Positions 1 through 30,575 of a stretch of 30,575 nt of DNA are shown here, one piece after another; within the stretch, counting starts at the first letter, position 1, and each line of letters starts with the position of its first letter. Source of the stretch: a virus (lineage: Duplodnaviria > Heunggongvirae > Uroviricota > Caudoviricetes); IMG/VR virus record IMGVR_UViG_3300032280_000594. One strand, written 5' to 3'. The position numbers were made by a program, and so were the translations under genes. The notes under the pieces were generated by a model that saw only the letters and a program-made list of their open reading frames with translations, had not been told where the DNA came from and searched no databases.

Positions 1-195
1 ACTATCAAACTGAATTACTTCATCTTTGTTTATATGTTCGACAACCATTTCAAATATGGCTTGTTTCTTTTCTAACTCAATAGATTTATTTTGTTCTTGA
101 AGTTGAAAAATTTCACTTTGTAGTTTTCTAATCTGTTTAAAATTAGATTTAATTTTTGCTTGTGTTTCGTTATACCTAACAATTATCTCGTTCAT
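1..195 (-). CDS. hypothetical coiled-coil protein, partial (runs off window start)
   Basis: Hand-translated, not in ORF track: MNEIIVRYNETQAKIKSNFKQIRKLQSEIFQLQEQNKSIELEKKQAIFEMVVEHINKDEVIQFDS..., open to base 1; heptad-like L/I pattern. Confidence 0.75.
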   Translation of the reverse strand, partial: MNEIIVRYNETQAKIKSNFKQIRKLQSEIFQLQEQNKSIELEKKQAIFEMVVEHINKDEVIQFDS

Positions 196-257
196 ATTTT
201 AATTTTTATGGTTAAATTCATGTAACATCATGATATATAGTAATATAATGTCGCGAT

Positions 258-488
258 TTAATCTTCGTCAACACATTTAGGTTGTAAATACTTATCTACG
301 ATTTTCCCAATTAAGTCTGGTGCATCGATTAAAGTATTATCATTTTGAGCTATACCTTCCCAACAACTAGAAACATAGTGGTCTGGATGTTCCATCCACT
401 TAATAATTTCATTAAGAATTGCGTCTGCCACTTCGGGAGTGTACTGAATAACGTATTCATTACTTCCTATTTTAATTTGTTTTGTCAT
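258..488 (-). CDS. hypothetical phage protein
   Basis: 76 aa ORF, 4-nt overlap with upstream gene in a tightly packed minus-strand run. Confidence 0.75.
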   Translation of the reverse strand: MTKQIKIGSNEYVIQYTPEVADAILNEIIKWMEHPDHYVSSCWEGIAQNDNTLIDAPDLIGKIVDKYLQPKCVDED

Positions 489-781
489 ATAATTTTATTT
501 AATTGTTGTTCTCTCCAATCTTCTATGTTCATAAATAGGTTTGCAGGTAGCCACCCTTGTTTTGAGGGTCCACCATCGGCACGAAAGTTTTTTAAGATAA
601 CTGCATCTATAAGTTCGCTACTTTCAACATCAATAAAAACTTTACCTACCATATTTTCCACTTCATATATCTTACCAACTTCTAGCCAGTCAAAAGTTAC
701 CGGTTCGTGTTCACCTGTTAAAGCCACTCCTTTAGAGTGGAATTCAACGGTGGTTGTATTAGAAATACAAATTAGGTTCAT
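485..781 (-). CDS. small SH3-like beta-barrel family protein with C-terminal R-x-x-K/Q-L helix
   Basis: xCI...LEVGKIYEV...F...EDWREQQLNKII; same pattern as 5813, 8669, 9289, 13191. Confidence 0.75.
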   Translation of the reverse strand: MNLICISNTTTVEFHSKGVALTGEHEPVTFDWLEVGKIYEVENMVGKVFIDVESSELIDAVILKNFRADGGPSKQGWLPANLFMNIEDWREQQLNKII

Positions 782-996
782 TAGTAAGTATCTAAAAGTT
801 CTACTTCACCATAAGTTTGGTAAATATAATCTTGTGCTTCTTGTACATTTTTAAATTCTGCTTCATAGGTCCAGTCGTCTTGATAAGCTTCTCCACCCTC
901 AAATTCGTCTAACCATAAAGTTACTCCACCTTTAACCTCTTGAATAGCAAATCCTAAATCTGTATTTGTTTTTGATTTGTAAATTGTAATTGTCAT
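781..996 (-). CDS. hypothetical phage protein
   Basis: 71 aa acidic ORF, stop/start coupled with neighbours. Confidence 0.75.
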   Translation of the reverse strand: MTITIYKSKTNTDLGFAIQEVKGGVTLWLDEFEGGEAYQDDWTYEAEFKNVQEAQDYIYQTYGEVELLDTY

Positions 997-997
997 A

Positions 998-1333
998 TTA
1001 TTTATTTAAAAATTTTTGGTATTTGTTGTAAACTTGAACTACATCTTTTGCTCTTACTGGTCTCAAGCTATCGATTTCTTTTTGAGTACCAATGTCTGTA
1101 AGTTGTACGTCACCAAATCTAGTTCTTAGTTCATAGTAGGTACTATCATCTGATACTTCAACGATTGGTCCGTCGCTGGAGTTTTCATAGATAAACTTTT
1201 GTTCGGTTGACGCCGGGAAAGTATCTTGTGTTAAAGTTGGGTTAGAATAATGATTACTGATCATTACAGATAAAATAATCGCCACTACAAGTATTGTAGC
1301 AATTACTAATTTTTGAATAGTTTGTTTTGTCAT
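998..1333 (-). CDS. single-pass membrane protein
   Basis: N-terminal hydrophobic helix LVIATILVVAIILSVMI; start moved to 1333 (MTKQ) because TATATTTG promoter motif lies at 1352-1359. Confidence 0.75.
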   Translation of the reverse strand: MTKQTIQKLVIATILVVAIILSVMISNHYSNPTLTQDTFPASTEQKFIYENSSDGPIVEVSDDSTYYELRTRFGDVQLTDIGTQKEIDSLRPVRAKDVVQVYNKYQKFLNK

Positions 1334-1351
1334 ATTTTTAGTTTTGAATAA

Positions 1352-1359
1352 CAAATATA
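1352..1359 (-). promoter_or_regulatory. Bacteroidota-type -7 promoter element TATATTTG
   Basis: matches TAnnTTTG, intergenic, heads minus-strand run 1333->1. Confidence 0.65.
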
Positions 1360-1388
1360 CAAATTATTTTTTAGAAACAAATAAATTT

Positions 1389-1397
1389 TTATATATA
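1389..1397 (+). promoter_or_regulatory. putative late promoter variant TTATATATA
   Basis: 4 nt upstream of ATG 1402; one mismatch to recurrent TAATATATA. Confidence 0.45.
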
Positions 1398-1401
1398 TGT
1401 T

Positions 1402-2868
1402 ATGAGAAAAAAGAAGATACTAATAGGTATTACGACATTCAATGAATCGTATCAACCGACCAGTTTTCATTTTAAGGTAGATGAAACTGGAGAAAGAATC
1501 TATGATGATCATAGATTAAATATAGTTCAAGAGAACTTAAAAACCATTTATAATATGATTGATGATGTTAGAATAATGTCAAATATAAACATATTAGACA
1601 TTCAGAGTAATATAAATGTTAAAACTGTTCCTAATCCTACTACTGAAATAATTGGATTATTTGCATCAAAAATGTTTGAATCAATTGGTGTATTTTTTAT
1701 GGCAGGAACTCCAGCGGGTATTATCGCAACAATTGTAGGTAAACTAGTAAGTGCAATAATTACAACAGCTTGTAGAGCAGCATCTGGTGATGCAACAAAT
1801 GATATTCAGAGAGCGGTTAATGATATTAAAAATTGTATGAATGCGATCTTTAATGAAATACAAGTAAGGGTTACACATTGGTTACAAAATATGGAATTAG
1901 AGTGGAATAAAGTTTATCATTGTAATGGTGATTTAGTTCCTGAAATGAAAGGTGATGTAACACTTAGTGATTTAGGTAATTGTGATTGGTTTTTCCCGAA
2001 GAAAGGGGAGTCAGAAGATTATATTACTATTCGTAACTTTCTAACTAAAAAATGTAACTATTTAATTACTCGTGATTTACTTCCAGTTAAATGGAAAATA
2101 AAACAATGTTACAGAGCCTTTCCATCTGATGGGTTTGGAAATTTATTATCTGGATGGAATACTTGTTGGTATAAAGTACGTAATAGAAGTACTTGGGATA
2201 GTTGGTGTTCACATTCTGATTTTCCTAATAGCATACCTAGTAATTTAAGAGGTGATATAGAAGGCCCATTTGAAGACATCGAAAAAGGAAGTAATTATGA
2301 TACAGATGCAAATGGTAATATTTATTATTATCAATGGTGGCCAAAGTGGAATGGTTTAGATGGACCTCGTTATAATTGGGCTAATGAAACACCTCGTTGG
2401 ACGAATTGGTCTGGTAAGAGCGATAGAGTTGAGAAACCAAATCAGGATATAGTATCAGGTACTTCATTCTTAGATTTTATTAAAGATATATTAGATGGAC
2501 ATTATTTTGCAGATACATTGGTATCAGGTTCATTCCCAAATGAACCATCATACTTTTTATGGTATGAAACAAAAAGACCTAATGAGAATGTAAAAATTAT
2601 AAATGATAAAAGAAAATGGACATTACTAAGTAATGAAGCTTGTAAAGACATTGTTTATGATAGTAATAGTATATTCACTTGGGGTAGAGCTTATAGAGGA
2701 ATTAAACTAAATCATTATTACTTAGTTGATGAAAAAGGCGATTATGCACCAAGTGTTTTTTGTGATTGGTTATTCTCGGATGATGGTCATGGTAATATAA
2801 AAAATGAAAATGGTATAGCTGGTAAAATTGATGTTTATATGAATTGGGGATTATCAAAAGTAAATTAA
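1402..2868 (+). CDS. 488 aa Trp/Cys-rich hypothetical protein with internal hydrophobic hairpin
   Basis: Long ORF; hydrophobic segment IGVFFMAGTPAGIIATIVGKLVSAII followed by amphipathic helices; no family recognised. Confidence 0.85.
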   Translation: MRKKKILIGITTFNESYQPTSFHFKVDETGERIYDDHRLNIVQENLKTIYNMIDDVRIMSNINILDIQSNINVKTVPNPTTEIIGLFASKMFESIGVFFMAGTPAGIIATIVGKLVSAIITTACRAASGDATNDIQRAVNDIKNCMNAIFNEIQVRVTHWLQNMELEWNKVYHCNGDLVPEMKGDVTLSDLGNCDWFFPKKGESEDYITIRNFLTKKCNYLITRDLLPVKWKIKQCYRAFPSDGFGNLLSGWNTCWYKVRNRSTWDSWCSHSDFPNSIPSNLRGDIEGPFEDIEKGSNYDTDANGNIYYYQWWPKWNGLDGPRYNWANETPRWTNWSGKSDRVEKPNQDIVSGTSFLDFIKDILDGHYFADTLVSGSFPNEPSYFLWYETKRPNENVKIINDKRKWTLLSNEACKDIVYDSNSIFTWGRAYRGIKLNHYYLVDEKGDYAPSVFCDWLFSDDGHGNIKNENGIAGKIDVYMNWGLSKVN

Positions 2869-2871
2869 ATT

Positions 2872-2900
2872 AAAGTGTCGAATTTATCGACACTTTTTTT
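2872..2900 (+). terminator. intrinsic terminator
   Basis: AAAGTGTCGA/TCGACACTTT 10-bp stem, 5-nt loop, T-tract. Confidence 0.85.
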
Positions 2901-2908
2901 AATATATA
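2900..2908 (+). promoter_or_regulatory. putative late promoter TAATATATA
   Basis: 4 nt upstream of ATG 2913. Confidence 0.65.
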
Positions 2909-2912
2909 AGTT

Positions 2913-3362
2913 ATGAGAACAATTAAATTATTTGAGGATTTTAATACTCCGCAAGATTTCATAAAGGAGTTAAAAGATTTCTGTGAAATGTATTTAGCTT
3001 ATTTAATAGACGAAGGATTTGAAGTAAAAGTCACCGAAGAGAAAGGTGATACTTATGTATTAGATATAGAAAAAGTTTCAGTATATGCTAATTATACAGT
3101 TGGTAATTACGGAGTACGTAATATTGATAATAGTTTTAAATGGGGTGAAGTAGTAGATCATTTTATACCATTTTATCAAATGTTATCAAGAGAATATAAC
3201 TTAGTAAAAAGTGTAAGAGAACCATATGGAACTATAAATCTTAGACAAGAAATGACACTTGGTAGGAGAGTTGGATGGATTTGGAAAAATTATACAGGTG
3301 TAGAAGATTTAGATCCAGATACAAAGATTGATAAAATACAAATACCAATAAAAGCAAAATGA
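2913..3362 (+). CDS. putative virion internal protein, LxDFCExYLAYLxD paralog family
   Basis: Leader MRTIKLFEDFN; core LKDFCEMYLAYLIDEGF...WGEVVDHFIPF shared with 4048 and 7935. Confidence 0.8.
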   Translation: MRTIKLFEDFNTPQDFIKELKDFCEMYLAYLIDEGFEVKVTEEKGDTYVLDIEKVSVYANYTVGNYGVRNIDNSFKWGEVVDHFIPFYQMLSREYNLVKSVREPYGTINLRQEMTLGRRVGWIWKNYTGVEDLDPDTKIDKIQIPIKAK

Positions 3363-4048
3363 CATTAAACGAAACAGATAAATTACGAGTTTTATCTTTC
3401 TTAGAAGATAATGAATTAGATTATACACCTATAGATAATGGTATAATCCGTTTTCACCTTATTGCTGAGGATGGTATGACTTTTTATATAATAAACAACG
3501 AAAATGAGTATTTAGTCACTAAATATAACAAAGATAAAGACCGTCCAGGATCAGTTCCTTATGAAAACTATCAATTTAAGACACTTTCAGAGGTTTTAGA
3601 GCAATTAAAGTTCTATGATAGTAATTTACCTAAGGTATACTGGCAACCTATCTTAGAAACGATAGAAATAGGTTTCGATAAAGATAATCATATAGAAGAT
3701 TGGTATTCATCATTTATTAAGGATGATTTCTATAAAATTGAAGAAGATGATCAATATAAATACTTTTCTTATACAAATGAAGGTTATAAACCAGAATTGA
3801 TTTCACCATTTAATACTTTACACGAAGTAAGTGCATTTAATGATTTACAATTAGAAAAGGTTGATAAGTTATACTTTGAAGTACATCCAATTTCTTGTGT
3901 TAAGAAACGTGAAATGTATTTAGTAAAGTTGTTATGTAATAATGATAACATTTTCAAAGAGTATATAAACTATAAAGTTTATAAAGAAAAAGGATTAAAA
4001 CTAATGTTGAATACTTTATTCAATGATATGGGAAAATATAAATTATAA
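3359..4048 (+). CDS. hypothetical phage protein
   Basis: 229 aa ORF translationally coupled to both neighbours. Confidence 0.8.
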   Translation: MTLNETDKLRVLSFLEDNELDYTPIDNGIIRFHLIAEDGMTFYIINNENEYLVTKYNKDKDRPGSVPYENYQFKTLSEVLEQLKFYDSNLPKVYWQPILETIEIGFDKDNHIEDWYSSFIKDDFYKIEEDDQYKYFSYTNEGYKPELISPFNTLHEVSAFNDLQLEKVDKLYFEVHPISCVKKREMYLVKLLCNNDNIFKEYINYKVYKEKGLKLMLNTLFNDMGKYKL

Positions 4049-4542
4049 TGAAGTATTTAAAAAAATTTGAAATGATTGACTTTAATGACATTTTTAGTTT
4101 AAATGGATCCAGAGCTAAAAGAGAAGAACTTACCGATTTTTGTGAGACATATTTAGCTTACCTTATGGATGATTCTATAAAAGAATTAAAAGTTAGTAAA
4201 CCTCAATTATTACAAACAGAGAAATATGTTTGTTATAATGTAGAAATATACTTTAATAAAAGTGTACACTGGAACCAAATCAAAGATCATTTTCTACCAT
4301 TTCTTCAAATGGTTCAAAAAGAATATGATTTTAGAGAAGATAATATAGGAAGAATGTGTTCAATTGGTTGGAGGATAAAAGATACTTTAACTACAGCTAA
4401 ACAATACACTTTAAAACAATTATTAGATGATAAAATAGAAACTAATTTTACTTTAGAATTGGGATATGGTCATAAAGTATCTATACAAGGTAATGTTGGT
4501 TCAATAAAATTAGATATACTAGAAGAAGTTAGTAAAGACTAA
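4048..4542 (+). CDS. putative virion internal protein, LxDFCExYLAYLxD paralog family
   Basis: Leader MKYLKKFE; LTDFCETYLAYLMDD...WNQIKDHFLPF. Confidence 0.8.
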   Translation: MKYLKKFEMIDFNDIFSLNGSRAKREELTDFCETYLAYLMDDSIKELKVSKPQLLQTEKYVCYNVEIYFNKSVHWNQIKDHFLPFLQMVQKEYDFREDNIGRMCSIGWRIKDTLTTAKQYTLKQLLDDKIETNFTLELGYGHKVSIQGNVGSIKLDILEEVSKD

Positions 4543-4549
4543 CTTCTTC

Positions 4550-4861
4550 TTATATCTCTTTCAAACCATTAAAAACAATTTTTTTATAATCACAATCGAT
4601 AAAAGCTCTTTTCACTCTATCACCTTGACCACCTCTCCATTGATTTTCATTAAACCATTGTGCAAACTTAACAAGTTGTGTTCTAGTTATAAGTCCAAAC
4701 TCTTCTGGATAATCTAAAATATATTTTTGTGAAAACTCTCTTAGTTCAGGAATAAGTTCTAATGTTTGAGACCAACGAGAAACTCCATCTTCTGTATTAT
4801 ACCATCTATAACCGCTACCATACTTATGTTCTTCTGGTAACTTTCCGTCTATTATATTCAT
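4550..4861 (-). CDS. hypothetical phage protein
   Basis: ORF; start moved to 4861 (MNIIDG) because TATATTTG lies at 4881-4888. Confidence 0.75.
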   Translation of the reverse strand: MNIIDGKLPEEHKYGSGYRWYNTEDGVSRWSQTLELIPELREFSQKYILDYPEEFGLITRTQLVKFAQWFNENQWRGGQGDRVKRAFIDCDYKKIVFNGLKEI

Positions 4862-4880
4862 ACTTTTAATTTTATAACTA

Positions 4881-4888
4881 CAAATATA
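4881..4888 (-). promoter_or_regulatory. Bacteroidota-type -7 promoter element TATATTTG
   Basis: TAnnTTTG match upstream of 4861; second copy at 4907-4914. Confidence 0.6.
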
Positions 4889-4920
4889 CAAACTTTATTT
4901 TAAAATCAAATATAATTTTC

Positions 4921-5238
4921 ATGACAAATTATGATTTAATTCTTAGTACAGAATATAAGTATTTAATTTACTTAGTGGAAGAACTAAATAAATTAGAAGC
5001 AGCTTTTAAGAAACTAGCAGCTGATAGAGATGTTAAATTAACTTTTATTTTAAAAGAAGATGCAAGTGAAGGTTATCATAGTGCAATTGATATGTTAGAT
5101 AAAATTAAGTCACAGATAAATGATTTAGATATTTATCAATTGGCTTCTGCTGAATTAGAAGATATAGGTGATATGATAAATAAATTAGTCAATTATTATG
5201 AATACTTTTCTAAGGCGTGTGAAGAAATAAAAGTATAA
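4921..5238 (+). CDS. hypothetical alpha-helical protein
   Basis: 105 aa ORF, helical heptad pattern. Confidence 0.75.
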   Translation: MTNYDLILSTEYKYLIYLVEELNKLEAAFKKLAADRDVKLTFILKEDASEGYHSAIDMLDKIKSQINDLDIYQLASAELEDIGDMINKLVNYYEYFSKACEEIKV

Positions 5239-5246
5239 TTTAATTT

Positions 5247-5255
5247 TAATATATA
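5247..5255 (+). promoter_or_regulatory. putative late promoter TAATATATA
   Basis: 5 nt upstream of ATG 5261. Confidence 0.65.
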
Positions 5256-5260
5256 CTTTT

Positions 5261-5596
5261 ATGAAACACTTAAAACAATTTGAAAGTTATTTTGATAAAG
5301 ATTCTCATTGGACTGAACCAGAAGGAGATGCAATTTTAAAAGCATTTGATGAAGGTACAATTGAAGAAGCAACTAAAGAGGTTGAAGTAAAACCTACATA
5401 TCGTGCAACTGGTGATACTACTGAAACAACATTTAGATTTAAAATTAATGATAGACAAATCTTTGTTCAACTTTTAGAATACCCACATAGAGATCCAATT
5501 ATCGTTATTAAAATTGATGGTTACTTTACAACTATACCAACCGATAGTGAGTATCGTACAGAAATACTAGATAGATGTTTTAAATCTATTGAATAA
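5261..5596 (+). CDS. putative virion internal protein (capsid-targeting-like leader)
   Basis: Leader MKHLKQFES; TAATATATA upstream. Confidence 0.8.
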   Translation: MKHLKQFESYFDKDSHWTEPEGDAILKAFDEGTIEEATKEVEVKPTYRATGDTTETTFRFKINDRQIFVQLLEYPHRDPIIVIKIDGYFTTIPTDSEYRTEILDRCFKSIE

Positions 5597-5622
5597 AAAA
5601 ATCCACTTTAAGTGGATTTTTT
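5595..5622. terminator. bidirectional intrinsic terminator
   Basis: A-tract-ATCCACT-tta-AGTGGAT-T-tract between convergent genes. Confidence 0.8.
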
Positions 5623-5623
5623 G

Positions 5624-5743
5624 TTATACTAATTCTGCTTTTGCTTTAGCAAGAACAATTTCATTTTGTTTAATTCTTCTAAGTTTTTTAACTTGGTTAG
5701 CTCTGTTCTTTTTAGGTTTCCCTTCTTTTTTTGATTTTGACAT
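5624..5743 (-). CDS. 39 aa highly basic micro-protein
   Basis: Hand-translated: MSKSKKEGKPKKNRANQVKKLRRIKQNEIVLAKAKAELV*; 14/39 K+R; own TAATATATA upstream and terminator downstream. Confidence 0.7.
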   Translation of the reverse strand: MSKSKKEGKPKKNRANQVKKLRRIKQNEIVLAKAKAELV

Positions 5744-5764
5744 AATAAGTGAGTAATTTTCTTT

Positions 5765-5773
5765 TATATATTA
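5765..5773 (-). promoter_or_regulatory. putative late promoter TAATATATA
   Basis: 21 nt upstream of ATG 5743 on minus strand. Confidence 0.6.
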
Positions 5774-5784
5774 AAAAAATTATT

Positions 5785-5792
5785 TAATTTTG
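5785..5792 (+). promoter_or_regulatory. Bacteroidota-type -7 promoter element TAATTTTG
   Basis: TAnnTTTG match upstream of 5813. Confidence 0.45.
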
Positions 5793-5812
5793 TATTTAAA
5801 CAAATGTATAAT

Positions 5813-6247
5813 ATGATACTAAAATGTATAACTCATGACTTTCCAGGTAGAGTTACTTATGGAAAAGAATATAAAGTAATTGAAGAGAAAAAGTGTTCTT
5901 ACTATATAGTTGATGATAACAATAAAGTAGCTACCGTAACCAATAATAAATACTTTATTGATTTGGTAGAATGGAGAGAAAAACAAATAGAAAAAATAAT
6001 AAGAAATAATATGAGTCATTTAGAAGGTTACAATCAGTATTTAGTAAGCAATGCAAACACATTACTTAACTATATACAAGAAAATAATGTTGAATATAAC
6101 ATATCAAGTTTAGTTGAGTTGATAGATAATATAAACAACTCGCTTGGAGATAAGTTAGATTTCTATGCCGAGCAGCTAGATAGGACTATTGCAATAGCAC
6201 AACTCGACTTTGGATACATTCATAGTAGGGAACATTCGGTTCACTAA
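5813..6247 (+). CDS. SH3-like family domain fused to a helical C-terminal domain
   Basis: LKCI...VTYGKEYKV...F...VEWREKQIEKII then continues RNNMSHLEG...; start could be 5804. Confidence 0.75.
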   Translation: MILKCITHDFPGRVTYGKEYKVIEEKKCSYYIVDDNNKVATVTNNKYFIDLVEWREKQIEKIIRNNMSHLEGYNQYLVSNANTLLNYIQENNVEYNISSLVELIDNINNSLGDKLDFYAEQLDRTIAIAQLDFGYIHSREHSVH

Positions 6248-6250
6248 AAG

Positions 6251-6280
6251 ATACCACTCATTTGAGTGGTATTTTTTTTT
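6251..6280 (+). terminator. intrinsic terminator
   Basis: ATACCACTCA/TGAGTGGTAT inverted repeat then T-tract. Confidence 0.85.
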
Positions 6281-6288
6281 AATATATA
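6280..6288 (+). promoter_or_regulatory. putative late promoter TAATATATA
   Basis: 4 nt upstream of ATG 6293. Confidence 0.65.
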
Positions 6289-6292
6289 GTAT

Positions 6293-6748
6293 ATGATTTA
6301 TATAAAACTCTTTGATAATTTTAATCCAAATCACTATGTTGTAAGCTCTGATAAAATAGACCAAAGTTTATCTGATGGAATAGATGCAATACTTGCACCA
6401 ATAACTGATGATGGTTATTTCTTTAACCATTACATTTATGATAAGGATGGAGTACATAATGATAAGAAAAGATTAGAAATAAGTATTTATGTAGAAGGTG
6501 TAAACACATTTACTGAAGAATCAAATATTATTATCGGTTCCGAAATAAAAGAGTCAGTGCTTACACTACTTGATTTTTTAAAAAGAAGAACTGGAAATGA
6601 ACCAAGTGTTTATGTTTGGGATGAGAGTGAGTATCAATTTATTGATATGAAGGATACTGATACACACGGTCTTGAAGATCTTAATGATTTAAGAGAGGAA
6701 TATGCAGAAACTGACTCTATGAAAATAGTTGTCTTATTGGACTCCTAA
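6293..6748 (+). CDS. putative virion internal protein, acidic
   Basis: Leader MIYIKLFDNFN; IDAILAPITDDGY resembles LAYLxDxGF family core. Confidence 0.8.
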   Translation: MIYIKLFDNFNPNHYVVSSDKIDQSLSDGIDAILAPITDDGYFFNHYIYDKDGVHNDKKRLEISIYVEGVNTFTEESNIIIGSEIKESVLTLLDFLKRRTGNEPSVYVWDESEYQFIDMKDTDTHGLEDLNDLREEYAETDSMKIVVLLDS

Positions 6749-6812
6749 TCCTTTAATTATCAAATAGAGTTGATTTTTTATTTTGTGTAAGAAGTAAATT
6801 AAAATAAAAATT

Positions 6813-6821
6813 TAATATATA
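6813..6821 (+). promoter_or_regulatory. putative late promoter TAATATATA
   Basis: 16 nt upstream of ATG 6838. Confidence 0.65.
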
Positions 6822-6837
6822 AAAATAAAAACTTAAT

Positions 6838-7095
6838 ATGAAATACATAAAACTATTTGAAAACTTTATGGATGGAAACAAAGTCCAGTATAAAGCTGTT
6901 AAAAATTCAGAAGGTAAGTGGGAAATTCACATGAAAAATCCTAATCAAAATGAATTTAGTCTACCAACTAGTGGTACTTTATGGACAAATGATGGTAAAT
7001 ACTATAACTCTGAAGGAGATGCCATTAATGTTATTAAAAGTCAAACTAATGAAGATGAGCTTGATGGAGACACCGAATTAGATACAATTGAATGA
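6838..7095 (+). CDS. putative virion internal protein (capsid-targeting-like leader)
   Basis: Leader MKYIKLFENF. Confidence 0.8.
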   Translation: MKYIKLFENFMDGNKVQYKAVKNSEGKWEIHMKNPNQNEFSLPTSGTLWTNDGKYYNSEGDAINVIKSQTNEDELDGDTELDTIE

Positions 7096-7118
7096 TTTAA
7101 GAGAGATATATTTTTTTA

Positions 7119-7403
7119 TTAGACTCCTAAATCTTCTAACTTTTGATTTCTAATTTCTTGTAAAACAAAAGCTTCTATTCCTTCCAACTCAACTAATTCT
7201 TTGGAATGTTTTATTCCGGTTTTATCAATTACAATAGTGTAAACACAATCATCTTTGGTGAAAGATATAAGTTTCACTTCACCATTATTTATACCACCAT
7301 ATCTTGATTTTACTATCTGTTTATTGGATGTTCCACTTAATTTATTGTCAATAAATTCCAATAAAATTGGTGCAGTTTCTTCGGTAAGCCAATTATAAAT
7401 CAT
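7119..7403 (-). CDS. hypothetical protein with C-terminal R-x-x-K-L helix
   Basis: ends QEIRNQKLEDLGV*. Confidence 0.75.
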   Translation of the reverse strand: MIYNWLTEETAPILLEFIDNKLSGTSNKQIVKSRYGGINNGEVKLISFTKDDCVYTIVIDKTGIKHSKELVELEGIEAFVLQEIRNQKLEDLGV

Positions 7404-7405
7404 AA

Positions 7406-7864
7406 TTAAAATTTATGTTCAACTGAAAATGTTTGACCAGCAACTACTAAAACACTTTTCTCAAATTTTACACCATCATTATTTACAAATTTAATTTGGT
7501 GTGCACCAGGAGTAACTTTAACTTTTGTTTTTGGTGTTGAGCCTAATACTTTACCATCTAAAACAACTTTTGCGGAAGGAGTACAATTTATATTTATATA
7601 TCCAACAGGTTCTCTTTCAAACATCTTACTAACTTTTCTAAATAGTGATATAAAGATTACACCTACAATCCCAATTGCTATTAATCCAATTACAATTACT
7701 AAATAAAGAGCGACACCAATCCATAATGGTGAAGTAACCCACCACCAAGACCAGTTTGCAACTTCACCTACTCCACCAAGTTTAAGACCTAAGAATAAAA
7801 GGAAAAGTAATCCGGCAAAGCTGATACCATTTGATTGTTGTTGTTTTGTTATAGTTTTCTTCAT
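7406..7864 (-). CDS. two-TM phage membrane protein fused to a PEGA domain
   Basis: N-terminal LLFLLFLGLKL...WSWWWVTSPLW membrane motif; C-terminal GYININCTPSAKVVLDGKVLGSTP...VTPGAHQIKF = PEGA pattern. Confidence 0.75.
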   Translation of the reverse strand: MKKTITKQQQSNGISFAGLLFLLFLGLKLGGVGEVANWSWWWVTSPLWIGVALYLVIVIGLIAIGIVGVIFISLFRKVSKMFEREPVGYININCTPSAKVVLDGKVLGSTPKTKVKVTPGAHQIKFVNNDGVKFEKSVLVVAGQTFSVEHKF

Positions 7865-7901
7865 TTTTATTTTATTATATTTTATTAAAAAGTTGATTTA
7901 G

Positions 7902-7909
7902 CAAATATA
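7902..7909 (-). promoter_or_regulatory. Bacteroidota-type -7 promoter element TATATTTG
   Basis: TAnnTTTG match upstream of 7864. Confidence 0.6.
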
Positions 7910-7920
7910 GTAAATTATTT

Positions 7921-7929
7921 TAATATATA
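7921..7929 (+). promoter_or_regulatory. putative late promoter TAATATATA
   Basis: 5 nt upstream of ATG 7935. Confidence 0.65.
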
Positions 7930-7934
7930 CTAGT

Positions 7935-8414
7935 ATGAGATATTTAAAGAGATTTAATGAATCACAAGATGGTTTTAAAGAACAATTACGAGATTTTTGT
8001 GAGATACATTTGGCTTACTTATTAGATAATGGATTTATGGTTGAGATAAATGAGTTTGATGAACTAGATGGATTTGAATTACTTATTAAAAAAGAGGAAG
8101 AAGATTTACTAAGAAATCCAATATTTACTTGGGAAGAAGTAAAAAATTATATTGGTCCTTTTGTTTTTTATTTAGATAAAGAGTATGAGTTATATAAAGC
8201 ACCTGAGAAAATTGGTAAGTCAGAACCAGGTGATGTTGGTATAGTTCAATCTCAAATTGATTCATTATTTGAGCCATTTAATGTCGAAGAGATCGGTGAT
8301 GATAATTACGAACCATTTTTAGACCAAAAATCTGGATTTACTCCTTCAAGTAAAAAAAGAAGTGATACTAAACTAGAATATATTTTGATATATTCGGTTT
8401 TACAAAACAAATAA
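7935..8414 (+). CDS. putative virion internal protein, LxDFCExYLAYLxD paralog family
   Basis: Leader MRYLKRFNES; LRDFCEIHLAYLLDNGF...FTWEEVKNYIGPF. Confidence 0.8.
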   Translation: MRYLKRFNESQDGFKEQLRDFCEIHLAYLLDNGFMVEINEFDELDGFELLIKKEEEDLLRNPIFTWEEVKNYIGPFVFYLDKEYELYKAPEKIGKSEPGDVGIVQSQIDSLFEPFNVEEIGDDNYEPFLDQKSGFTPSSKKRSDTKLEYILIYSVLQNK

Positions 8415-8435
8415 TTTCATTTTCATATAATCTAT

Positions 8436-8648
8436 ATGAGTTACGTTATAGATTTTGGTGGTACGATAATGGAAGTTCCCTTAACATTTTTTAAAAATAA
8501 TTTGAATTATAAGATTGTTAAACACGATCTTATAGGTGATACACACTTTATAAATTATGGTGGAATAACTATTAGTGTTCACGATAATATTTTGAAGAAA
8601 GTTCAAATAGATTTAAGAGATTCAAAAATAGATAGTATATTAGAATAA
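8436..8648 (+). CDS. hypothetical protein with C-terminal R-x-x-K-I helix
   Basis: ends IDLRDSKIDSILE*. Confidence 0.75.
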   Translation: MSYVIDFGGTIMEVPLTFFKNNLNYKIVKHDLIGDTHFINYGGITISVHDNILKKVQIDLRDSKIDSILE

Positions 8649-8655
8649 TTTTTTA

Positions 8656-8663
8656 TATCTTTG
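8656..8663 (+). promoter_or_regulatory. Bacteroidota-type -7 promoter element TATCTTTG
   Basis: TAnnTTTG, 5 nt upstream of ATG 8669. Confidence 0.6.
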
Positions 8664-8668
8664 TATTT

Positions 8669-8881
8669 ATGATAGTAGTATGTATAAACGATAAATTAGC
8701 TGGTTTCACTTACGGTAGAATCTACCGTGTCACAGTCAAAGATGATATTTATGGCTCAGGTTTACATTGGGTTATTTCTGATTCTGGTTTAGGTAGAGGT
8801 GTTTTTTTAAGAAACTCTTTTATGACTATTGACGAGTGGAAAATGGCAATAAAAAAAGAAAGTTATAATGATTTTATATGA
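8669..8881 (+). CDS. small SH3-like beta-barrel family protein
   Basis: MIVVCIND...FTYGRIYRV...SFMTIDEWK. Confidence 0.7.
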   Translation: MIVVCINDKLAGFTYGRIYRVTVKDDIYGSGLHWVISDSGLGRGVFLRNSFMTIDEWKMAIKKESYNDFI

Positions 8882-9263
8882 TATAGATAGTGATGAAATT
8901 ATTAAGGTATTAAGGTTTGACTATGTGGAGATTCTATATTTTACTATAAGTCGTAATGAAATGACAAATATATCTTTTGATGTAGGAGAATCTGCGTGTG
9001 AGTATATTAAGGATTGGTATTTAGAAAGTTTACCAGGTGGTAAACTACGTTATGCTTCAGAATATAAACGTGATTTATATATTACTGACTTAAAAGATAA
9101 ACAAATTAAACTAATAAATTGTTTTATAAAATCAGTTGATGATAAAGATACATTTCTTACTGTTGAAATATATTGTGATAACTATATTATTGGTGATTCT
9201 ACTACCTTCCCTGAATTAAAATCACTTTATCGAAATGCAGTTTTATCAGGTTTAGGAATATAA
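8868..9263 (+). CDS. degenerate T4 gp19-like tail-tube-fold protein with C-terminal R-x-x-x-L-x-x-LGI helix
   Basis: ESACEYIKDWY...GKLRYASEYKRDLYI...KLINCFIKSV...LTVEIYCD resembles, by eye, the tail tube core of T4-like jumbo phages; ends YRNAVLSGLGI*. Confidence 0.5.
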   Translation: MILYDIDSDEIIKVLRFDYVEILYFTISRNEMTNISFDVGESACEYIKDWYLESLPGGKLRYASEYKRDLYITDLKDKQIKLINCFIKSVDDKDTFLTVEIYCDNYIIGDSTTFPELKSLYRNAVLSGLGI

Positions 9264-9290
9264 AAAAAGAGAACTAATGTTCTCTTTTTT
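9262..9290. terminator. bidirectional intrinsic terminator
   Basis: AAAAAGAGAAC-taat-GTTCTCTTTTT between convergent genes. Confidence 0.85.
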
Positions 9291-9543
9291 ATTTTAATAT
9301 GTCATTAAGTTTCTCGTCTCTTATTTCGGCTTCTGTTTTTAGGTATTTACTTTTGTGTGGACAAAGTCCTGTGCCAAACTTAACTAAGTACCAACCATCA
9401 ACACGATTTTCTGTTTCAATTAAAACATCATAAGTTTCACCTTCGATAAGAGAACAATTTCCCCATACTCTATCAGTAAACTCAATAGATTCTACACAAA
9501 TCATTTTAATAAATCTAGTCGGGTCTTTAGGAGCTTGCATCAT
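9289..9543 (-). CDS. small SH3-like family protein with C-terminal R-x-x-K-L helix
   Basis: MICVES...LIEGETYDV...AEIRDEKLNDILK*. Confidence 0.75.
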   Translation of the reverse strand: MMQAPKDPTRFIKMICVESIEFTDRVWGNCSLIEGETYDVLIETENRVDGWYLVKFGTGLCPHKSKYLKTEAEIRDEKLNDILK

Positions 9544-9565
9544 AGTTATAAGTATTTAGTTTATA

Positions 9566-9573
9566 CAAATATA
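9566..9573 (-). promoter_or_regulatory. Bacteroidota-type -7 promoter element TATATTTG
   Basis: TAnnTTTG match upstream of 9543. Confidence 0.6.
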
Positions 9574-9584
9574 CAATAATTATT

Positions 9585-10199
9585 TTATTTACCAAGTAAA
9601 CTTTTTAAAACATTATCTCTTTTTAATGTTTTTAATTCAGTATCAATAGATTCTCTAACTCTTTCATATCCTACTATTGTTTCACTATAAATTTTTTCGT
9701 GATGTTCTAAGATAAATCCCCATAATTGAGAAAGTATTAGTGTACTTGTTTCTGTATTATCGGTATTATATGATACGCTTCCGTTTGTTTGATATGCAGT
9801 ACCGGCAACAGTTTTTATCACAGTAAATGATCCCAAGTCTACCTTATTATTATACGAATATAATCTACTTCTAACCTTTAAAGTATTCGTAGGATTATTT
9901 AGTTCTATCATATATGATTTTCTATCACTAAGACCATAATTTCTTTCGTTATCAATGGTAACTACCCAATCTTCTAGTTTAATAGATTCTAAAACATCTT
10001 TAAGTAAAGAATGGTCCGTATCAAAATCTTCCCATTTTGGAGTTTCATATTTTGGTATAGGTAAACGTAAGAAATCTTTATCGATTTCTTCGATAACTTT
10101 TTTCTTAGTTAGCGTGTAGTTTTTATAAGCAAAGTAAATTACTACTGCAAATAGTATTAAGTTTATTAAGTATATCATTTTAATTTCTAGTGTTATCAT
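9585..10199 (-). CDS. membrane-anchored protein with C-terminal R-x-x-x-L helix
   Basis: N-terminal TM LINLILFAVVIYFAY; ends LKRDNVLKSLLGK*. Confidence 0.8.
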   Translation of the reverse strand: MITLEIKMIYLINLILFAVVIYFAYKNYTLTKKKVIEEIDKDFLRLPIPKYETPKWEDFDTDHSLLKDVLESIKLEDWVVTIDNERNYGLSDRKSYMIELNNPTNTLKVRSRLYSYNNKVDLGSFTVIKTVAGTAYQTNGSVSYNTDNTETSTLILSQLWGFILEHHEKIYSETIVGYERVRESIDTELKTLKRDNVLKSLLGK

Positions 10200-10588
10200 T
10201 TTAATATTTTTCTAATTTTACGATCTCGTTCTTCTACTTTTTTATTTTCTTCTTCTTCTTTTAGAAAATCTTCATATTCTTTTGTGTTATACATGCTCAT
10301 ATCAGTTTCGTGGTTTGAAATACTTGATAATAAAACAAAGATTATTAGTACAATTGGTATTAAAATTGCAGTAAACCAATCCATTTGTTTGTTATTTATA
10401 GAACAAAGACCTATAAATGCTTGTATTTTCAACCATAATATGAATAATTTCTTCCTATCTATGTTAGATAATCTAGTTTTCACTTTATATTTTGCCATTG
10501 ATGAGAATTTTGTAGAAAAATATATTAGTATAGCAATAATAGAAAGTGGAATAAAAAATAGAAAGAACATAAATATGTTACTTACCAT
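10196..10588 (-). CDS. multi-pass membrane protein with C-terminal R-x-x-K-I helix
   Basis: three hydrophobic segments; ends EERDRKIRKILK*. Confidence 0.8.
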   Translation of the reverse strand: MVSNIFMFFLFFIPLSIIAILIYFSTKFSSMAKYKVKTRLSNIDRKKLFILWLKIQAFIGLCSINNKQMDWFTAILIPIVLIIFVLLSSISNHETDMSMYNTKEYEDFLKEEEENKKVEERDRKIRKILK

Positions 10589-10794
10589 TATTTCCAGAAT
10601 TTATACCACTTCTTCTCCTTTTCGGTATCTCCAAGTAGTGATTTAAGTTTTTCGTCTCTTTTTTCTGCTACTTCACATTTTTTACAAAGATGTTTTTCCA
10701 TGTCGTGATGTAGTGCGTGTCCTGTACTTTCTCCACAATTTTTACAATCGTGTGTTAGCCAAGATGGGTCTGAACCCTCGTGAAAGTGTGCCAT
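10588..10794 (-). CDS. small zinc-ribbon protein with R-x-x-K-L helix and KKWYKFWK tail
   Basis: CKNC...CKKC; AEKRDEKLKSLLG. Confidence 0.75.
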   Translation of the reverse strand: MAHFHEGSDPSWLTHDCKNCGESTGHALHHDMEKHLCKKCEVAEKRDEKLKSLLGDTEKEKKWYKFWK

Positions 10795-10798
10795 ATTA

Positions 10799-11047
10799 TT
10801 ATTCTAAAATTAAATTTAATTTATATTCTCTACTAAATGCTTTTATTTCGTTATAAGGTATTTTTCTAAACTTTGAAGCGTGTTTTATTCTACCATCTTC
10901 TGTATGATAGTAAATTTGTTTTCTTTTTTTACTTTGACCGATAATAGCAACTAATTCATTATCTAAATATAGATAATTTGGAACACCTAGTTTTTCTAAT
11001 GTTCTCCAGTAATCTCCTTGTAAAGTTAAATGTGTTTCTGTATTATT
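10799..11047 (-). pseudogene. 82-codon open frame lacking an ATG (start lost or non-canonical)
   Basis: Hand-translated NNTETHLTLQGDYWRTLEKLGVPNYLYLDNELVAIIGQSKKRKQIYYHTEDGRIKHASKFRKIPYNEIKAFSREYKLNLILE*; fills operon gap exactly. Confidence 0.6.
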
Positions 11048-11058
11048 TTATTTTAAGG

Positions 11059-11418
11059 TTAAACGAATAAGTAAATAAGATACTTTGATGTGATGTGTAA
11101 AAACTGGTCTAATTGAAATAAGTGCCAGTGGTAAGGATTAGTATCATCCTTTAATTTAGGCCATTTCGTTTCAACTCTACCTTTTGTAACATCTATAAAA
11201 AAATGTGTTGTAAACTCAAATGAACTAGCTAAGATGGCTTTTTCAACACTGATTGAGTTAAACATTAAAACTAAAAAAACTCCGATTGCATGCAACATGG
11301 CGTGTTTAGCAATTGGTATGTAAGGATAACCTTTTGCTTTAGCTTTAATCATTTCGTGTGTTAAAGCTTTGCCATAATCAAATACTAAGTGTGAGAATAT
11401 TAGTTGGTATAGTATCAT
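11059..11418 (-). CDS. DUF3307-family membrane protein
   Basis: HLVFDY...HAMLH...THFFIDVTK...LDQFLH motif series. Confidence 0.8.
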   Translation of the reverse strand: MILYQLIFSHLVFDYGKALTHEMIKAKAKGYPYIPIAKHAMLHAIGVFLVLMFNSISVEKAILASSFEFTTHFFIDVTKGRVETKWPKLKDDTNPYHWHLFQLDQFLHITSKYLIYLFV

Positions 11419-11435
11419 ATCTTTCTTTTATATTA

Positions 11436-11443
11436 CAAAGATA
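11436..11443 (-). promoter_or_regulatory. Bacteroidota-type -7 promoter element TATCTTTG
   Basis: TAnnTTTG upstream of 11418; heads run 11418->9585. Confidence 0.65.
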
Positions 11444-11466
11444 TAAAAAAGATTTGAATAAAAAAA

Positions 11467-12651
11467 TTATGTTCTCCAATCTGGTTCACCATCAGTTGAG
11501 TCTAATTCCGCATAAGGTCTTTGAAATATTTGACTATTTGATAATTTACCTTCATCTGCATCATAGTATGTGAATGTATCCATATAAGGATAAAGTTCAT
11601 AATCTTTGGCTTTAACATTCACTACACTACTATTTACTATAGTTTTTGAGTAACCATTTTTGATAGCCCATTTTAAGAATAAATTATCATAACTATCTTT
11701 ACTGGTATAGACACGATCCATATATTTTTTGCCATCGGACAGTGTCCATAAAAGAGCTCGGCCTCTTAGCTCATTGTAATCATTTAAGTATATAAGCATT
11801 TTACATACTTCTGGATTTTGTACATATATATCAAAAAAGTCTTGACAATTAGAATATCTCATGCAAGAATTTGAAAGTTGACCTGATGATCCACCTTCAT
11901 AATATTTTTGATGATACCATTTTCTAATTTCTTCTCCTTCTATAATTTTAAAACTATCAAAAGCATTATTTCTAAGAATAACTTCTGCCTCATATAAGTT
12001 TACAAATTTTTCTATAGTCACTGCTGAATATGTTTTACCAATCGCGGCTATAAATTTATTAAGAAATCTTCCTAATCTAACATCAGATTTTCTTGTAGAG
12101 ATAGATCCATTTGGCTCGATTGGATTTTTAATACCATTACTTGTTCTAGTAGAACTATAAACCAGTGCATATCTACCTGGTATGTTAGCATCTTCTAAAT
12201 AAAAAAAGTTTAAATGACTCCAATTTTCTGAGGTTGGATTTTTTATAACTTTCCAACTATCTGCTAATAATCCTCTTATATCACCACCTATAAGTCCTTC
12301 ACCTGGAACATCTAATTCCTTAAATAGTACATGTGGACTAGATGGTTCATAACCTAGAACGTTTGCACTTGTTAGAACACGATAAGTTATTTCTTCTTCT
12401 TTTATTTTATCTTCTGGAATAAATGAAACCATACCTGGTTTATCAGATACATCAATACAATTGGAATCAATGTTAACATCTTTACTTACATAATCTCTTA
12501 TTAAAGAAGCTAGGTCTGCAACATCATTCTGATCATTAGTTGATAAAACGTCTAGTATTTCAATAAAATCTGTTCCAAATATCATCTTACCTTCTAAAAT
12601 AAGGTTATATATCTGTTTTTCTAATATAAATTCGTAGTATTTGTTCACCAT
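11467..12651 (-). CDS. putative virion-packaged enzyme, SCM/GRALLW/YPYMDT family (paralog of 15694..17034)
   Basis: Leader MVNKYYEFILE; motifs SFIPEDK, GRFLNK, KFVNLY, GEEIRKWY, SCMRY, GRALLW, MDRVY, YPYMDT. Confidence 0.85.
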   Translation of the reverse strand: MVNKYYEFILEKQIYNLILEGKMIFGTDFIEILDVLSTNDQNDVADLASLIRDYVSKDVNIDSNCIDVSDKPGMVSFIPEDKIKEEEITYRVLTSANVLGYEPSSPHVLFKELDVPGEGLIGGDIRGLLADSWKVIKNPTSENWSHLNFFYLEDANIPGRYALVYSSTRTSNGIKNPIEPNGSISTRKSDVRLGRFLNKFIAAIGKTYSAVTIEKFVNLYEAEVILRNNAFDSFKIIEGEEIRKWYHQKYYEGGSSGQLSNSCMRYSNCQDFFDIYVQNPEVCKMLIYLNDYNELRGRALLWTLSDGKKYMDRVYTSKDSYDNLFLKWAIKNGYSKTIVNSSVVNVKAKDYELYPYMDTFTYYDADEGKLSNSQIFQRPYAELDSTDGEPDWRT

Positions 12652-12657
12652 AATAAC

Positions 12658-12666
12658 TATATATTA
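12658..12666 (-). promoter_or_regulatory. putative late promoter TAATATATA
   Basis: 6 nt upstream of ATG 12651. Confidence 0.65.
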
Positions 12667-12689
12667 AATTATTATGGTGAAAAAGTATT

Positions 12690-13007
12690 TTAATAAAGAT
12701 CTTCTGAGAAAAGTAATCCTTTTAAATCTTTTGTTTGACCCATATCAAATGCAATTTGTGCAGCTTCTTTACGATCAACAAATCTATTTTTTGATGTCAG
12801 AAATCCTTGCACATGACTACCTGCACCATCCGGTGCATGAGTAACAGTTCTTAAACCTTTTAAAGATAGTAGTGTGTAAATACATTGTCCATGTCTATGA
12901 CCAAGTATGACCACACCGGAATCACAATTGACTGGTAATGATTGTTTTATTTCATTTTCTAAATCTAAGTACCAGATTGCGGCACATAATATATACTCTT
13001 TATCCAT
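12690..13007 (-). CDS. conserved phage hypothetical protein
   Basis: ILCAAIWY...GHRHGQC...QGFLTSKNRFVDRKEAAQIA pattern familiar from phage hypotheticals. Confidence 0.8.
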   Translation of the reverse strand: MDKEYILCAAIWYLDLENEIKQSLPVNCDSGVVILGHRHGQCIYTLLSLKGLRTVTHAPDGAGSHVQGFLTSKNRFVDRKEAAQIAFDMGQTKDLKGLLFSEDLY

Positions 13008-13011
13008 TTAA

Positions 13012-13019
13012 CAAAGATA
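13012..13019 (-). promoter_or_regulatory. Bacteroidota-type -7 promoter element TATCTTTG
   Basis: 4 nt upstream of ATG 13007. Confidence 0.6.
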
Positions 13020-13048
13020 AACATTTTTTAGAAATAACATATAATTGT

Positions 13049-13207
13049 ATGGAATTAATTTTAAGAGGAGTTTTATGTAAAATTTCGGATAAACCACATA
13101 ATGGTCGAATATATCCTAAAAATGTATTTGATAGTCATCTTATGAATTATAAACGTAATAGAAGAAAAATAAAAATAAAATCATTATTTAATGAAAGTAA
13201 ATCTTGA
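13049..13207 (+). CDS. 52 aa mini-protein resembling the N-terminus of T4 gp21-type prohead protease
   Basis: MELILRGVLCKISDKPHNGRIYPKNVFDSHLMNYKRNRRKIKIKSLFNESKS; NGRIYPKxV motif; internal ATG chosen over 12938. Confidence 0.55.
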   Translation: MELILRGVLCKISDKPHNGRIYPKNVFDSHLMNYKRNRRKIKIKSLFNESKS

Positions 13208-13445
13208 GAAAGTTATCTGTATAAAAAATACCTTAAAGATTGATGATGAGATATTAGTAAATGATATGGTACAGGTCGGTAAAATATATGATATGGAACG
13301 CATCTTATATACTGATGAAAATGCATGGGACTTATGGAATTGTTATATATATGATGGTGAGAATATTTGGAGATTACCCTTAGAATTTTTTGAATCTTTA
13401 GATGAGTACCGAAACAAAAAAATAAATAATATTTTAAAATTATGA
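13191..13445 (+). CDS. small SH3-like family protein with C-terminal R-x-x-K-I helix
   Basis: VICIKN...VQVGKIYDM...FFESLDEYRNKKINNILKL*. Confidence 0.8.
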   Translation: MKVNLEKVICIKNTLKIDDEILVNDMVQVGKIYDMERILYTDENAWDLWNCYIYDGENIWRLPLEFFESLDEYRNKKINNILKL

Positions 13446-13903
13446 AAAAAACAATTAAACTTTTATCGATATTAATTTTATTCTTATCGACTACATTATC
13501 CGCACAACGAGTGTATGATATTACACTAAAAAATAACAAACTATCTATTGTACAAACTTTAAATCCTAAAAGTTCTATCTCAATAGAAACTATTGGTGAA
13601 GTACAATTTGAATTATATGATTTAAAAACAAAAATAGTTTTAGGAGTTGAACCGAAATCTAAAAGTACTGATGAAACTTTGGCTAAGTATATGGAAATGG
13701 ATAATGGTGATACTAAAATTGATACACGTATTAAATTTAGTGATAATGGAAGTTTTGTAGAATATTTCTACTATGGTGATTGTTATATAACTAATTATTT
13801 TGTACCTCAGTACTTAGATGGTAATTATCTTTTAGAAATTAAAGATGATGTAAAAACAGTAAAATATAATATTAAAAATGGTAAAATAATTTTGATTAAT
13901 TAA
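13442..13903 (+). CDS. secreted protein, possible T9SS C-terminal-domain-like fold
   Basis: Signal peptide ending LSA|Q; TLNPKSSISIE...FELYDLKTKIV...LDGNYLLEIK. Confidence 0.7.
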   Translation: MKKTIKLLSILILFLSTTLSAQRVYDITLKNNKLSIVQTLNPKSSISIETIGEVQFELYDLKTKIVLGVEPKSKSTDETLAKYMEMDNGDTKIDTRIKFSDNGSFVEYFYYGDCYITNYFVPQYLDGNYLLEIKDDVKTVKYNIKNGKIILIN

Positions 13904-13914
13904 AATAATATTTA

Positions 13915-13922
13915 TATCTTTG
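13915..13922 (+). promoter_or_regulatory. Bacteroidota-type -7 promoter element TATCTTTG
   Basis: upstream of 13942. Confidence 0.6.
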
Positions 13923-13941
13923 TGAAACAAAACAGAAAAAT

Positions 13942-14310
13942 ATGAAAACTCTATTATTATCTTTATCATTATTATTTAGTTTAAACTGCTTTTCACAAAA
14001 GTATCTTGTTTCTAAGGTGAATGATACAATTGTAAATAACAGTTATGTTTATGAATCAAAAGATTTTCCAAAGAAAGTAGTTATTAAAATAGAATCTAAT
14101 AAGTTAGAGTTTGATAATGTAGTTCCTGGTGACTTTGTCAATGGTGTTTATAGTTTATACTCAAAGGATGATAATTTTAAATTTTCATTTAGTAAAACGA
14201 AAGTTATTGTTTACACATTAAATAAAGATAGATGGGAAGTCCTTTATAATATTGATTTAAAAGATGAAAATAAAAGTGATTGGTTTAAATACAATCCAGA
14301 TACTAACTAA
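13942..14310 (+). CDS. secreted/periplasmic hypothetical protein
   Basis: Signal peptide MKTLLLSLSLLFSLNCFS|Q; beta-rich body. Confidence 0.8.
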   Translation: MKTLLLSLSLLFSLNCFSQKYLVSKVNDTIVNNSYVYESKDFPKKVVIKIESNKLEFDNVVPGDFVNGVYSLYSKDDNFKFSFSKTKVIVYTLNKDRWEVLYNIDLKDENKSDWFKYNPDTN

Positions 14311-14338
14311 AAAAATCCCTTATTTAAGGGATTTTTTT
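14311..14338. terminator. bidirectional intrinsic terminator
   Basis: AAAAATCCCTTA/TAAGGGATTTTT between convergent genes. Confidence 0.85.
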
Positions 14339-15640
14339 TGTAAATTGACTACTACAATTTACTTTTATTTCAAAGTCTGATTTATCTCTTGGTGAATAAA
14401 CAATTATTTCAATTTTATTATACTTACCTGCTAAATCAAATTTAACTTTTACTTGACCTTTTTTATAGAAAACAAAATCTCTTACTCCAGCTTTATACAT
14501 TGCAATTAGTTCTCTCATTGGTTTTGCAACATCATCCTCATTTCTATCTGATGTAAAACCATTATATTTATTTATAAGTGATTTCTTTTTTAACATTAAG
14601 TCCATTAACTCTTCAAATTTATTTACTGTGTGAATTTCTAAGTTAGTTTTTGTTGCATTGGAACCTGCTCTATGTAATTTTGTTAGTGCTAAAATATTTG
14701 CCGGTGCGTAATCCCAAGTATTCATTAAATATGGATTCACTCCAGTTGAGAAGAATCCAGAGTCACCTATTAATTTACCATCACCATAAACTACTACTCT
14801 ATCAGGAATAGAACCCGGTGTTAAAATTATATTACCTGAACCATATTCACCACTAACATTAAAGTCTCTTTGTAAACCAATATTATTTTTAATACTTGTA
14901 ACTGAGATAGAATCTTTGAATGAACAAAAACTATCGTTGTTTGAGGTGTATGTGTTTGTGTTTACCTCTATAGGATTTACTTTAAGTTTTACAAACTGAT
15001 ATTCATCAAATATTTTTTTATCTTGTCCGGTATATTTAGGTCCATTCACTTCATGATTTACTTCGATGATTATATTTGGAACATTATAATCATTAAAGAA
15101 TGCATTCATATAAGTTTTAGTTTCTGCAGCTCTTCTTTTTGCCAACTCACCATCTGGCAATACTTCTTTAGTTTCTGCATCTCTGTTACGTAGTCTTGAT
15201 TCGGATGCATCTATTATTATCTTAAATTTAATAAATTTTGGATTTTGTAATGAGTTTATATGATCCACTAGTTTTAATAGTTCCACTTTTAGATCCGCTT
15301 TACCTTGTTCATCTAATTTCCAAACTCCACTTTTAAATGATTTAGATACATCAAATATACCTTCTGTTGATAGATTATCTATTTGTTCTAATTTATCTGA
15401 TTTTGGTAGTGAGTTATAAACACTTGCAAATGTTGGATTAGTACTTAATAGTGATGCTAATAGTGTTGCATTTATTACACCTTTTTTAATTAGATTTACT
15501 ACAACATTTTTGGTTAACTTACCTTTTTCGGCAACTTCTTTTATTCTATCAATTAAACTTTCATTTATCTGATTATTCTCATTAACACTTAATATGTAAT
15601 TAAGTGTTTTTGTTTCTTCGTAAGTAATAATATATCTCAT
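14324..15640 (-). CDS. putative virion protein with OmpA-C-like (peptidoglycan-binding-like) domain
   Basis: Leader MRYIITYEE...INES; FKSGVWKL...IIIDASES...ELAKRRAAETKTY...YQFVKL resembles OmpA C-terminal fold; C-terminal beta domain. Confidence 0.65.
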   Translation of the reverse strand: MRYIITYEETKTLNYILSVNENNQINESLIDRIKEVAEKGKLTKNVVVNLIKKGVINATLLASLLSTNPTFASVYNSLPKSDKLEQIDNLSTEGIFDVSKSFKSGVWKLDEQGKADLKVELLKLVDHINSLQNPKFIKFKIIIDASESRLRNRDAETKEVLPDGELAKRRAAETKTYMNAFFNDYNVPNIIIEVNHEVNGPKYTGQDKKIFDEYQFVKLKVNPIEVNTNTYTSNNDSFCSFKDSISVTSIKNNIGLQRDFNVSGEYGSGNIILTPGSIPDRVVVYGDGKLIGDSGFFSTGVNPYLMNTWDYAPANILALTKLHRAGSNATKTNLEIHTVNKFEELMDLMLKKKSLINKYNGFTSDRNEDDVAKPMRELIAMYKAGVRDFVFYKKGQVKVKFDLAGKYNKIEIIVYSPRDKSDFEIKVNCSSQFTKKIP

Positions 15641-15645
15641 AAAAC

Positions 15646-15654
15646 TATATATTA
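15646..15654 (-). promoter_or_regulatory. putative late promoter TAATATATA
   Basis: 5 nt upstream of ATG 15640; back-to-back with 15681-15689. Confidence 0.65.
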
Positions 15655-15680
15655 AATAATTCTTTTATAAAAATAACTTT

Positions 15681-15689
15681 TAATATATA
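15681..15689 (+). promoter_or_regulatory. putative late promoter TAATATATA
   Basis: 4 nt upstream of ATG 15694. Confidence 0.65.
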
Positions 15690-15693
15690 TGAT

Positions 15694-17034
15694 ATGAGAA
15701 TTAAAAAATATTCAGATTTCTTATTAGAATCTCAACTAATATACAAGGATGAGTTTAAAAGCATACTTTATGCTATTAGAAATGATGAGCCTGGTTCACC
15801 TGAGAGTAAAGTAGCAAGTATTTTATTGGAACTTTCTGTTGTTGAATTAGATTTAGTACACAATTATATAAAGGATGTTACAACACCGGGTTTAGTTTCT
15901 TTTATTCCAGAAGATAAAATAAATTTTAATAAAGTTTCAATTGAGCAACACAGAATTGTTACAAAAACAAGTATTCTTAGTGCTTATGGTATTTCAAAGG
16001 ATGGACTAATAAATAATGAGGAAATTAGTTTAATAGGTACAAATGACTTTCCAAATGATTTTAAATTGATTAAAACAATAGATACTGATCTTGTAGAATT
16101 AGAGGATGAGATGTATAGATTAGAAGGCTATTATTTATATTATTTACAAAGTAATTCACATCCTGATAGATTTGTGACTGTTTATAGAAATGTTAATGAT
16201 GGTGATACTCAATCCATATATCCTTATGAGATACCAGAAAATAGAAGAGGTGAAGTTAAAATAGGTAGATTTGTAAATAAACTAATTGATATTTATAAGA
16301 AAAGTGGAAATGATTTAAGTATTGTTGATAATATTACTGCATCAGATGTTGAGAAATTTGTAAATGCTTATACTGCAAGAATATTATTTGAAGAAAGTGC
16401 TTTTAGTAGATTTGAAATAGTTAAAGGTGAAGAAATTAAAAAATGGTATCACGAGTCAAATTATGCTGGTCAACGTGGACAGTTAAATAGTTCTTGTATG
16501 AGATTTGGTAGATGTCAAGATTTTTTTAAAATTTATACAGAGAATCCAGAGGTTTGTCAATTACTAATTCTTAAAGATGAAACTGGTAAAAAGATTGAGG
16601 GAAGAGCTCTTCTTTGGACAACTGTTGATGGTAAAAAATTTATGGATCGTATTTATACTACTAAAGATAGTTTGGTAAAACTATTTGCTAAATGGGCAGA
16701 AGATAACTCTTATATAAATAAAGGTCAAGAAACACATAATTATAGAACACCTTTACTAGACACTATTATTGTTCAAGTAAAACCTAAACTTTATCCAAAA
16801 TATCCTTATATGGATACTTTAATTGATTATGTACCAGATAAAGGAATTTTATGTAATAGAATTGATGTTGAAACTTTAATGAAGTTTCCAGATATTAGAA
16901 AGAAAACCAGAATAGAAGATTTCAAAAAATTCTTTAGTAGAAAAAAAGATGGTAGTGCACACTTTAGTATTGATGGTAAAGATATTACCATTTATAAATT
17001 AAACGATGTTGGTGGTGGTTATGGATTATATTAA
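15694..17034 (+). CDS. putative virion-packaged enzyme, SCM/GRALLW/YPYMDT family (paralog of 11467..12651)
   Basis: Leader MRIKKYSDFLLES; SFIPEDK, GRFVNK, GEEIKKWY, SCMRF, GRALLW, MDRIY, YPYMDT. Confidence 0.85.
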   Translation: MRIKKYSDFLLESQLIYKDEFKSILYAIRNDEPGSPESKVASILLELSVVELDLVHNYIKDVTTPGLVSFIPEDKINFNKVSIEQHRIVTKTSILSAYGISKDGLINNEEISLIGTNDFPNDFKLIKTIDTDLVELEDEMYRLEGYYLYYLQSNSHPDRFVTVYRNVNDGDTQSIYPYEIPENRRGEVKIGRFVNKLIDIYKKSGNDLSIVDNITASDVEKFVNAYTARILFEESAFSRFEIVKGEEIKKWYHESNYAGQRGQLNSSCMRFGRCQDFFKIYTENPEVCQLLILKDETGKKIEGRALLWTTVDGKKFMDRIYTTKDSLVKLFAKWAEDNSYINKGQETHNYRTPLLDTIIVQVKPKLYPKYPYMDTLIDYVPDKGILCNRIDVETLMKFPDIRKKTRIEDFKKFFSRKKDGSAHFSIDGKDITIYKLNDVGGGYGLY

Positions 17035-17059
17035 AAAAGAGACCTAATGGTCTCTTTTT
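17034..17059. terminator. bidirectional intrinsic terminator
   Basis: AAAAAGAGACC-taat-GGTCTCTTTTT; near-copy of hairpin at 9262. Confidence 0.85.
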
Positions 17060-17063
17060 ATGT

Positions 17064-17852
17064 TCAGTCAAATAACATTTTGTCAACATCGTTATAAAGA
17101 TCTTCTAATGCCATTACTAATTTTTGTAAATCACCTCTATAAAATCCTGAACAGTTTACACAGTTTATCTCTACAATTTTCCAACCATCTGGAGTTAAAC
17201 AGATGTCCATTACAAATGCTGGAGCAACTTTATAAAGATCAACCATTCTCTGAGCGAATTCTAGACCCTCTGGTTCAACATCTTCTGTCCAAACTACATT
17301 TTCATTAAACTTATAGTATGAACTCGTTACAATCTTTCCATCGACGATCCATATTCTTGCCTCTTTATAAATTTTCTTAGGTGATGTAACTTGAATAGTA
17401 ACTGGTGGCATTACACCTAAATACTTTTCTTTAACCATTTGAACAGTGTCCTCCCATTTGATTTTACTATAAAGTTTCCCATTAAACACTTTACTATCTT
17501 TACTTGGTCGAATGAATTTAACTTCATTAGGTTCCCAAACAATTGGATCTGCAATGTCTTTTAGTAAGCTATCATAGTTTAAAAGATTTTTTCTGTAATG
17601 ATCTTTATAGATTTGAAAGTCATGATTTTTTCCATAGAAAGAACCAGGTGTCCATTCCATTTGAGTTGCTAGTCTAGCCGCTCTAACAGAGCCAAATACA
17701 AATACATCTTTGCAGCGATTCATTAGTTTATTGAACTCACCGTTCTTATCGAACCTGAGTATCTCGTACGGTAGTTTAAGACGTTTCATAGTCTCAAATA
17801 TTTTATCATAGTTTTCTTCTCGGAAAACGTTTTCTTGTATTACATAAAACAT
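17064..17852 (-). CDS. ATP-grasp ligase, R2K/DUF4343-like clade
   Basis: FVFGSV, KFIRPSKDSKVFNG, EARIWIVDGKIVTSSYY, AFVMDIC...WKIVEINCVNCSGFY. Confidence 0.8.
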   Translation of the reverse strand: MFYVIQENVFREENYDKIFETMKRLKLPYEILRFDKNGEFNKLMNRCKDVFVFGSVRAARLATQMEWTPGSFYGKNHDFQIYKDHYRKNLLNYDSLLKDIADPIVWEPNEVKFIRPSKDSKVFNGKLYSKIKWEDTVQMVKEKYLGVMPPVTIQVTSPKKIYKEARIWIVDGKIVTSSYYKFNENVVWTEDVEPEGLEFAQRMVDLYKVAPAFVMDICLTPDGWKIVEINCVNCSGFYRGDLQKLVMALEDLYNDVDKMLFD

Positions 17853-18031
17853 TATAGATAGAATTTATAGATTAAAAATGAACTACAAAAAATATTTGCA
17901 GCACTTGTAAAATAGAAAAAGTATTTGATCCACTTGTATTTTGGTTCAGTAACTTGATATTTTCCATATCGATAAAAAAGGTAGGCTATAATATAGCCAA
18001 TAATAACTGGTATTAAGATTGAATTTGACAT
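17852..18031 (-). CDS. 59 aa two-helix membrane protein
   Basis: Hand-translated MSNSILIPVIIGYIIAYLFYRYGKYQVTEPKYKWIKYFFYFTSAANIFCSSFLIYKFYL*; TAATG stop/start coupling to ATP-grasp. Confidence 0.7.
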   Translation of the reverse strand: MSNSILIPVIIGYIIAYLFYRYGKYQVTEPKYKWIKYFFYFTSAANIFCSSFLIYKFYL

Positions 18032-18045
18032 AATATATTTTTTTA

Positions 18046-18053
18046 CAAATATA
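18046..18053 (-). promoter_or_regulatory. Bacteroidota-type -7 promoter element TATATTTG
   Basis: upstream of 18031. Confidence 0.6.
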
Positions 18054-18097
18054 GTTATTTATTTTGAACTTTTATATGTTTTTTAAATAAAATAAAA

Positions 18098-18556
18098 ATG
18101 AATGTAGATAAAGAATATTGGTCAACAGAGTTTACTTCTCCGTATGGTCCATCCGAAGAAGATGTTTTATTTTTCAATGAAACAAAAGTTCCTGGTAGAA
18201 CCTTATTACTAGGGTGTACAAAAAAATTAATACCAATTACCGATGTACAAATGGATATAGATCCTTGGTATGATGGTTCCAATGTTATTACTAAAGATTG
18301 GTTAGATAATACCGACTTCTATGAAAATATTTTTGGGGATGGTGTTTTAAATCTTACTAAAGAATTAGAGCAGGGTATTTTAGAAATGGCTTCTAAAAAT
18401 TGTAAGGTATTTATCTGTAGATGTTTTAATTATAAATTAGAAAAATTAAGAATTGCTACAAACTTTCCAGATAAAGATAATTTTTCAATAACTCCAACAG
18501 AGTCCAAAATTTTTGATGATTATAGTATTCATATATGGAAATTTCAAAACAATTAG
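18098..18556 (+). CDS. minimal class I SAM-dependent methyltransferase-like protein
   Basis: TLLLGCT (motif I-like), VQMDIDP (acidic strand end), KDWLD, IFGDGVLN. Confidence 0.55.
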   Translation: MNVDKEYWSTEFTSPYGPSEEDVLFFNETKVPGRTLLLGCTKKLIPITDVQMDIDPWYDGSNVITKDWLDNTDFYENIFGDGVLNLTKELEQGILEMASKNCKVFICRCFNYKLEKLRIATNFPDKDNFSITPTESKIFDDYSIHIWKFQNN

Positions 18557-19578
18557 ACATTGACGTTCAAAAGGTTTTAAAATCTTTTGAGATTTCACAG
18601 TGGTCGCACAAAACAAACTTTGACCTAGTAAAAAATCTACCTGTTATAACCAGAGAAGATCTTCGCAAAATTAAACAACAACCTGGACTTTATATATCAA
18701 AGACTTCTGGGTCAACTGGTGAACCTGTTACTATCCAAAAAACTTATCAAGATTATGTTTTATACTTAGCAACTAATATAAGAGAATTAAGATGGAGAAA
18801 ATGGGATTTTAGTAAGAACTTGGCAATTATAAAAGCAAGATCCAATAAAGAAGATAAAATAGGTTGGGGTGTACCTTATAATTTAGAACCAAAACAAGGT
18901 ATGACATTTAAAATTGGACTTGAACCTATATCTGTTTTGCAAAAATGGTTAGAGGAAAAAAATCCACATTACTTACATTGTCCACCTTCTATTGTTGATC
19001 AATTGGACTTATCAAAGATTACTAATCTAATAGATGTTAAAGGAACTGGTGAGAAAGGTGGTACTATGTATTCAAGTGAAGAGTGTGGTACAATCGCTAT
19101 TCAATGTCCTGATAATAAGGAGGTTTATCATGTAATGGAAAACATTATTGTTGAATGTGATGAAGAAGGAGCTATAATTGTTAGTAATTTAACAAATCCT
19201 TATGTGAGAAGATATAAACACGGTGATCATATTGAGTTAGGAGAATGTAATTGTGGTAGAACTTTACAAACAATTAAAAAAATTCATGGTAGAGTTAGAA
19301 ATATGTTAGTTTTACCAAATGGAGATAAGAAATGGCCATTATTTGGAACAAGAGATATACATGAGACATTCAATATAAAAAGATTTAAAGTTATTCAAAC
19401 CACTTTAAGTGATTTAGAAGTACAGATAATTGCAGATAAATTAAGTTCAGAAAAAACTGATGAATTTATTAGATTGATAATAGATTCAGTTGGTGAACCA
19501 TTAAACGTAACGATTAAGTATGTTGAATCTTTCCCAAATTATAAGTTTGAAGAGTTTGTAAGTTTATTAAATTCCTAA
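18535..19578 (+). CDS. PaaK/CapK-like adenylate-forming (ANL superfamily) enzyme
   Basis: TSGSTGEP P-loop, YSSEECGTIAIQCP, RYKHGD, GRVRNM, C-terminal KFEEFVS. Confidence 0.8.
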   Translation: MEISKQLDIDVQKVLKSFEISQWSHKTNFDLVKNLPVITREDLRKIKQQPGLYISKTSGSTGEPVTIQKTYQDYVLYLATNIRELRWRKWDFSKNLAIIKARSNKEDKIGWGVPYNLEPKQGMTFKIGLEPISVLQKWLEEKNPHYLHCPPSIVDQLDLSKITNLIDVKGTGEKGGTMYSSEECGTIAIQCPDNKEVYHVMENIIVECDEEGAIIVSNLTNPYVRRYKHGDHIELGECNCGRTLQTIKKIHGRVRNMLVLPNGDKKWPLFGTRDIHETFNIKRFKVIQTTLSDLEVQIIADKLSSEKTDEFIRLIIDSVGEPLNVTIKYVESFPNYKFEEFVSLLNS

Positions 19579-19726
19579 TTTTCTTAGTGTCATTTCTCGT
19601 TTTACTTGTTTAAATGTTTCTTCTTTTTAATTTTGAGTATTCTATTTAATTTAATGTCTTCTCCACAACAATCATGTTGCAGATTTAATTCTTGAGAACA
19701 TTGTCTCGGATTATTACTTTTCCCAT
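19567..19726 (-). pseudogene. probable degraded small gene ending in KREMTLRKLGI*
   Basis: Promoter motif at 19756-19763, ATG 19726 gives only MGKVIIRDNVLKN*; another frame ends KEETFKQVKREMTLRKLGI* without a start. Confidence 0.4.
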
Positions 19727-19755
19727 ACTATTATATTTAATTTTTATTTTATTTA

Positions 19756-19763
19756 CAAATATA
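19756..19763 (-). promoter_or_regulatory. Bacteroidota-type -7 promoter element TATATTTG
   Basis: TAnnTTTG in intergenic DNA. Confidence 0.5.
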
Positions 19764-19838
19764 GTTAAAGTTTTTCAAAAAAAAACGATTTCCGTAAAAA
19801 ATAGTAGATATATAAGAAAAAAAGAAGAAAAATCCTAA

Positions 19839-19985
19839 ATGAAAAATTTACTTGTTAAGTGGTTTGGTGAAGAGTGGTATTGTGAATGGTTCCACTCAGT
19901 TCGCAGTGATAAAAATGATAACACAAAGTGGTATTGTGACGAGTGTAAGTTTTCGAGGAAGAAGGATAATTTTATTCTTTGGTAA
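19839..19985 (+). CDS. 48 aa Cys/His/Trp-rich micro-protein, possible zinc ribbon
   Basis: Hand-translated MKNLLVKWFGEEWYCEWFHSVRSDKNDNTKWYCDECKFSRKKDNFILW*. Confidence 0.6.
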   Translation: MKNLLVKWFGEEWYCEWFHSVRSDKNDNTKWYCDECKFSRKKDNFILW

Positions 19986-19998
19986 TAAACTTTTTTAG

Positions 19999-20006
19999 TA
20001 TATTTG
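19999..20006 (+). promoter_or_regulatory. Bacteroidota-type -7 promoter element TATATTTG
   Basis: upstream of likely start 20034. Confidence 0.55.
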
Positions 20007-20033
20007 TTATATAATTATATAAAATTATATGAT

Positions 20034-20525
20034 ATGAATAATATTGAGAAAAATCAATTTCAACAAATACTTAATTACTTAATAGAAACTACTAAGGATG
20101 GCACCAGAGAATGGAAGCTATCTAACCATATGTTTAATAGTGATACTAGGTATCATATGGAATCATTTTCTGATGATGGTAAAACCAGATTTGAATCTAC
20201 AATTAAACTAGATTACGATAATAGTGGTAAATTATTTTATTGTGAACATGGATGTATGACTATTCATAATAAAGGATTTGGTAGTGGTTTTCAAGTATTT
20301 GGATTAAATGACAATAAGAATATCTTAGTTTTAGAAAAGTTAGTGTTCACTAATTTTGTTAGTGCCATTCTACCTACAGTGGCACCAAATAATGTATTTG
20401 ATGATATATTAAGTGGTATGGGTAAACAATATACTCGTGATAAGAAATTAGAGCAGTTATTGGATGGTGTTGAAGTCGAAGTAGAACCAGAAAAGAAAAA
20501 AGGATTTTTAAGTAGAATATTCTAA
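20034..20525 (+). CDS. hypothetical protein with R-x-x-K-L helix and KKGFLSRIF tail
   Basis: QYTRDKKLEQLLDG near C-terminus; start moved from 20004. Confidence 0.8.
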   Translation: MNNIEKNQFQQILNYLIETTKDGTREWKLSNHMFNSDTRYHMESFSDDGKTRFESTIKLDYDNSGKLFYCEHGCMTIHNKGFGSGFQVFGLNDNKNILVLEKLVFTNFVSAILPTVAPNNVFDDILSGMGKQYTRDKKLEQLLDGVEVEVEPEKKKGFLSRIF

Positions 20526-20550
20526 ACCGTATTTTAATACGGTTTTTTTT
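20524..20550 (+). terminator. intrinsic terminator
   Basis: AAACCGTATT/AATACGGTTT inverted repeat then T-tract. Confidence 0.85.
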
Positions 20551-20557
20551 ATATATA
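20549..20557 (+). promoter_or_regulatory. putative late promoter variant TTATATATA
   Basis: 5 nt upstream of ATG 20563. Confidence 0.5.
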
Positions 20558-20562
20558 TGGTT

Positions 20563-21369
20563 ATGAAATATATTAAACCATATGAAGTTCACAACGAAAG
20601 TTGGAGAAAAACAAAAGCTTATCTTAGAATACCTGCACTTGTTGTAGATATAGCATTAAGTAAATTATTAAATTATGTTCCTAAGTTAAACTCTTTATAT
20701 AAAAGTATGGCTGCAAAGATTGACACTGGTACAAGTTTCAATAGTGGTCCTGGTACAGAAATAAATTGTGCTATTGAAGAAATCAAGTTAGAAGATATAA
20801 AAGATGAGAAAATCAGAAAGTCTTTAAAGTTATCTGGTTTATTCAGTGAGTGGCGCATTTATAAACTTGGTAGATTATCACATGATGGTAAAACACCAAT
20901 CTACTTATCAAAGGATATATTACAAGAAGGTGATGCAGTGCACGGTCAAAGACTATCTGGTGATACTACAACTGAATTCTACGTAGTTGCGGCTAAACAT
21001 ACTGAAGAGCATGATGAAATGTCTAGGGAAAGAAGATCTTCTTATGAGAAGAAAGAGTATAATAGATATAAATCTATGGTCAATAAGGCAGTAGAGAAAG
21101 GTTACTTTTTTAACAGAACTTCAATGGGAGATTTCACTCCTTTATTTCATACACTTGTTAAAAAGAATTATTTAGATTTAGTTAAAAAATGTTTAGAAAG
21201 TAGTGGTATGTCTGTTAGAACTTTAATAGTAAGAAAATTTAATTCGGATGGTGATAGATCTAATAGTCATGGTAGCAAAAACGCATTGGAGTTATCTAGT
21301 ACATTTCCAGAAATGAGAAAGTTGTTAGTTACTTCATTACATGAAGAATGGCAAAAAAATAAAAATTAG
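20563..21369 (+). CDS. putative virion protein with C-terminal ankyrin-like repeats
   Basis: Leader MKYIKPYEVHNES; GDFTPLFHTLVKKNYLDLVKKCLE and KNALELSS..PEMRKLL. Confidence 0.75.
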   Translation: MKYIKPYEVHNESWRKTKAYLRIPALVVDIALSKLLNYVPKLNSLYKSMAAKIDTGTSFNSGPGTEINCAIEEIKLEDIKDEKIRKSLKLSGLFSEWRIYKLGRLSHDGKTPIYLSKDILQEGDAVHGQRLSGDTTTEFYVVAAKHTEEHDEMSRERRSSYEKKEYNRYKSMVNKAVEKGYFFNRTSMGDFTPLFHTLVKKNYLDLVKKCLESSGMSVRTLIVRKFNSDGDRSNSHGSKNALELSSTFPEMRKLLVTSLHEEWQKNKN

Positions 21370-21370
21370 T

Positions 21371-21799
21371 ATGGATTTTAATAAATATGTTGTTGAGGAT
21401 TTAGATAATGATCTTGAAGCAATTTTTGCAGATATGATGGATGATGGATTTGAAGTTAAAAAAAGAACTAAAGAACTTTCCATATTTGATGTTATAATGA
21501 CAAGAAGAACAGGTACAGGATTCTTATTTAACATTAAACCTTATAAAGAACACATTAAACAATTATTTGATATATTAGAAAGAAAAGGTATACAATTTAT
21601 TTATGGTTTAGTTTATCTTGAAGGAACAAGTGTAATGATAAATGAGGTTGATTCTATACTCTTGTACAACGATCCTGATTTTACAGATTTTAGAGGTAAA
21701 ACTTGGGAAGAAATATGGGATGCATTGACATTTACAATTTATTGTTCTTCTGAGAAAGATAGTATTACAAACTTCACAATGACTTTTTGTGAAAAATAA
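21371..21799 (+). CDS. hypothetical protein, distant LAYLxDxGF-family member
   Basis: LEAIFADMMDDGFEV...YKEHIKQLFDIL; start moved from 21341. Confidence 0.75.
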   Translation: MDFNKYVVEDLDNDLEAIFADMMDDGFEVKKRTKELSIFDVIMTRRTGTGFLFNIKPYKEHIKQLFDILERKGIQFIYGLVYLEGTSVMINEVDSILLYNDPDFTDFRGKTWEEIWDALTFTIYCSSEKDSITNFTMTFCEK

Positions 21800-21944
21800 A
21801 AAATAGTAAGAACACTATTTACGCTGTGTTTTTATTGCTTCAATTGCGCTGAAACTCGCTATTTTTAAAAAGAACTCACTCCTTTTGTAGTTGTAACCTC
21901 GTATCTATAAACCGTGCCGTTTATCTATCATACTAACCACATAG
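21800..21944 (-). other. promoter-driven ORF-less unit (ncRNA or gene relic)
   Basis: Between TATCTTTG (21945-21952) and hairpin 21801-21820; visibly more GC-rich; all frames interrupted. Confidence 0.35.
21801..21820. terminator. weak intrinsic terminator
   Basis: AAATAGT-aagaac-ACTATTT, A-tract on 5' side (U-tract for minus strand). Confidence 0.5.
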
Positions 21945-21952
21945 CAAAGATA
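21945..21952 (-). promoter_or_regulatory. Bacteroidota-type -7 promoter element TATCTTTG
   Basis: TAnnTTTG in intergenic DNA. Confidence 0.55.
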
Positions 21953-21993
21953 TGAAATAATTCTAATCTACCAAACTTTTAAGATTTTAATTT

Positions 21994-22002
21994 TAATATA
22001 TA
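21994..22002 (+). promoter_or_regulatory. putative late promoter TAATATATA
   Basis: 18 nt upstream of ATG 22021. Confidence 0.65.
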
Positions 22003-22020
22003 AAAGAAAGAAATTTTGTA

Positions 22021-22221
22021 ATGAAATATTTAAAAACATTTGAAAGTCATGCTACTTTTAAACCCGGATCTCTAATCGAGTTTCACGTACCAAATACTGG
22101 TAAAACACATACTGGTAGAATTATTACAATAGAGGATGATTTTATAACAGTTATTGATTTAAAAGATGATAAAGAGCTTAGACTACCAAAAGAAGAATTT
22201 GGACCAGCTTATGAAAATTAA
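22021..22221 (+). CDS. putative virion internal protein, SH3/KOW-like
   Basis: Leader MKYLKTFES; FKPGSLIEF...TGRIITIEDDFITV. Confidence 0.75.
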   Translation: MKYLKTFESHATFKPGSLIEFHVPNTGKTHTGRIITIEDDFITVIDLKDDKELRLPKEEFGPAYEN

Positions 22222-22226
22222 ATAAA

Positions 22227-22253
22227 GGCCAGTGAACTTCACTGGTTTTTTTT
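22227..22253 (+). terminator. intrinsic terminator
   Basis: CCAGTGA/TCACTGG stem then T-tract. Confidence 0.8.
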
Positions 22254-22283
22254 ATATAATAATTTGAACTAAAATCAATTTAT

Positions 22284-22508
22284 ATGTTAGTAAGATGTAA
22301 AAAAACTGTAGATGGTATCACAATGGGTAGATACTATGAGTTTAAATGGTATACTGGTAATAACCATGCGGTTATTGTAAATAATAGATTTCAATTGATT
22401 GCTTATCCAGTTGAGTATTTTCATTTCTTTGAAGATAAAAAATCTAAAGAAGTAATGTACGACAACTTACGTGCTATGTTAAAAAGTAAAACATTTTTTA
22501 CGGTATAA
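22284..22508 (+). CDS. small SH3-like beta-barrel family protein
   Basis: MLVRCKK...ITMGRYYEF...YPVEYF. Confidence 0.7.
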   Translation: MLVRCKKTVDGITMGRYYEFKWYTGNNHAVIVNNRFQLIAYPVEYFHFFEDKKSKEVMYDNLRAMLKSKTFFTV

Positions 22509-22512
22509 TTTT

Positions 22513-22521
22513 TAATATATA
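22513..22521 (+). promoter_or_regulatory. putative late promoter TAATATATA
   Basis: 4 nt upstream of ATG 22526. Confidence 0.65.
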
Positions 22522-22525
22522 AAGA

Positions 22526-23332
22526 ATGAAATATATTAAATCATTCAACGAAGAGTTAAGACCTCATATTTATAAAAATGCTGCCGATAAGTTAAGACAA
22601 AATTATGGTCATCACAAAAGAGCTGATAAACTAGCTAGTTATGCTGATGAACTTTATAATAAACAAACACAAGCAAGAATAGAAAATAATCGTCAAAGAT
22701 GTTCTAAGTACGGAGCATTTAAAGGGAAATTAAAAGTTCAAACTCGTGATAACAATTGGCGTGTTACAAATGAAACCATTATAGAAGGTAATTTCTACAT
22801 AAGTCTTTGGTTTGATGATGATTGGTTTAGTGATATGATACGTGAGTCTTGGATTGCCGAAGGTTTTCAATATGCGTGTGCCTTACCATTTGATTTTGAT
22901 ATAATGCCAGCAGATGAAGAAACTCAACAAAAGGTTGATGAAACAGGTTGTGAACAGAATGATGGTTTAATTTATTGTAATAGATTAGAAATGTCTTATA
23001 TAAGTCGTCAACCTGATCAAGATTATATTGTAGATCCTAAAGGGTTTAGTTTTTATGATAGAGATCAAGATACTGCTTTTTACTTTTCTACTAGAGCAGA
23101 TGCTTTAAGATTTAAAAGATTATTTGTTGGTGCAATTTTAGGTGAAAATGATTTCGGTGTAAATCATAATTGGATTAAGCATCCAACTTTAAAAGAACAT
23201 ATAAAGGCTACCTTAGAAAGACAAGATTGTGTAACTGATGATGGTGTTCTTATGATCGATCCAGAAGAAGATCTTATTAAGTTACAAAATTCTGCTAAAA
23301 TAATGTCTTTAAATATTTTGTATAAGGATTAG
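22526..23332 (+). CDS. putative virion internal protein (capsid-targeting-like leader)
   Basis: Leader MKYIKSFNEE; 268 aa, no family recognised. Confidence 0.85.
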   Translation: MKYIKSFNEELRPHIYKNAADKLRQNYGHHKRADKLASYADELYNKQTQARIENNRQRCSKYGAFKGKLKVQTRDNNWRVTNETIIEGNFYISLWFDDDWFSDMIRESWIAEGFQYACALPFDFDIMPADEETQQKVDETGCEQNDGLIYCNRLEMSYISRQPDQDYIVDPKGFSFYDRDQDTAFYFSTRADALRFKRLFVGAILGENDFGVNHNWIKHPTLKEHIKATLERQDCVTDDGVLMIDPEEDLIKLQNSAKIMSLNILYKD

Positions 23333-23338
23333 TTTTCA

Positions 23339-23346
23339 TATCTTTG
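23339..23346 (+). promoter_or_regulatory. Bacteroidota-type -7 promoter element TATCTTTG
   Basis: 4 nt upstream of ATG 23351. Confidence 0.6.
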
Positions 23347-23350
23347 TAAT

Positions 23351-23734
23351 ATGAAAAAAATTATATTACTATTCTTATTACTAAACACAAATTGTTTTTC
23401 TCAACCGAGTTCAGACGTGTCCTACACAGGATACACTGAGAGAGATGAAATTATACTTTCTATAAATCCGGTAAATAATTGTGAACTTCGTTATGACTTT
23501 TATCCAAATTATGATGCTTACTATGATAGAAAAGAAGAAGTTTATCTTGTCTTTGAAAAAGGTACTTGGACAAAAGTAGACTACATAAATCCAAACTATC
23601 GTGGCTATTCTATTTATAATAATACACATTATGTCATTAAGGATTATGATGGTGATGATATAACTGAAATGTATCCAATTCATAAGAAATTTTTCCCATA
23701 TGTAACTAGGAAAACATTATTAAAAGAATGGTAA
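23351..23734 (+). CDS. secreted Tyr-rich hypothetical protein
   Basis: Signal peptide MKKIILLFLLLNTNCFS|Q. Confidence 0.8.
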   Translation: MKKIILLFLLLNTNCFSQPSSDVSYTGYTERDEIILSINPVNNCELRYDFYPNYDAYYDRKEEVYLVFEKGTWTKVDYINPNYRGYSIYNNTHYVIKDYDGDDITEMYPIHKKFFPYVTRKTLLKEW

Positions 23735-24003
23735 GAGATAAAGTATATAAAGAATTTAATGTAGGTGATGAAGTTTATACACATAAGGTTACTTGGAAAG
23801 CAATTACTGCCAATAAACCTTATATCGTATTAGCTTGTTATAAACCAGATGGTTATGTAGATGATTATCCTGTTAGAGTTATTGACATTAAAACTGATAA
23901 AGGTTTTATATCTAGATATGCAACTGACAAATTTCACAAAACTGATACACAGATTAGACAAGATAAGATAAATTCAATACTCAATGACAATACGACAATA
24001 TAA
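23728..24003 (+). CDS. small SH3-like family protein with R-x-x-K-I helix
   Basis: FNVGDEVY...ITANKPYIV...TQIRQDKINSILND. Confidence 0.8.
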   Translation: MVRDKVYKEFNVGDEVYTHKVTWKAITANKPYIVLACYKPDGYVDDYPVRVIDIKTDKGFISRYATDKFHKTDTQIRQDKINSILNDNTTI

Positions 24004-24316
24004 AAAGAAATACTTTATTTGTAAAGATGATTTCGGAAAAATGATTTACTTAGGTGATACTGTTGAGGTATGGATGCCATGTGAAACAAAACCATATCAA
24101 TCTTGTGTTTATTGGAATAGATTAGATGGTGCTTTCATTGATGGACATCCTGCTCATGTTAAAATGGGTCATTCTAGTCATAGAAGTTTAAACGCATTTT
24201 TTATGAGAAATAGTCCACCTGTTCCTATTTATGATTCATTTGATGATGATGCTGTACCTACTTGGCATCAAGGTTATGTTAAGAAAGTAAAATCATTTTA
24301 TGAAGGAGAAGATTAA
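23984..24316 (+). CDS. YopX-like phage protein
   Basis: KDDFGKMIYLGDTVEV resembles YopX KDKNGKEIYEGDIV motif. Confidence 0.55.
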   Translation: MTIRQYKKKYFICKDDFGKMIYLGDTVEVWMPCETKPYQSCVYWNRLDGAFIDGHPAHVKMGHSSHRSLNAFFMRNSPPVPIYDSFDDDAVPTWHQGYVKKVKSFYEGED

Positions 24317-24701
24317 GCAAATTTTTACTGAATTAGTTGAGTCTATTGAGGTTAATGGTTATTATAGGAATGTTAGAAAGATAGAGGTTAATACTGAACG
24401 TGATAGTATTTATATCTTCTTTACTGACTTTAGAAATAATGATGAGTCTGCACCAGAAATAGATTTAGGTGATAAAGTACATAATAAATGGTATTTTAGA
24501 CTTTATAATAAAATTATTGAAGAATATACCAATTCTGATGAGGATTATTTGGCAATGATTGATAATTATACCACTATAAATTTTTACACTGACTGGTTCA
24601 AAAGATTAGAATATGACGTAAATACTTTATATTTACGAGTAAATCTAACAGAACTTACTGGATTTATTAGAGATAAAAAGATTTCAAAATTATTAGAATA
24701 A
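24300..24701 (+). CDS. hypothetical protein with C-terminal R-x-x-K-I helix
   Basis: ends GFIRDKKISKLLE*. Confidence 0.8.
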   Translation: MKEKIKQIFTELVESIEVNGYYRNVRKIEVNTERDSIYIFFTDFRNNDESAPEIDLGDKVHNKWYFRLYNKIIEEYTNSDEDYLAMIDNYTTINFYTDWFKRLEYDVNTLYLRVNLTELTGFIRDKKISKLLE

Positions 24702-24706
24702 ATTTT

Positions 24707-24715
24707 TTATATATA
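24707..24715 (+). promoter_or_regulatory. putative late promoter variant TTATATATA
   Basis: upstream of 24741. Confidence 0.45.
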
Positions 24716-24740
24716 CTTATATAAAAAATAAAATAATAAG

Positions 24741-25091
24741 ATGAAACTTAAAAAGTTTAACAATTTCTTAAATGAAAATTTAGAAGGACCACAAGATGCG
24801 GTGGTTGATACTCCTACAGGTGAAATAACTTTATACAGACTAACTTCTCACTCAGTTGTTGATTTAAACGATCCAGGAGAGTTTTATGTAAATTCACCAG
24901 AATCTGTTGATCCAAAATTATTAGATAAACCAGGTCAAGATTTATTCTTAATTACCGTTACTACTGATGCTTCAAACATTGATACTGAAGGTACTGAAAA
25001 AGAAGCTGCAAAACAAGATAATGATGCTATTGTAATGGTTAAAGATTCGACTAAATGTGAGATTGTTACTATAGTTCCTTACACTAAATAA
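24741..25091 (+). CDS. putative virion internal protein, possibly degenerate ADP-ribosyltransferase-like fold
   Basis: Leader MKLKKFNNFLNE; ITLYR...PGEFY...LFLITV...NID. Confidence 0.75.
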   Translation: MKLKKFNNFLNENLEGPQDAVVDTPTGEITLYRLTSHSVVDLNDPGEFYVNSPESVDPKLLDKPGQDLFLITVTTDASNIDTEGTEKEAAKQDNDAIVMVKDSTKCEIVTIVPYTK

Positions 25092-25120
25092 ACTATTTTA
25101 CTTTACAAACTATAATTGGT

Positions 25121-26020
25121 ATGATAGATAAAATAGAACTATTTGGAAAACAAATAGAATTAAAGACACATAACTGTCACCTATTCGATCAAGAAGCACA
25201 ACCCGTTGAAGAACCTTATATAAACTTTTATATAAGAACTAAGTTCTGTAACGCGAAATGTGCTTTTTGTACTTATGCGGATGATGCAAGTAAATACTCA
25301 GCTAAGAAACTACAAGAAGTATTTGAAGAAATTTCTCCTAAAATTAAAATACGAAAGGTTGCCATTTCAGGTGGTGAACCTACTTTATATTGGGATAACT
25401 TCGTAAATATAGTAGAACTTGCTAAAAAGTATGCACCTGATGCTGAGTTAAGTATGAATACTGATGGATTTCGTTGGAAACAATTATTTGAAGATCCAAT
25501 TTATAAAGAGTTTGATTATATTCAACTATCTCGTCACCATTATGATGATGCTATAAATGATGAAATCTTTAAATGTAAAACTCCTACTTTTGATGAGATT
25601 AAATGGGCCGCTGGACTTCAAACACATCCACATCAAATTCAATTTAGATGTAACTTGATTAAAGGTTATGTTGATAACAAGGATGAGGTATTTAATTTTT
25701 TAAACTGGGCTAACTCAGTTGATATAAATGATATAGGTTTAGTTTCTTTAATGCCAATCAATGATTATTCAAAAGAAAATTATATTTACTTTCATATTAA
25801 AGAATTGATTGGAGATAATTTCTTTTTAACAAAAGAATGGAAAAGACATGGTGGAGGTTGTGAGTGTTTTAACTATGTTTATATGCCACATGATGAAACA
25901 TTTAGAAGACCTATGAAAGTATATCACAAGAATACTTTTGCACCGTCAGACATCAAAGAAACACTTGTATTTGATGGACAGAATGTAAGATTAGGATTTG
26001 ACGGAGAGATAATATACTAA
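25121..26020 (+). CDS. radical SAM enzyme, substrate unknown
   Basis: CNAKCAFC (CxxxCxxC), ISGGEP, MNTDG; no SPASM-type Cys cluster beyond CxC. Confidence 0.9.
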   Translation: MIDKIELFGKQIELKTHNCHLFDQEAQPVEEPYINFYIRTKFCNAKCAFCTYADDASKYSAKKLQEVFEEISPKIKIRKVAISGGEPTLYWDNFVNIVELAKKYAPDAELSMNTDGFRWKQLFEDPIYKEFDYIQLSRHHYDDAINDEIFKCKTPTFDEIKWAAGLQTHPHQIQFRCNLIKGYVDNKDEVFNFLNWANSVDINDIGLVSLMPINDYSKENYIYFHIKELIGDNFFLTKEWKRHGGGCECFNYVYMPHDETFRRPMKVYHKNTFAPSDIKETLVFDGQNVRLGFDGEIIY

Positions 26021-26044
26021 AAAAGAGACTTTAAAGTCTCTTTT
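26021..26044. terminator. bidirectional intrinsic terminator
   Basis: perfect 24-nt palindrome AAAAGAGACTTTAAAGTCTCTTTT between convergent genes. Confidence 0.85.
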
Positions 26045-26049
26045 ATTTT

Positions 26050-26337
26050 TTAACAACTACTTCTTTGGTAACCACCACCGCCACCACAACCATCATTATG
26101 ATACTGGTAAGTTGGTGCAGGTTGAGGTGCCGGAGCAGGTCTTACTGGTGCAGCTGGTGCAACATAAGGTTCTATATCATGTTCAACACAAAATTCCATA
26201 TAAGTTGCTTTTTGTACGTCTCCAGTTTTAACTAAGTCATAAACTGCAGCATTAAATTTTTCTTCAAGTGTTGTACCTTGGTATCTTTTGCTATAAAAAG
26301 CATAAAGTTTATTTAATAAGTCTATTTCTTGTGACAT
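26050..26337 (-). CDS. small protein with Pro/Ala linker and Gly/Cys-rich tail
   Basis: ...APAAPVRPAPAPQPAPTYQYHNDGCGGGGGYQRSSC*. Confidence 0.8.
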   Translation of the reverse strand: MSQEIDLLNKLYAFYSKRYQGTTLEEKFNAAVYDLVKTGDVQKATYMEFCVEHDIEPYVAPAAPVRPAPAPQPAPTYQYHNDGCGGGGGYQRSSC

Positions 26338-26357
26338 TATTTTTAATTATTTTTATC

Positions 26358-26672
26358 TTACCAATCACATGCGAATCTTATTGTATCTAGATCGTAATCT
26401 ACTAACAATTTTAGAACTGCTGGATAGTATTTTATTTTGTTTTTCCAGTAATCACCTGCATTACCATCAATTACCTTTTGACACCAGTCTTTTGAATATC
26501 TACTTGATATTGTACCTTCTTCCCACATATCCATGTTGTCAAAGAATTCATTACCATCAAAATCAAAATCATTATTATCGATGAATTCGAAAAAGTCGGA
26601 CGCACTAGCAACCGGTTCAATAAATACTTTTTTATCAACGGACTCGTTTATTTTATCTGTGAATTTTTTCAT
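26358..26672 (-). CDS. putative virion internal protein, acidic
   Basis: Leader MKKFTDKINES. Confidence 0.8.
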   Translation of the reverse strand: MKKFTDKINESVDKKVFIEPVASASDFFEFIDNNDFDFDGNEFFDNMDMWEEGTISSRYSKDWCQKVIDGNAGDYWKNKIKYYPAVLKLLVDYDLDTIRFACDW

Positions 26673-26675
26673 GAC

Positions 26676-27692
26676 TTATATATTAAAATTATTTTTTATA
26701 ATTTCAACACATTCTTCAAATCTTTCTCGCCAAGTTCCACCAACTTCTACAAAATGACAACCTCTATTTACTAATTCATTTTTAATGACTTCATAATGTT
26801 GTTGTCTTTCTTCTAAGAAACTTCTTGTACCATCTTGAACAGCATCACAATCCGGTTTCAAAATAATATATAAATCATACTTTTTCTTCTCAGAAAGTTT
26901 ATTTAAAAACCATTCGGTTTCTTTTTGATGTTCTTCATTAGGACAATACATATCTAAGAATAGATAGGTTGTAATGTCTTCTGTATCACAGAATAATAAT
27001 TTATTTGATCTTTTAATCATCCAATCCTCTAATGTTTGTCTTCCTTCTGAAATAGGAATAAAATCTTCAACACCTACTTTATTACCATTTCCTTCATAAA
27101 CTATTCTACCATATTCATCAACAAAATTGGTTTGAAACCAATTTGCTAACTCTTTAGTCATTGTAGATTTACCAACAGATTCTGGTCCCATTATTGCAAT
27201 TCTTTTTACAAAAAATGGTTTTAATTCATCTGAAATAAAATCCCATTTTTCAAAAGGATTTTCTCTAACTGCAGTTCCCGATACTGGAAAATTAGTTCTT
27301 TCCTTATCTACTAAGAAATGTTCTACACCTAAGTGTTCTGCAAATCCATCACCGTAATCTTCTGATGTAAATACAACATCTAGCTCATCAACTAAATTAT
27401 AAATTTGTGGAACCCAGTAAGAATAGAATTCTTCTAGTGATTCACATTCATAATCATGTTGAGGTAGTCCGGTATCATCAAACTGATATACGATTACATT
27501 AGGGTTGTTTTGGTACGTTTTCTTTAGTCCGAGGTATCTTACGTCACCTGGAATATTTTGTGTCTTATTATGTGATATAATGACGTGAACGTGTTCACAA
27601 TTCTCAATTGCGGTATCAATAAGATACTTATGTCCCAAGTGGAAAGGTGCAAACTTGCCTAAAACTAATCCACTTTTAAACTTTTTTTCCAT
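26676..27692 (-). CDS. nadR: NadR-type bifunctional NMN adenylyltransferase / ribosylnicotinamide kinase (no HTH)
   Basis: GKFAPFHLGH (HxGH nucleotidyltransferase), VFTSEDYG, PVSGTAVR, Walker A GPESVGKST, EYGR, LFCDT, QDGTR. Confidence 0.92.
   Translation of the reverse strand: MEKKFKSGLVLGKFAPFHLGHKYLIDTAIENCEHVHVIISHNKTQNIPGDVRYLGLKKTYQNNPNVIVYQFDDTGLPQHDYECESLEEFYSYWVPQIYNLVDELDVVFTSEDYGDGFAEHLGVEHFLVDKERTNFPVSGTAVRENPFEKWDFISDELKPFFVKRIAIMGPESVGKSTMTKELANWFQTNFVDEYGRIVYEGNGNKVGVEDFIPISEGRQTLEDWMIKRSNKLLFCDTEDITTYLFLDMYCPNEEHQKETEWFLNKLSEKKKYDLYIILKPDCDAVQDGTRSFLEERQQHYEVIKNELVNRGCHFVEVGGTWRERFEECVEIIKNNFNI
26677..26685 (-). promoter_or_regulatory. putative late promoter TAATATATA embedded in last codons of nadR
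   Basis: TTT AAT ATA TAA (F-N-I-stop) contains the motif; 4 nt upstream of ATG 26672. Confidence 0.6.
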
Positions 27693-28207
27693 TGTTTTAA
27701 ACCTGTTATTGCTAAAATTAAAAACACAAAGTAAGTTATTGAAGATAAATATTGTTCTTCATTTAAGAAGAAAACTACAAATAAAATATCTGCAATTATC
27801 CAATAAAACCAAGTATCTATTTTTCTCTTTGCTAAAAGTGTCATTGCGATTAAACTCAATGACGTTGTTATACCATCAAAGTAAGGTGATTTATCACCAG
27901 TCATTATCAGTATAAATGTTATAAATATTGTAAGTAAAAAGCTTGATATTGCTAATATATTTCTATCATGTTTTTCTAGCCATTCTACTTTAGTATCTTG
28001 AATTACATTCCATTTCGACCAACCATATATTGCTTGTATAAAAAATGGAATTTGAAGAAGCATGTTTCCCCAAATATGATTTTCATAAAAGAATAGACCG
28101 TAGAAGATCACTCCTACCATTGCAAAAGGCCATGTGAATATATTATTTTTAACTGCAAATACTACAGATAATAAACTAAAAATGACTGCTATGATTTCTA
28201 TATCCAT
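27665..28207 (-). CDS. pnuC: PnuC-family vitamin (nicotinamide riboside-type) transporter
   Basis: Multiple TM helices; NIFTWP, LLQ, IYGWSKW, PYFDG, WFYWIIAD (WxxWxxxD). Confidence 0.92.
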   Translation of the reverse strand: MDIEIIAVIFSLLSVVFAVKNNIFTWPFAMVGVIFYGLFFYENHIWGNMLLQIPFFIQAIYGWSKWNVIQDTKVEWLEKHDRNILAISSFLLTIFITFILIMTGDKSPYFDGITTSLSLIAMTLLAKRKIDTWFYWIIADILFVVFFLNEEQYLSSITYFVFLILAITGLKQWKKSLKVD

Positions 28208-30255
28208 TAGAATTTATAATTAAATGTCATATAAAAGTTTGTACCAGCGGTGTAGTAAAAACTTCTTGTTATACCATCTGTGATACCTCCAGTTGTCCAA
28301 TTTTTATCCAATATATTATTTACAAATAATCTAATACAAGTATCATCACTAAGATTGTAAGAAATACTTGTATCAACTAAGTGATATTCTGGACAAATAA
28401 ATGAATTGTTATTGTCTAAGAAAGATTGTGCAACATATTTATAATTGGCACCTAGTTCAATCTTACCTAGTTTATAATTTGTAAATAAGTTAGATATAAA
28501 ATTAGGAGTTAAAACTGGCTCAGATTTCACATCATCTAACCAAACTTTATTTTTAGAAAAATTAAATGTTGTTCCGAATTCTAACTTTTTCAATTTCAAT
28601 GTTAGATCACCTTCTAATCCTAATCTATTACTTTTAGTAGCATTTGTTCCAAGAGCAATACCCATTGAGTTTAATTGACCAATTGATACAATTTCATCAG
28701 TAAAATACATTGAGTAAACATTGAATGAACCTTTTACATATTTGGTTATAACCTTAGTTCCTACTTCAAGGTCTCTTACAGTCTCCGGTTTTAAATTTAT
28801 AATATTATTTGGATTTTGACTGCTTGAGTATTCTGAACCATCAATTGTTATACTATGATTAGTATTAGATATATGATCGTAATTTCCTAATAGGTTAGTT
28901 CTACTTGGTTCTCTTGAAGATTTACCAAAACTTACATAAGGTTTAAAAGTATCATTTCCTTGAAATGAAATACCAAATGAGTAATTATTAAAATTATGTT
29001 CATATAATTTATTACCATATTCATCACTGATATATTTTAATGAAGTATTTCTTAATTGATAATCACCTTCTATAATCCAATTTAGTCCTATTTTATATGA
29101 TGTTTTTACAAATATAGTTGCATCAAATTTTTGACCTATATTTTCATAGTTTAATATTGTAATATCTTGATATGTATTTGGATCAGTATATTTCCCAATA
29201 TGTTTTCTTTCGTATGAGTTTAAAGTAAATCCTGGTTGAATTGTAAATCCATTACTTGTATGTTTAACATTATAATATGCACCCCAATTTTCTGAATTTA
29301 GTTTAAGATTTTTAATACCAAAAGATTTATCCTGTTTCTTGTTGAAGTTTGGCATATCATAATCACCATCAACATGAGTAAGGTAAGTACTCAAATTAAA
29401 TATAGTTTGTTCAGAGAACTTACCTGCAACTTGTAGTTGATAGATACCACTTGTGAAATCATCATATTGTGGTTTAATTCCAAATTCTGTTGCTAATATG
29501 TTTGTTGTGGCAGGTGAACCTTCTGGAACGGGTAGCCATGCTTGACCATTTTTAGTTTTACCAAATACTGCATTAAATCTAACTGATGTATATTCATTTC
29601 TATATCCTAATGACGTTGAAAAAGATGAACTTTTACCAGATGAGAAATCTCTAAATCCGTCAGTATAAGTTTCTGATACTCTAAATGTGGCACCAAATCC
29701 TTTTTTAGTAACTCCCGTATTTATTTTTACTGAGGTTTTTCTTGAATTAAAACTACCTAACATAGATGTGAATTCTCCGGATTTTTTATCAAATGGACTT
29801 GTTAAATCCATATTAACTAATCCTACATAAGAACTTGCACCATTAGAAGATACTCCTGCACCTCTGATAATTTGAACAGAGCGTAAACTACTAAGTAAAT
29901 CGGTATAATTAGAAGTATAAACTGCTAAATCTTCACCATCATTTAGTGGTACACCATTTAATGTATAGTTGATACGATTTTGACCCATACCTCTTAAAGT
30001 AAAATAGGAATATCCAAAAGGAGTTCCGTTATCGCTTTGAGCTACGATTGAGGGAGTTTTTGAGAAGAAATAAGGAGTTTCTTGTGCGAAGTAAGTTTTT
30101 ACAGAATCCATCTGTATTGTTTTTGCGGAAGCCGCTTCTAATTTAAACCTTGATGCAGTTATAGTAACTTCATCTAAAGTTTTAATTGTGTCATTTTGTG
30201 CATAAATAGTGGTCGTAAATAACATTACGAGTGCTATTAAAAGTCTTTTTATCAT
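28207..30255 (-). CDS. TonB-dependent outer-membrane receptor (Bacteroidota vitamin-receptor type)
   Basis: Signal peptide MIKRLLIALVMLFTTTIYA|Q (start moved from 30342); TLDEVTITA TonB-box-like; plug motif LRG..QNRINYTLNGVPLND...SVQIIRGAGVSSNGA; beta-barrel strands; terminal Phe (FNYKF). Confidence 0.92.
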   Translation of the reverse strand: MIKRLLIALVMLFTTTIYAQNDTIKTLDEVTITASRFKLEAASAKTIQMDSVKTYFAQETPYFFSKTPSIVAQSDNGTPFGYSYFTLRGMGQNRINYTLNGVPLNDGEDLAVYTSNYTDLLSSLRSVQIIRGAGVSSNGASSYVGLVNMDLTSPFDKKSGEFTSMLGSFNSRKTSVKINTGVTKKGFGATFRVSETYTDGFRDFSSGKSSSFSTSLGYRNEYTSVRFNAVFGKTKNGQAWLPVPEGSPATTNILATEFGIKPQYDDFTSGIYQLQVAGKFSEQTIFNLSTYLTHVDGDYDMPNFNKKQDKSFGIKNLKLNSENWGAYYNVKHTSNGFTIQPGFTLNSYERKHIGKYTDPNTYQDITILNYENIGQKFDATIFVKTSYKIGLNWIIEGDYQLRNTSLKYISDEYGNKLYEHNFNNYSFGISFQGNDTFKPYVSFGKSSREPSRTNLLGNYDHISNTNHSITIDGSEYSSSQNPNNIINLKPETVRDLEVGTKVITKYVKGSFNVYSMYFTDEIVSIGQLNSMGIALGTNATKSNRLGLEGDLTLKLKKLEFGTTFNFSKNKVWLDDVKSEPVLTPNFISNLFTNYKLGKIELGANYKYVAQSFLDNNNSFICPEYHLVDTSISYNLSDDTCIRLFVNNILDKNWTTGGITDGITRSFYYTAGTNFYMTFNYKF

Positions 30256-30278
30256 ATTATTAGATTTTAATTTGGTAA

Positions 30279-30286
30279 CAAAGATA
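30279..30286 (-). promoter_or_regulatory. Bacteroidota-type -7 promoter element TATCTTTG
   Basis: 23 nt upstream of receptor ATG 30255. Confidence 0.65.
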
Positions 30287-30321
30287 TAAATTATTTTTGT
30301 AATAAATACATATTTTTTTAT

Positions 30322-30330
30322 TAATATATA
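30322..30330 (+). promoter_or_regulatory. putative late promoter TAATATATA
   Basis: 28 nt upstream of ATG 30359. Confidence 0.6.
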
Positions 30331-30358
30331 GTTTATAAACAAAAAAAATAACTTAAAA

Positions 30359-30575
30359 ATGGGATTTACTTACAGACAAGGAAATGAAGAAAGATTATCT
30401 ATAGCACAAATGGATAATAACTTTCTTTATGCAGAAGAACAAATAAGTTCTGCAACTGCTTCGATTGCTACTTTAAACACAAATGTTGCGTCAGCTACTG
30501 CTTCGATTGCTACTTTAAACACAAATGTTGCTGCGGCTACTGCGTCTATTGCTACTTTAAACACAAATGTTGCTG
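30359..30575 (+). CDS. probable tail-fibre/whisker coiled-coil protein, partial (runs off window end)
   Basis: Hand-translated MGFTYRQGNEERLSIAQMDNNFLYAEEQISS(ATASIATLNTNVA[SA])n; L-S-x-x-x-M-D-x-N-F resembles fibre N-terminal motif. Confidence 0.7.
   Translation, partial: MGFTYRQGNEERLSIAQMDNNFLYAEEQISSATASIATLNTNVASATASIATLNTNVAAATASIATLNTNVA
30452..30575 (+). repeat. 42-nt in-frame tandem repeat, about 3 copies (truncated by window)
   Basis: units start 30452, 30494, 30536; encode 14-aa ATASIATLNTNVA[S/A]; differences mostly at third positions. Confidence 0.9.

Follow-up and report, generated by a model that had tools for sequence, protein, structure and literature searches.

A recurrent C-terminal helix with an invariant arginine on otherwise unrelated small proteins of a megaphage clade

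About one fifth of the genes in a 30,575-nucleotide stretch of DNA (the window), part of an uncultured phage of ~635 kb, encode a small, otherwise unrelated protein that ends in a common ten-residue helix with an invariant arginine. This C-terminal tag is modular, is selected at the peptide level, is restricted to one clade, and avoids proteins that carry a separate N-terminal leader. A preliminary description of the window had listed a recurrent C-terminal helix, R-x-x-K-[LI]-x-x-[LI]-[LG], on about 16 small proteins. All 16 of the listed peptides are found and the motif is real, although the coordinates attached to it are ends or starts of open reading frames rather than motif positions. Among the 57 window genes, called with a simple caller of our own, the nine-residue pattern R-[DENQ]-x-x-[LI]-x-x-[LI]-[LIG], itself taken from the window data, matches 16 times against 0.43 expected from per-protein shuffles, and the maximum in 2000 shuffles of the window proteins was 3. 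When matches are limited to those no more than 6 residues from the C-terminus, the window genes give 11, against 0.02 expected.

Eleven of the listed peptides leave 0-2 residues between the end of the peptide and the stop codon, and three stand 5-6, 13 and 19 residues before the stop; the remaining two are an internal copy and a relic in a 9-codon open reading frame. Spacing to the terminus is not constant across the window, where 0 to 20 residues follow motif position 9. The arginine is encoded by AGA, CGA or CGT in window tags, as had been reported, and the Leu/Ile codons vary too. This synonymous variation shows that conservation is at the level of the peptide and that no DNA repeat is involved.

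The tag forms the extreme end of the 98-aa product of the gene at 485..781 (-), which terminates in ...EDWREQQLNKII (tag 488-517), its last residue being the C-terminus. The 94-aa product of 7119..7403 (-) ends ...EIRNQKLEDLGV (tag 7122-7154), and in four orthologues this tag is 100% identical, compared with 64% for the body. Similar endings are ...DLRDSKIDSILE for the 70-aa product of 8436..8648 (+; tag 8613-8645), ...LYRNAVLSGLGI for the 131-aa product of 8868..9263 (+; tag 9228-9260), ...EIRDEKLNDILK for the 84-aa product of 9289..9543 (-; tag 9292-9324), and ...FIRDKKISKLLE for the 133-aa product of 24300..24701 (+; tag 24666-24698). The frame at 10799..11047 (-) ends ...FSREYKLNLILE (tag 10802-10834); it has no ATG, GTG or TTG start in the window, while its orthologues (L009:7619-7786, L012:8305-8493) have an ATG start. 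A membrane-anchored protein of 204 aa with the tag KRDNVLKSLLGK is encoded at 9585..10199 (-; tag 9588-9623). Its AF2 model (pLDDT 72) has an N-terminal transmembrane helix, an alpha/beta domain and a long C-terminal helix, residues 149-201, that ends in the tag; for this model Foldseek returned no PDB structure at E < 0.001. In a family alignment of the window protein with 21 homologues, 21 of the 22 sequences retain the tag, among them the homologue farthest from the window protein, at 40% identity to it. The adjoining gene, 10196..10588 (-), encodes a 130-aa protein in which an acidic linker accompanies transmembrane-like hydrophobic segments; its tag, ERDRKIRKILK (10199-10231), is invariant in five orthologues. 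The beta-rich, 84-aa product of 13191..13445 (+) ends ...DEYRNKKINNILKL (tag 13407-13442); its R74 is invariant across 24 homologues, and its AF2 model, of low confidence with a pLDDT of only 52, consists of strands and a helix at residues 70-82.

In other genes residues follow the tag. A 68-aa protein with a zinc-ribbon-like CxxC...CxxC arrangement (10588..10794, -), for which zinc-ribbon Pfam matches are weak only, has a 13-residue tail after KRDEKLKSLLG (10630-10662). The 173-aa product of 20004..20525 (+) carries TRDKKLEQLLD (20433-20465), conserved in L009, ahead of a charged tail of 19 residues, and the 91-aa product of 23728..24003 (+) carries IRQDKINSILN (23953-23985) 5 residues before its end. 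The weakest member is the basic variant RRKIKIKSLF (13160-13189), 5 residues before the end of an 89-aa open reading frame at 12938..13207 (+) that the gene caller did not pick; its orthologues in L006 and L012 end RKSKIK[ST]L[LF]. The internal copy, EWREKQIEKII (5972-6001), lies in a 147-aa gene at 5804..6247 (+) with 81 residues after it, where an 80-aa second module begins at a Met. The window gene resembles a tagged gene fused to its neighbour: in L001 the two modules form separate open reading frames, with a TnpB element placed exactly at the tag. The relic, KREMTLRKLGI-stop at 19570..19602 (-), lies 9 codons past the preceding stop; judged by its intact orthologue, L009:15930-16223(-), which ends REMILRKLGI, it is the remnant of a 97-aa tagged gene.

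The bodies that carry the tag differ, in agreement with the preliminary description: they include membrane-anchored proteins, a zinc ribbon and small beta-rich proteins, joined in a relative by a riboflavin kinase, while the 'SH3-like' body rests on a low-confidence model. Other carriers are a BtpA-like protein, a 622-aa protein, one protein with a 35-residue acidic linker ahead of the tag, and one with two tandem tags (L009:16204-16461). In the window's clade, 65 tagged proteins fall into 25 body clusters (BLASTP E below 1e-3), a diversity judged by BLAST only, which cannot see remote homology in proteins of 70-100 aa. Tag identity among orthologues is 84%, compared with 77% for the bodies. 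Some carriers have in common a beta-rich N-terminal 'hhC[IV]' signature, and this subset may be one family. Tagged proteins show no significant depletion of N-termini that resemble signal peptides (2/109, vs 16/342; p=0.26). Pfam and PHROGs searches with the window's tagged proteins returned nothing above threshold.

Two relatives carry the tag in quantity. It occurs on 90 of 296 genes in 150 kb of LR756502, where the 90 tagged proteins have 87 distinct bodies (BLASTP E below 1e-3), and on 21 of 102 genes in LR745206. One LR756502 carrier is a riboflavin kinase domain of host type, extended by a tail and the tag, a combination found in no other phage record. Among the 90 LR756502 tags, for which R1 was demanded by the selection pattern, K4 is present in 62, the stop stands at +11 in 59, and position -1 is I, L, Y or V in 49 (I20, L16, Y7, V6). 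An alternate selection used only the last three residues: 37 of the 296 genes end in [LIMV]-G-[IVL], where 1 is expected, and all 37 have Arg at -10, with Leu at -6 in 35. Because this set was chosen without reference to the Arg or Leu, it removes the worry that the pattern was derived from the data. The tag is absent from the AT-rich huge phages Bacillus phage G, LR756500 and LR756501. The preliminary description had held that equal frequency in unrelated AT-rich proteomes would speak against the motif; since unrelated AT-rich huge phages lack it, that test does not refute it.

Tag-bearing genomes have a separate N-terminal leader, MKYLKRFNE-like and resembling the capsid-targeting sequence (CTS) of T4. 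The report that tag and leader never co-occur holds for the window, where no gene has both; in LR756502 they meet in a single protein, against ~15 expected (p=6e-8). The E of a [LIVFY]-x-E motif stands at residue 9 or 11 in 40 of 64 leader proteins, while [LIV]-x-E ending at -2 of the tag is seen for only 15 of 107 tags. In LR756502 the element TAATATATA lies ahead of 34 of 69 leader genes and of many structural-region genes, whereas the tag arrays lack it, one of 30 kb being without any copy on its strand. The window differs, in that its tagged genes lie downstream of TAATATATA-type elements on the same strand. A Bacteroidota-type TAnnTTTG promoter at the heads of tag arrays was also considered, and was dropped with 2-3 of 20 seen by eye against a hand estimate of ~1 expected.

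The tag has a mean hydrophobic moment of 0.22, compared with 0.28 for untagged C-termini, and a mean hydrophobicity of -0.22. In helix projection the conserved h(-1), R1, K4, L5, L8 and L/G9 line up in a single stripe, leaving positions 3, 6 and 7 unconstrained. The stripe mixes basic with hydrophobic residues, R and K being on the leucine face, and such a low-moment mixed stripe is more in keeping with a face for protein docking than with a membrane helix. Basic residues follow the transmembrane helix in membrane-anchored carriers, which by the positive-inside rule places the tag in the cytoplasm. The tag, we propose, serves as a portable helix for docking, C-terminal and ~14 residues long, which has h-R-[D/N/E]-x-K-[L/I]-x-x-[L/I]-[L/G]-x-COOH as its core and is carried by a wide range of unrelated, rapidly evolving accessory proteins in a single megaphage clade. 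Its stripe would fit a groove, acidic and hydrophobic, on one common cytoplasmic partner, to which the variable bodies would bring differing activities or targets. The clade specificity of the tag makes a phage-encoded partner probable. We hold this reading, with a Clp protease as leading candidate for the common partner, tentatively and at somewhat less than an even chance. As for the earlier suggestions, that of a portable module agrees with the peptide-level selection, the unrelated bodies and the exclusivity with the leader, whereas that of oligomerisation gained no support.

Naming the phages' own ClpC-like/ClpP1P2 protease as the partner, for which the tag would serve as a tether or a timed degron, is a guess, if the leading one. 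The complete genomes LR756502 and LR745206 each encode a two-ring Clp ATPase of 707-709 aa without a Clp_N domain, and two true ClpP. As these are sister lineages, the co-occurrence of tag and Clp counts as a single event. Phage G has ClpP and ClpX, yet lacks the tag; LR756501, also without it, has a Clp ATPase only, and LR756500, again without it, weak ClpP-like matches only. Clp genes are common in huge phages. Known C-terminal Clp degrons and tethers, such as the ssrA tag, the MuA C-terminus RRKKAI and the SspB XB tail, are like the tag in being C-terminal, basic and aliphatic, and usable on soluble and membrane proteins alike. They are unstructured, whereas the tag is predicted to be helical and continuous with a long helix, a difference that counts against the Clp reading, and none of them is known to have an invariant Arg ten residues before the end. 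In a stronger version, to which we would assign only a small chance, the tagged proteins would be a library of substrate adaptors, each variable body binding a different host or phage target and the helix tethering it to the phage ClpC-like/ClpP1P2. The poxvirus ankyrin/PRANC and cellular F-box/SOCS-box proteins, whose eukaryotic modules of ~40 residues are read by SCF ligases, likewise join a large library of variable binders to a common machine through one small C-terminal module, with no homology implied. Phages are not known to have an equivalent of such a module, and the adaptor library, if true, would be the bacterial-virus counterpart of F-box/PRANC targeted protein degradation. The PDZ_2 and ParA-type AAA_31 families, which are possible readers, are absent from LR756502.

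The helix could also be a procapsid cargo-loading signal that mimics the coat-binding C-terminus of a scaffold and brings more than 100 proteins into a very large head, which we judge unlikely. The scaffold gp8 of P22 (PDB 2GP8) ends ...ETYRKLKAKLKGIR, and like it the tag has an aromatic or hydrophobic residue followed by R-x-x-K within the last 11 residues, often with G-I at the end, and would dock by basic residues. The gp8 residues Y292, R293 and K296 interact with acidic positions in the N-arm of the coat protein, and gp8 no longer binds the coat once its last 11 residues are lost (PMC9965877). The same helix is also used for cargo loading into P22 shells, and the T4 CTS-like leader of tag-bearing genomes makes heavy protein loading of the head plausible. 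However, gp8 is one protein, against ~100 tagged, and forms a helix-loop-helix with its leucines out of register; the tag profile (PSSM) scores it -5.4 bits at best, over residues 280-303, and finds one chance match only among PDB sequences (E 0.94). We regard the Y-R-x-x-K helix of P22 as a loose analogue. Encapsulin cargo peptides are likewise C-terminal, short and portable, bringing unrelated cargo to one reader, but they differ in sequence, serve few cargo types per system as against ~100 carriers here, and bind extended rather than helical. Portable C-terminal cargo peptides are known for HK97-fold shells (PMC7355545). The T4 CTS is an N-terminal peptide on the internal proteins IPI-III and Alt that the prohead protease removes (PMC3012670). 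It resembles the tag as a short, portable, conserved peptide on diverse, fast-evolving and otherwise unrelated phage proteins, whereas the tag is C-terminal, has no consistent [LIV]-x-E protease site ahead of it, and is exclusive with a CTS-like leader of its own genomes. Also against cargo loading are the LR756502 tag array, without the TAATATATA of leader and structural genes, and the membrane proteins and enzyme among the carriers. A Pfam Phage_capsid search for the capsid protein of these phages gave no match.

If the tag were instead a self-association handle, its helices would pair, for example antiparallel with the Arg against the partner's C-terminal carboxylate or Asp2, to give homo- or hetero-oligomers. 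In its favour are the a/d-like spacing of Leu/Ile in a short helix, the conservation of R1 and D/E/N2, the fixed distance from Arg to C-terminus in most LR756502 tags and the tandem double tag. We find it improbable, as R and K on the leucine face would repel their like in a homomeric pair, an interface shared by ~100 proteins would let them pair with one another without discrimination, and the spacing to the terminus varies in the window. A predicted hetero-complex of the tagged products of 8436..8648 and 9289..9543 reached a score of 0.01, the mark being 0.32; this outcome speaks neither for nor against pairing. Little credence, too, goes to a helix with no common partner, the inherited fold-capping element of one very divergent gene family. 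Several carriers do begin with 'hhC[IV]' and continue through a beta-rich body and a long helix into the tag, and BLAST would miss remote homology at their size. Yet the tag occurs on riboflavin kinase, BtpA-like and 622-aa proteins, zinc ribbons and membrane anchors, and in one carrier after its long acidic linker; 87 of 90 LR756502 bodies are singletons, a few with distinct Pfam domains, and an intramolecular role would need no identical exposed stripe and invariant Arg across folds. A membrane-targeting amphipathic helix of the MinD/FtsA type is very improbable. The helix is basic, hydrophobic and C-terminal, and the variants RKSKIKSLLG and RRKIKIKSLF presumably resemble MinD tails, but the tag's moment is below that of untagged C-termini with no purely apolar face, an invariant Arg with an acidic or amide residue at position 2 is unexpected for lipid binding, and the tag is also found on proteins already anchored in the membrane.

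Hundreds of megaphage genes encode small orphan proteins without annotation by any method, and one peptide common to ~100 of them offers a single experimental handle on the whole set. The reader of the tag, whether protease, capsid or other, could reveal how a large share of the accessory genome operates; given a defined reader, a portable ten-residue tag would be a useful tool. The tag also offers an easy way to recognise from sequence this clade, whose phages exceed 630 kb. A full-text literature search for a description of the tag found none. A wider DNA pattern for the IL[KEN] variant, with 187 matches against 98 in the control, was too unspecific to use. Megablast of the window against phage records gave no match, nor did a scan of genome contigs with NadR, intended as a source of host controls, or of viral contigs with the 13191 family. 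A scan of metagenome contigs identified four short loci.

The tag, a shared C-terminal helix with core R-x-x-K-[LI]-x-x-[LI] on otherwise unrelated small proteins, is real, strongly selected, portable, and limited to one megaphage clade. A full-text literature search found no published description of such a tag. A simple gene caller assigns 56 genes to the window (28% G+C), most encoding fewer than 150 residues. All 16 tag peptides claimed in the preliminary description are present there, with the coordinates quoted for them marking ORF ends or starts. In 57 window genes, the pattern R-[DENQ]-x-x-[LI]-x-x-[LI]-[LIG] finds 16 matches, compared to 0.43 in shuffles; 11 lie within six residues of the C-terminus, where 0.02 are expected. 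The Arg codon does differ among copies (AGA, CGA, CGT) as reported, and Leu/Ile codons vary as well (TTA, CTT, ATA, ATT).

The supposed relic, at 19570-19602, is indeed one: the tail of a 97-residue tagged gene that is intact in the related metagenome contig L009. The internal copy in the gene at 5804-6247 is likewise present, and is explained as a fusion, with post-tag sequence beginning at Met. In contig L001, an IS605-family TnpB gene (L001:1259-2449) inserted exactly at the internal tag of the orthologue (L001:938-2770) leaves two modules as separate ORFs. A tagged open frame at 10799-11047 (-) lacks an ATG, GTG, or TTG start, with GTT in place of the ATG of its orthologues (L009:7619-7786, L012:8305-8493), and is either a dying gene or one with an unusual start codon. 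The same frame contains a second tag-like peptide, YWRTLEKLGV, near its N-terminus. At 8669-8881 (+), a 70-residue paralogue of beta-rich tagged proteins has a tag decayed to EWKMAIKKESYNDFI, kept as such in four relatives, and an 85-residue protein at L009:16204-16461 (-) bears a tandem double tag, RESKIDQIINN-RDRKINLILNGRNTK.

The tag is found in the syntenic contigs L001, L009, L011, and L012, and in a different region of the more distant relative L010. Across eight orthologue families, identity is 84% in the tag vs. 77% in the bodies (carrier proteins minus tag), and synonymous changes occur inside the tag. For the family of 9585-10199, 21 of 22 aligned members retain it, including one 40% identical to the window protein. 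The 65 tagged proteins of the window's clade comprise 25 BLAST-distinct bodies. The claim that bodies differ stands: sequence features alone distinguish a single-pass membrane protein, one that has TM-like segments plus an acidic linker, a CxxC...CxxC protein, and several beta-rich proteins. In the AF2 model of that 204-residue family (9585-10199; pLDDT 72), a TM helix and an alpha/beta domain are followed by a 53-residue helix ending in the tag; the model matched no PDB fold.

The proposed scan of related huge phages recovered the tag in LR756502, a 642,428 bp genome from a freshwater lake (PMC9723777), and in LR745206 (634,780 bp; a different genome from the window's), where 21 of 102 called genes in the first 50 kb carry it. 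LR756502 has both the tag and the N-leader, a separate CTS-like N-terminal peptide (MKYLKRFNE-like); among the 296 genes of a 150-kb portion, the tag is on 90 and the leader on 50. The two had been said never to occur together; one LR756502 gene has both, but the exclusivity stands (p=6e-8). At the DNA level, R...L..L-G-[IV]-stop has 40 matches in LR756502, clustered at 4-50 kb (+) and 568-640 kb (-), vs. 1 in a reversed control. By BLAST, the bodies of the 90 tagged proteins fall into 87 clusters, and Pfam identifies among the carriers a BtpA-like protein, DUF2158, a zinc ribbon, and a riboflavin kinase. This last (LR756502 38954-39598, minus strand; L013:38954-39598; Flavokinase, E 2e-22), about 30% identical to bacterial RibF, has a fused tail of about 85 residues with the tag at its end; no counterpart was found in other phage records. 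AT-rich composition, raised earlier as a possible source of such motifs, gave no tag in Bacillus phage G (30% G+C), LR756500 (24%), or LR756501 (32%): each has one whole-genome pattern match, the reversed-control level, and no strict C-terminal match in 50 kb.

LR756502 proteins picked solely by the ending [LIMV]-G-[IVL] number 37, against 1 expected. Counted back from the end, Arg occurs at -10 in all 37, Leu at -6 in 35, and Lys at -7 in 26. Upstream of the Arg (R1) in LR756502 tags, position -1 is mostly I, L, Y, or V, an acidic residue is frequent at -2, and -4 holds K or an aliphatic residue. Helical projection places R1, K4, L5, L8, and L/G9 on one common face, which keeps the Eisenberg moment low (0.22 vs. 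0.28 at other C-termini); net charge is about +1. These properties speak for a stripe that docks onto protein and against a helix that binds lipid. The L-G-I ending looks like a helix cap. Because L-G-I and I-L-[KEN] endings are found side by side in each genome, the determinant probably lies in the core R-x-x-K-L-x-x-[LI].

Most likely, the tag is a docking label for one shared putative partner. Proteolysis, one role suggested earlier, would point to Clp. LR756502 and LR745206 each encode one two-ring ClpC-like ATPase of 707-709 residues (AAA/UVR/AAA_2/D2-small) without Clp_N (L021:238-2361, LR756502 about 440.5-442.7 kb; LR745206 about 424.5 kb), and two true ClpP paralogues elsewhere in the genome. 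The tag-Clp link is weak: phage G has ClpP and ClpX, LR756500 and LR756501 have partial Clp sets, and all three lack the tag. A scaffold-like role has a suggestive analogue in P22 scaffold gp8, which terminates in ETYRKLKAKLKGIR and whose Y292, R293, and K296 dock onto the coat N-arm (PMC9965877); a gp8-type helix failed a profile test as a match to the tag. No PDZ or ParA-type reader was found in LR756502, and no [LIV]-x-E site occurs consistently ahead of the tag.

The element TAATATATA is probably a phage promoter, and possibly, by analogy to T4 TATAAATA, a late one. In the window it occurs at 2900, 5247, 6280, 6813, 7921, 15681, 21994, and 22513 (+) and at 26685, 15654, 12666, and 5773 (-), lying 13-30 nt upstream of 8 of 11 N-leader genes and a few others. 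In LR756502, it lies within 70 nt upstream of 34 of 69 leader genes, 26 of 276 other genes, and 1 of 128 tagged genes. It is common around the LR756502 tail-sheath-like gene and absent from the own strand of the 30-kb tag array in LR756502 segment L014. The gap to the preceding gene is 10 nt or less for 71% of tagged genes. A separate temporal class for tagged genes is no more than suggested, and for LR756502 alone, because window tagged genes sit downstream of same-strand, motif-headed genes.

Megablast of the window against phage records returned no match. The nearest matches of its ATP-grasp R2K protein (17064-17852) are uncultured huge phages, and metagenome contigs reaching 611-640 kb carry orthologues of window proteins. 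Two LR756502 proteins of 467-474 residues (L014:8491-9894, L015:23668-25092) are each matched by two window proteins, one of 394 residues (11467-12651, minus strand) and one of 446 residues (15694-17034, plus strand); the window pair are probably paralogues from a family within tag-rich and leader-rich regions. The right end encodes a TonB-dependent receptor, a membrane protein, and NadR. A radical SAM protein (25121-26020, plus strand) adjoins a convergent 95-residue gene (26050-26337, minus strand) whose product has a C-terminal Pro/Ala-rich stretch followed by CGGGGGYQRSSC; the two may be a peptide-modification pair. At the window edge, a short ORF (30427-30564, minus strand) contains the peptide ATFVFKVAIEAVA twice.

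Follow-up and report, generated by a model that had tools for sequence, protein, structure and literature searches.

The window analysed here, the whole 30,575-nt stretch of DNA from a tailed virus (Caudoviricetes; IMG/VR record IMGVR_UViG_3300032280_000594), contains 53 genes and is best explained as an island of accessory genes in an uncultured megaphage, distantly T4-like, with a Bacteroidota host. Two elements recur across it, an A/T-only motif upstream of genes and a short leader peptide at the N terminus of their products (Table 1, where genes are listed by the position of their ATG, with a minus sign for the reverse strand). We found no published description of this leader/promoter system in the literature.

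Table 1. Genes of the window that carry the upstream motif, the leader peptide or both.
Coordinates	Strand	Start	Motif	Motif–ATG gap (nt)	Product	Leader	PSSM score	Remarks
1389..2868	+	1402	TTATATATA (1389-1397)	4	488 aa, MRKKKILIGITTFNES	none convincing	-11.8	ESM Atlas matches are leads only, to hypothetical proteins of fungi
2900..3362	+	2913	TAATATATA (2900-2908)	4	149 aa	short, MRTIKLFEDFN	11.4	terminator hairpin 2872-2896 abuts motif
4048..4542	+	4048	none		164 aa	MKYLKKFEMID	14.8	operon-internal; ATG overlaps stop of upstream gene
5247..5596	+	5261	TAATATATA	5	111 aa	MKHLKQFESY	17.4	
5624..5773	-	5743	TAATATATA (5765-5773)	21	39-aa very basic ORF, MSKSKKEGKPKK...	none		
6280..6748	+	6293	TAATATATA	4	151 aa	MIYIKLFDNFN	11.4	terminator hairpin 6246-6277 abuts motif
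6813..7095	+	6838	TAATATATA	16, A-rich	85 aa	MKYIKLFENF	22.5	
7921..8414	+	7935	TAATATATA	5	159 aa	MRYLKRFNES	22.8	
11467..12666	-	12651-	TAATATATA (12658-12666)	6	394 aa	T4-like long, MVNKYYEFILEK		
14324..15654	-	15640-	TAATATATA (15646-15654)	5	438 aa, basic	MRYIITYEE	6.6	divergent from 15681 cassette; OmpA-like match a weak lead only
15681..17034	+	15694	TAATATATA	4	446 aa	T4-like long, MRIKKYSDFLLES		weak GNAT-like fold
20549..21369	+	20563	TTATATATA	5	268 aa, basic	MKYIKPYEVHNES	16.0	hairpin precedes motif; true start 20563, not 20557
21994..22221	+	22021	TAATATATA	18	66 aa	MKYLKTFESH	22.2	
22513..23332	+	22526	TAATATATA	4	268 aa	MKYIKSFNEEL		
24707..25091	+	24741	TTATATATA	25	116 aa	long, MKLKKFNNFLNEN		
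26358..26685	-	26672-	TAATATATA (26677-26685)	4	104 aa	variant, MKKFTDKINES		variant occurs twice in G002
30322..30574	+	30359	TAATATATA	28, A-rich	fibre-like repeat protein running off the window	none		spacing typical of structural genes

The motif, [T/A]-[A/T]-ATATATA with the extended consensus TTTTAATATATA and no -35 element, is present in the window as 16 copies of TAATATATA, on both strands, and four further copies of TTATATATA. For TAATATATA, 100 dinucleotide shuffles give an expectation of 3.17 ± 2.0 and none of them reached 16, an approximately 5-fold enrichment. Sixteen of the 20 copies sit 4-28 nt upstream of an ATG on the same strand, 11 of them at 4-6 nt and five at 16-28 nt, while the other four (9076-, 12987+, 13343+ and 26864+) lie within genes and have no gene following them. 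Four related near-complete phages of 240-600 kb served as the comparison set. In one of them, G002 (508 kb), 139 of 189 motif copies lie at most 40 nt upstream of a same-strand start, in a genome that is only 8.6% intergenic.

In these relatives, the motif precedes genes for the major capsid protein, portal, prohead protease, tail sheath, terminase and endolysin. It lies upstream of the major capsid protein gene in three of the four, with a one-base variant, GAATATATA, in the fourth, and the protease-scaffold gene is preceded by the motif or by the variant AAATATATA/CAATATATA. Moreover, PHROG matches of G002 motif genes that lack the leader include tail sheath, portal, large terminase, head decoration and head closure proteins, maturation protease, major head protein and endolysins, and host-type TAnnTTTG promoters precede genes matching ligases, tRNA enzymes, NUDIX and PNK. 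Each of the four relatives encodes a gp55-family sigma factor (phrog_234; E = 4e-8 to 9e-7). Because the motif lies upstream of structural genes and a gp55-like sigma accompanies it in every relative, it behaves as the late promoter of the phage, which host RNA polymerase carrying the gp55-like phage sigma probably reads. From -10 geometry, a motif ending 4-6 nt before the ATG should yield an mRNA that is leaderless or nearly so. The T4 late promoter (TATAAATA, gp55) is likewise a -10-type element made up of A and T alone, lacks a -35 element, precedes head, tail, terminase and lysis genes and goes with an encoded gp55-family protein. In contrast, the motif here is TAATATATA, very often with 4-6 nt between it and the ATG, genes here show no upstream enrichment of the T4 octamer, and the host is a Bacteroidota bacterium whose own promoters are TAnnTTTG.

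The leader was called with a position-specific scoring matrix (PSSM) trained on G002, the cut-off being the 99.9th percentile of the scores of 2,735 internal-Met contexts. After correction of the 20563 start, it identifies 10 short-form leaders among the 53 window genes, M-K/R-Y/H-I/L-K-x-F/Y-E/N-(E/S), in nine motif genes and 4048. Four other genes have a longer form, K-x-Y/F-x-x-F-I/L-x-E-S/N, whose T4 pattern fits three of them (12651-, 15694 and 24741), the fourth being the variant at 26672-. Thus, 14 window genes are tagged: 13 of the 15 motif genes of at least 50 aa versus one of the 38 other genes (Fisher p = 1.7e-9). Tagging also goes with the motif in G002, where 58 genes are PSSM-tagged (odds ratio 9.8, p = 5e-15). 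Across IMG/VR, at least 120 stretches match the promoter-plus-leader module exactly and most continue MKY[IL]KxF[EN], in agreement with the portability that had been proposed for it.

The original prediction of about 15 unrelated proteins sharing a leader and an upstream motif is partly supported by these data. All 15 starts and leaders that it listed are present in the sequence as stated, 4048 is indeed the only tagged gene without the motif, and the motif enrichment, the module and the late promoter all stand. As for the gene at 1402, named as a weak member, it has the motif but no convincing leader. The leader is shared by 14 genes, but the claim of unrelatedness fails, as the 15 listed genes fall into 12 families and the 14 tagged ones into 11.

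The leader is selected as a peptide and not as DNA, since its synonymous codons vary, divergent orthologues keep it and AF2 leaves it unfolded. The choice among synonymous codons within the tag follows that of the whole genome (K5 AAG 18/AAA 16; L4 CTT 15/TTA 13; F7 TTT 24/TTC 11), and Ser in window leaders comes from both AGT and TCA. MKYIKSFNEEL is unchanged in 19 homologues of the 22526 protein that are 41-97% identical overall, and near-unchanged in one homologue at 25% identity. In the family of the 446-aa protein, with more than 600 homologues, the leader is conserved almost without exception among the 120 listed (33-97% identity). The AF2 models place the leader, 9-13 residues, outside the folded protein: residues 1-12 of the 446-aa protein have pLDDT below 50 in a model that averages 83, and residues 1-12 of the 22526 protein (268 aa) are coil, residues 1-7 with pLDDT below 50.

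One may argue that the conserved start is a requirement of leaderless late mRNAs at the level of RNA or translation, since most tagged genes begin 4-6 nt past the promoter, so that their first codons would act as a ribosome-binding region, and the leader is A/U-rich. We consider this very improbable, as it is largely refuted by the codon data, and substitutions in the leader exchange similar amino acids (I/L, F/Y, K/R). In addition, tagged genes occur with 16-25-nt leaders and inside operons without a promoter of their own, 4048 showing that the leader is independent of the promoter, whereas many genes at the same 4-nt spacing, for example one for a DNA methyltransferase, have no leader. There is just as slight a chance that the shared 5' end was inherited or copied rather than selected, either by paralogy or as a recombining cassette of promoter plus first codons. 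Two paralogue groups do exist among the tagged genes (2913, 4048 and 7935, 29-41% identity; 12651- and 15694, 35% identity), tagged genes cluster in islands, and the cassettes have a terminator hairpin and a promoter as their borders. They recall the PeSL (promoter-early stem-loop) cassettes of T4-type hyperplastic regions, in which small accessory genes between hairpin and promoter also lie in fast-changing islands, but PeSL cassettes have early promoters and no shared coding leader. However, beyond the leader no similarity is detectable between the 11-12 families, the leader DNA differs at synonymous sites, and the leader stays constant while the protein bodies diverge to 25-41% identity. 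Recombination may thus explain the spread of the leader but not its retention.

What the peptide may do is suggested by the head module, which, like the gp55-like sigma and the structural-gene promoters, was seen in the four relatives only. All four encode a Gp23-family major capsid protein, and a gp21-type protease (Peptidase_S77) is found by Pfam in three, with a homologous fusion in the fourth; the look for a gp55-like sigma and a gp21 protease proposed in the original prediction is thus positive in the relatives. In the relatives, the protease is fused to a scaffold with 9-11 tandem copies of a 14-residue repeat, NIxYSEY[IL]AENLDK, whose core Y-S-E-Y-I/L-A-E-N is close to the YQEFIAE of the T4 capsid-targeting sequence (CTS), and the protease N termini carry [LI]-x-E-[SN] at residues 15-20, comparable to LIE-9 of T4 gp21. 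The T4 CTS, MKTYQEFIAE, is removed from IPI, IPII, IPIII and Alt by the gp21 prohead protease (Mullaney & Black 1996; PMC9026906, PMC3012670), which cuts after L/I-x-E; its residues 4 and 7 act in targeting, and residues 8 and 10 in processing. The long leaders match both the targeting positions (two aromatics three residues apart) and the processing positions (I/L, then Glu), as well as the scaffold repeat of the relatives, a stronger resemblance to the CTS than first noted. G002 has T4-like leaders too (MLKYLEFITEA and MNTISYQEYVMEA), the 446-aa family has two or three tandem [FL][LI]xE[SA] sites, and candidate sites with Glu at residues 8-12 are about 3 times over expectation and associated with the late motif (odds ratio 4.1). 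Against a scaffold-repeat matrix, the enrichment of the long form is modest (8 of 741 N termini versus 26 of 7,890 internal windows, p = 0.007).

Hence, the best reading of the leader, which we hold to be somewhat probable, is a T4-style head-targeting propeptide, and its resemblance to the T4 head-loading tag makes the tagged proteins probable head cargo. By imitating one scaffold repeat unit (Y-S-E-Y-I/L-A-E-N), the leader would let a tagged protein co-assemble into the prohead core; a gp21-type protease would then cut the leader after Glu, and the mature protein would stay in the head and enter the cell with the DNA. Scaffold binding, cleavage, packaging and ejection are steps that we infer, as is any effector function, and the suggested anti-defence or host-takeover role is purely conjectural.

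Several observations count against tagged proteins being head cargo. Unlike the long form, whose match is itself modest, the short form gives no score with the scaffold-repeat matrix, and three residues before its Glu it often has Lys, Thr, Ser or Gln, not the hydrophobic Leu/Ile that T4 gp21 requires. Tagged proteins of the window are acidic (pI mostly 4.1-5.7), similar to those of G002 (median pI 5.0 versus 5.7 for untagged proteins, p = 9e-4). The head module, the sigma and the structural-gene promoters come from the relatives, of which G002 has homologues for just 3 of the 53 window proteins, and a homologue from the 446-aa family in the cultured podovirus phi38:1, with a loosely similar N terminus, has no structural annotation. 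Tagged proteins elsewhere include NUDIX, NadR-like kinase, GNAT and NFACT-R domains, which could equally be cytoplasmic.

Two other functions of the peptide must be weighed. It is possible, though unlikely, that the leader serves instead as a short linear motif recognized by a different late-stage partner: it may bind a chaperone or assembly factor, act as a proteolytic timer in the cytoplasm (a degron that the prohead-type protease or some other one cuts) or direct proteins to a late structure other than the head. A conserved, unstructured, portable peptide fits any linear motif, and the acidity of the tagged proteins, the enzyme-like nature of some and the mismatch of the short form with the scaffold repeat all suit it. 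Nevertheless, the long leaders reproduce the very T4 CTS residues tied by experiment to targeting and gp21 processing, the leader system travels with the T4-type protease-scaffold and major capsid protein, and tagged genes share their promoter with head genes. Less likely still, tagged proteins may enter the prohead core as accessory parts of the core or scaffold that, as with T4 gp67 and gp68, are broken down and lost when the head matures, with no delivery to the next host. The likeness of the leader to the scaffold repeat, the tandem L-x-E sites in several families, and an acidic composition that the tails of T4 gp67 and the scaffold also have are consistent with such a fate. However, apart from the leader, tagged proteins consist of well-folded globular domains from 11-12 different families, NUDIX, kinase and GNAT enzyme domains occur among those of relatives, and T4 CTS proteins are cut once and then retained.

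The proposed head-targeting propeptide has its closest known counterparts in two groups of phages. Like the T4 CTS, the leader is a 9-13-residue peptide at the extreme N terminus of otherwise unrelated proteins, with two aromatics three residues apart, I/L and then Glu, and it belongs to late-expressed genes in a genome type with gp23-like, gp21-like and scaffold genes (here in the relatives). T-even ip genes are also polymorphic, only the CTS being conserved. Yet the dominant consensus here is MKY[IL]KxF[EN], often without Leu/Ile three residues before Glu, dozens of proteins rather than three or four are tagged per genome, and they are acidic whereas T4 internal proteins are highly basic. 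Furthermore, most tagged genes here form their own near-leaderless late cassette, protease and scaffold in the relatives are joined in a single protein that bears a tandem CTS-like repeat, and the T4 CTS was established by experiment while the leader is known from sequence. In phiKZ-like giant phages, a gp21-related prohead protease also cuts after Glu in a three-residue motif, and N-terminal propeptides of head or ejection proteins, such as SPN3US gp245 and phiKZ gp175, are believed to direct ejection proteins to the prohead (PMC5694885). In contrast to the leader, these propeptides are mostly longer than 100 residues, with the motif A/S/G-x-E, and no short tag is common to families in that different phage lineage (PMC5694885). 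The scale of loading would also be large, as cargo would take up some 8% or more of all genes if the tagged proteins are carried in the head, which counts against that reading. Heads of phiKZ-like phages hold about 50 protein species (PMC5694885), and the cargo size is plausible because 104 of the 668 ORFs of the cultivated megaphage G were detected in particles (PMC12484599).

The window (28% G+C, ~53 genes of at least 50 aa) contains 14 genes whose products start with a short conserved N-terminal peptide (the leader, or tag), and nearly all of them lie behind the same A/T element, [T/A]-[A/T]-ATATATA (TAATATATA or TTATATATA; the late motif). Genes are named by their start coordinates, with "-" for the minus strand. 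Leaders were scored with a matrix trained on G002 (IMGVR_UViG_3300049793_000366, one of four near-complete related phages, G001 to G004), with the threshold set at the 99.9th percentile of internal-Met contexts. Every leader quoted in the original prediction is present in the sequence, and the tag is carried by 13 of the 15 motif genes vs 1 of the 38 other genes (p = 1.7e-9). The sole tagged gene without the late motif, 4048, is operon-internal; 1402 and the fibre-like gene at 30359 have the motif but no tag. Ten genes have a short form, M-K/R-Y/H-I/L-K-x-F/Y-E/N, and four more have a longer form (MVNKYYEFILEK, MRIKKYSDFLLES, MKLKKFNNFLNEN and the variant MKKFTDKINES). The description of 15 unrelated proteins goes too far: 2913, 4048 and 7935 are paralogues, as are 12651- and 15694, hence there are 12 families among the 15 (11 among the 14 leader-bearing genes). 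No tagged window protein has a match above threshold in Pfam or PHROGs, and 13 of the 15 window proteins have a pI of 4.1-5.7. For 15640-, the ESM Atlas offers an OmpA-like family as a lead only. The untagged 1402-2868 encodes a 488-aa Trp/Cys-rich late protein with a hydrophobic stretch near residues 85-125, which the ESM Atlas places closest to clusters of fungal hypothetical proteins (score 0.95, likewise a lead only).

Two kinds of upstream signal recur in the window: TAnnTTTG and the late motif. TAnnTTTG is the Bacteroidota housekeeping -7 element, usually TATCTTTG, and stands ahead of 14 window genes; a scan for sigma-70-type promoters revealed no enrichment (125 sites vs 136 expected). 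The late motif is enriched over shuffled background: TAATATATA occurs 16 times vs 3.2 expected, a count reached in 0 of 100 shuffles, and TTATATATA contributes four further copies. Sixteen of these 20 copies face a start codon, with a gap of 4-6 nt in eleven genes and 16-28 nt at five starts, and the remaining four are intragenic. At 2900 and 6280 a terminator hairpin directly adjoins the motif, and so each gene there is an independent cassette with its own terminator and promoter. In addition, a very basic 39-aa ORF at 5624-5743 (-), MSKSKKEGKPKK..., starts 21 nt after a late motif that would otherwise be an orphan and may encode a small late DNA-binding peptide.

The relatives show which other genes use this element. 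In G002 (508 kb, 33% G+C, only 8.6% intergenic), 139 of 189 copies lie at most 40 nt upstream of a same-strand start, with the extended consensus TTTTAATATATA and no -35 element. The gene for the Gp23-family major capsid protein has the late motif ~30 nt upstream in three of the four relatives (G001, G002 and G004) and the one-base variant GAATATATA at the corresponding place in G003; the protease-scaffold genes of the relatives are preceded by the late motif or a AAATATATA/CAATATATA variant, and the G002 portal gene by AAATATATA. Untagged motif genes of G002 have PHROG matches to tail sheath, portal, large terminase, head decoration, head closure, maturation protease, major head protein, endolysins and DNA methyltransferase, and its TAnnTTTG genes match DNA and RNA ligases, tRNA enzymes, NUDIX, PNK and phosphatases. 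The relatives therefore have a -10-only A/T element ahead of morphogenesis and lysis genes, as T4-type late promoters do, although [TA][AT]ATATATA differs from the T4 consensus TATAAATA (3 copies on one window strand and 12 on the other). The single T4 gp55 sequence, used as query, matched nothing in the relatives; the PHROG profile of the gp55 late-sigma family (phrog_234) then found the sigma in all four (E = 4e-8 to 9e-7, ORFs of ~121-131 aa), and phrog_12791 had no match there. The late expression proposed in the original prediction is thus supported by a promoter shared with the structural genes of relatives, and the gp55-like sigma that it suggested looking for elsewhere is encoded by them. 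That the motif is a late promoter is well supported and highly likely, and the leader genes would then be made late, when proheads assemble. Motif-start distances are bimodal: large structural genes have 17-37 nt with A-rich leaders, and most tagged genes, together with some untagged ones, have 4-7 nt. Because of the known geometry of -10 elements, mRNAs of the latter class should be leaderless or nearly so.

The combination of promoter and leader extends well beyond the window. At least 120 IMG/VR stretches, the longest contig measuring 597 kb, contain the exact string TAATATATA-N4-ATGAAATAT, which continues as MKY[IL]Kx[FY][EN] in about two thirds of them. The short-leader matrix passes 58 G002 genes, where the tag again goes with the late motif (odds ratio 9.8, p = 5e-15). 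Only 3 of the 53 window proteins have a homologue in G002, so the window represents accessory DNA and G002 a moderately distant relative. Judged by the capsid protein, the closest relatives in databases are 634-735-kb huge phages (Al-Shayeb et al. 2020), followed by Lak phages (30%) and Tenacibaculum phage PTm1 (27%). Megablast of the window against phage records had no match, and a search with the 446-aa protein of 15694 against IMG/VR and metagenome contigs recovered short relatives only and no copy of the window; the S77, Gp23 and gp55 head and sigma genes are accordingly those of relatives, not of the window's own genome. In the 17 kb of PTm1 examined, neither TAATATATA nor TTATATATA occurs, and this phage is therefore no stand-in for proteomics. 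G002 itself is classed as a provirus in IMG/VR, and a protein identical to its protease-scaffold lies on a 711,805-bp JGI contig, so its record may be a trimmed piece of a ~712-kb phage genome.

Whether the conserved start acts as DNA, RNA or peptide can be approached through its codons. Synonymous codons within the leader track genome usage (K5 AAG 18/AAA 16, L4 CTT 15/TTA 13, F7 TTT 24/TTC 11, H3 CAT 10/CAC 10), and the window uses AGT as well as TCA for Ser, ATT as well as ATA for Ile, and TAT as well as TAC for Tyr. The short promoter-start gap of most tagged genes might suggest a translation-level feature, but the 4-nt spacing is also found without the leader, and we consider this explanation very improbable. 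A role of the MKYIK codons in rebuilding the promoter core within the gene was rejected, since the codons differ between genes. The leader also occurs without the promoter, in 4048 and in a four-gene array of G002. Mere inheritance of a cassette does not account for a leader that is kept while the rest of the protein diverges, and this reading is likewise very improbable. In the 268-aa family (the protein of 22526), MKYIKSFNEEL is unaltered in 19 homologues with identity down to 41%, and an IMG/VR homologue at 25% identity has the near-unaltered MKYLKHFNEEL. The 446-aa family has 618 homologues; almost all of the 120 N-termini listed follow M-x-I/L-N/K-K-Y/F-x-x-F-L/I-x-E-S, usually with a second L-L-L-E-S/A ~8 residues after the first leader site. 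AlphaFold2 models of the 446-aa and 268-aa families (mean pLDDT 83 and 77) both place residues 1-12 in low-confidence coil. The best-conserved segment of each protein thus lies outside its fold, which is the signature of a linear signal, and we infer with high confidence that the leader acts at the peptide level.

A candidate for such a signal is the capsid-targeting sequence (CTS) of T4, MKTYQEFIAE, in which genetics places targeting at residues 4 and 7 (aromatic or hydrophobic) and processing at residues 8 (I/L) and 10 (Glu); gp21 cuts after L/I-x-E (Mullaney & Black 1996; PMC9026906, PMC3012670). T4 gp22 begins MLKEQLIAEA. A T4-type head module is present in the relatives: the Gp23-family capsid protein occurs in all four, and of nine additional IMG/VR fragments that bear the motif four encode it too (the other five are 24-83% complete by CheckV estimate). 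The gp21-type protease that the original prediction suggested looking for elsewhere gives a Peptidase_S77 match in three of the four relatives, and the fourth has a homologous fusion protein. Portal, protease-scaffold and capsid genes follow one another in this order, as in PTm1. The protease-scaffold fusion (680-757 aa) has 9-11 tandem 14-residue repeats in perfect register, N-I-x-Y-S-E-Y-I/L-A-E-N-L-D-K, followed by an extended acidic stretch and a conserved C-terminal domain. Metagenomes yield more than 4,000 homologues of it, with contigs reaching 770 kb.

Like the CTS (10-19 aa), the leader is a short peptide at the extreme N-terminus, outside the fold and common to unrelated proteins. 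The long form has the T4 determinants in three window genes, in the 120 listed 446-aa homologues and in MLKYLEFITEA of G002, and such leaders (K-Y-S-D-F-L-L-E-S; in G002 also MNTISYQEYVMEA) agree with the T4 CTS as well as with the scaffold repeat. When the G001, G003 and G004 repeats are turned into a matrix, it picks out 8 of 741 G002 N-termini vs 26 of 7,890 internal windows (p = 0.007). The short form has Y/L at 3-4, F/Y at 7 and E at 8-9, the residue three before Glu is often polar, and it does not score with the repeat matrix. The candidate site [LIFVMY]-x-E-[SNAE] with Glu at residues 8-12 is found in 9-17 genes per position vs 4.7 expected and goes with the late motif (odds ratio 4.1, p = 1.6e-7); the stricter [LIF]-x-E-[SN] at the same residues is also enriched, as motif evidence for the predicted cleavage site. 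The proteases of the relatives carry L/I-x-E-S/N at residues 15-20, much as T4 gp21 carries LIE-9. A difference lies in the proteins themselves: T4 IPI, IPII and IPIII are small, highly basic and DNA-associated, unlike the acidic tagged proteins, whose median pI in G002 is 5.0. Complex prediction of the G002 protease and scaffold repeats with the first 60 residues of the 446-aa family scored 0.00, and this run, made without controls, is neutral on binding.

The best explanation, which we somewhat favor, is that the leader is a T4-style head-targeting propeptide that is subsequently cleaved off. Against it stand the often polar residue of the short form and its lack of a repeat score, the acidic character of the tagged proteins, the large share of genes that would be cargo, and the presence of the head genes in relatives only. 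An unlikely alternative is a leader that serves another late-stage partner or a degron. Alternatively, the tagged proteins may be core components degraded instead of delivered, which we regard as still less likely. If head targeting is right, a tentative extension is a generalised delivery system of Bacteroidota megaphages, in which any gene placed behind a near-leaderless late promoter and a 9-13-residue leader would be loaded into the prohead, the leader would imitate one unit of the scaffold's tandem repeat, and the tagged protein would be trimmed by the fused protease-scaffold and then injected. The load of each virion would come to 60-100 or more different proteins, made in advance and mostly acidic, or at least 8% of the gene set. 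In cultivated megaphage G, 104 of 668 ORFs were detected in particles (PMC12484599). Literature searches with the peptide strings, the motif, and CTS plus megaphage found no description of this leader-plus-promoter system.

If the leaders are head-targeting propeptides, promoter plus leader gives a sequence-only listing of virion cargo for uncultured huge phages, much of whose dark-matter gene content would consist of proteins acting in the first seconds of infection. The CTS principle, so far known from a handful of T-even proteins, would extend to a very large environmental clade, with mimicry of the scaffold's own repeat as its suggested working. If delivery is also true, the injected proteome would greatly exceed that of any studied phage in size and diversity, and the leader, short enough for direct trial as a packaging tag, would double as a ready-made tag for foreign proteins. 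The late promoter consensus and the near-leaderless/leadered split are useful for genome annotation.

That the cargo would consist of anti-defence or host-takeover effectors, as the original prediction proposed, is speculative. Foldseek of the 446-aa model against the PDB returned nothing at E <= 1e-3 and weak GNAT-fold rows only, and AlphaFold DB clusters gave uncharacterised proteins and weak N-acetyltransferase rows, which together make a weak GNAT-like fold signal; a homologue in podovirus phi38:1 is without structural annotation. Tagged proteins on other contigs have NUDIX, NadR-like kinase, GNAT and NFACT-R domains, compatible with injected effectors or equally with cytoplasmic enzymes. 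In the window, an operon at 26676-30255 (-) behind a host-type TAnnTTTG promoter encodes a TonB-dependent receptor (Plug and barrel), a small multi-pass membrane protein and a NadR-like protein (cytidylyltransferase and AAA_28), and one IMG/VR relative has a leader-tagged AAA_28 protein instead. An R2K-clade ATP-grasp protein (17064-17852(-)) and a radical-SAM protein (25121-26020) lie amid the tagged cassettes without leader or motif.

Coordinates of the protease-scaffold fusions and of the small proteins with a C-terminal helix (L numbers are our labels for stretches outside the window)
Feature	Stretch	Coordinates	Strand	Remark
Protease-scaffold fusion	L136 (G002)	13393-15663		
Protease-scaffold fusion	L161	3374-5413	-	
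Protease-scaffold fusion	L162	2692-4935		
Protease-scaffold fusion	L163	2714-4852		
C-terminal helix protein	window	7119-7403	-	
C-terminal helix protein	window	8436-8648		
C-terminal helix protein	window	9289-9543	-	
C-terminal helix protein	window	10196-10588	-	
C-terminal helix protein	window	13191-13445		
C-terminal helix protein	window	23728-24003		
C-terminal helix protein	window	24300-24701		

Other terminal segments also recur. Two PTm1 proteins, at 1212-1901(-) and 16595-16816 of stretch L159, begin (M/L)-R/K-K-L-Y-x-x-I-S-E-N-[LF]-[VI]-x-E, which may be this phage's own CTS-like leader. In the window, a C-terminal helix R-x-x-K-[LI]-x-x-[LI]-[LGK] is shared by at least seven small proteins. 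None of them has an N-terminal leader or a late motif, the helix is absent from all 14 leader-tagged proteins, and leader and C-terminal helix are thus mutually exclusive tags in the window.

Follow-up and report, generated by a model that had tools for sequence, protein, structure and literature searches.

A receptor-PnuC-NadR operon of a Bacteroidota megaphage that probably imports nicotinamide riboside for NAD+ synthesis

The receptor-PnuC-NadR locus

The window analysed here is the whole 30,575-nt stretch of the virus record IMGVR_UViG_3300032280_000594. Three co-directional genes on its minus strand encode, receptor first, a TonB-dependent outer-membrane receptor, a PnuC-family carrier and a NadR protein (Table 1). 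The first-pass annotation had placed them at 26676-30286 and described them as translationally coupled. We observed that the genes do lie there, but 30286 is the end of a promoter motif, and the receptor starts with the ATG at 30255. Its stop (28207-28209) overlaps the pnuC start in the sequence TAATG, and a 28-nt overlap joins pnuC to nadR, as the earlier description had it. A 711-aa, TTG-started ORF in the mechanical ORF list was rejected as an over-extension of the receptor gene.

Table 1. Features of the operon and its surroundings in the window.
Feature	Coordinates	Strand	Size and basis
TonB-dependent outer-membrane receptor	28207..30255	-	682 aa; Pfam Plug and barrel; AF2 model; dN/dS
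PnuC-family inner-membrane carrier	27665..28207	-	180 aa; PF04973, TIGR01528, phrog_1880
HTH-less NadR (NMN adenylyltransferase and ribosylnicotinamide kinase domains)	26676..27692	-	338 aa; TIGR01526, AAA_28, phrog_3462
TATCTTTG, putative Bacteroidota-type -7 promoter element (TAnnTTTG class)	30279..30286	-	sequence reading and copy counts
orf104, small co-directional gene 4 nt past nadR	26358..26672	-	ORF list
orf95, last co-directional gene of the unit	26050..26337	-	tblastn conservation in relatives
Hairpin followed by a T run, likely terminator for both flanking units	26021..26044		10-bp stem, 4-nt loop

The host-type promoter sequence claimed earlier was also found. The element TATCTTTG (30286-30279, minus strand) precedes the ATG of the receptor gene by 23 nt and occurs eight times in the window, where 2.6 +/- 1.5 copies are expected (none of 100 shuffles reached eight). 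Six of the eight copies lie at most 25 nt upstream of a same-strand ORF start, by our own reading of the ORF list. The looser TAnnTTTG pattern was not enriched in the window (64 copies against 55 +/- 7). Most likely, TATCTTTG acts as a Bacteroidota-type promoter of the operon. The hairpin at the other end separates the minus-strand unit from a radical-SAM gene that converges on it.

The two small genes after nadR (orf104 and orf95) had no Pfam match. orf104 is 97% identical in L116, the relative whose receptor is 91% identical to that of the window, with a dN/dS of 0.05. The N-terminal 56 aa of orf95 are conserved 3' of nadR in relatives (48-53% identity in L091, L093 and L004 by tblastn). Compared with L116, dN/dS was 0.14 for the receptor, 0.20 for PnuC and 0.16 for NadR, at a dS of about 0.4. 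The receptor, pnuC and nadR genes thus evolve under purifying selection.

The receptor had been described as intact from its signal peptide, plug and terminal Phe, and all of these are present. Pfam assigns it the Plug (2.6e-8) and TonB_dep_Rec_b-barrel (2.9e-23) domains. The signal peptide covers residues 1-19 (ending IYA|Q), a TonB-box-like DEVTITA lies at residues 28-34, the plug spans about residues 43-143, and the barrel runs to a C-terminal Phe (...NYKF). The AlphaFold2 model (pLDDT 80, pTM 0.81) folds as a plug within a barrel of about 22 strands, and it aligned to full-length solved TonB-dependent transporters with TM scores of 0.7-0.8, PqqU/YncD being the best solved-fold match (0.78/0.81). 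Neither a SusC-type N-terminal domain nor a SusC/RagA family match was found in the Pfam and family profile searches.

The carrier matches PF04973 (5.8e-46), TIGR01528 (92 bits; cut-off 42), phrog_1880 and the PnuC structure 4QTN (8e-8). NadR has a cytidylyltransferase-like domain and an AAA_28 domain (1e-27), with matches to TIGR01526 (6e-66), phrog_3462 (1.6e-76) and the NadR structures 8x7f, 1lw7 and 9x6f (7e-45 to 3e-36). It lacks the HTH domain, since the E. coli NadR model aligned only from position 62 onward. The HxGH motif, the SGTAVR motif and Walker A are kept in the alignment. So are residues K10, F11, S37, P84, E230 and D275 of the phage NadR Bas30_86, of which K10, F11, S37, E230 and D275 are mutationally essential (PMC13464706).

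Phage relatives, capture and receptor exchange

By homology and synteny, the window is part of an uncultivated Bacteroidota megaphage related to LR745206, LR756502 and LR756501 (630-735 kb). The triad is found in the same order in these three complete huge-phage genomes. In L116 the same genes flank the operon on both sides: RNase H upstream, and orf104, orf95, the radical SAM gene and further small ORFs downstream. This two-flank synteny, together with the triad in the three published genomes, is what supports the viral nature of the contig, which had been singled out for confirmation. A search of phage genomes also found the triad in 18 of the 21 IMG/VR contigs bearing this receptor family, and phage-like contigs of 34-624 kb have it too. 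Four complete megaphage genomes each encode a single receptor and a single PnuC, and the receptor always lies beside or near pnuC and nadR. Elsewhere in the window, homologues of the gene at 15694-17034 are present both in these megaphages and in Cellulophaga phages.

The case for viral origin is one of homology and synteny with published phage genomes. No phage hallmark or structural gene was recognised within the window, which would also suit a stretch that is host chromosomal, wrongly binned or chimerically assembled, in which case the operon would not be phage-borne; so would the lack of a near-identical match to the window in the phage collection and the presence of the same operon in cellular genomes. 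We consider this scarcely credible. The operon and its flanking genes recur in the independent assemblies L116 and L091 and in complete published phage genomes, the GC content stays at 26-31% across the window with no break at the operon, and the window is packed with small genes of no known family. Further, its NadR is 55-75% identical to phage copies and only 27-37% identical to cellular ones.

We observed that receptor-PnuC-NadR operons also occur in many cellular Bacteroidota, such as Zobellia uliginosa DSM 2061 and Flavobacterium sp. DGU11, and on MAG contigs of up to 1.25 Mb. They share with the window the three families, their order, the stop/start overlap, a second overlap of about 30-40 nt and the absence of a TPP riboswitch, but their proteins are only 27-42% identical to those of the window. 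They sit among ordinary chromosomal genes. The locus of the best cellular homologue, carried by a 1.25-Mb contig, is linked to NAMPT and to a gene with a Macro domain; it reads NAMPT-Macro-x-x-receptor-PnuC-NadR and shows the overlaps seen in the window. The triad is present in at least 15 further cellular loci. We found no paper describing these cellular operons.

In the trees, one cellular set clusters with the pnuC and nadR of the phages (support 97 and 100), the window PnuC falling in the clade of support 97 with NadR-linked cellular PnuCs. The PnuC and receptor of this related set group nearer to thiamine-type modules than does a second NadR-linked cellular set, which suggests that the specificities for nicotinamide riboside (NR) and thiamine are evolutionarily close. 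The first-pass annotation had suggested that the phage carries a repurposed thiamine module. That event was misplaced: the whole operon is common in cellular Bacteroidota, and the trees indicate that the phage captured a ready-made host operon rather than repurposing a thiamine module itself.

The receptor gene seems to have a different history from nadR. In the NadR tree the window joins L111, L095 and L091 (support 100/96), whereas in the receptor tree L111 falls in another lineage; the window and L111 are 75% identical in NadR and 31% in the receptor. AU tests, framed only after the trees had been seen, rejected congruence of the receptor and NadR trees both ways (p = 3e-64 and 5e-8; 7e-4 and 1e-5). 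This strong conflict indicates that the receptor gene was swapped in place among phages. After capture, the receptor would have been exchanged between phage lineages, and nadR passed down vertically.

Such fast exchange suits surface proteins in an arms race, and it agrees with a role of the receptor mainly at the cell surface, the linkage to pnuC-nadR being a legacy of the captured operon. The receptor could remodel the outer membrane, serve as a decoy, or cause superinfection exclusion by blocking or mimicking a receptor on which rival phages depend. A 2026 preprint proposes remodelling of the receptor landscape by huge-phage outer-membrane proteins (bioRxiv 10.64898/2026.10.24.761521), and the receptor does evolve and swap far faster than nadR. 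We judge this reading distinctly unlikely, since phages and cells alike keep the gene order and the tight coupling to pnuC, over four receptor lineages or more. The plug, TonB box and barrel are intact under a low dN/dS, and each megaphage examined has just this one receptor. Surface and transport roles can coexist in one receptor.

Ligand of the receptor and proposed pathway

The kinship to thiamine receptors claimed earlier was seen in the trees. Relatives with only a stand-alone AAA_28 kinase have a TPP riboswitch directly before the receptor, and the TPP-linked receptors form one sister clade (support 99/98) with no phage member. As the first-pass annotation had noted for the upstream region, a TPP riboswitch is missing: no Rfam family was found in 25900-30575 even at E<=1, and eight related phage loci and the NadR-linked cellular loci have no TPP riboswitch either.

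We also compared the NR contacts of the N. mucosa PnuC (4QTN). Three of the four are changed in the window PnuC (Q196, N214 and Y242 being M, D and F), and these positions differ likewise in all PnuC groups compared. At the position equivalent to Q124, six of nine phage PnuCs and all five related cellular PnuCs have Q, and 22 of 27 TPP-linked PnuCs have L.

The changed contacts, and a receptor family that includes TPP-riboswitch-controlled members adjoining Pnu carriers, could mean that the module imports thiamine or another vitamin, with a receptor of the OMthi type working with PnuT and NadR as a misleading neighbour. This is highly improbable. Besides the missing riboswitch and the separate clade of TPP-linked receptors, the NadR has a complete NMN adenylyltransferase domain, useless for thiamine; no thiamine pyrophosphokinase is present; and the Q58 position of PnuC sides with NR-type PnuCs. 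The ligand of the receptor is most likely NR, as judged from the neighbouring genes only.

What TonB-dependent transporters take up is usually too bulky or too rare to enter through porins, and PqqU, whose solved fold is closest to the model, has a 330-Da cofactor as its substrate. The receptor might then import NMN or NAD+ (334-663 Da), which host periplasmic nucleotidases or phosphatases would trim to NR before PnuC, a carrier that takes only the riboside in the systems studied. We regard this as unlikely. Neither the phage operon nor any of the cellular operons examined has a nucleotidase or phosphatase gene, and the neighbours (orf104, orf95 and small ORFs in L005, L091 and L093) belong to no Pfam family.

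With NR as the favoured ligand, we consider it likely that the host-derived operon at 30286-26050, its receptor later swapped among phages, imports NR across both membranes and makes NAD+. Transcription of the unit would most likely start at the Bacteroidota-type promoter, with coupled translation of its genes. The receptor would be exported by host Sec, inserted by host BAM and energised by host TonB-ExbBD, and would capture a scarce external pyridine nucleoside, most likely NR, into the periplasm. NR would then cross the inner membrane through PnuC by facilitated diffusion, be trapped as NMN by the kinase domain of NadR and be converted to NAD+ by the adenylyltransferase domain. The last two proteins would act as in the published NARP3 module, which the receptor would extend across the outer membrane. 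The route had been proposed in this form, two-membrane import followed by NR to NMN to NAD+, and it is consistent with the protein families, the conserved NadR catalytic residues and the missing riboswitch.

The NAD+ would serve the phage during a long infection, and it could refill pools drained by NAD-degrading host defences. Three of the four related megaphages encode an NAD-dependent DNA ligase and all four a NAMPT-like enzyme, located 1.7 kb from the receptor in LR756501. A homologue of the receptor in Lak phage is transcribed in gut metatranscriptomes (bioRxiv 10.64898/2026.10.24.761521).

Comparison with known systems

In Haemophilus influenzae, NAD uptake uses the OmpP2 porin, the periplasmic hydrolases NadN and e(P4), PnuC and NadR. 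The two-membrane logic, ending in PnuC and metabolic trapping by NadR, is shared with the window (PMC2330246 for the PnuC/NadR pathway). However, H. influenzae relies on passive porin diffusion and dispersed genes, whereas the window has an energised receptor, a single operon and no hydrolase genes. An import of NMN or NAD+ followed by trimming would resemble the H. influenzae route. NR itself is 255 Da, and an active receptor may be unneeded for it in bacteria with open porins.

The PQQ transporter PqqU/YncD (PDB 9c4o, 6v81) illustrates how receptors of this kind can be used to scavenge small cofactors, in its case one of about 330 Da. Its ligand and genomic context differ and its identity to the window receptor is only 16%; the likeness is one of fold and not of family.

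Bacteroidetes thiamine uptake consists of OMthi (BT2390), PnuT (BT2396) and Tnr3 under TPP riboswitches (PMC5613172). Its design of TonB-dependent receptor, Pnu-family carrier and trapping kinase is that of the window, and the receptor and carrier are homologous. However, the ligand is thiamine, and trapping is the task of thiamine pyrophosphokinase (Tnr3), replaced in the loci examined by a stand-alone AAA_28 kinase, where the window has NadR and no riboswitch.

Phage receptors of this family have been noticed before. Those of Mar_Mega_1 and LR745206 were called 'SusC' and read as carbohydrate importers in 2021 (PMC9723777), and receptors with 22 strands were described in Lak and other huge phages, with passing mention of NMN-transporter neighbours (bioRxiv 10.64898/2026.10.24.761521). 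The LR745206 and Lak-A1 receptors are homologues of the window receptor at 29-31% identity. Neither publication frames receptor, PnuC and NadR as a single NAD-precursor pathway. We rejected the 'SusC' label for the window receptor, which has 682 aa, no SusC-type N-terminal domain, no SusD partner and PqqU as closest fold.

Among the closest known systems is NARP3 of Escherichia phage TrudiRoth (Sci Adv 2026; PMC13464706; PDB 9x6f/9x6h). It consists of the PnuC-like Bas30_87 and the HTH-less NadR Bas30_86, and was shown experimentally to import NR, restore NAD+ and overcome Sir2-HerA. The window likewise has an adjacent, coupled and phage-borne PnuC-family carrier and HTH-less NadR, with both domains and the key catalytic residues kept. 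However, NARP3 comprises two genes, comes from phages of Enterobacteriaceae and was assayed, whereas the window genes are Bacteroidota-derived, known from sequence, of moderate identity to Bas30_86 (phmmer E = 3e-36) and led by a TonB-dependent receptor as the first coupled gene in a Bacteroidota megaphage. The NARP3 paper makes no mention of TonB, the outer membrane, Bacteroidota or jumbo phages. The first-pass annotation was aware of no described phage receptor-PnuC-NadR unit; its PnuC-NadR core is already published as NARP3 and its receptors had been seen, and the novelty shrinks to the addition of the receptor to that core.

The receptor and its operon

We observed five co-directional genes on the minus strand of 26050-30286, the first three of which are the receptor, pnuC and nadR (the triad). 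A mechanical ORF list had given the receptor a 711-codon frame started at TTG; this is an over-extension, and the true start is the ATG at 30255. The radical-SAM gene facing the operon is conserved better than the operon itself (67-76% identity in the related DNA records L004, L091 and L093, and 96% in L116, the closest relative), and its dN/dS against L116 is 0.08. Near the opposite end, a partial plus-strand ORF (30359-30574, the window end) has three 13-residue repeats in tandem, ATASIATLNTNVA, for which a 39-nt DNA repeat codes.

Features of the operon and of its downstream end (window coordinates)
Feature	Coordinates	Strand	Remarks
Receptor, TonB-dependent, 682 aa	28207-30255	minus	ATG at 30255; Pfam Plug and TonB_dep_Rec_b-barrel
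PnuC, 180 aa	27665-28207	minus	its first base is the last one of the receptor stop codon TAA; PF04973 5.8e-46; TIGR01528 above cut-off
NadR, 338 aa	26676-27692	minus	overlaps pnuC by 28 nt; adenylyltransferase domain and AAA_28 kinase domain
orf104	26358-26672	minus	without known family; begins MKKFTDKINES
orf95	26050-26337	minus	without known family; conserved N-terminal 56 aa, Pro/Ala-rich stretch, Gly/Cys tail
Hairpin and T run	26021-26044		between the minus-strand unit and the convergent radical-SAM gene
Radical-SAM gene	25121-26020	convergent to operon	keeps its place beside nadR in relatives

We examined the receptor by domain search and by structure prediction. The Pfam matches were Plug (2.6e-8) and TonB_dep_Rec_b-barrel (2.9e-23). 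An AlphaFold2 model built on a 15-sequence alignment had a mean pLDDT of 80 and a pTM of 0.81; in it, about 22 long strands come after a plug. Foldseek matched this model to full-length solved transporters, the best being the PQQ importer PqqU/YncD (TM 0.78/0.81) and the next Fiu, FhuA, FoxA and BtuB; the TM values to PqqU, FhuA, BtuB and FecA were 0.7-0.8. The matches, the model and the TM values all indicated the TonB-dependent transporter (TBDT) fold, an N-terminal plug in a 22-stranded beta-barrel. The sequence features of this class were also read from the translation: a putative signal peptide (a hydrophobic leader ending at IYA/Q), a TonB-box-like DEVTITA near the mature N-terminus (residues 28-34) and a C-terminal aromatic residue, Phe. 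Across the 15-sequence alignment, the leader end and an L-x-E-V-x-I stretch are near-invariant. The receptor had been described as looking intact in the first-pass annotation, and with leader, plug and terminal Phe all present this was borne out.

The megaphage receptor was earlier read as a carbohydrate importer, 'SusC' (PMC9723777). A preprint lists it among outer-membrane proteins, mentions its NMN-transporter neighbours in passing and reports that the Lak homologue is transcribed (bioRxiv 10.64898/2026.10.24.761521). The SusC/RagA-type label fails for the window receptor, which has 682 aa versus about 1000 aa with an N-terminal carboxypeptidase-regulatory-like extension. Pfam gives plug and barrel only, NCBIfam has no SusC/RagA match, and the gene that follows is pnuC and not one for a SusD-like lipoprotein.

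Among four related megaphage genomes, we found a TonB C-terminal domain only in LR756501 (LR756501.1:470226-470459, E = 4.9e-23, in a 268-aa frame) and ExbB in none. The host TonB-ExbB-ExbD system presumably supplies the energy coupling of the receptor.

The putative Bacteroidota-type promoter octamer TATCTTTG lies 23 nt ahead of the receptor ATG. The exact octamer has 8 copies in the window against 2.6 expected, and six of them are just before same-strand gene starts (8656, 11436, 13012, 13915, 23339 and 30279), at distances of 4 to 23 nt. Since some copies lie too near the ATG for a normal leader, this hints at very short or absent 5' leaders. Only the exact octamer was enriched in the window, and the loose pattern TAnnTTTG was not. 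A sigma-70 promoter scan was uninformative (29 sites against 28.9 expected). No Rfam family was matched in 25900-30575 at E<=1, which excludes the known TPP and NAD+ riboswitch classes only; the earlier statement that no TPP riboswitch lies upstream held in this search.

The window as phage DNA

No structural or hallmark phage genes were recognised in the window, and a PHROGs scan covering 20 proteins of the window yielded hardly any functional names. The viral origin of the window rests on comparative evidence, which agrees throughout. Just 24 records in a set of 50,697 from phages had a full-length receptor homologue; they comprise the four largest genomes labelled 'uncultured phage', the Prevotella Lak megaphages and five fragments. 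The receptor-pnuC-nadR order is the same in the complete huge-phage genomes LR756502, LR745206 and LR756501, and in Lak-A1 all three genes are inside 9 kb. Metagenomic homologues (65-91% identity) were found on contigs reaching 649 kb, and on four such contigs the triad is embedded among dozens of family-less small genes. In IMG/VR, 21 viral contigs had the receptor family, and 18 of these had the triad.

L116, with a receptor 91% identical to that of the window, keeps the gene order of the window on both flanks of the operon, which argues against a chimeric join, and the composition of the window is even throughout. The synteny with L116, together with the triad in the complete megaphage genomes and the IMG/VR contigs, supported the earlier reading of the operon as phage-encoded and indicated that the window is not chimeric at this point. 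Against L116 (dS ~0.4), dN/dS was 0.14 for the receptor, 0.20 for PnuC and 0.16 for NadR; selection in the phage maintains all three genes. When 25 kb of the window was compared with the phage collection by megablast, no match was obtained, and the 488-aa ORF at 1402-2868 was also without a phage match; the link to the megaphages comes from distant DNA and protein searches only.

The operon varies among the relatives. In L116 (8577-9050), an opposite-strand 157-aa ORF is inserted between pnuC and nadR, breaking the 28-nt overlap seen in the window, and in L091 and L093 small ORFs lie between receptor and pnuC. A tmRNA gene (L092:13080-13465, Rfam 53.8 bits) and a tRNA gene (L093:7123-7196) were observed a few kb from the triad on related phage contigs.

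The PnuC-NadR pair and its cellular relatives

The window NadR is without the HTH of enterobacterial NadR, as the E. coli NadR model was matched at positions 62-405 of 411. The window thus has the adjacent genes for a phage PnuC-family carrier and an HTH-less NadR that define NARP3, here with an overlap, and this core of the triad is already known. In the E. coli phage TrudiRoth, the pair (Bas30_87 and Bas30_86) imports NR, converts it to NAD+ and refills pools depleted by Sir2-HerA (PMC13464706). The window NadR was aligned by HMMER with the crystallised Bas30_86 (9x6f, E = 3e-36), and the Bas30_86 residue list of that paper (PMC13464706) was read against the alignment. The two proteins are identical at K10, F11, S37, P84, E230 and D275; E80 is replaced by D, and G89 falls in a poorly aligned loop. 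As judged from this alignment, the window NadR retains the residues whose mutation abolished Bas30_86 activity.

We also compared the NR-contact residues of N. mucosa PnuC (Q124, Q196, N214 and Y242). The equivalent of Q124 in the window is Q58, and this position is Q in 6 of 9 phage and 5 of 5 related cellular PnuCs, and L in 22 of 27 TPP-linked copies. The remaining three positions are M, D and F in the window PnuC, and did not separate the groups. The window pnuC is coupled to a gene for a predicted NR kinase/NMN adenylyltransferase, and not to a TPP riboswitch.

The closest cellular relatives of the receptor (27-33% identity) occur in three layouts. Layout A has receptor, PnuC and full-length NadR in this order, with overlaps as in the window. 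Its first set consists of uncultured Bacteroidia contigs of up to 1.25 Mb, in which NAMPT and a Macro-domain gene precede the triad (2182-4189 in L005, the best cellular homologue). Zobellia uliginosa DSM 2061 and Flavobacterium sp. DGU11 are among the members of its second set. In layouts B and C (Cytophagales, Gemmatimonadota), the receptor is accompanied by a Pnu carrier and by a stand-alone kinase of the AAA_28 family, about 170 aa long. Because a TPP riboswitch directly precedes the receptor, these are thiamine systems of the OMthi-PnuT kind (PMC5613172). The TPP-controlled loci were L028:3193-3824, L051:2251-4623 (with three riboswitches), L017, L030 and L041. The stand-alone kinase, a homologue of the kinase domain of NadR, is found where thiamine pyrophosphokinase is usual; it may be an undescribed thiamine-trapping kinase. 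The same Rfam search that found TPP riboswitches in five cellular relatives found none in the layout A loci and none in eight related phage loci.

Quick trees served as guides only, and our claims rest on careful trees together with AU tests. The 8 TPP-linked receptors group as a single clade of the careful receptor tree (support 99/98), and all 21 phage receptors are outside it. With this placement, and with no TPP riboswitch, an OMthi-PnuT identity of the window module is very unlikely. The pnuC and nadR of the window group form a clade with the first set of layout A (support 97 and 100), whereas both the receptor and the NadR of LR756501 and of one IMG/VR contig fall with the second set. 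The phage groups join two cellular sets, so phages acquired ready-made host operons on at least two occasions. Each of the three parts of the NR-type module has its homologue in the thiamine-type module, and any change of specificity, in either direction, took place in cells. The first-pass annotation had suggested a repurposed thiamine module. The kinship to thiamine systems stood in the trees, with the phage receptors outside the TPP-linked clade; repurposing by the phage itself had to be given up, as layout A operons occur in cellular Bacteroidota.

In LR756501, a distance of 1.7 kb separates the receptor from a NAMPT-like gene (LR756501.1:430260-430955); together with the NAMPT near the L005 triad, this suggests a larger NAD-salvage island common to phage and host. 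A Bacteroidota-type triad was also seen in a MAG labelled Hydrocarboniphaga daqingensis (Gammaproteobacteria; L011, CALRIU020000007.1). It groups tightly with the uncultured Bacteroidia copies, and is probably a case of mis-binning or recent transfer.

Probable receptor exchange, proposed working and known systems

Identity to the window in one gene does not track identity in the other: in L111 it is 75% for NadR and 31% for the receptor, and in L095 72% and 74%. The NadR tree joins the window with L111, L095 and L091 (support 100/96), and in the receptor tree L111 falls with LR745206 and others in a different, well-supported lineage (100/99). With the receptor data, AU tests rejected the groups taken from the NadR tree (p = 3e-64 and 5e-8); with the NadR data, they rejected those taken from the receptor tree (p = 7e-4 and 1e-5). 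As the groups were chosen once the trees were known, the result is strong but post hoc. From this conflict, the simplest reading is an in-place replacement of the receptor gene, the incoming copy stemming from a different phage or host lineage. Possible reasons are fit to the host TonB and outer membrane, or exposure to rivals. The conflict suggests that the surface part is traded like a host-range module.

PnuC and the HTH-less NadR would act as NARP3, bringing NR in and then making NAD+. On top of this core, the receptor would give active, high-affinity capture at the outer membrane, and would rely on the Sec, BAM and TonB-ExbBD systems of the host. With the neighbouring genes as guide, NR is the simplest choice of ligand; NMN or NAD+, trimmed by the host in the periplasm, is a live alternative. 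An NAD-dependent ligase is present in 3 of 4 related megaphages and a NAMPT-like enzyme in all 4, which makes a general NAD+ demand as plausible a purpose as counter-defence.

To our knowledge, no TonB-dependent transporter for NAD precursors has been described. We tentatively raise a wider proposal, which we consider rather doubtful as a whole: that the receptor represents, as its founding member from phages, an uncharacterised Bacteroidota TBDT family for vitamin B3 ribosides, and that megaphages use it to make the infected cell scavenge external NR with high affinity, so that NAD+ resupply would not depend on the breakdown products recycled by NARP1/NARP2. Receptor alleles would be swapped between lineages as a cassette, possibly to match the host TonB or outer membrane, or to escape rival phages or bacteriocins that land on the receptor.

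The first-pass annotation knew of no described phage receptor-PnuC-NadR unit. Our literature search, with most subscription journals outside it, found no paper on such a unit as one pathway, cellular or phage; the claim stands to that extent and is narrowed in that the core is NARP3 and the receptor had been seen before in megaphages. The observation is well supported, and the mechanism is plausible on sequence grounds. If the proposed function is true, NARP3 also exists as a set of three genes whose reach includes the outer membrane, and this form would be standard equipment of the largest known Bacteroidota phages in lakes, sediments, seawater and guts. A virus would then be placing an energised nutrient gate in the surface of its host, and the reading of the phage receptors as carbohydrate importers (SusC) would be corrected. 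It would also point to a cellular TonB-dependent transporter family for vitamin B3, of which we found no description and which has a homologue for each of its parts in the thiamine system. The practical yield is modest: an extra component for counter-defence biology that is already known, and a candidate part with which NR uptake could be engineered.

Compared with OMthi-PnuT, all three parts of the window module are homologous, but the OMthi-type TPP riboswitch is absent. Compared with NARP3, the phage PnuC and HTH-less NadR pair is the same, and the window adds an outer-membrane receptor.
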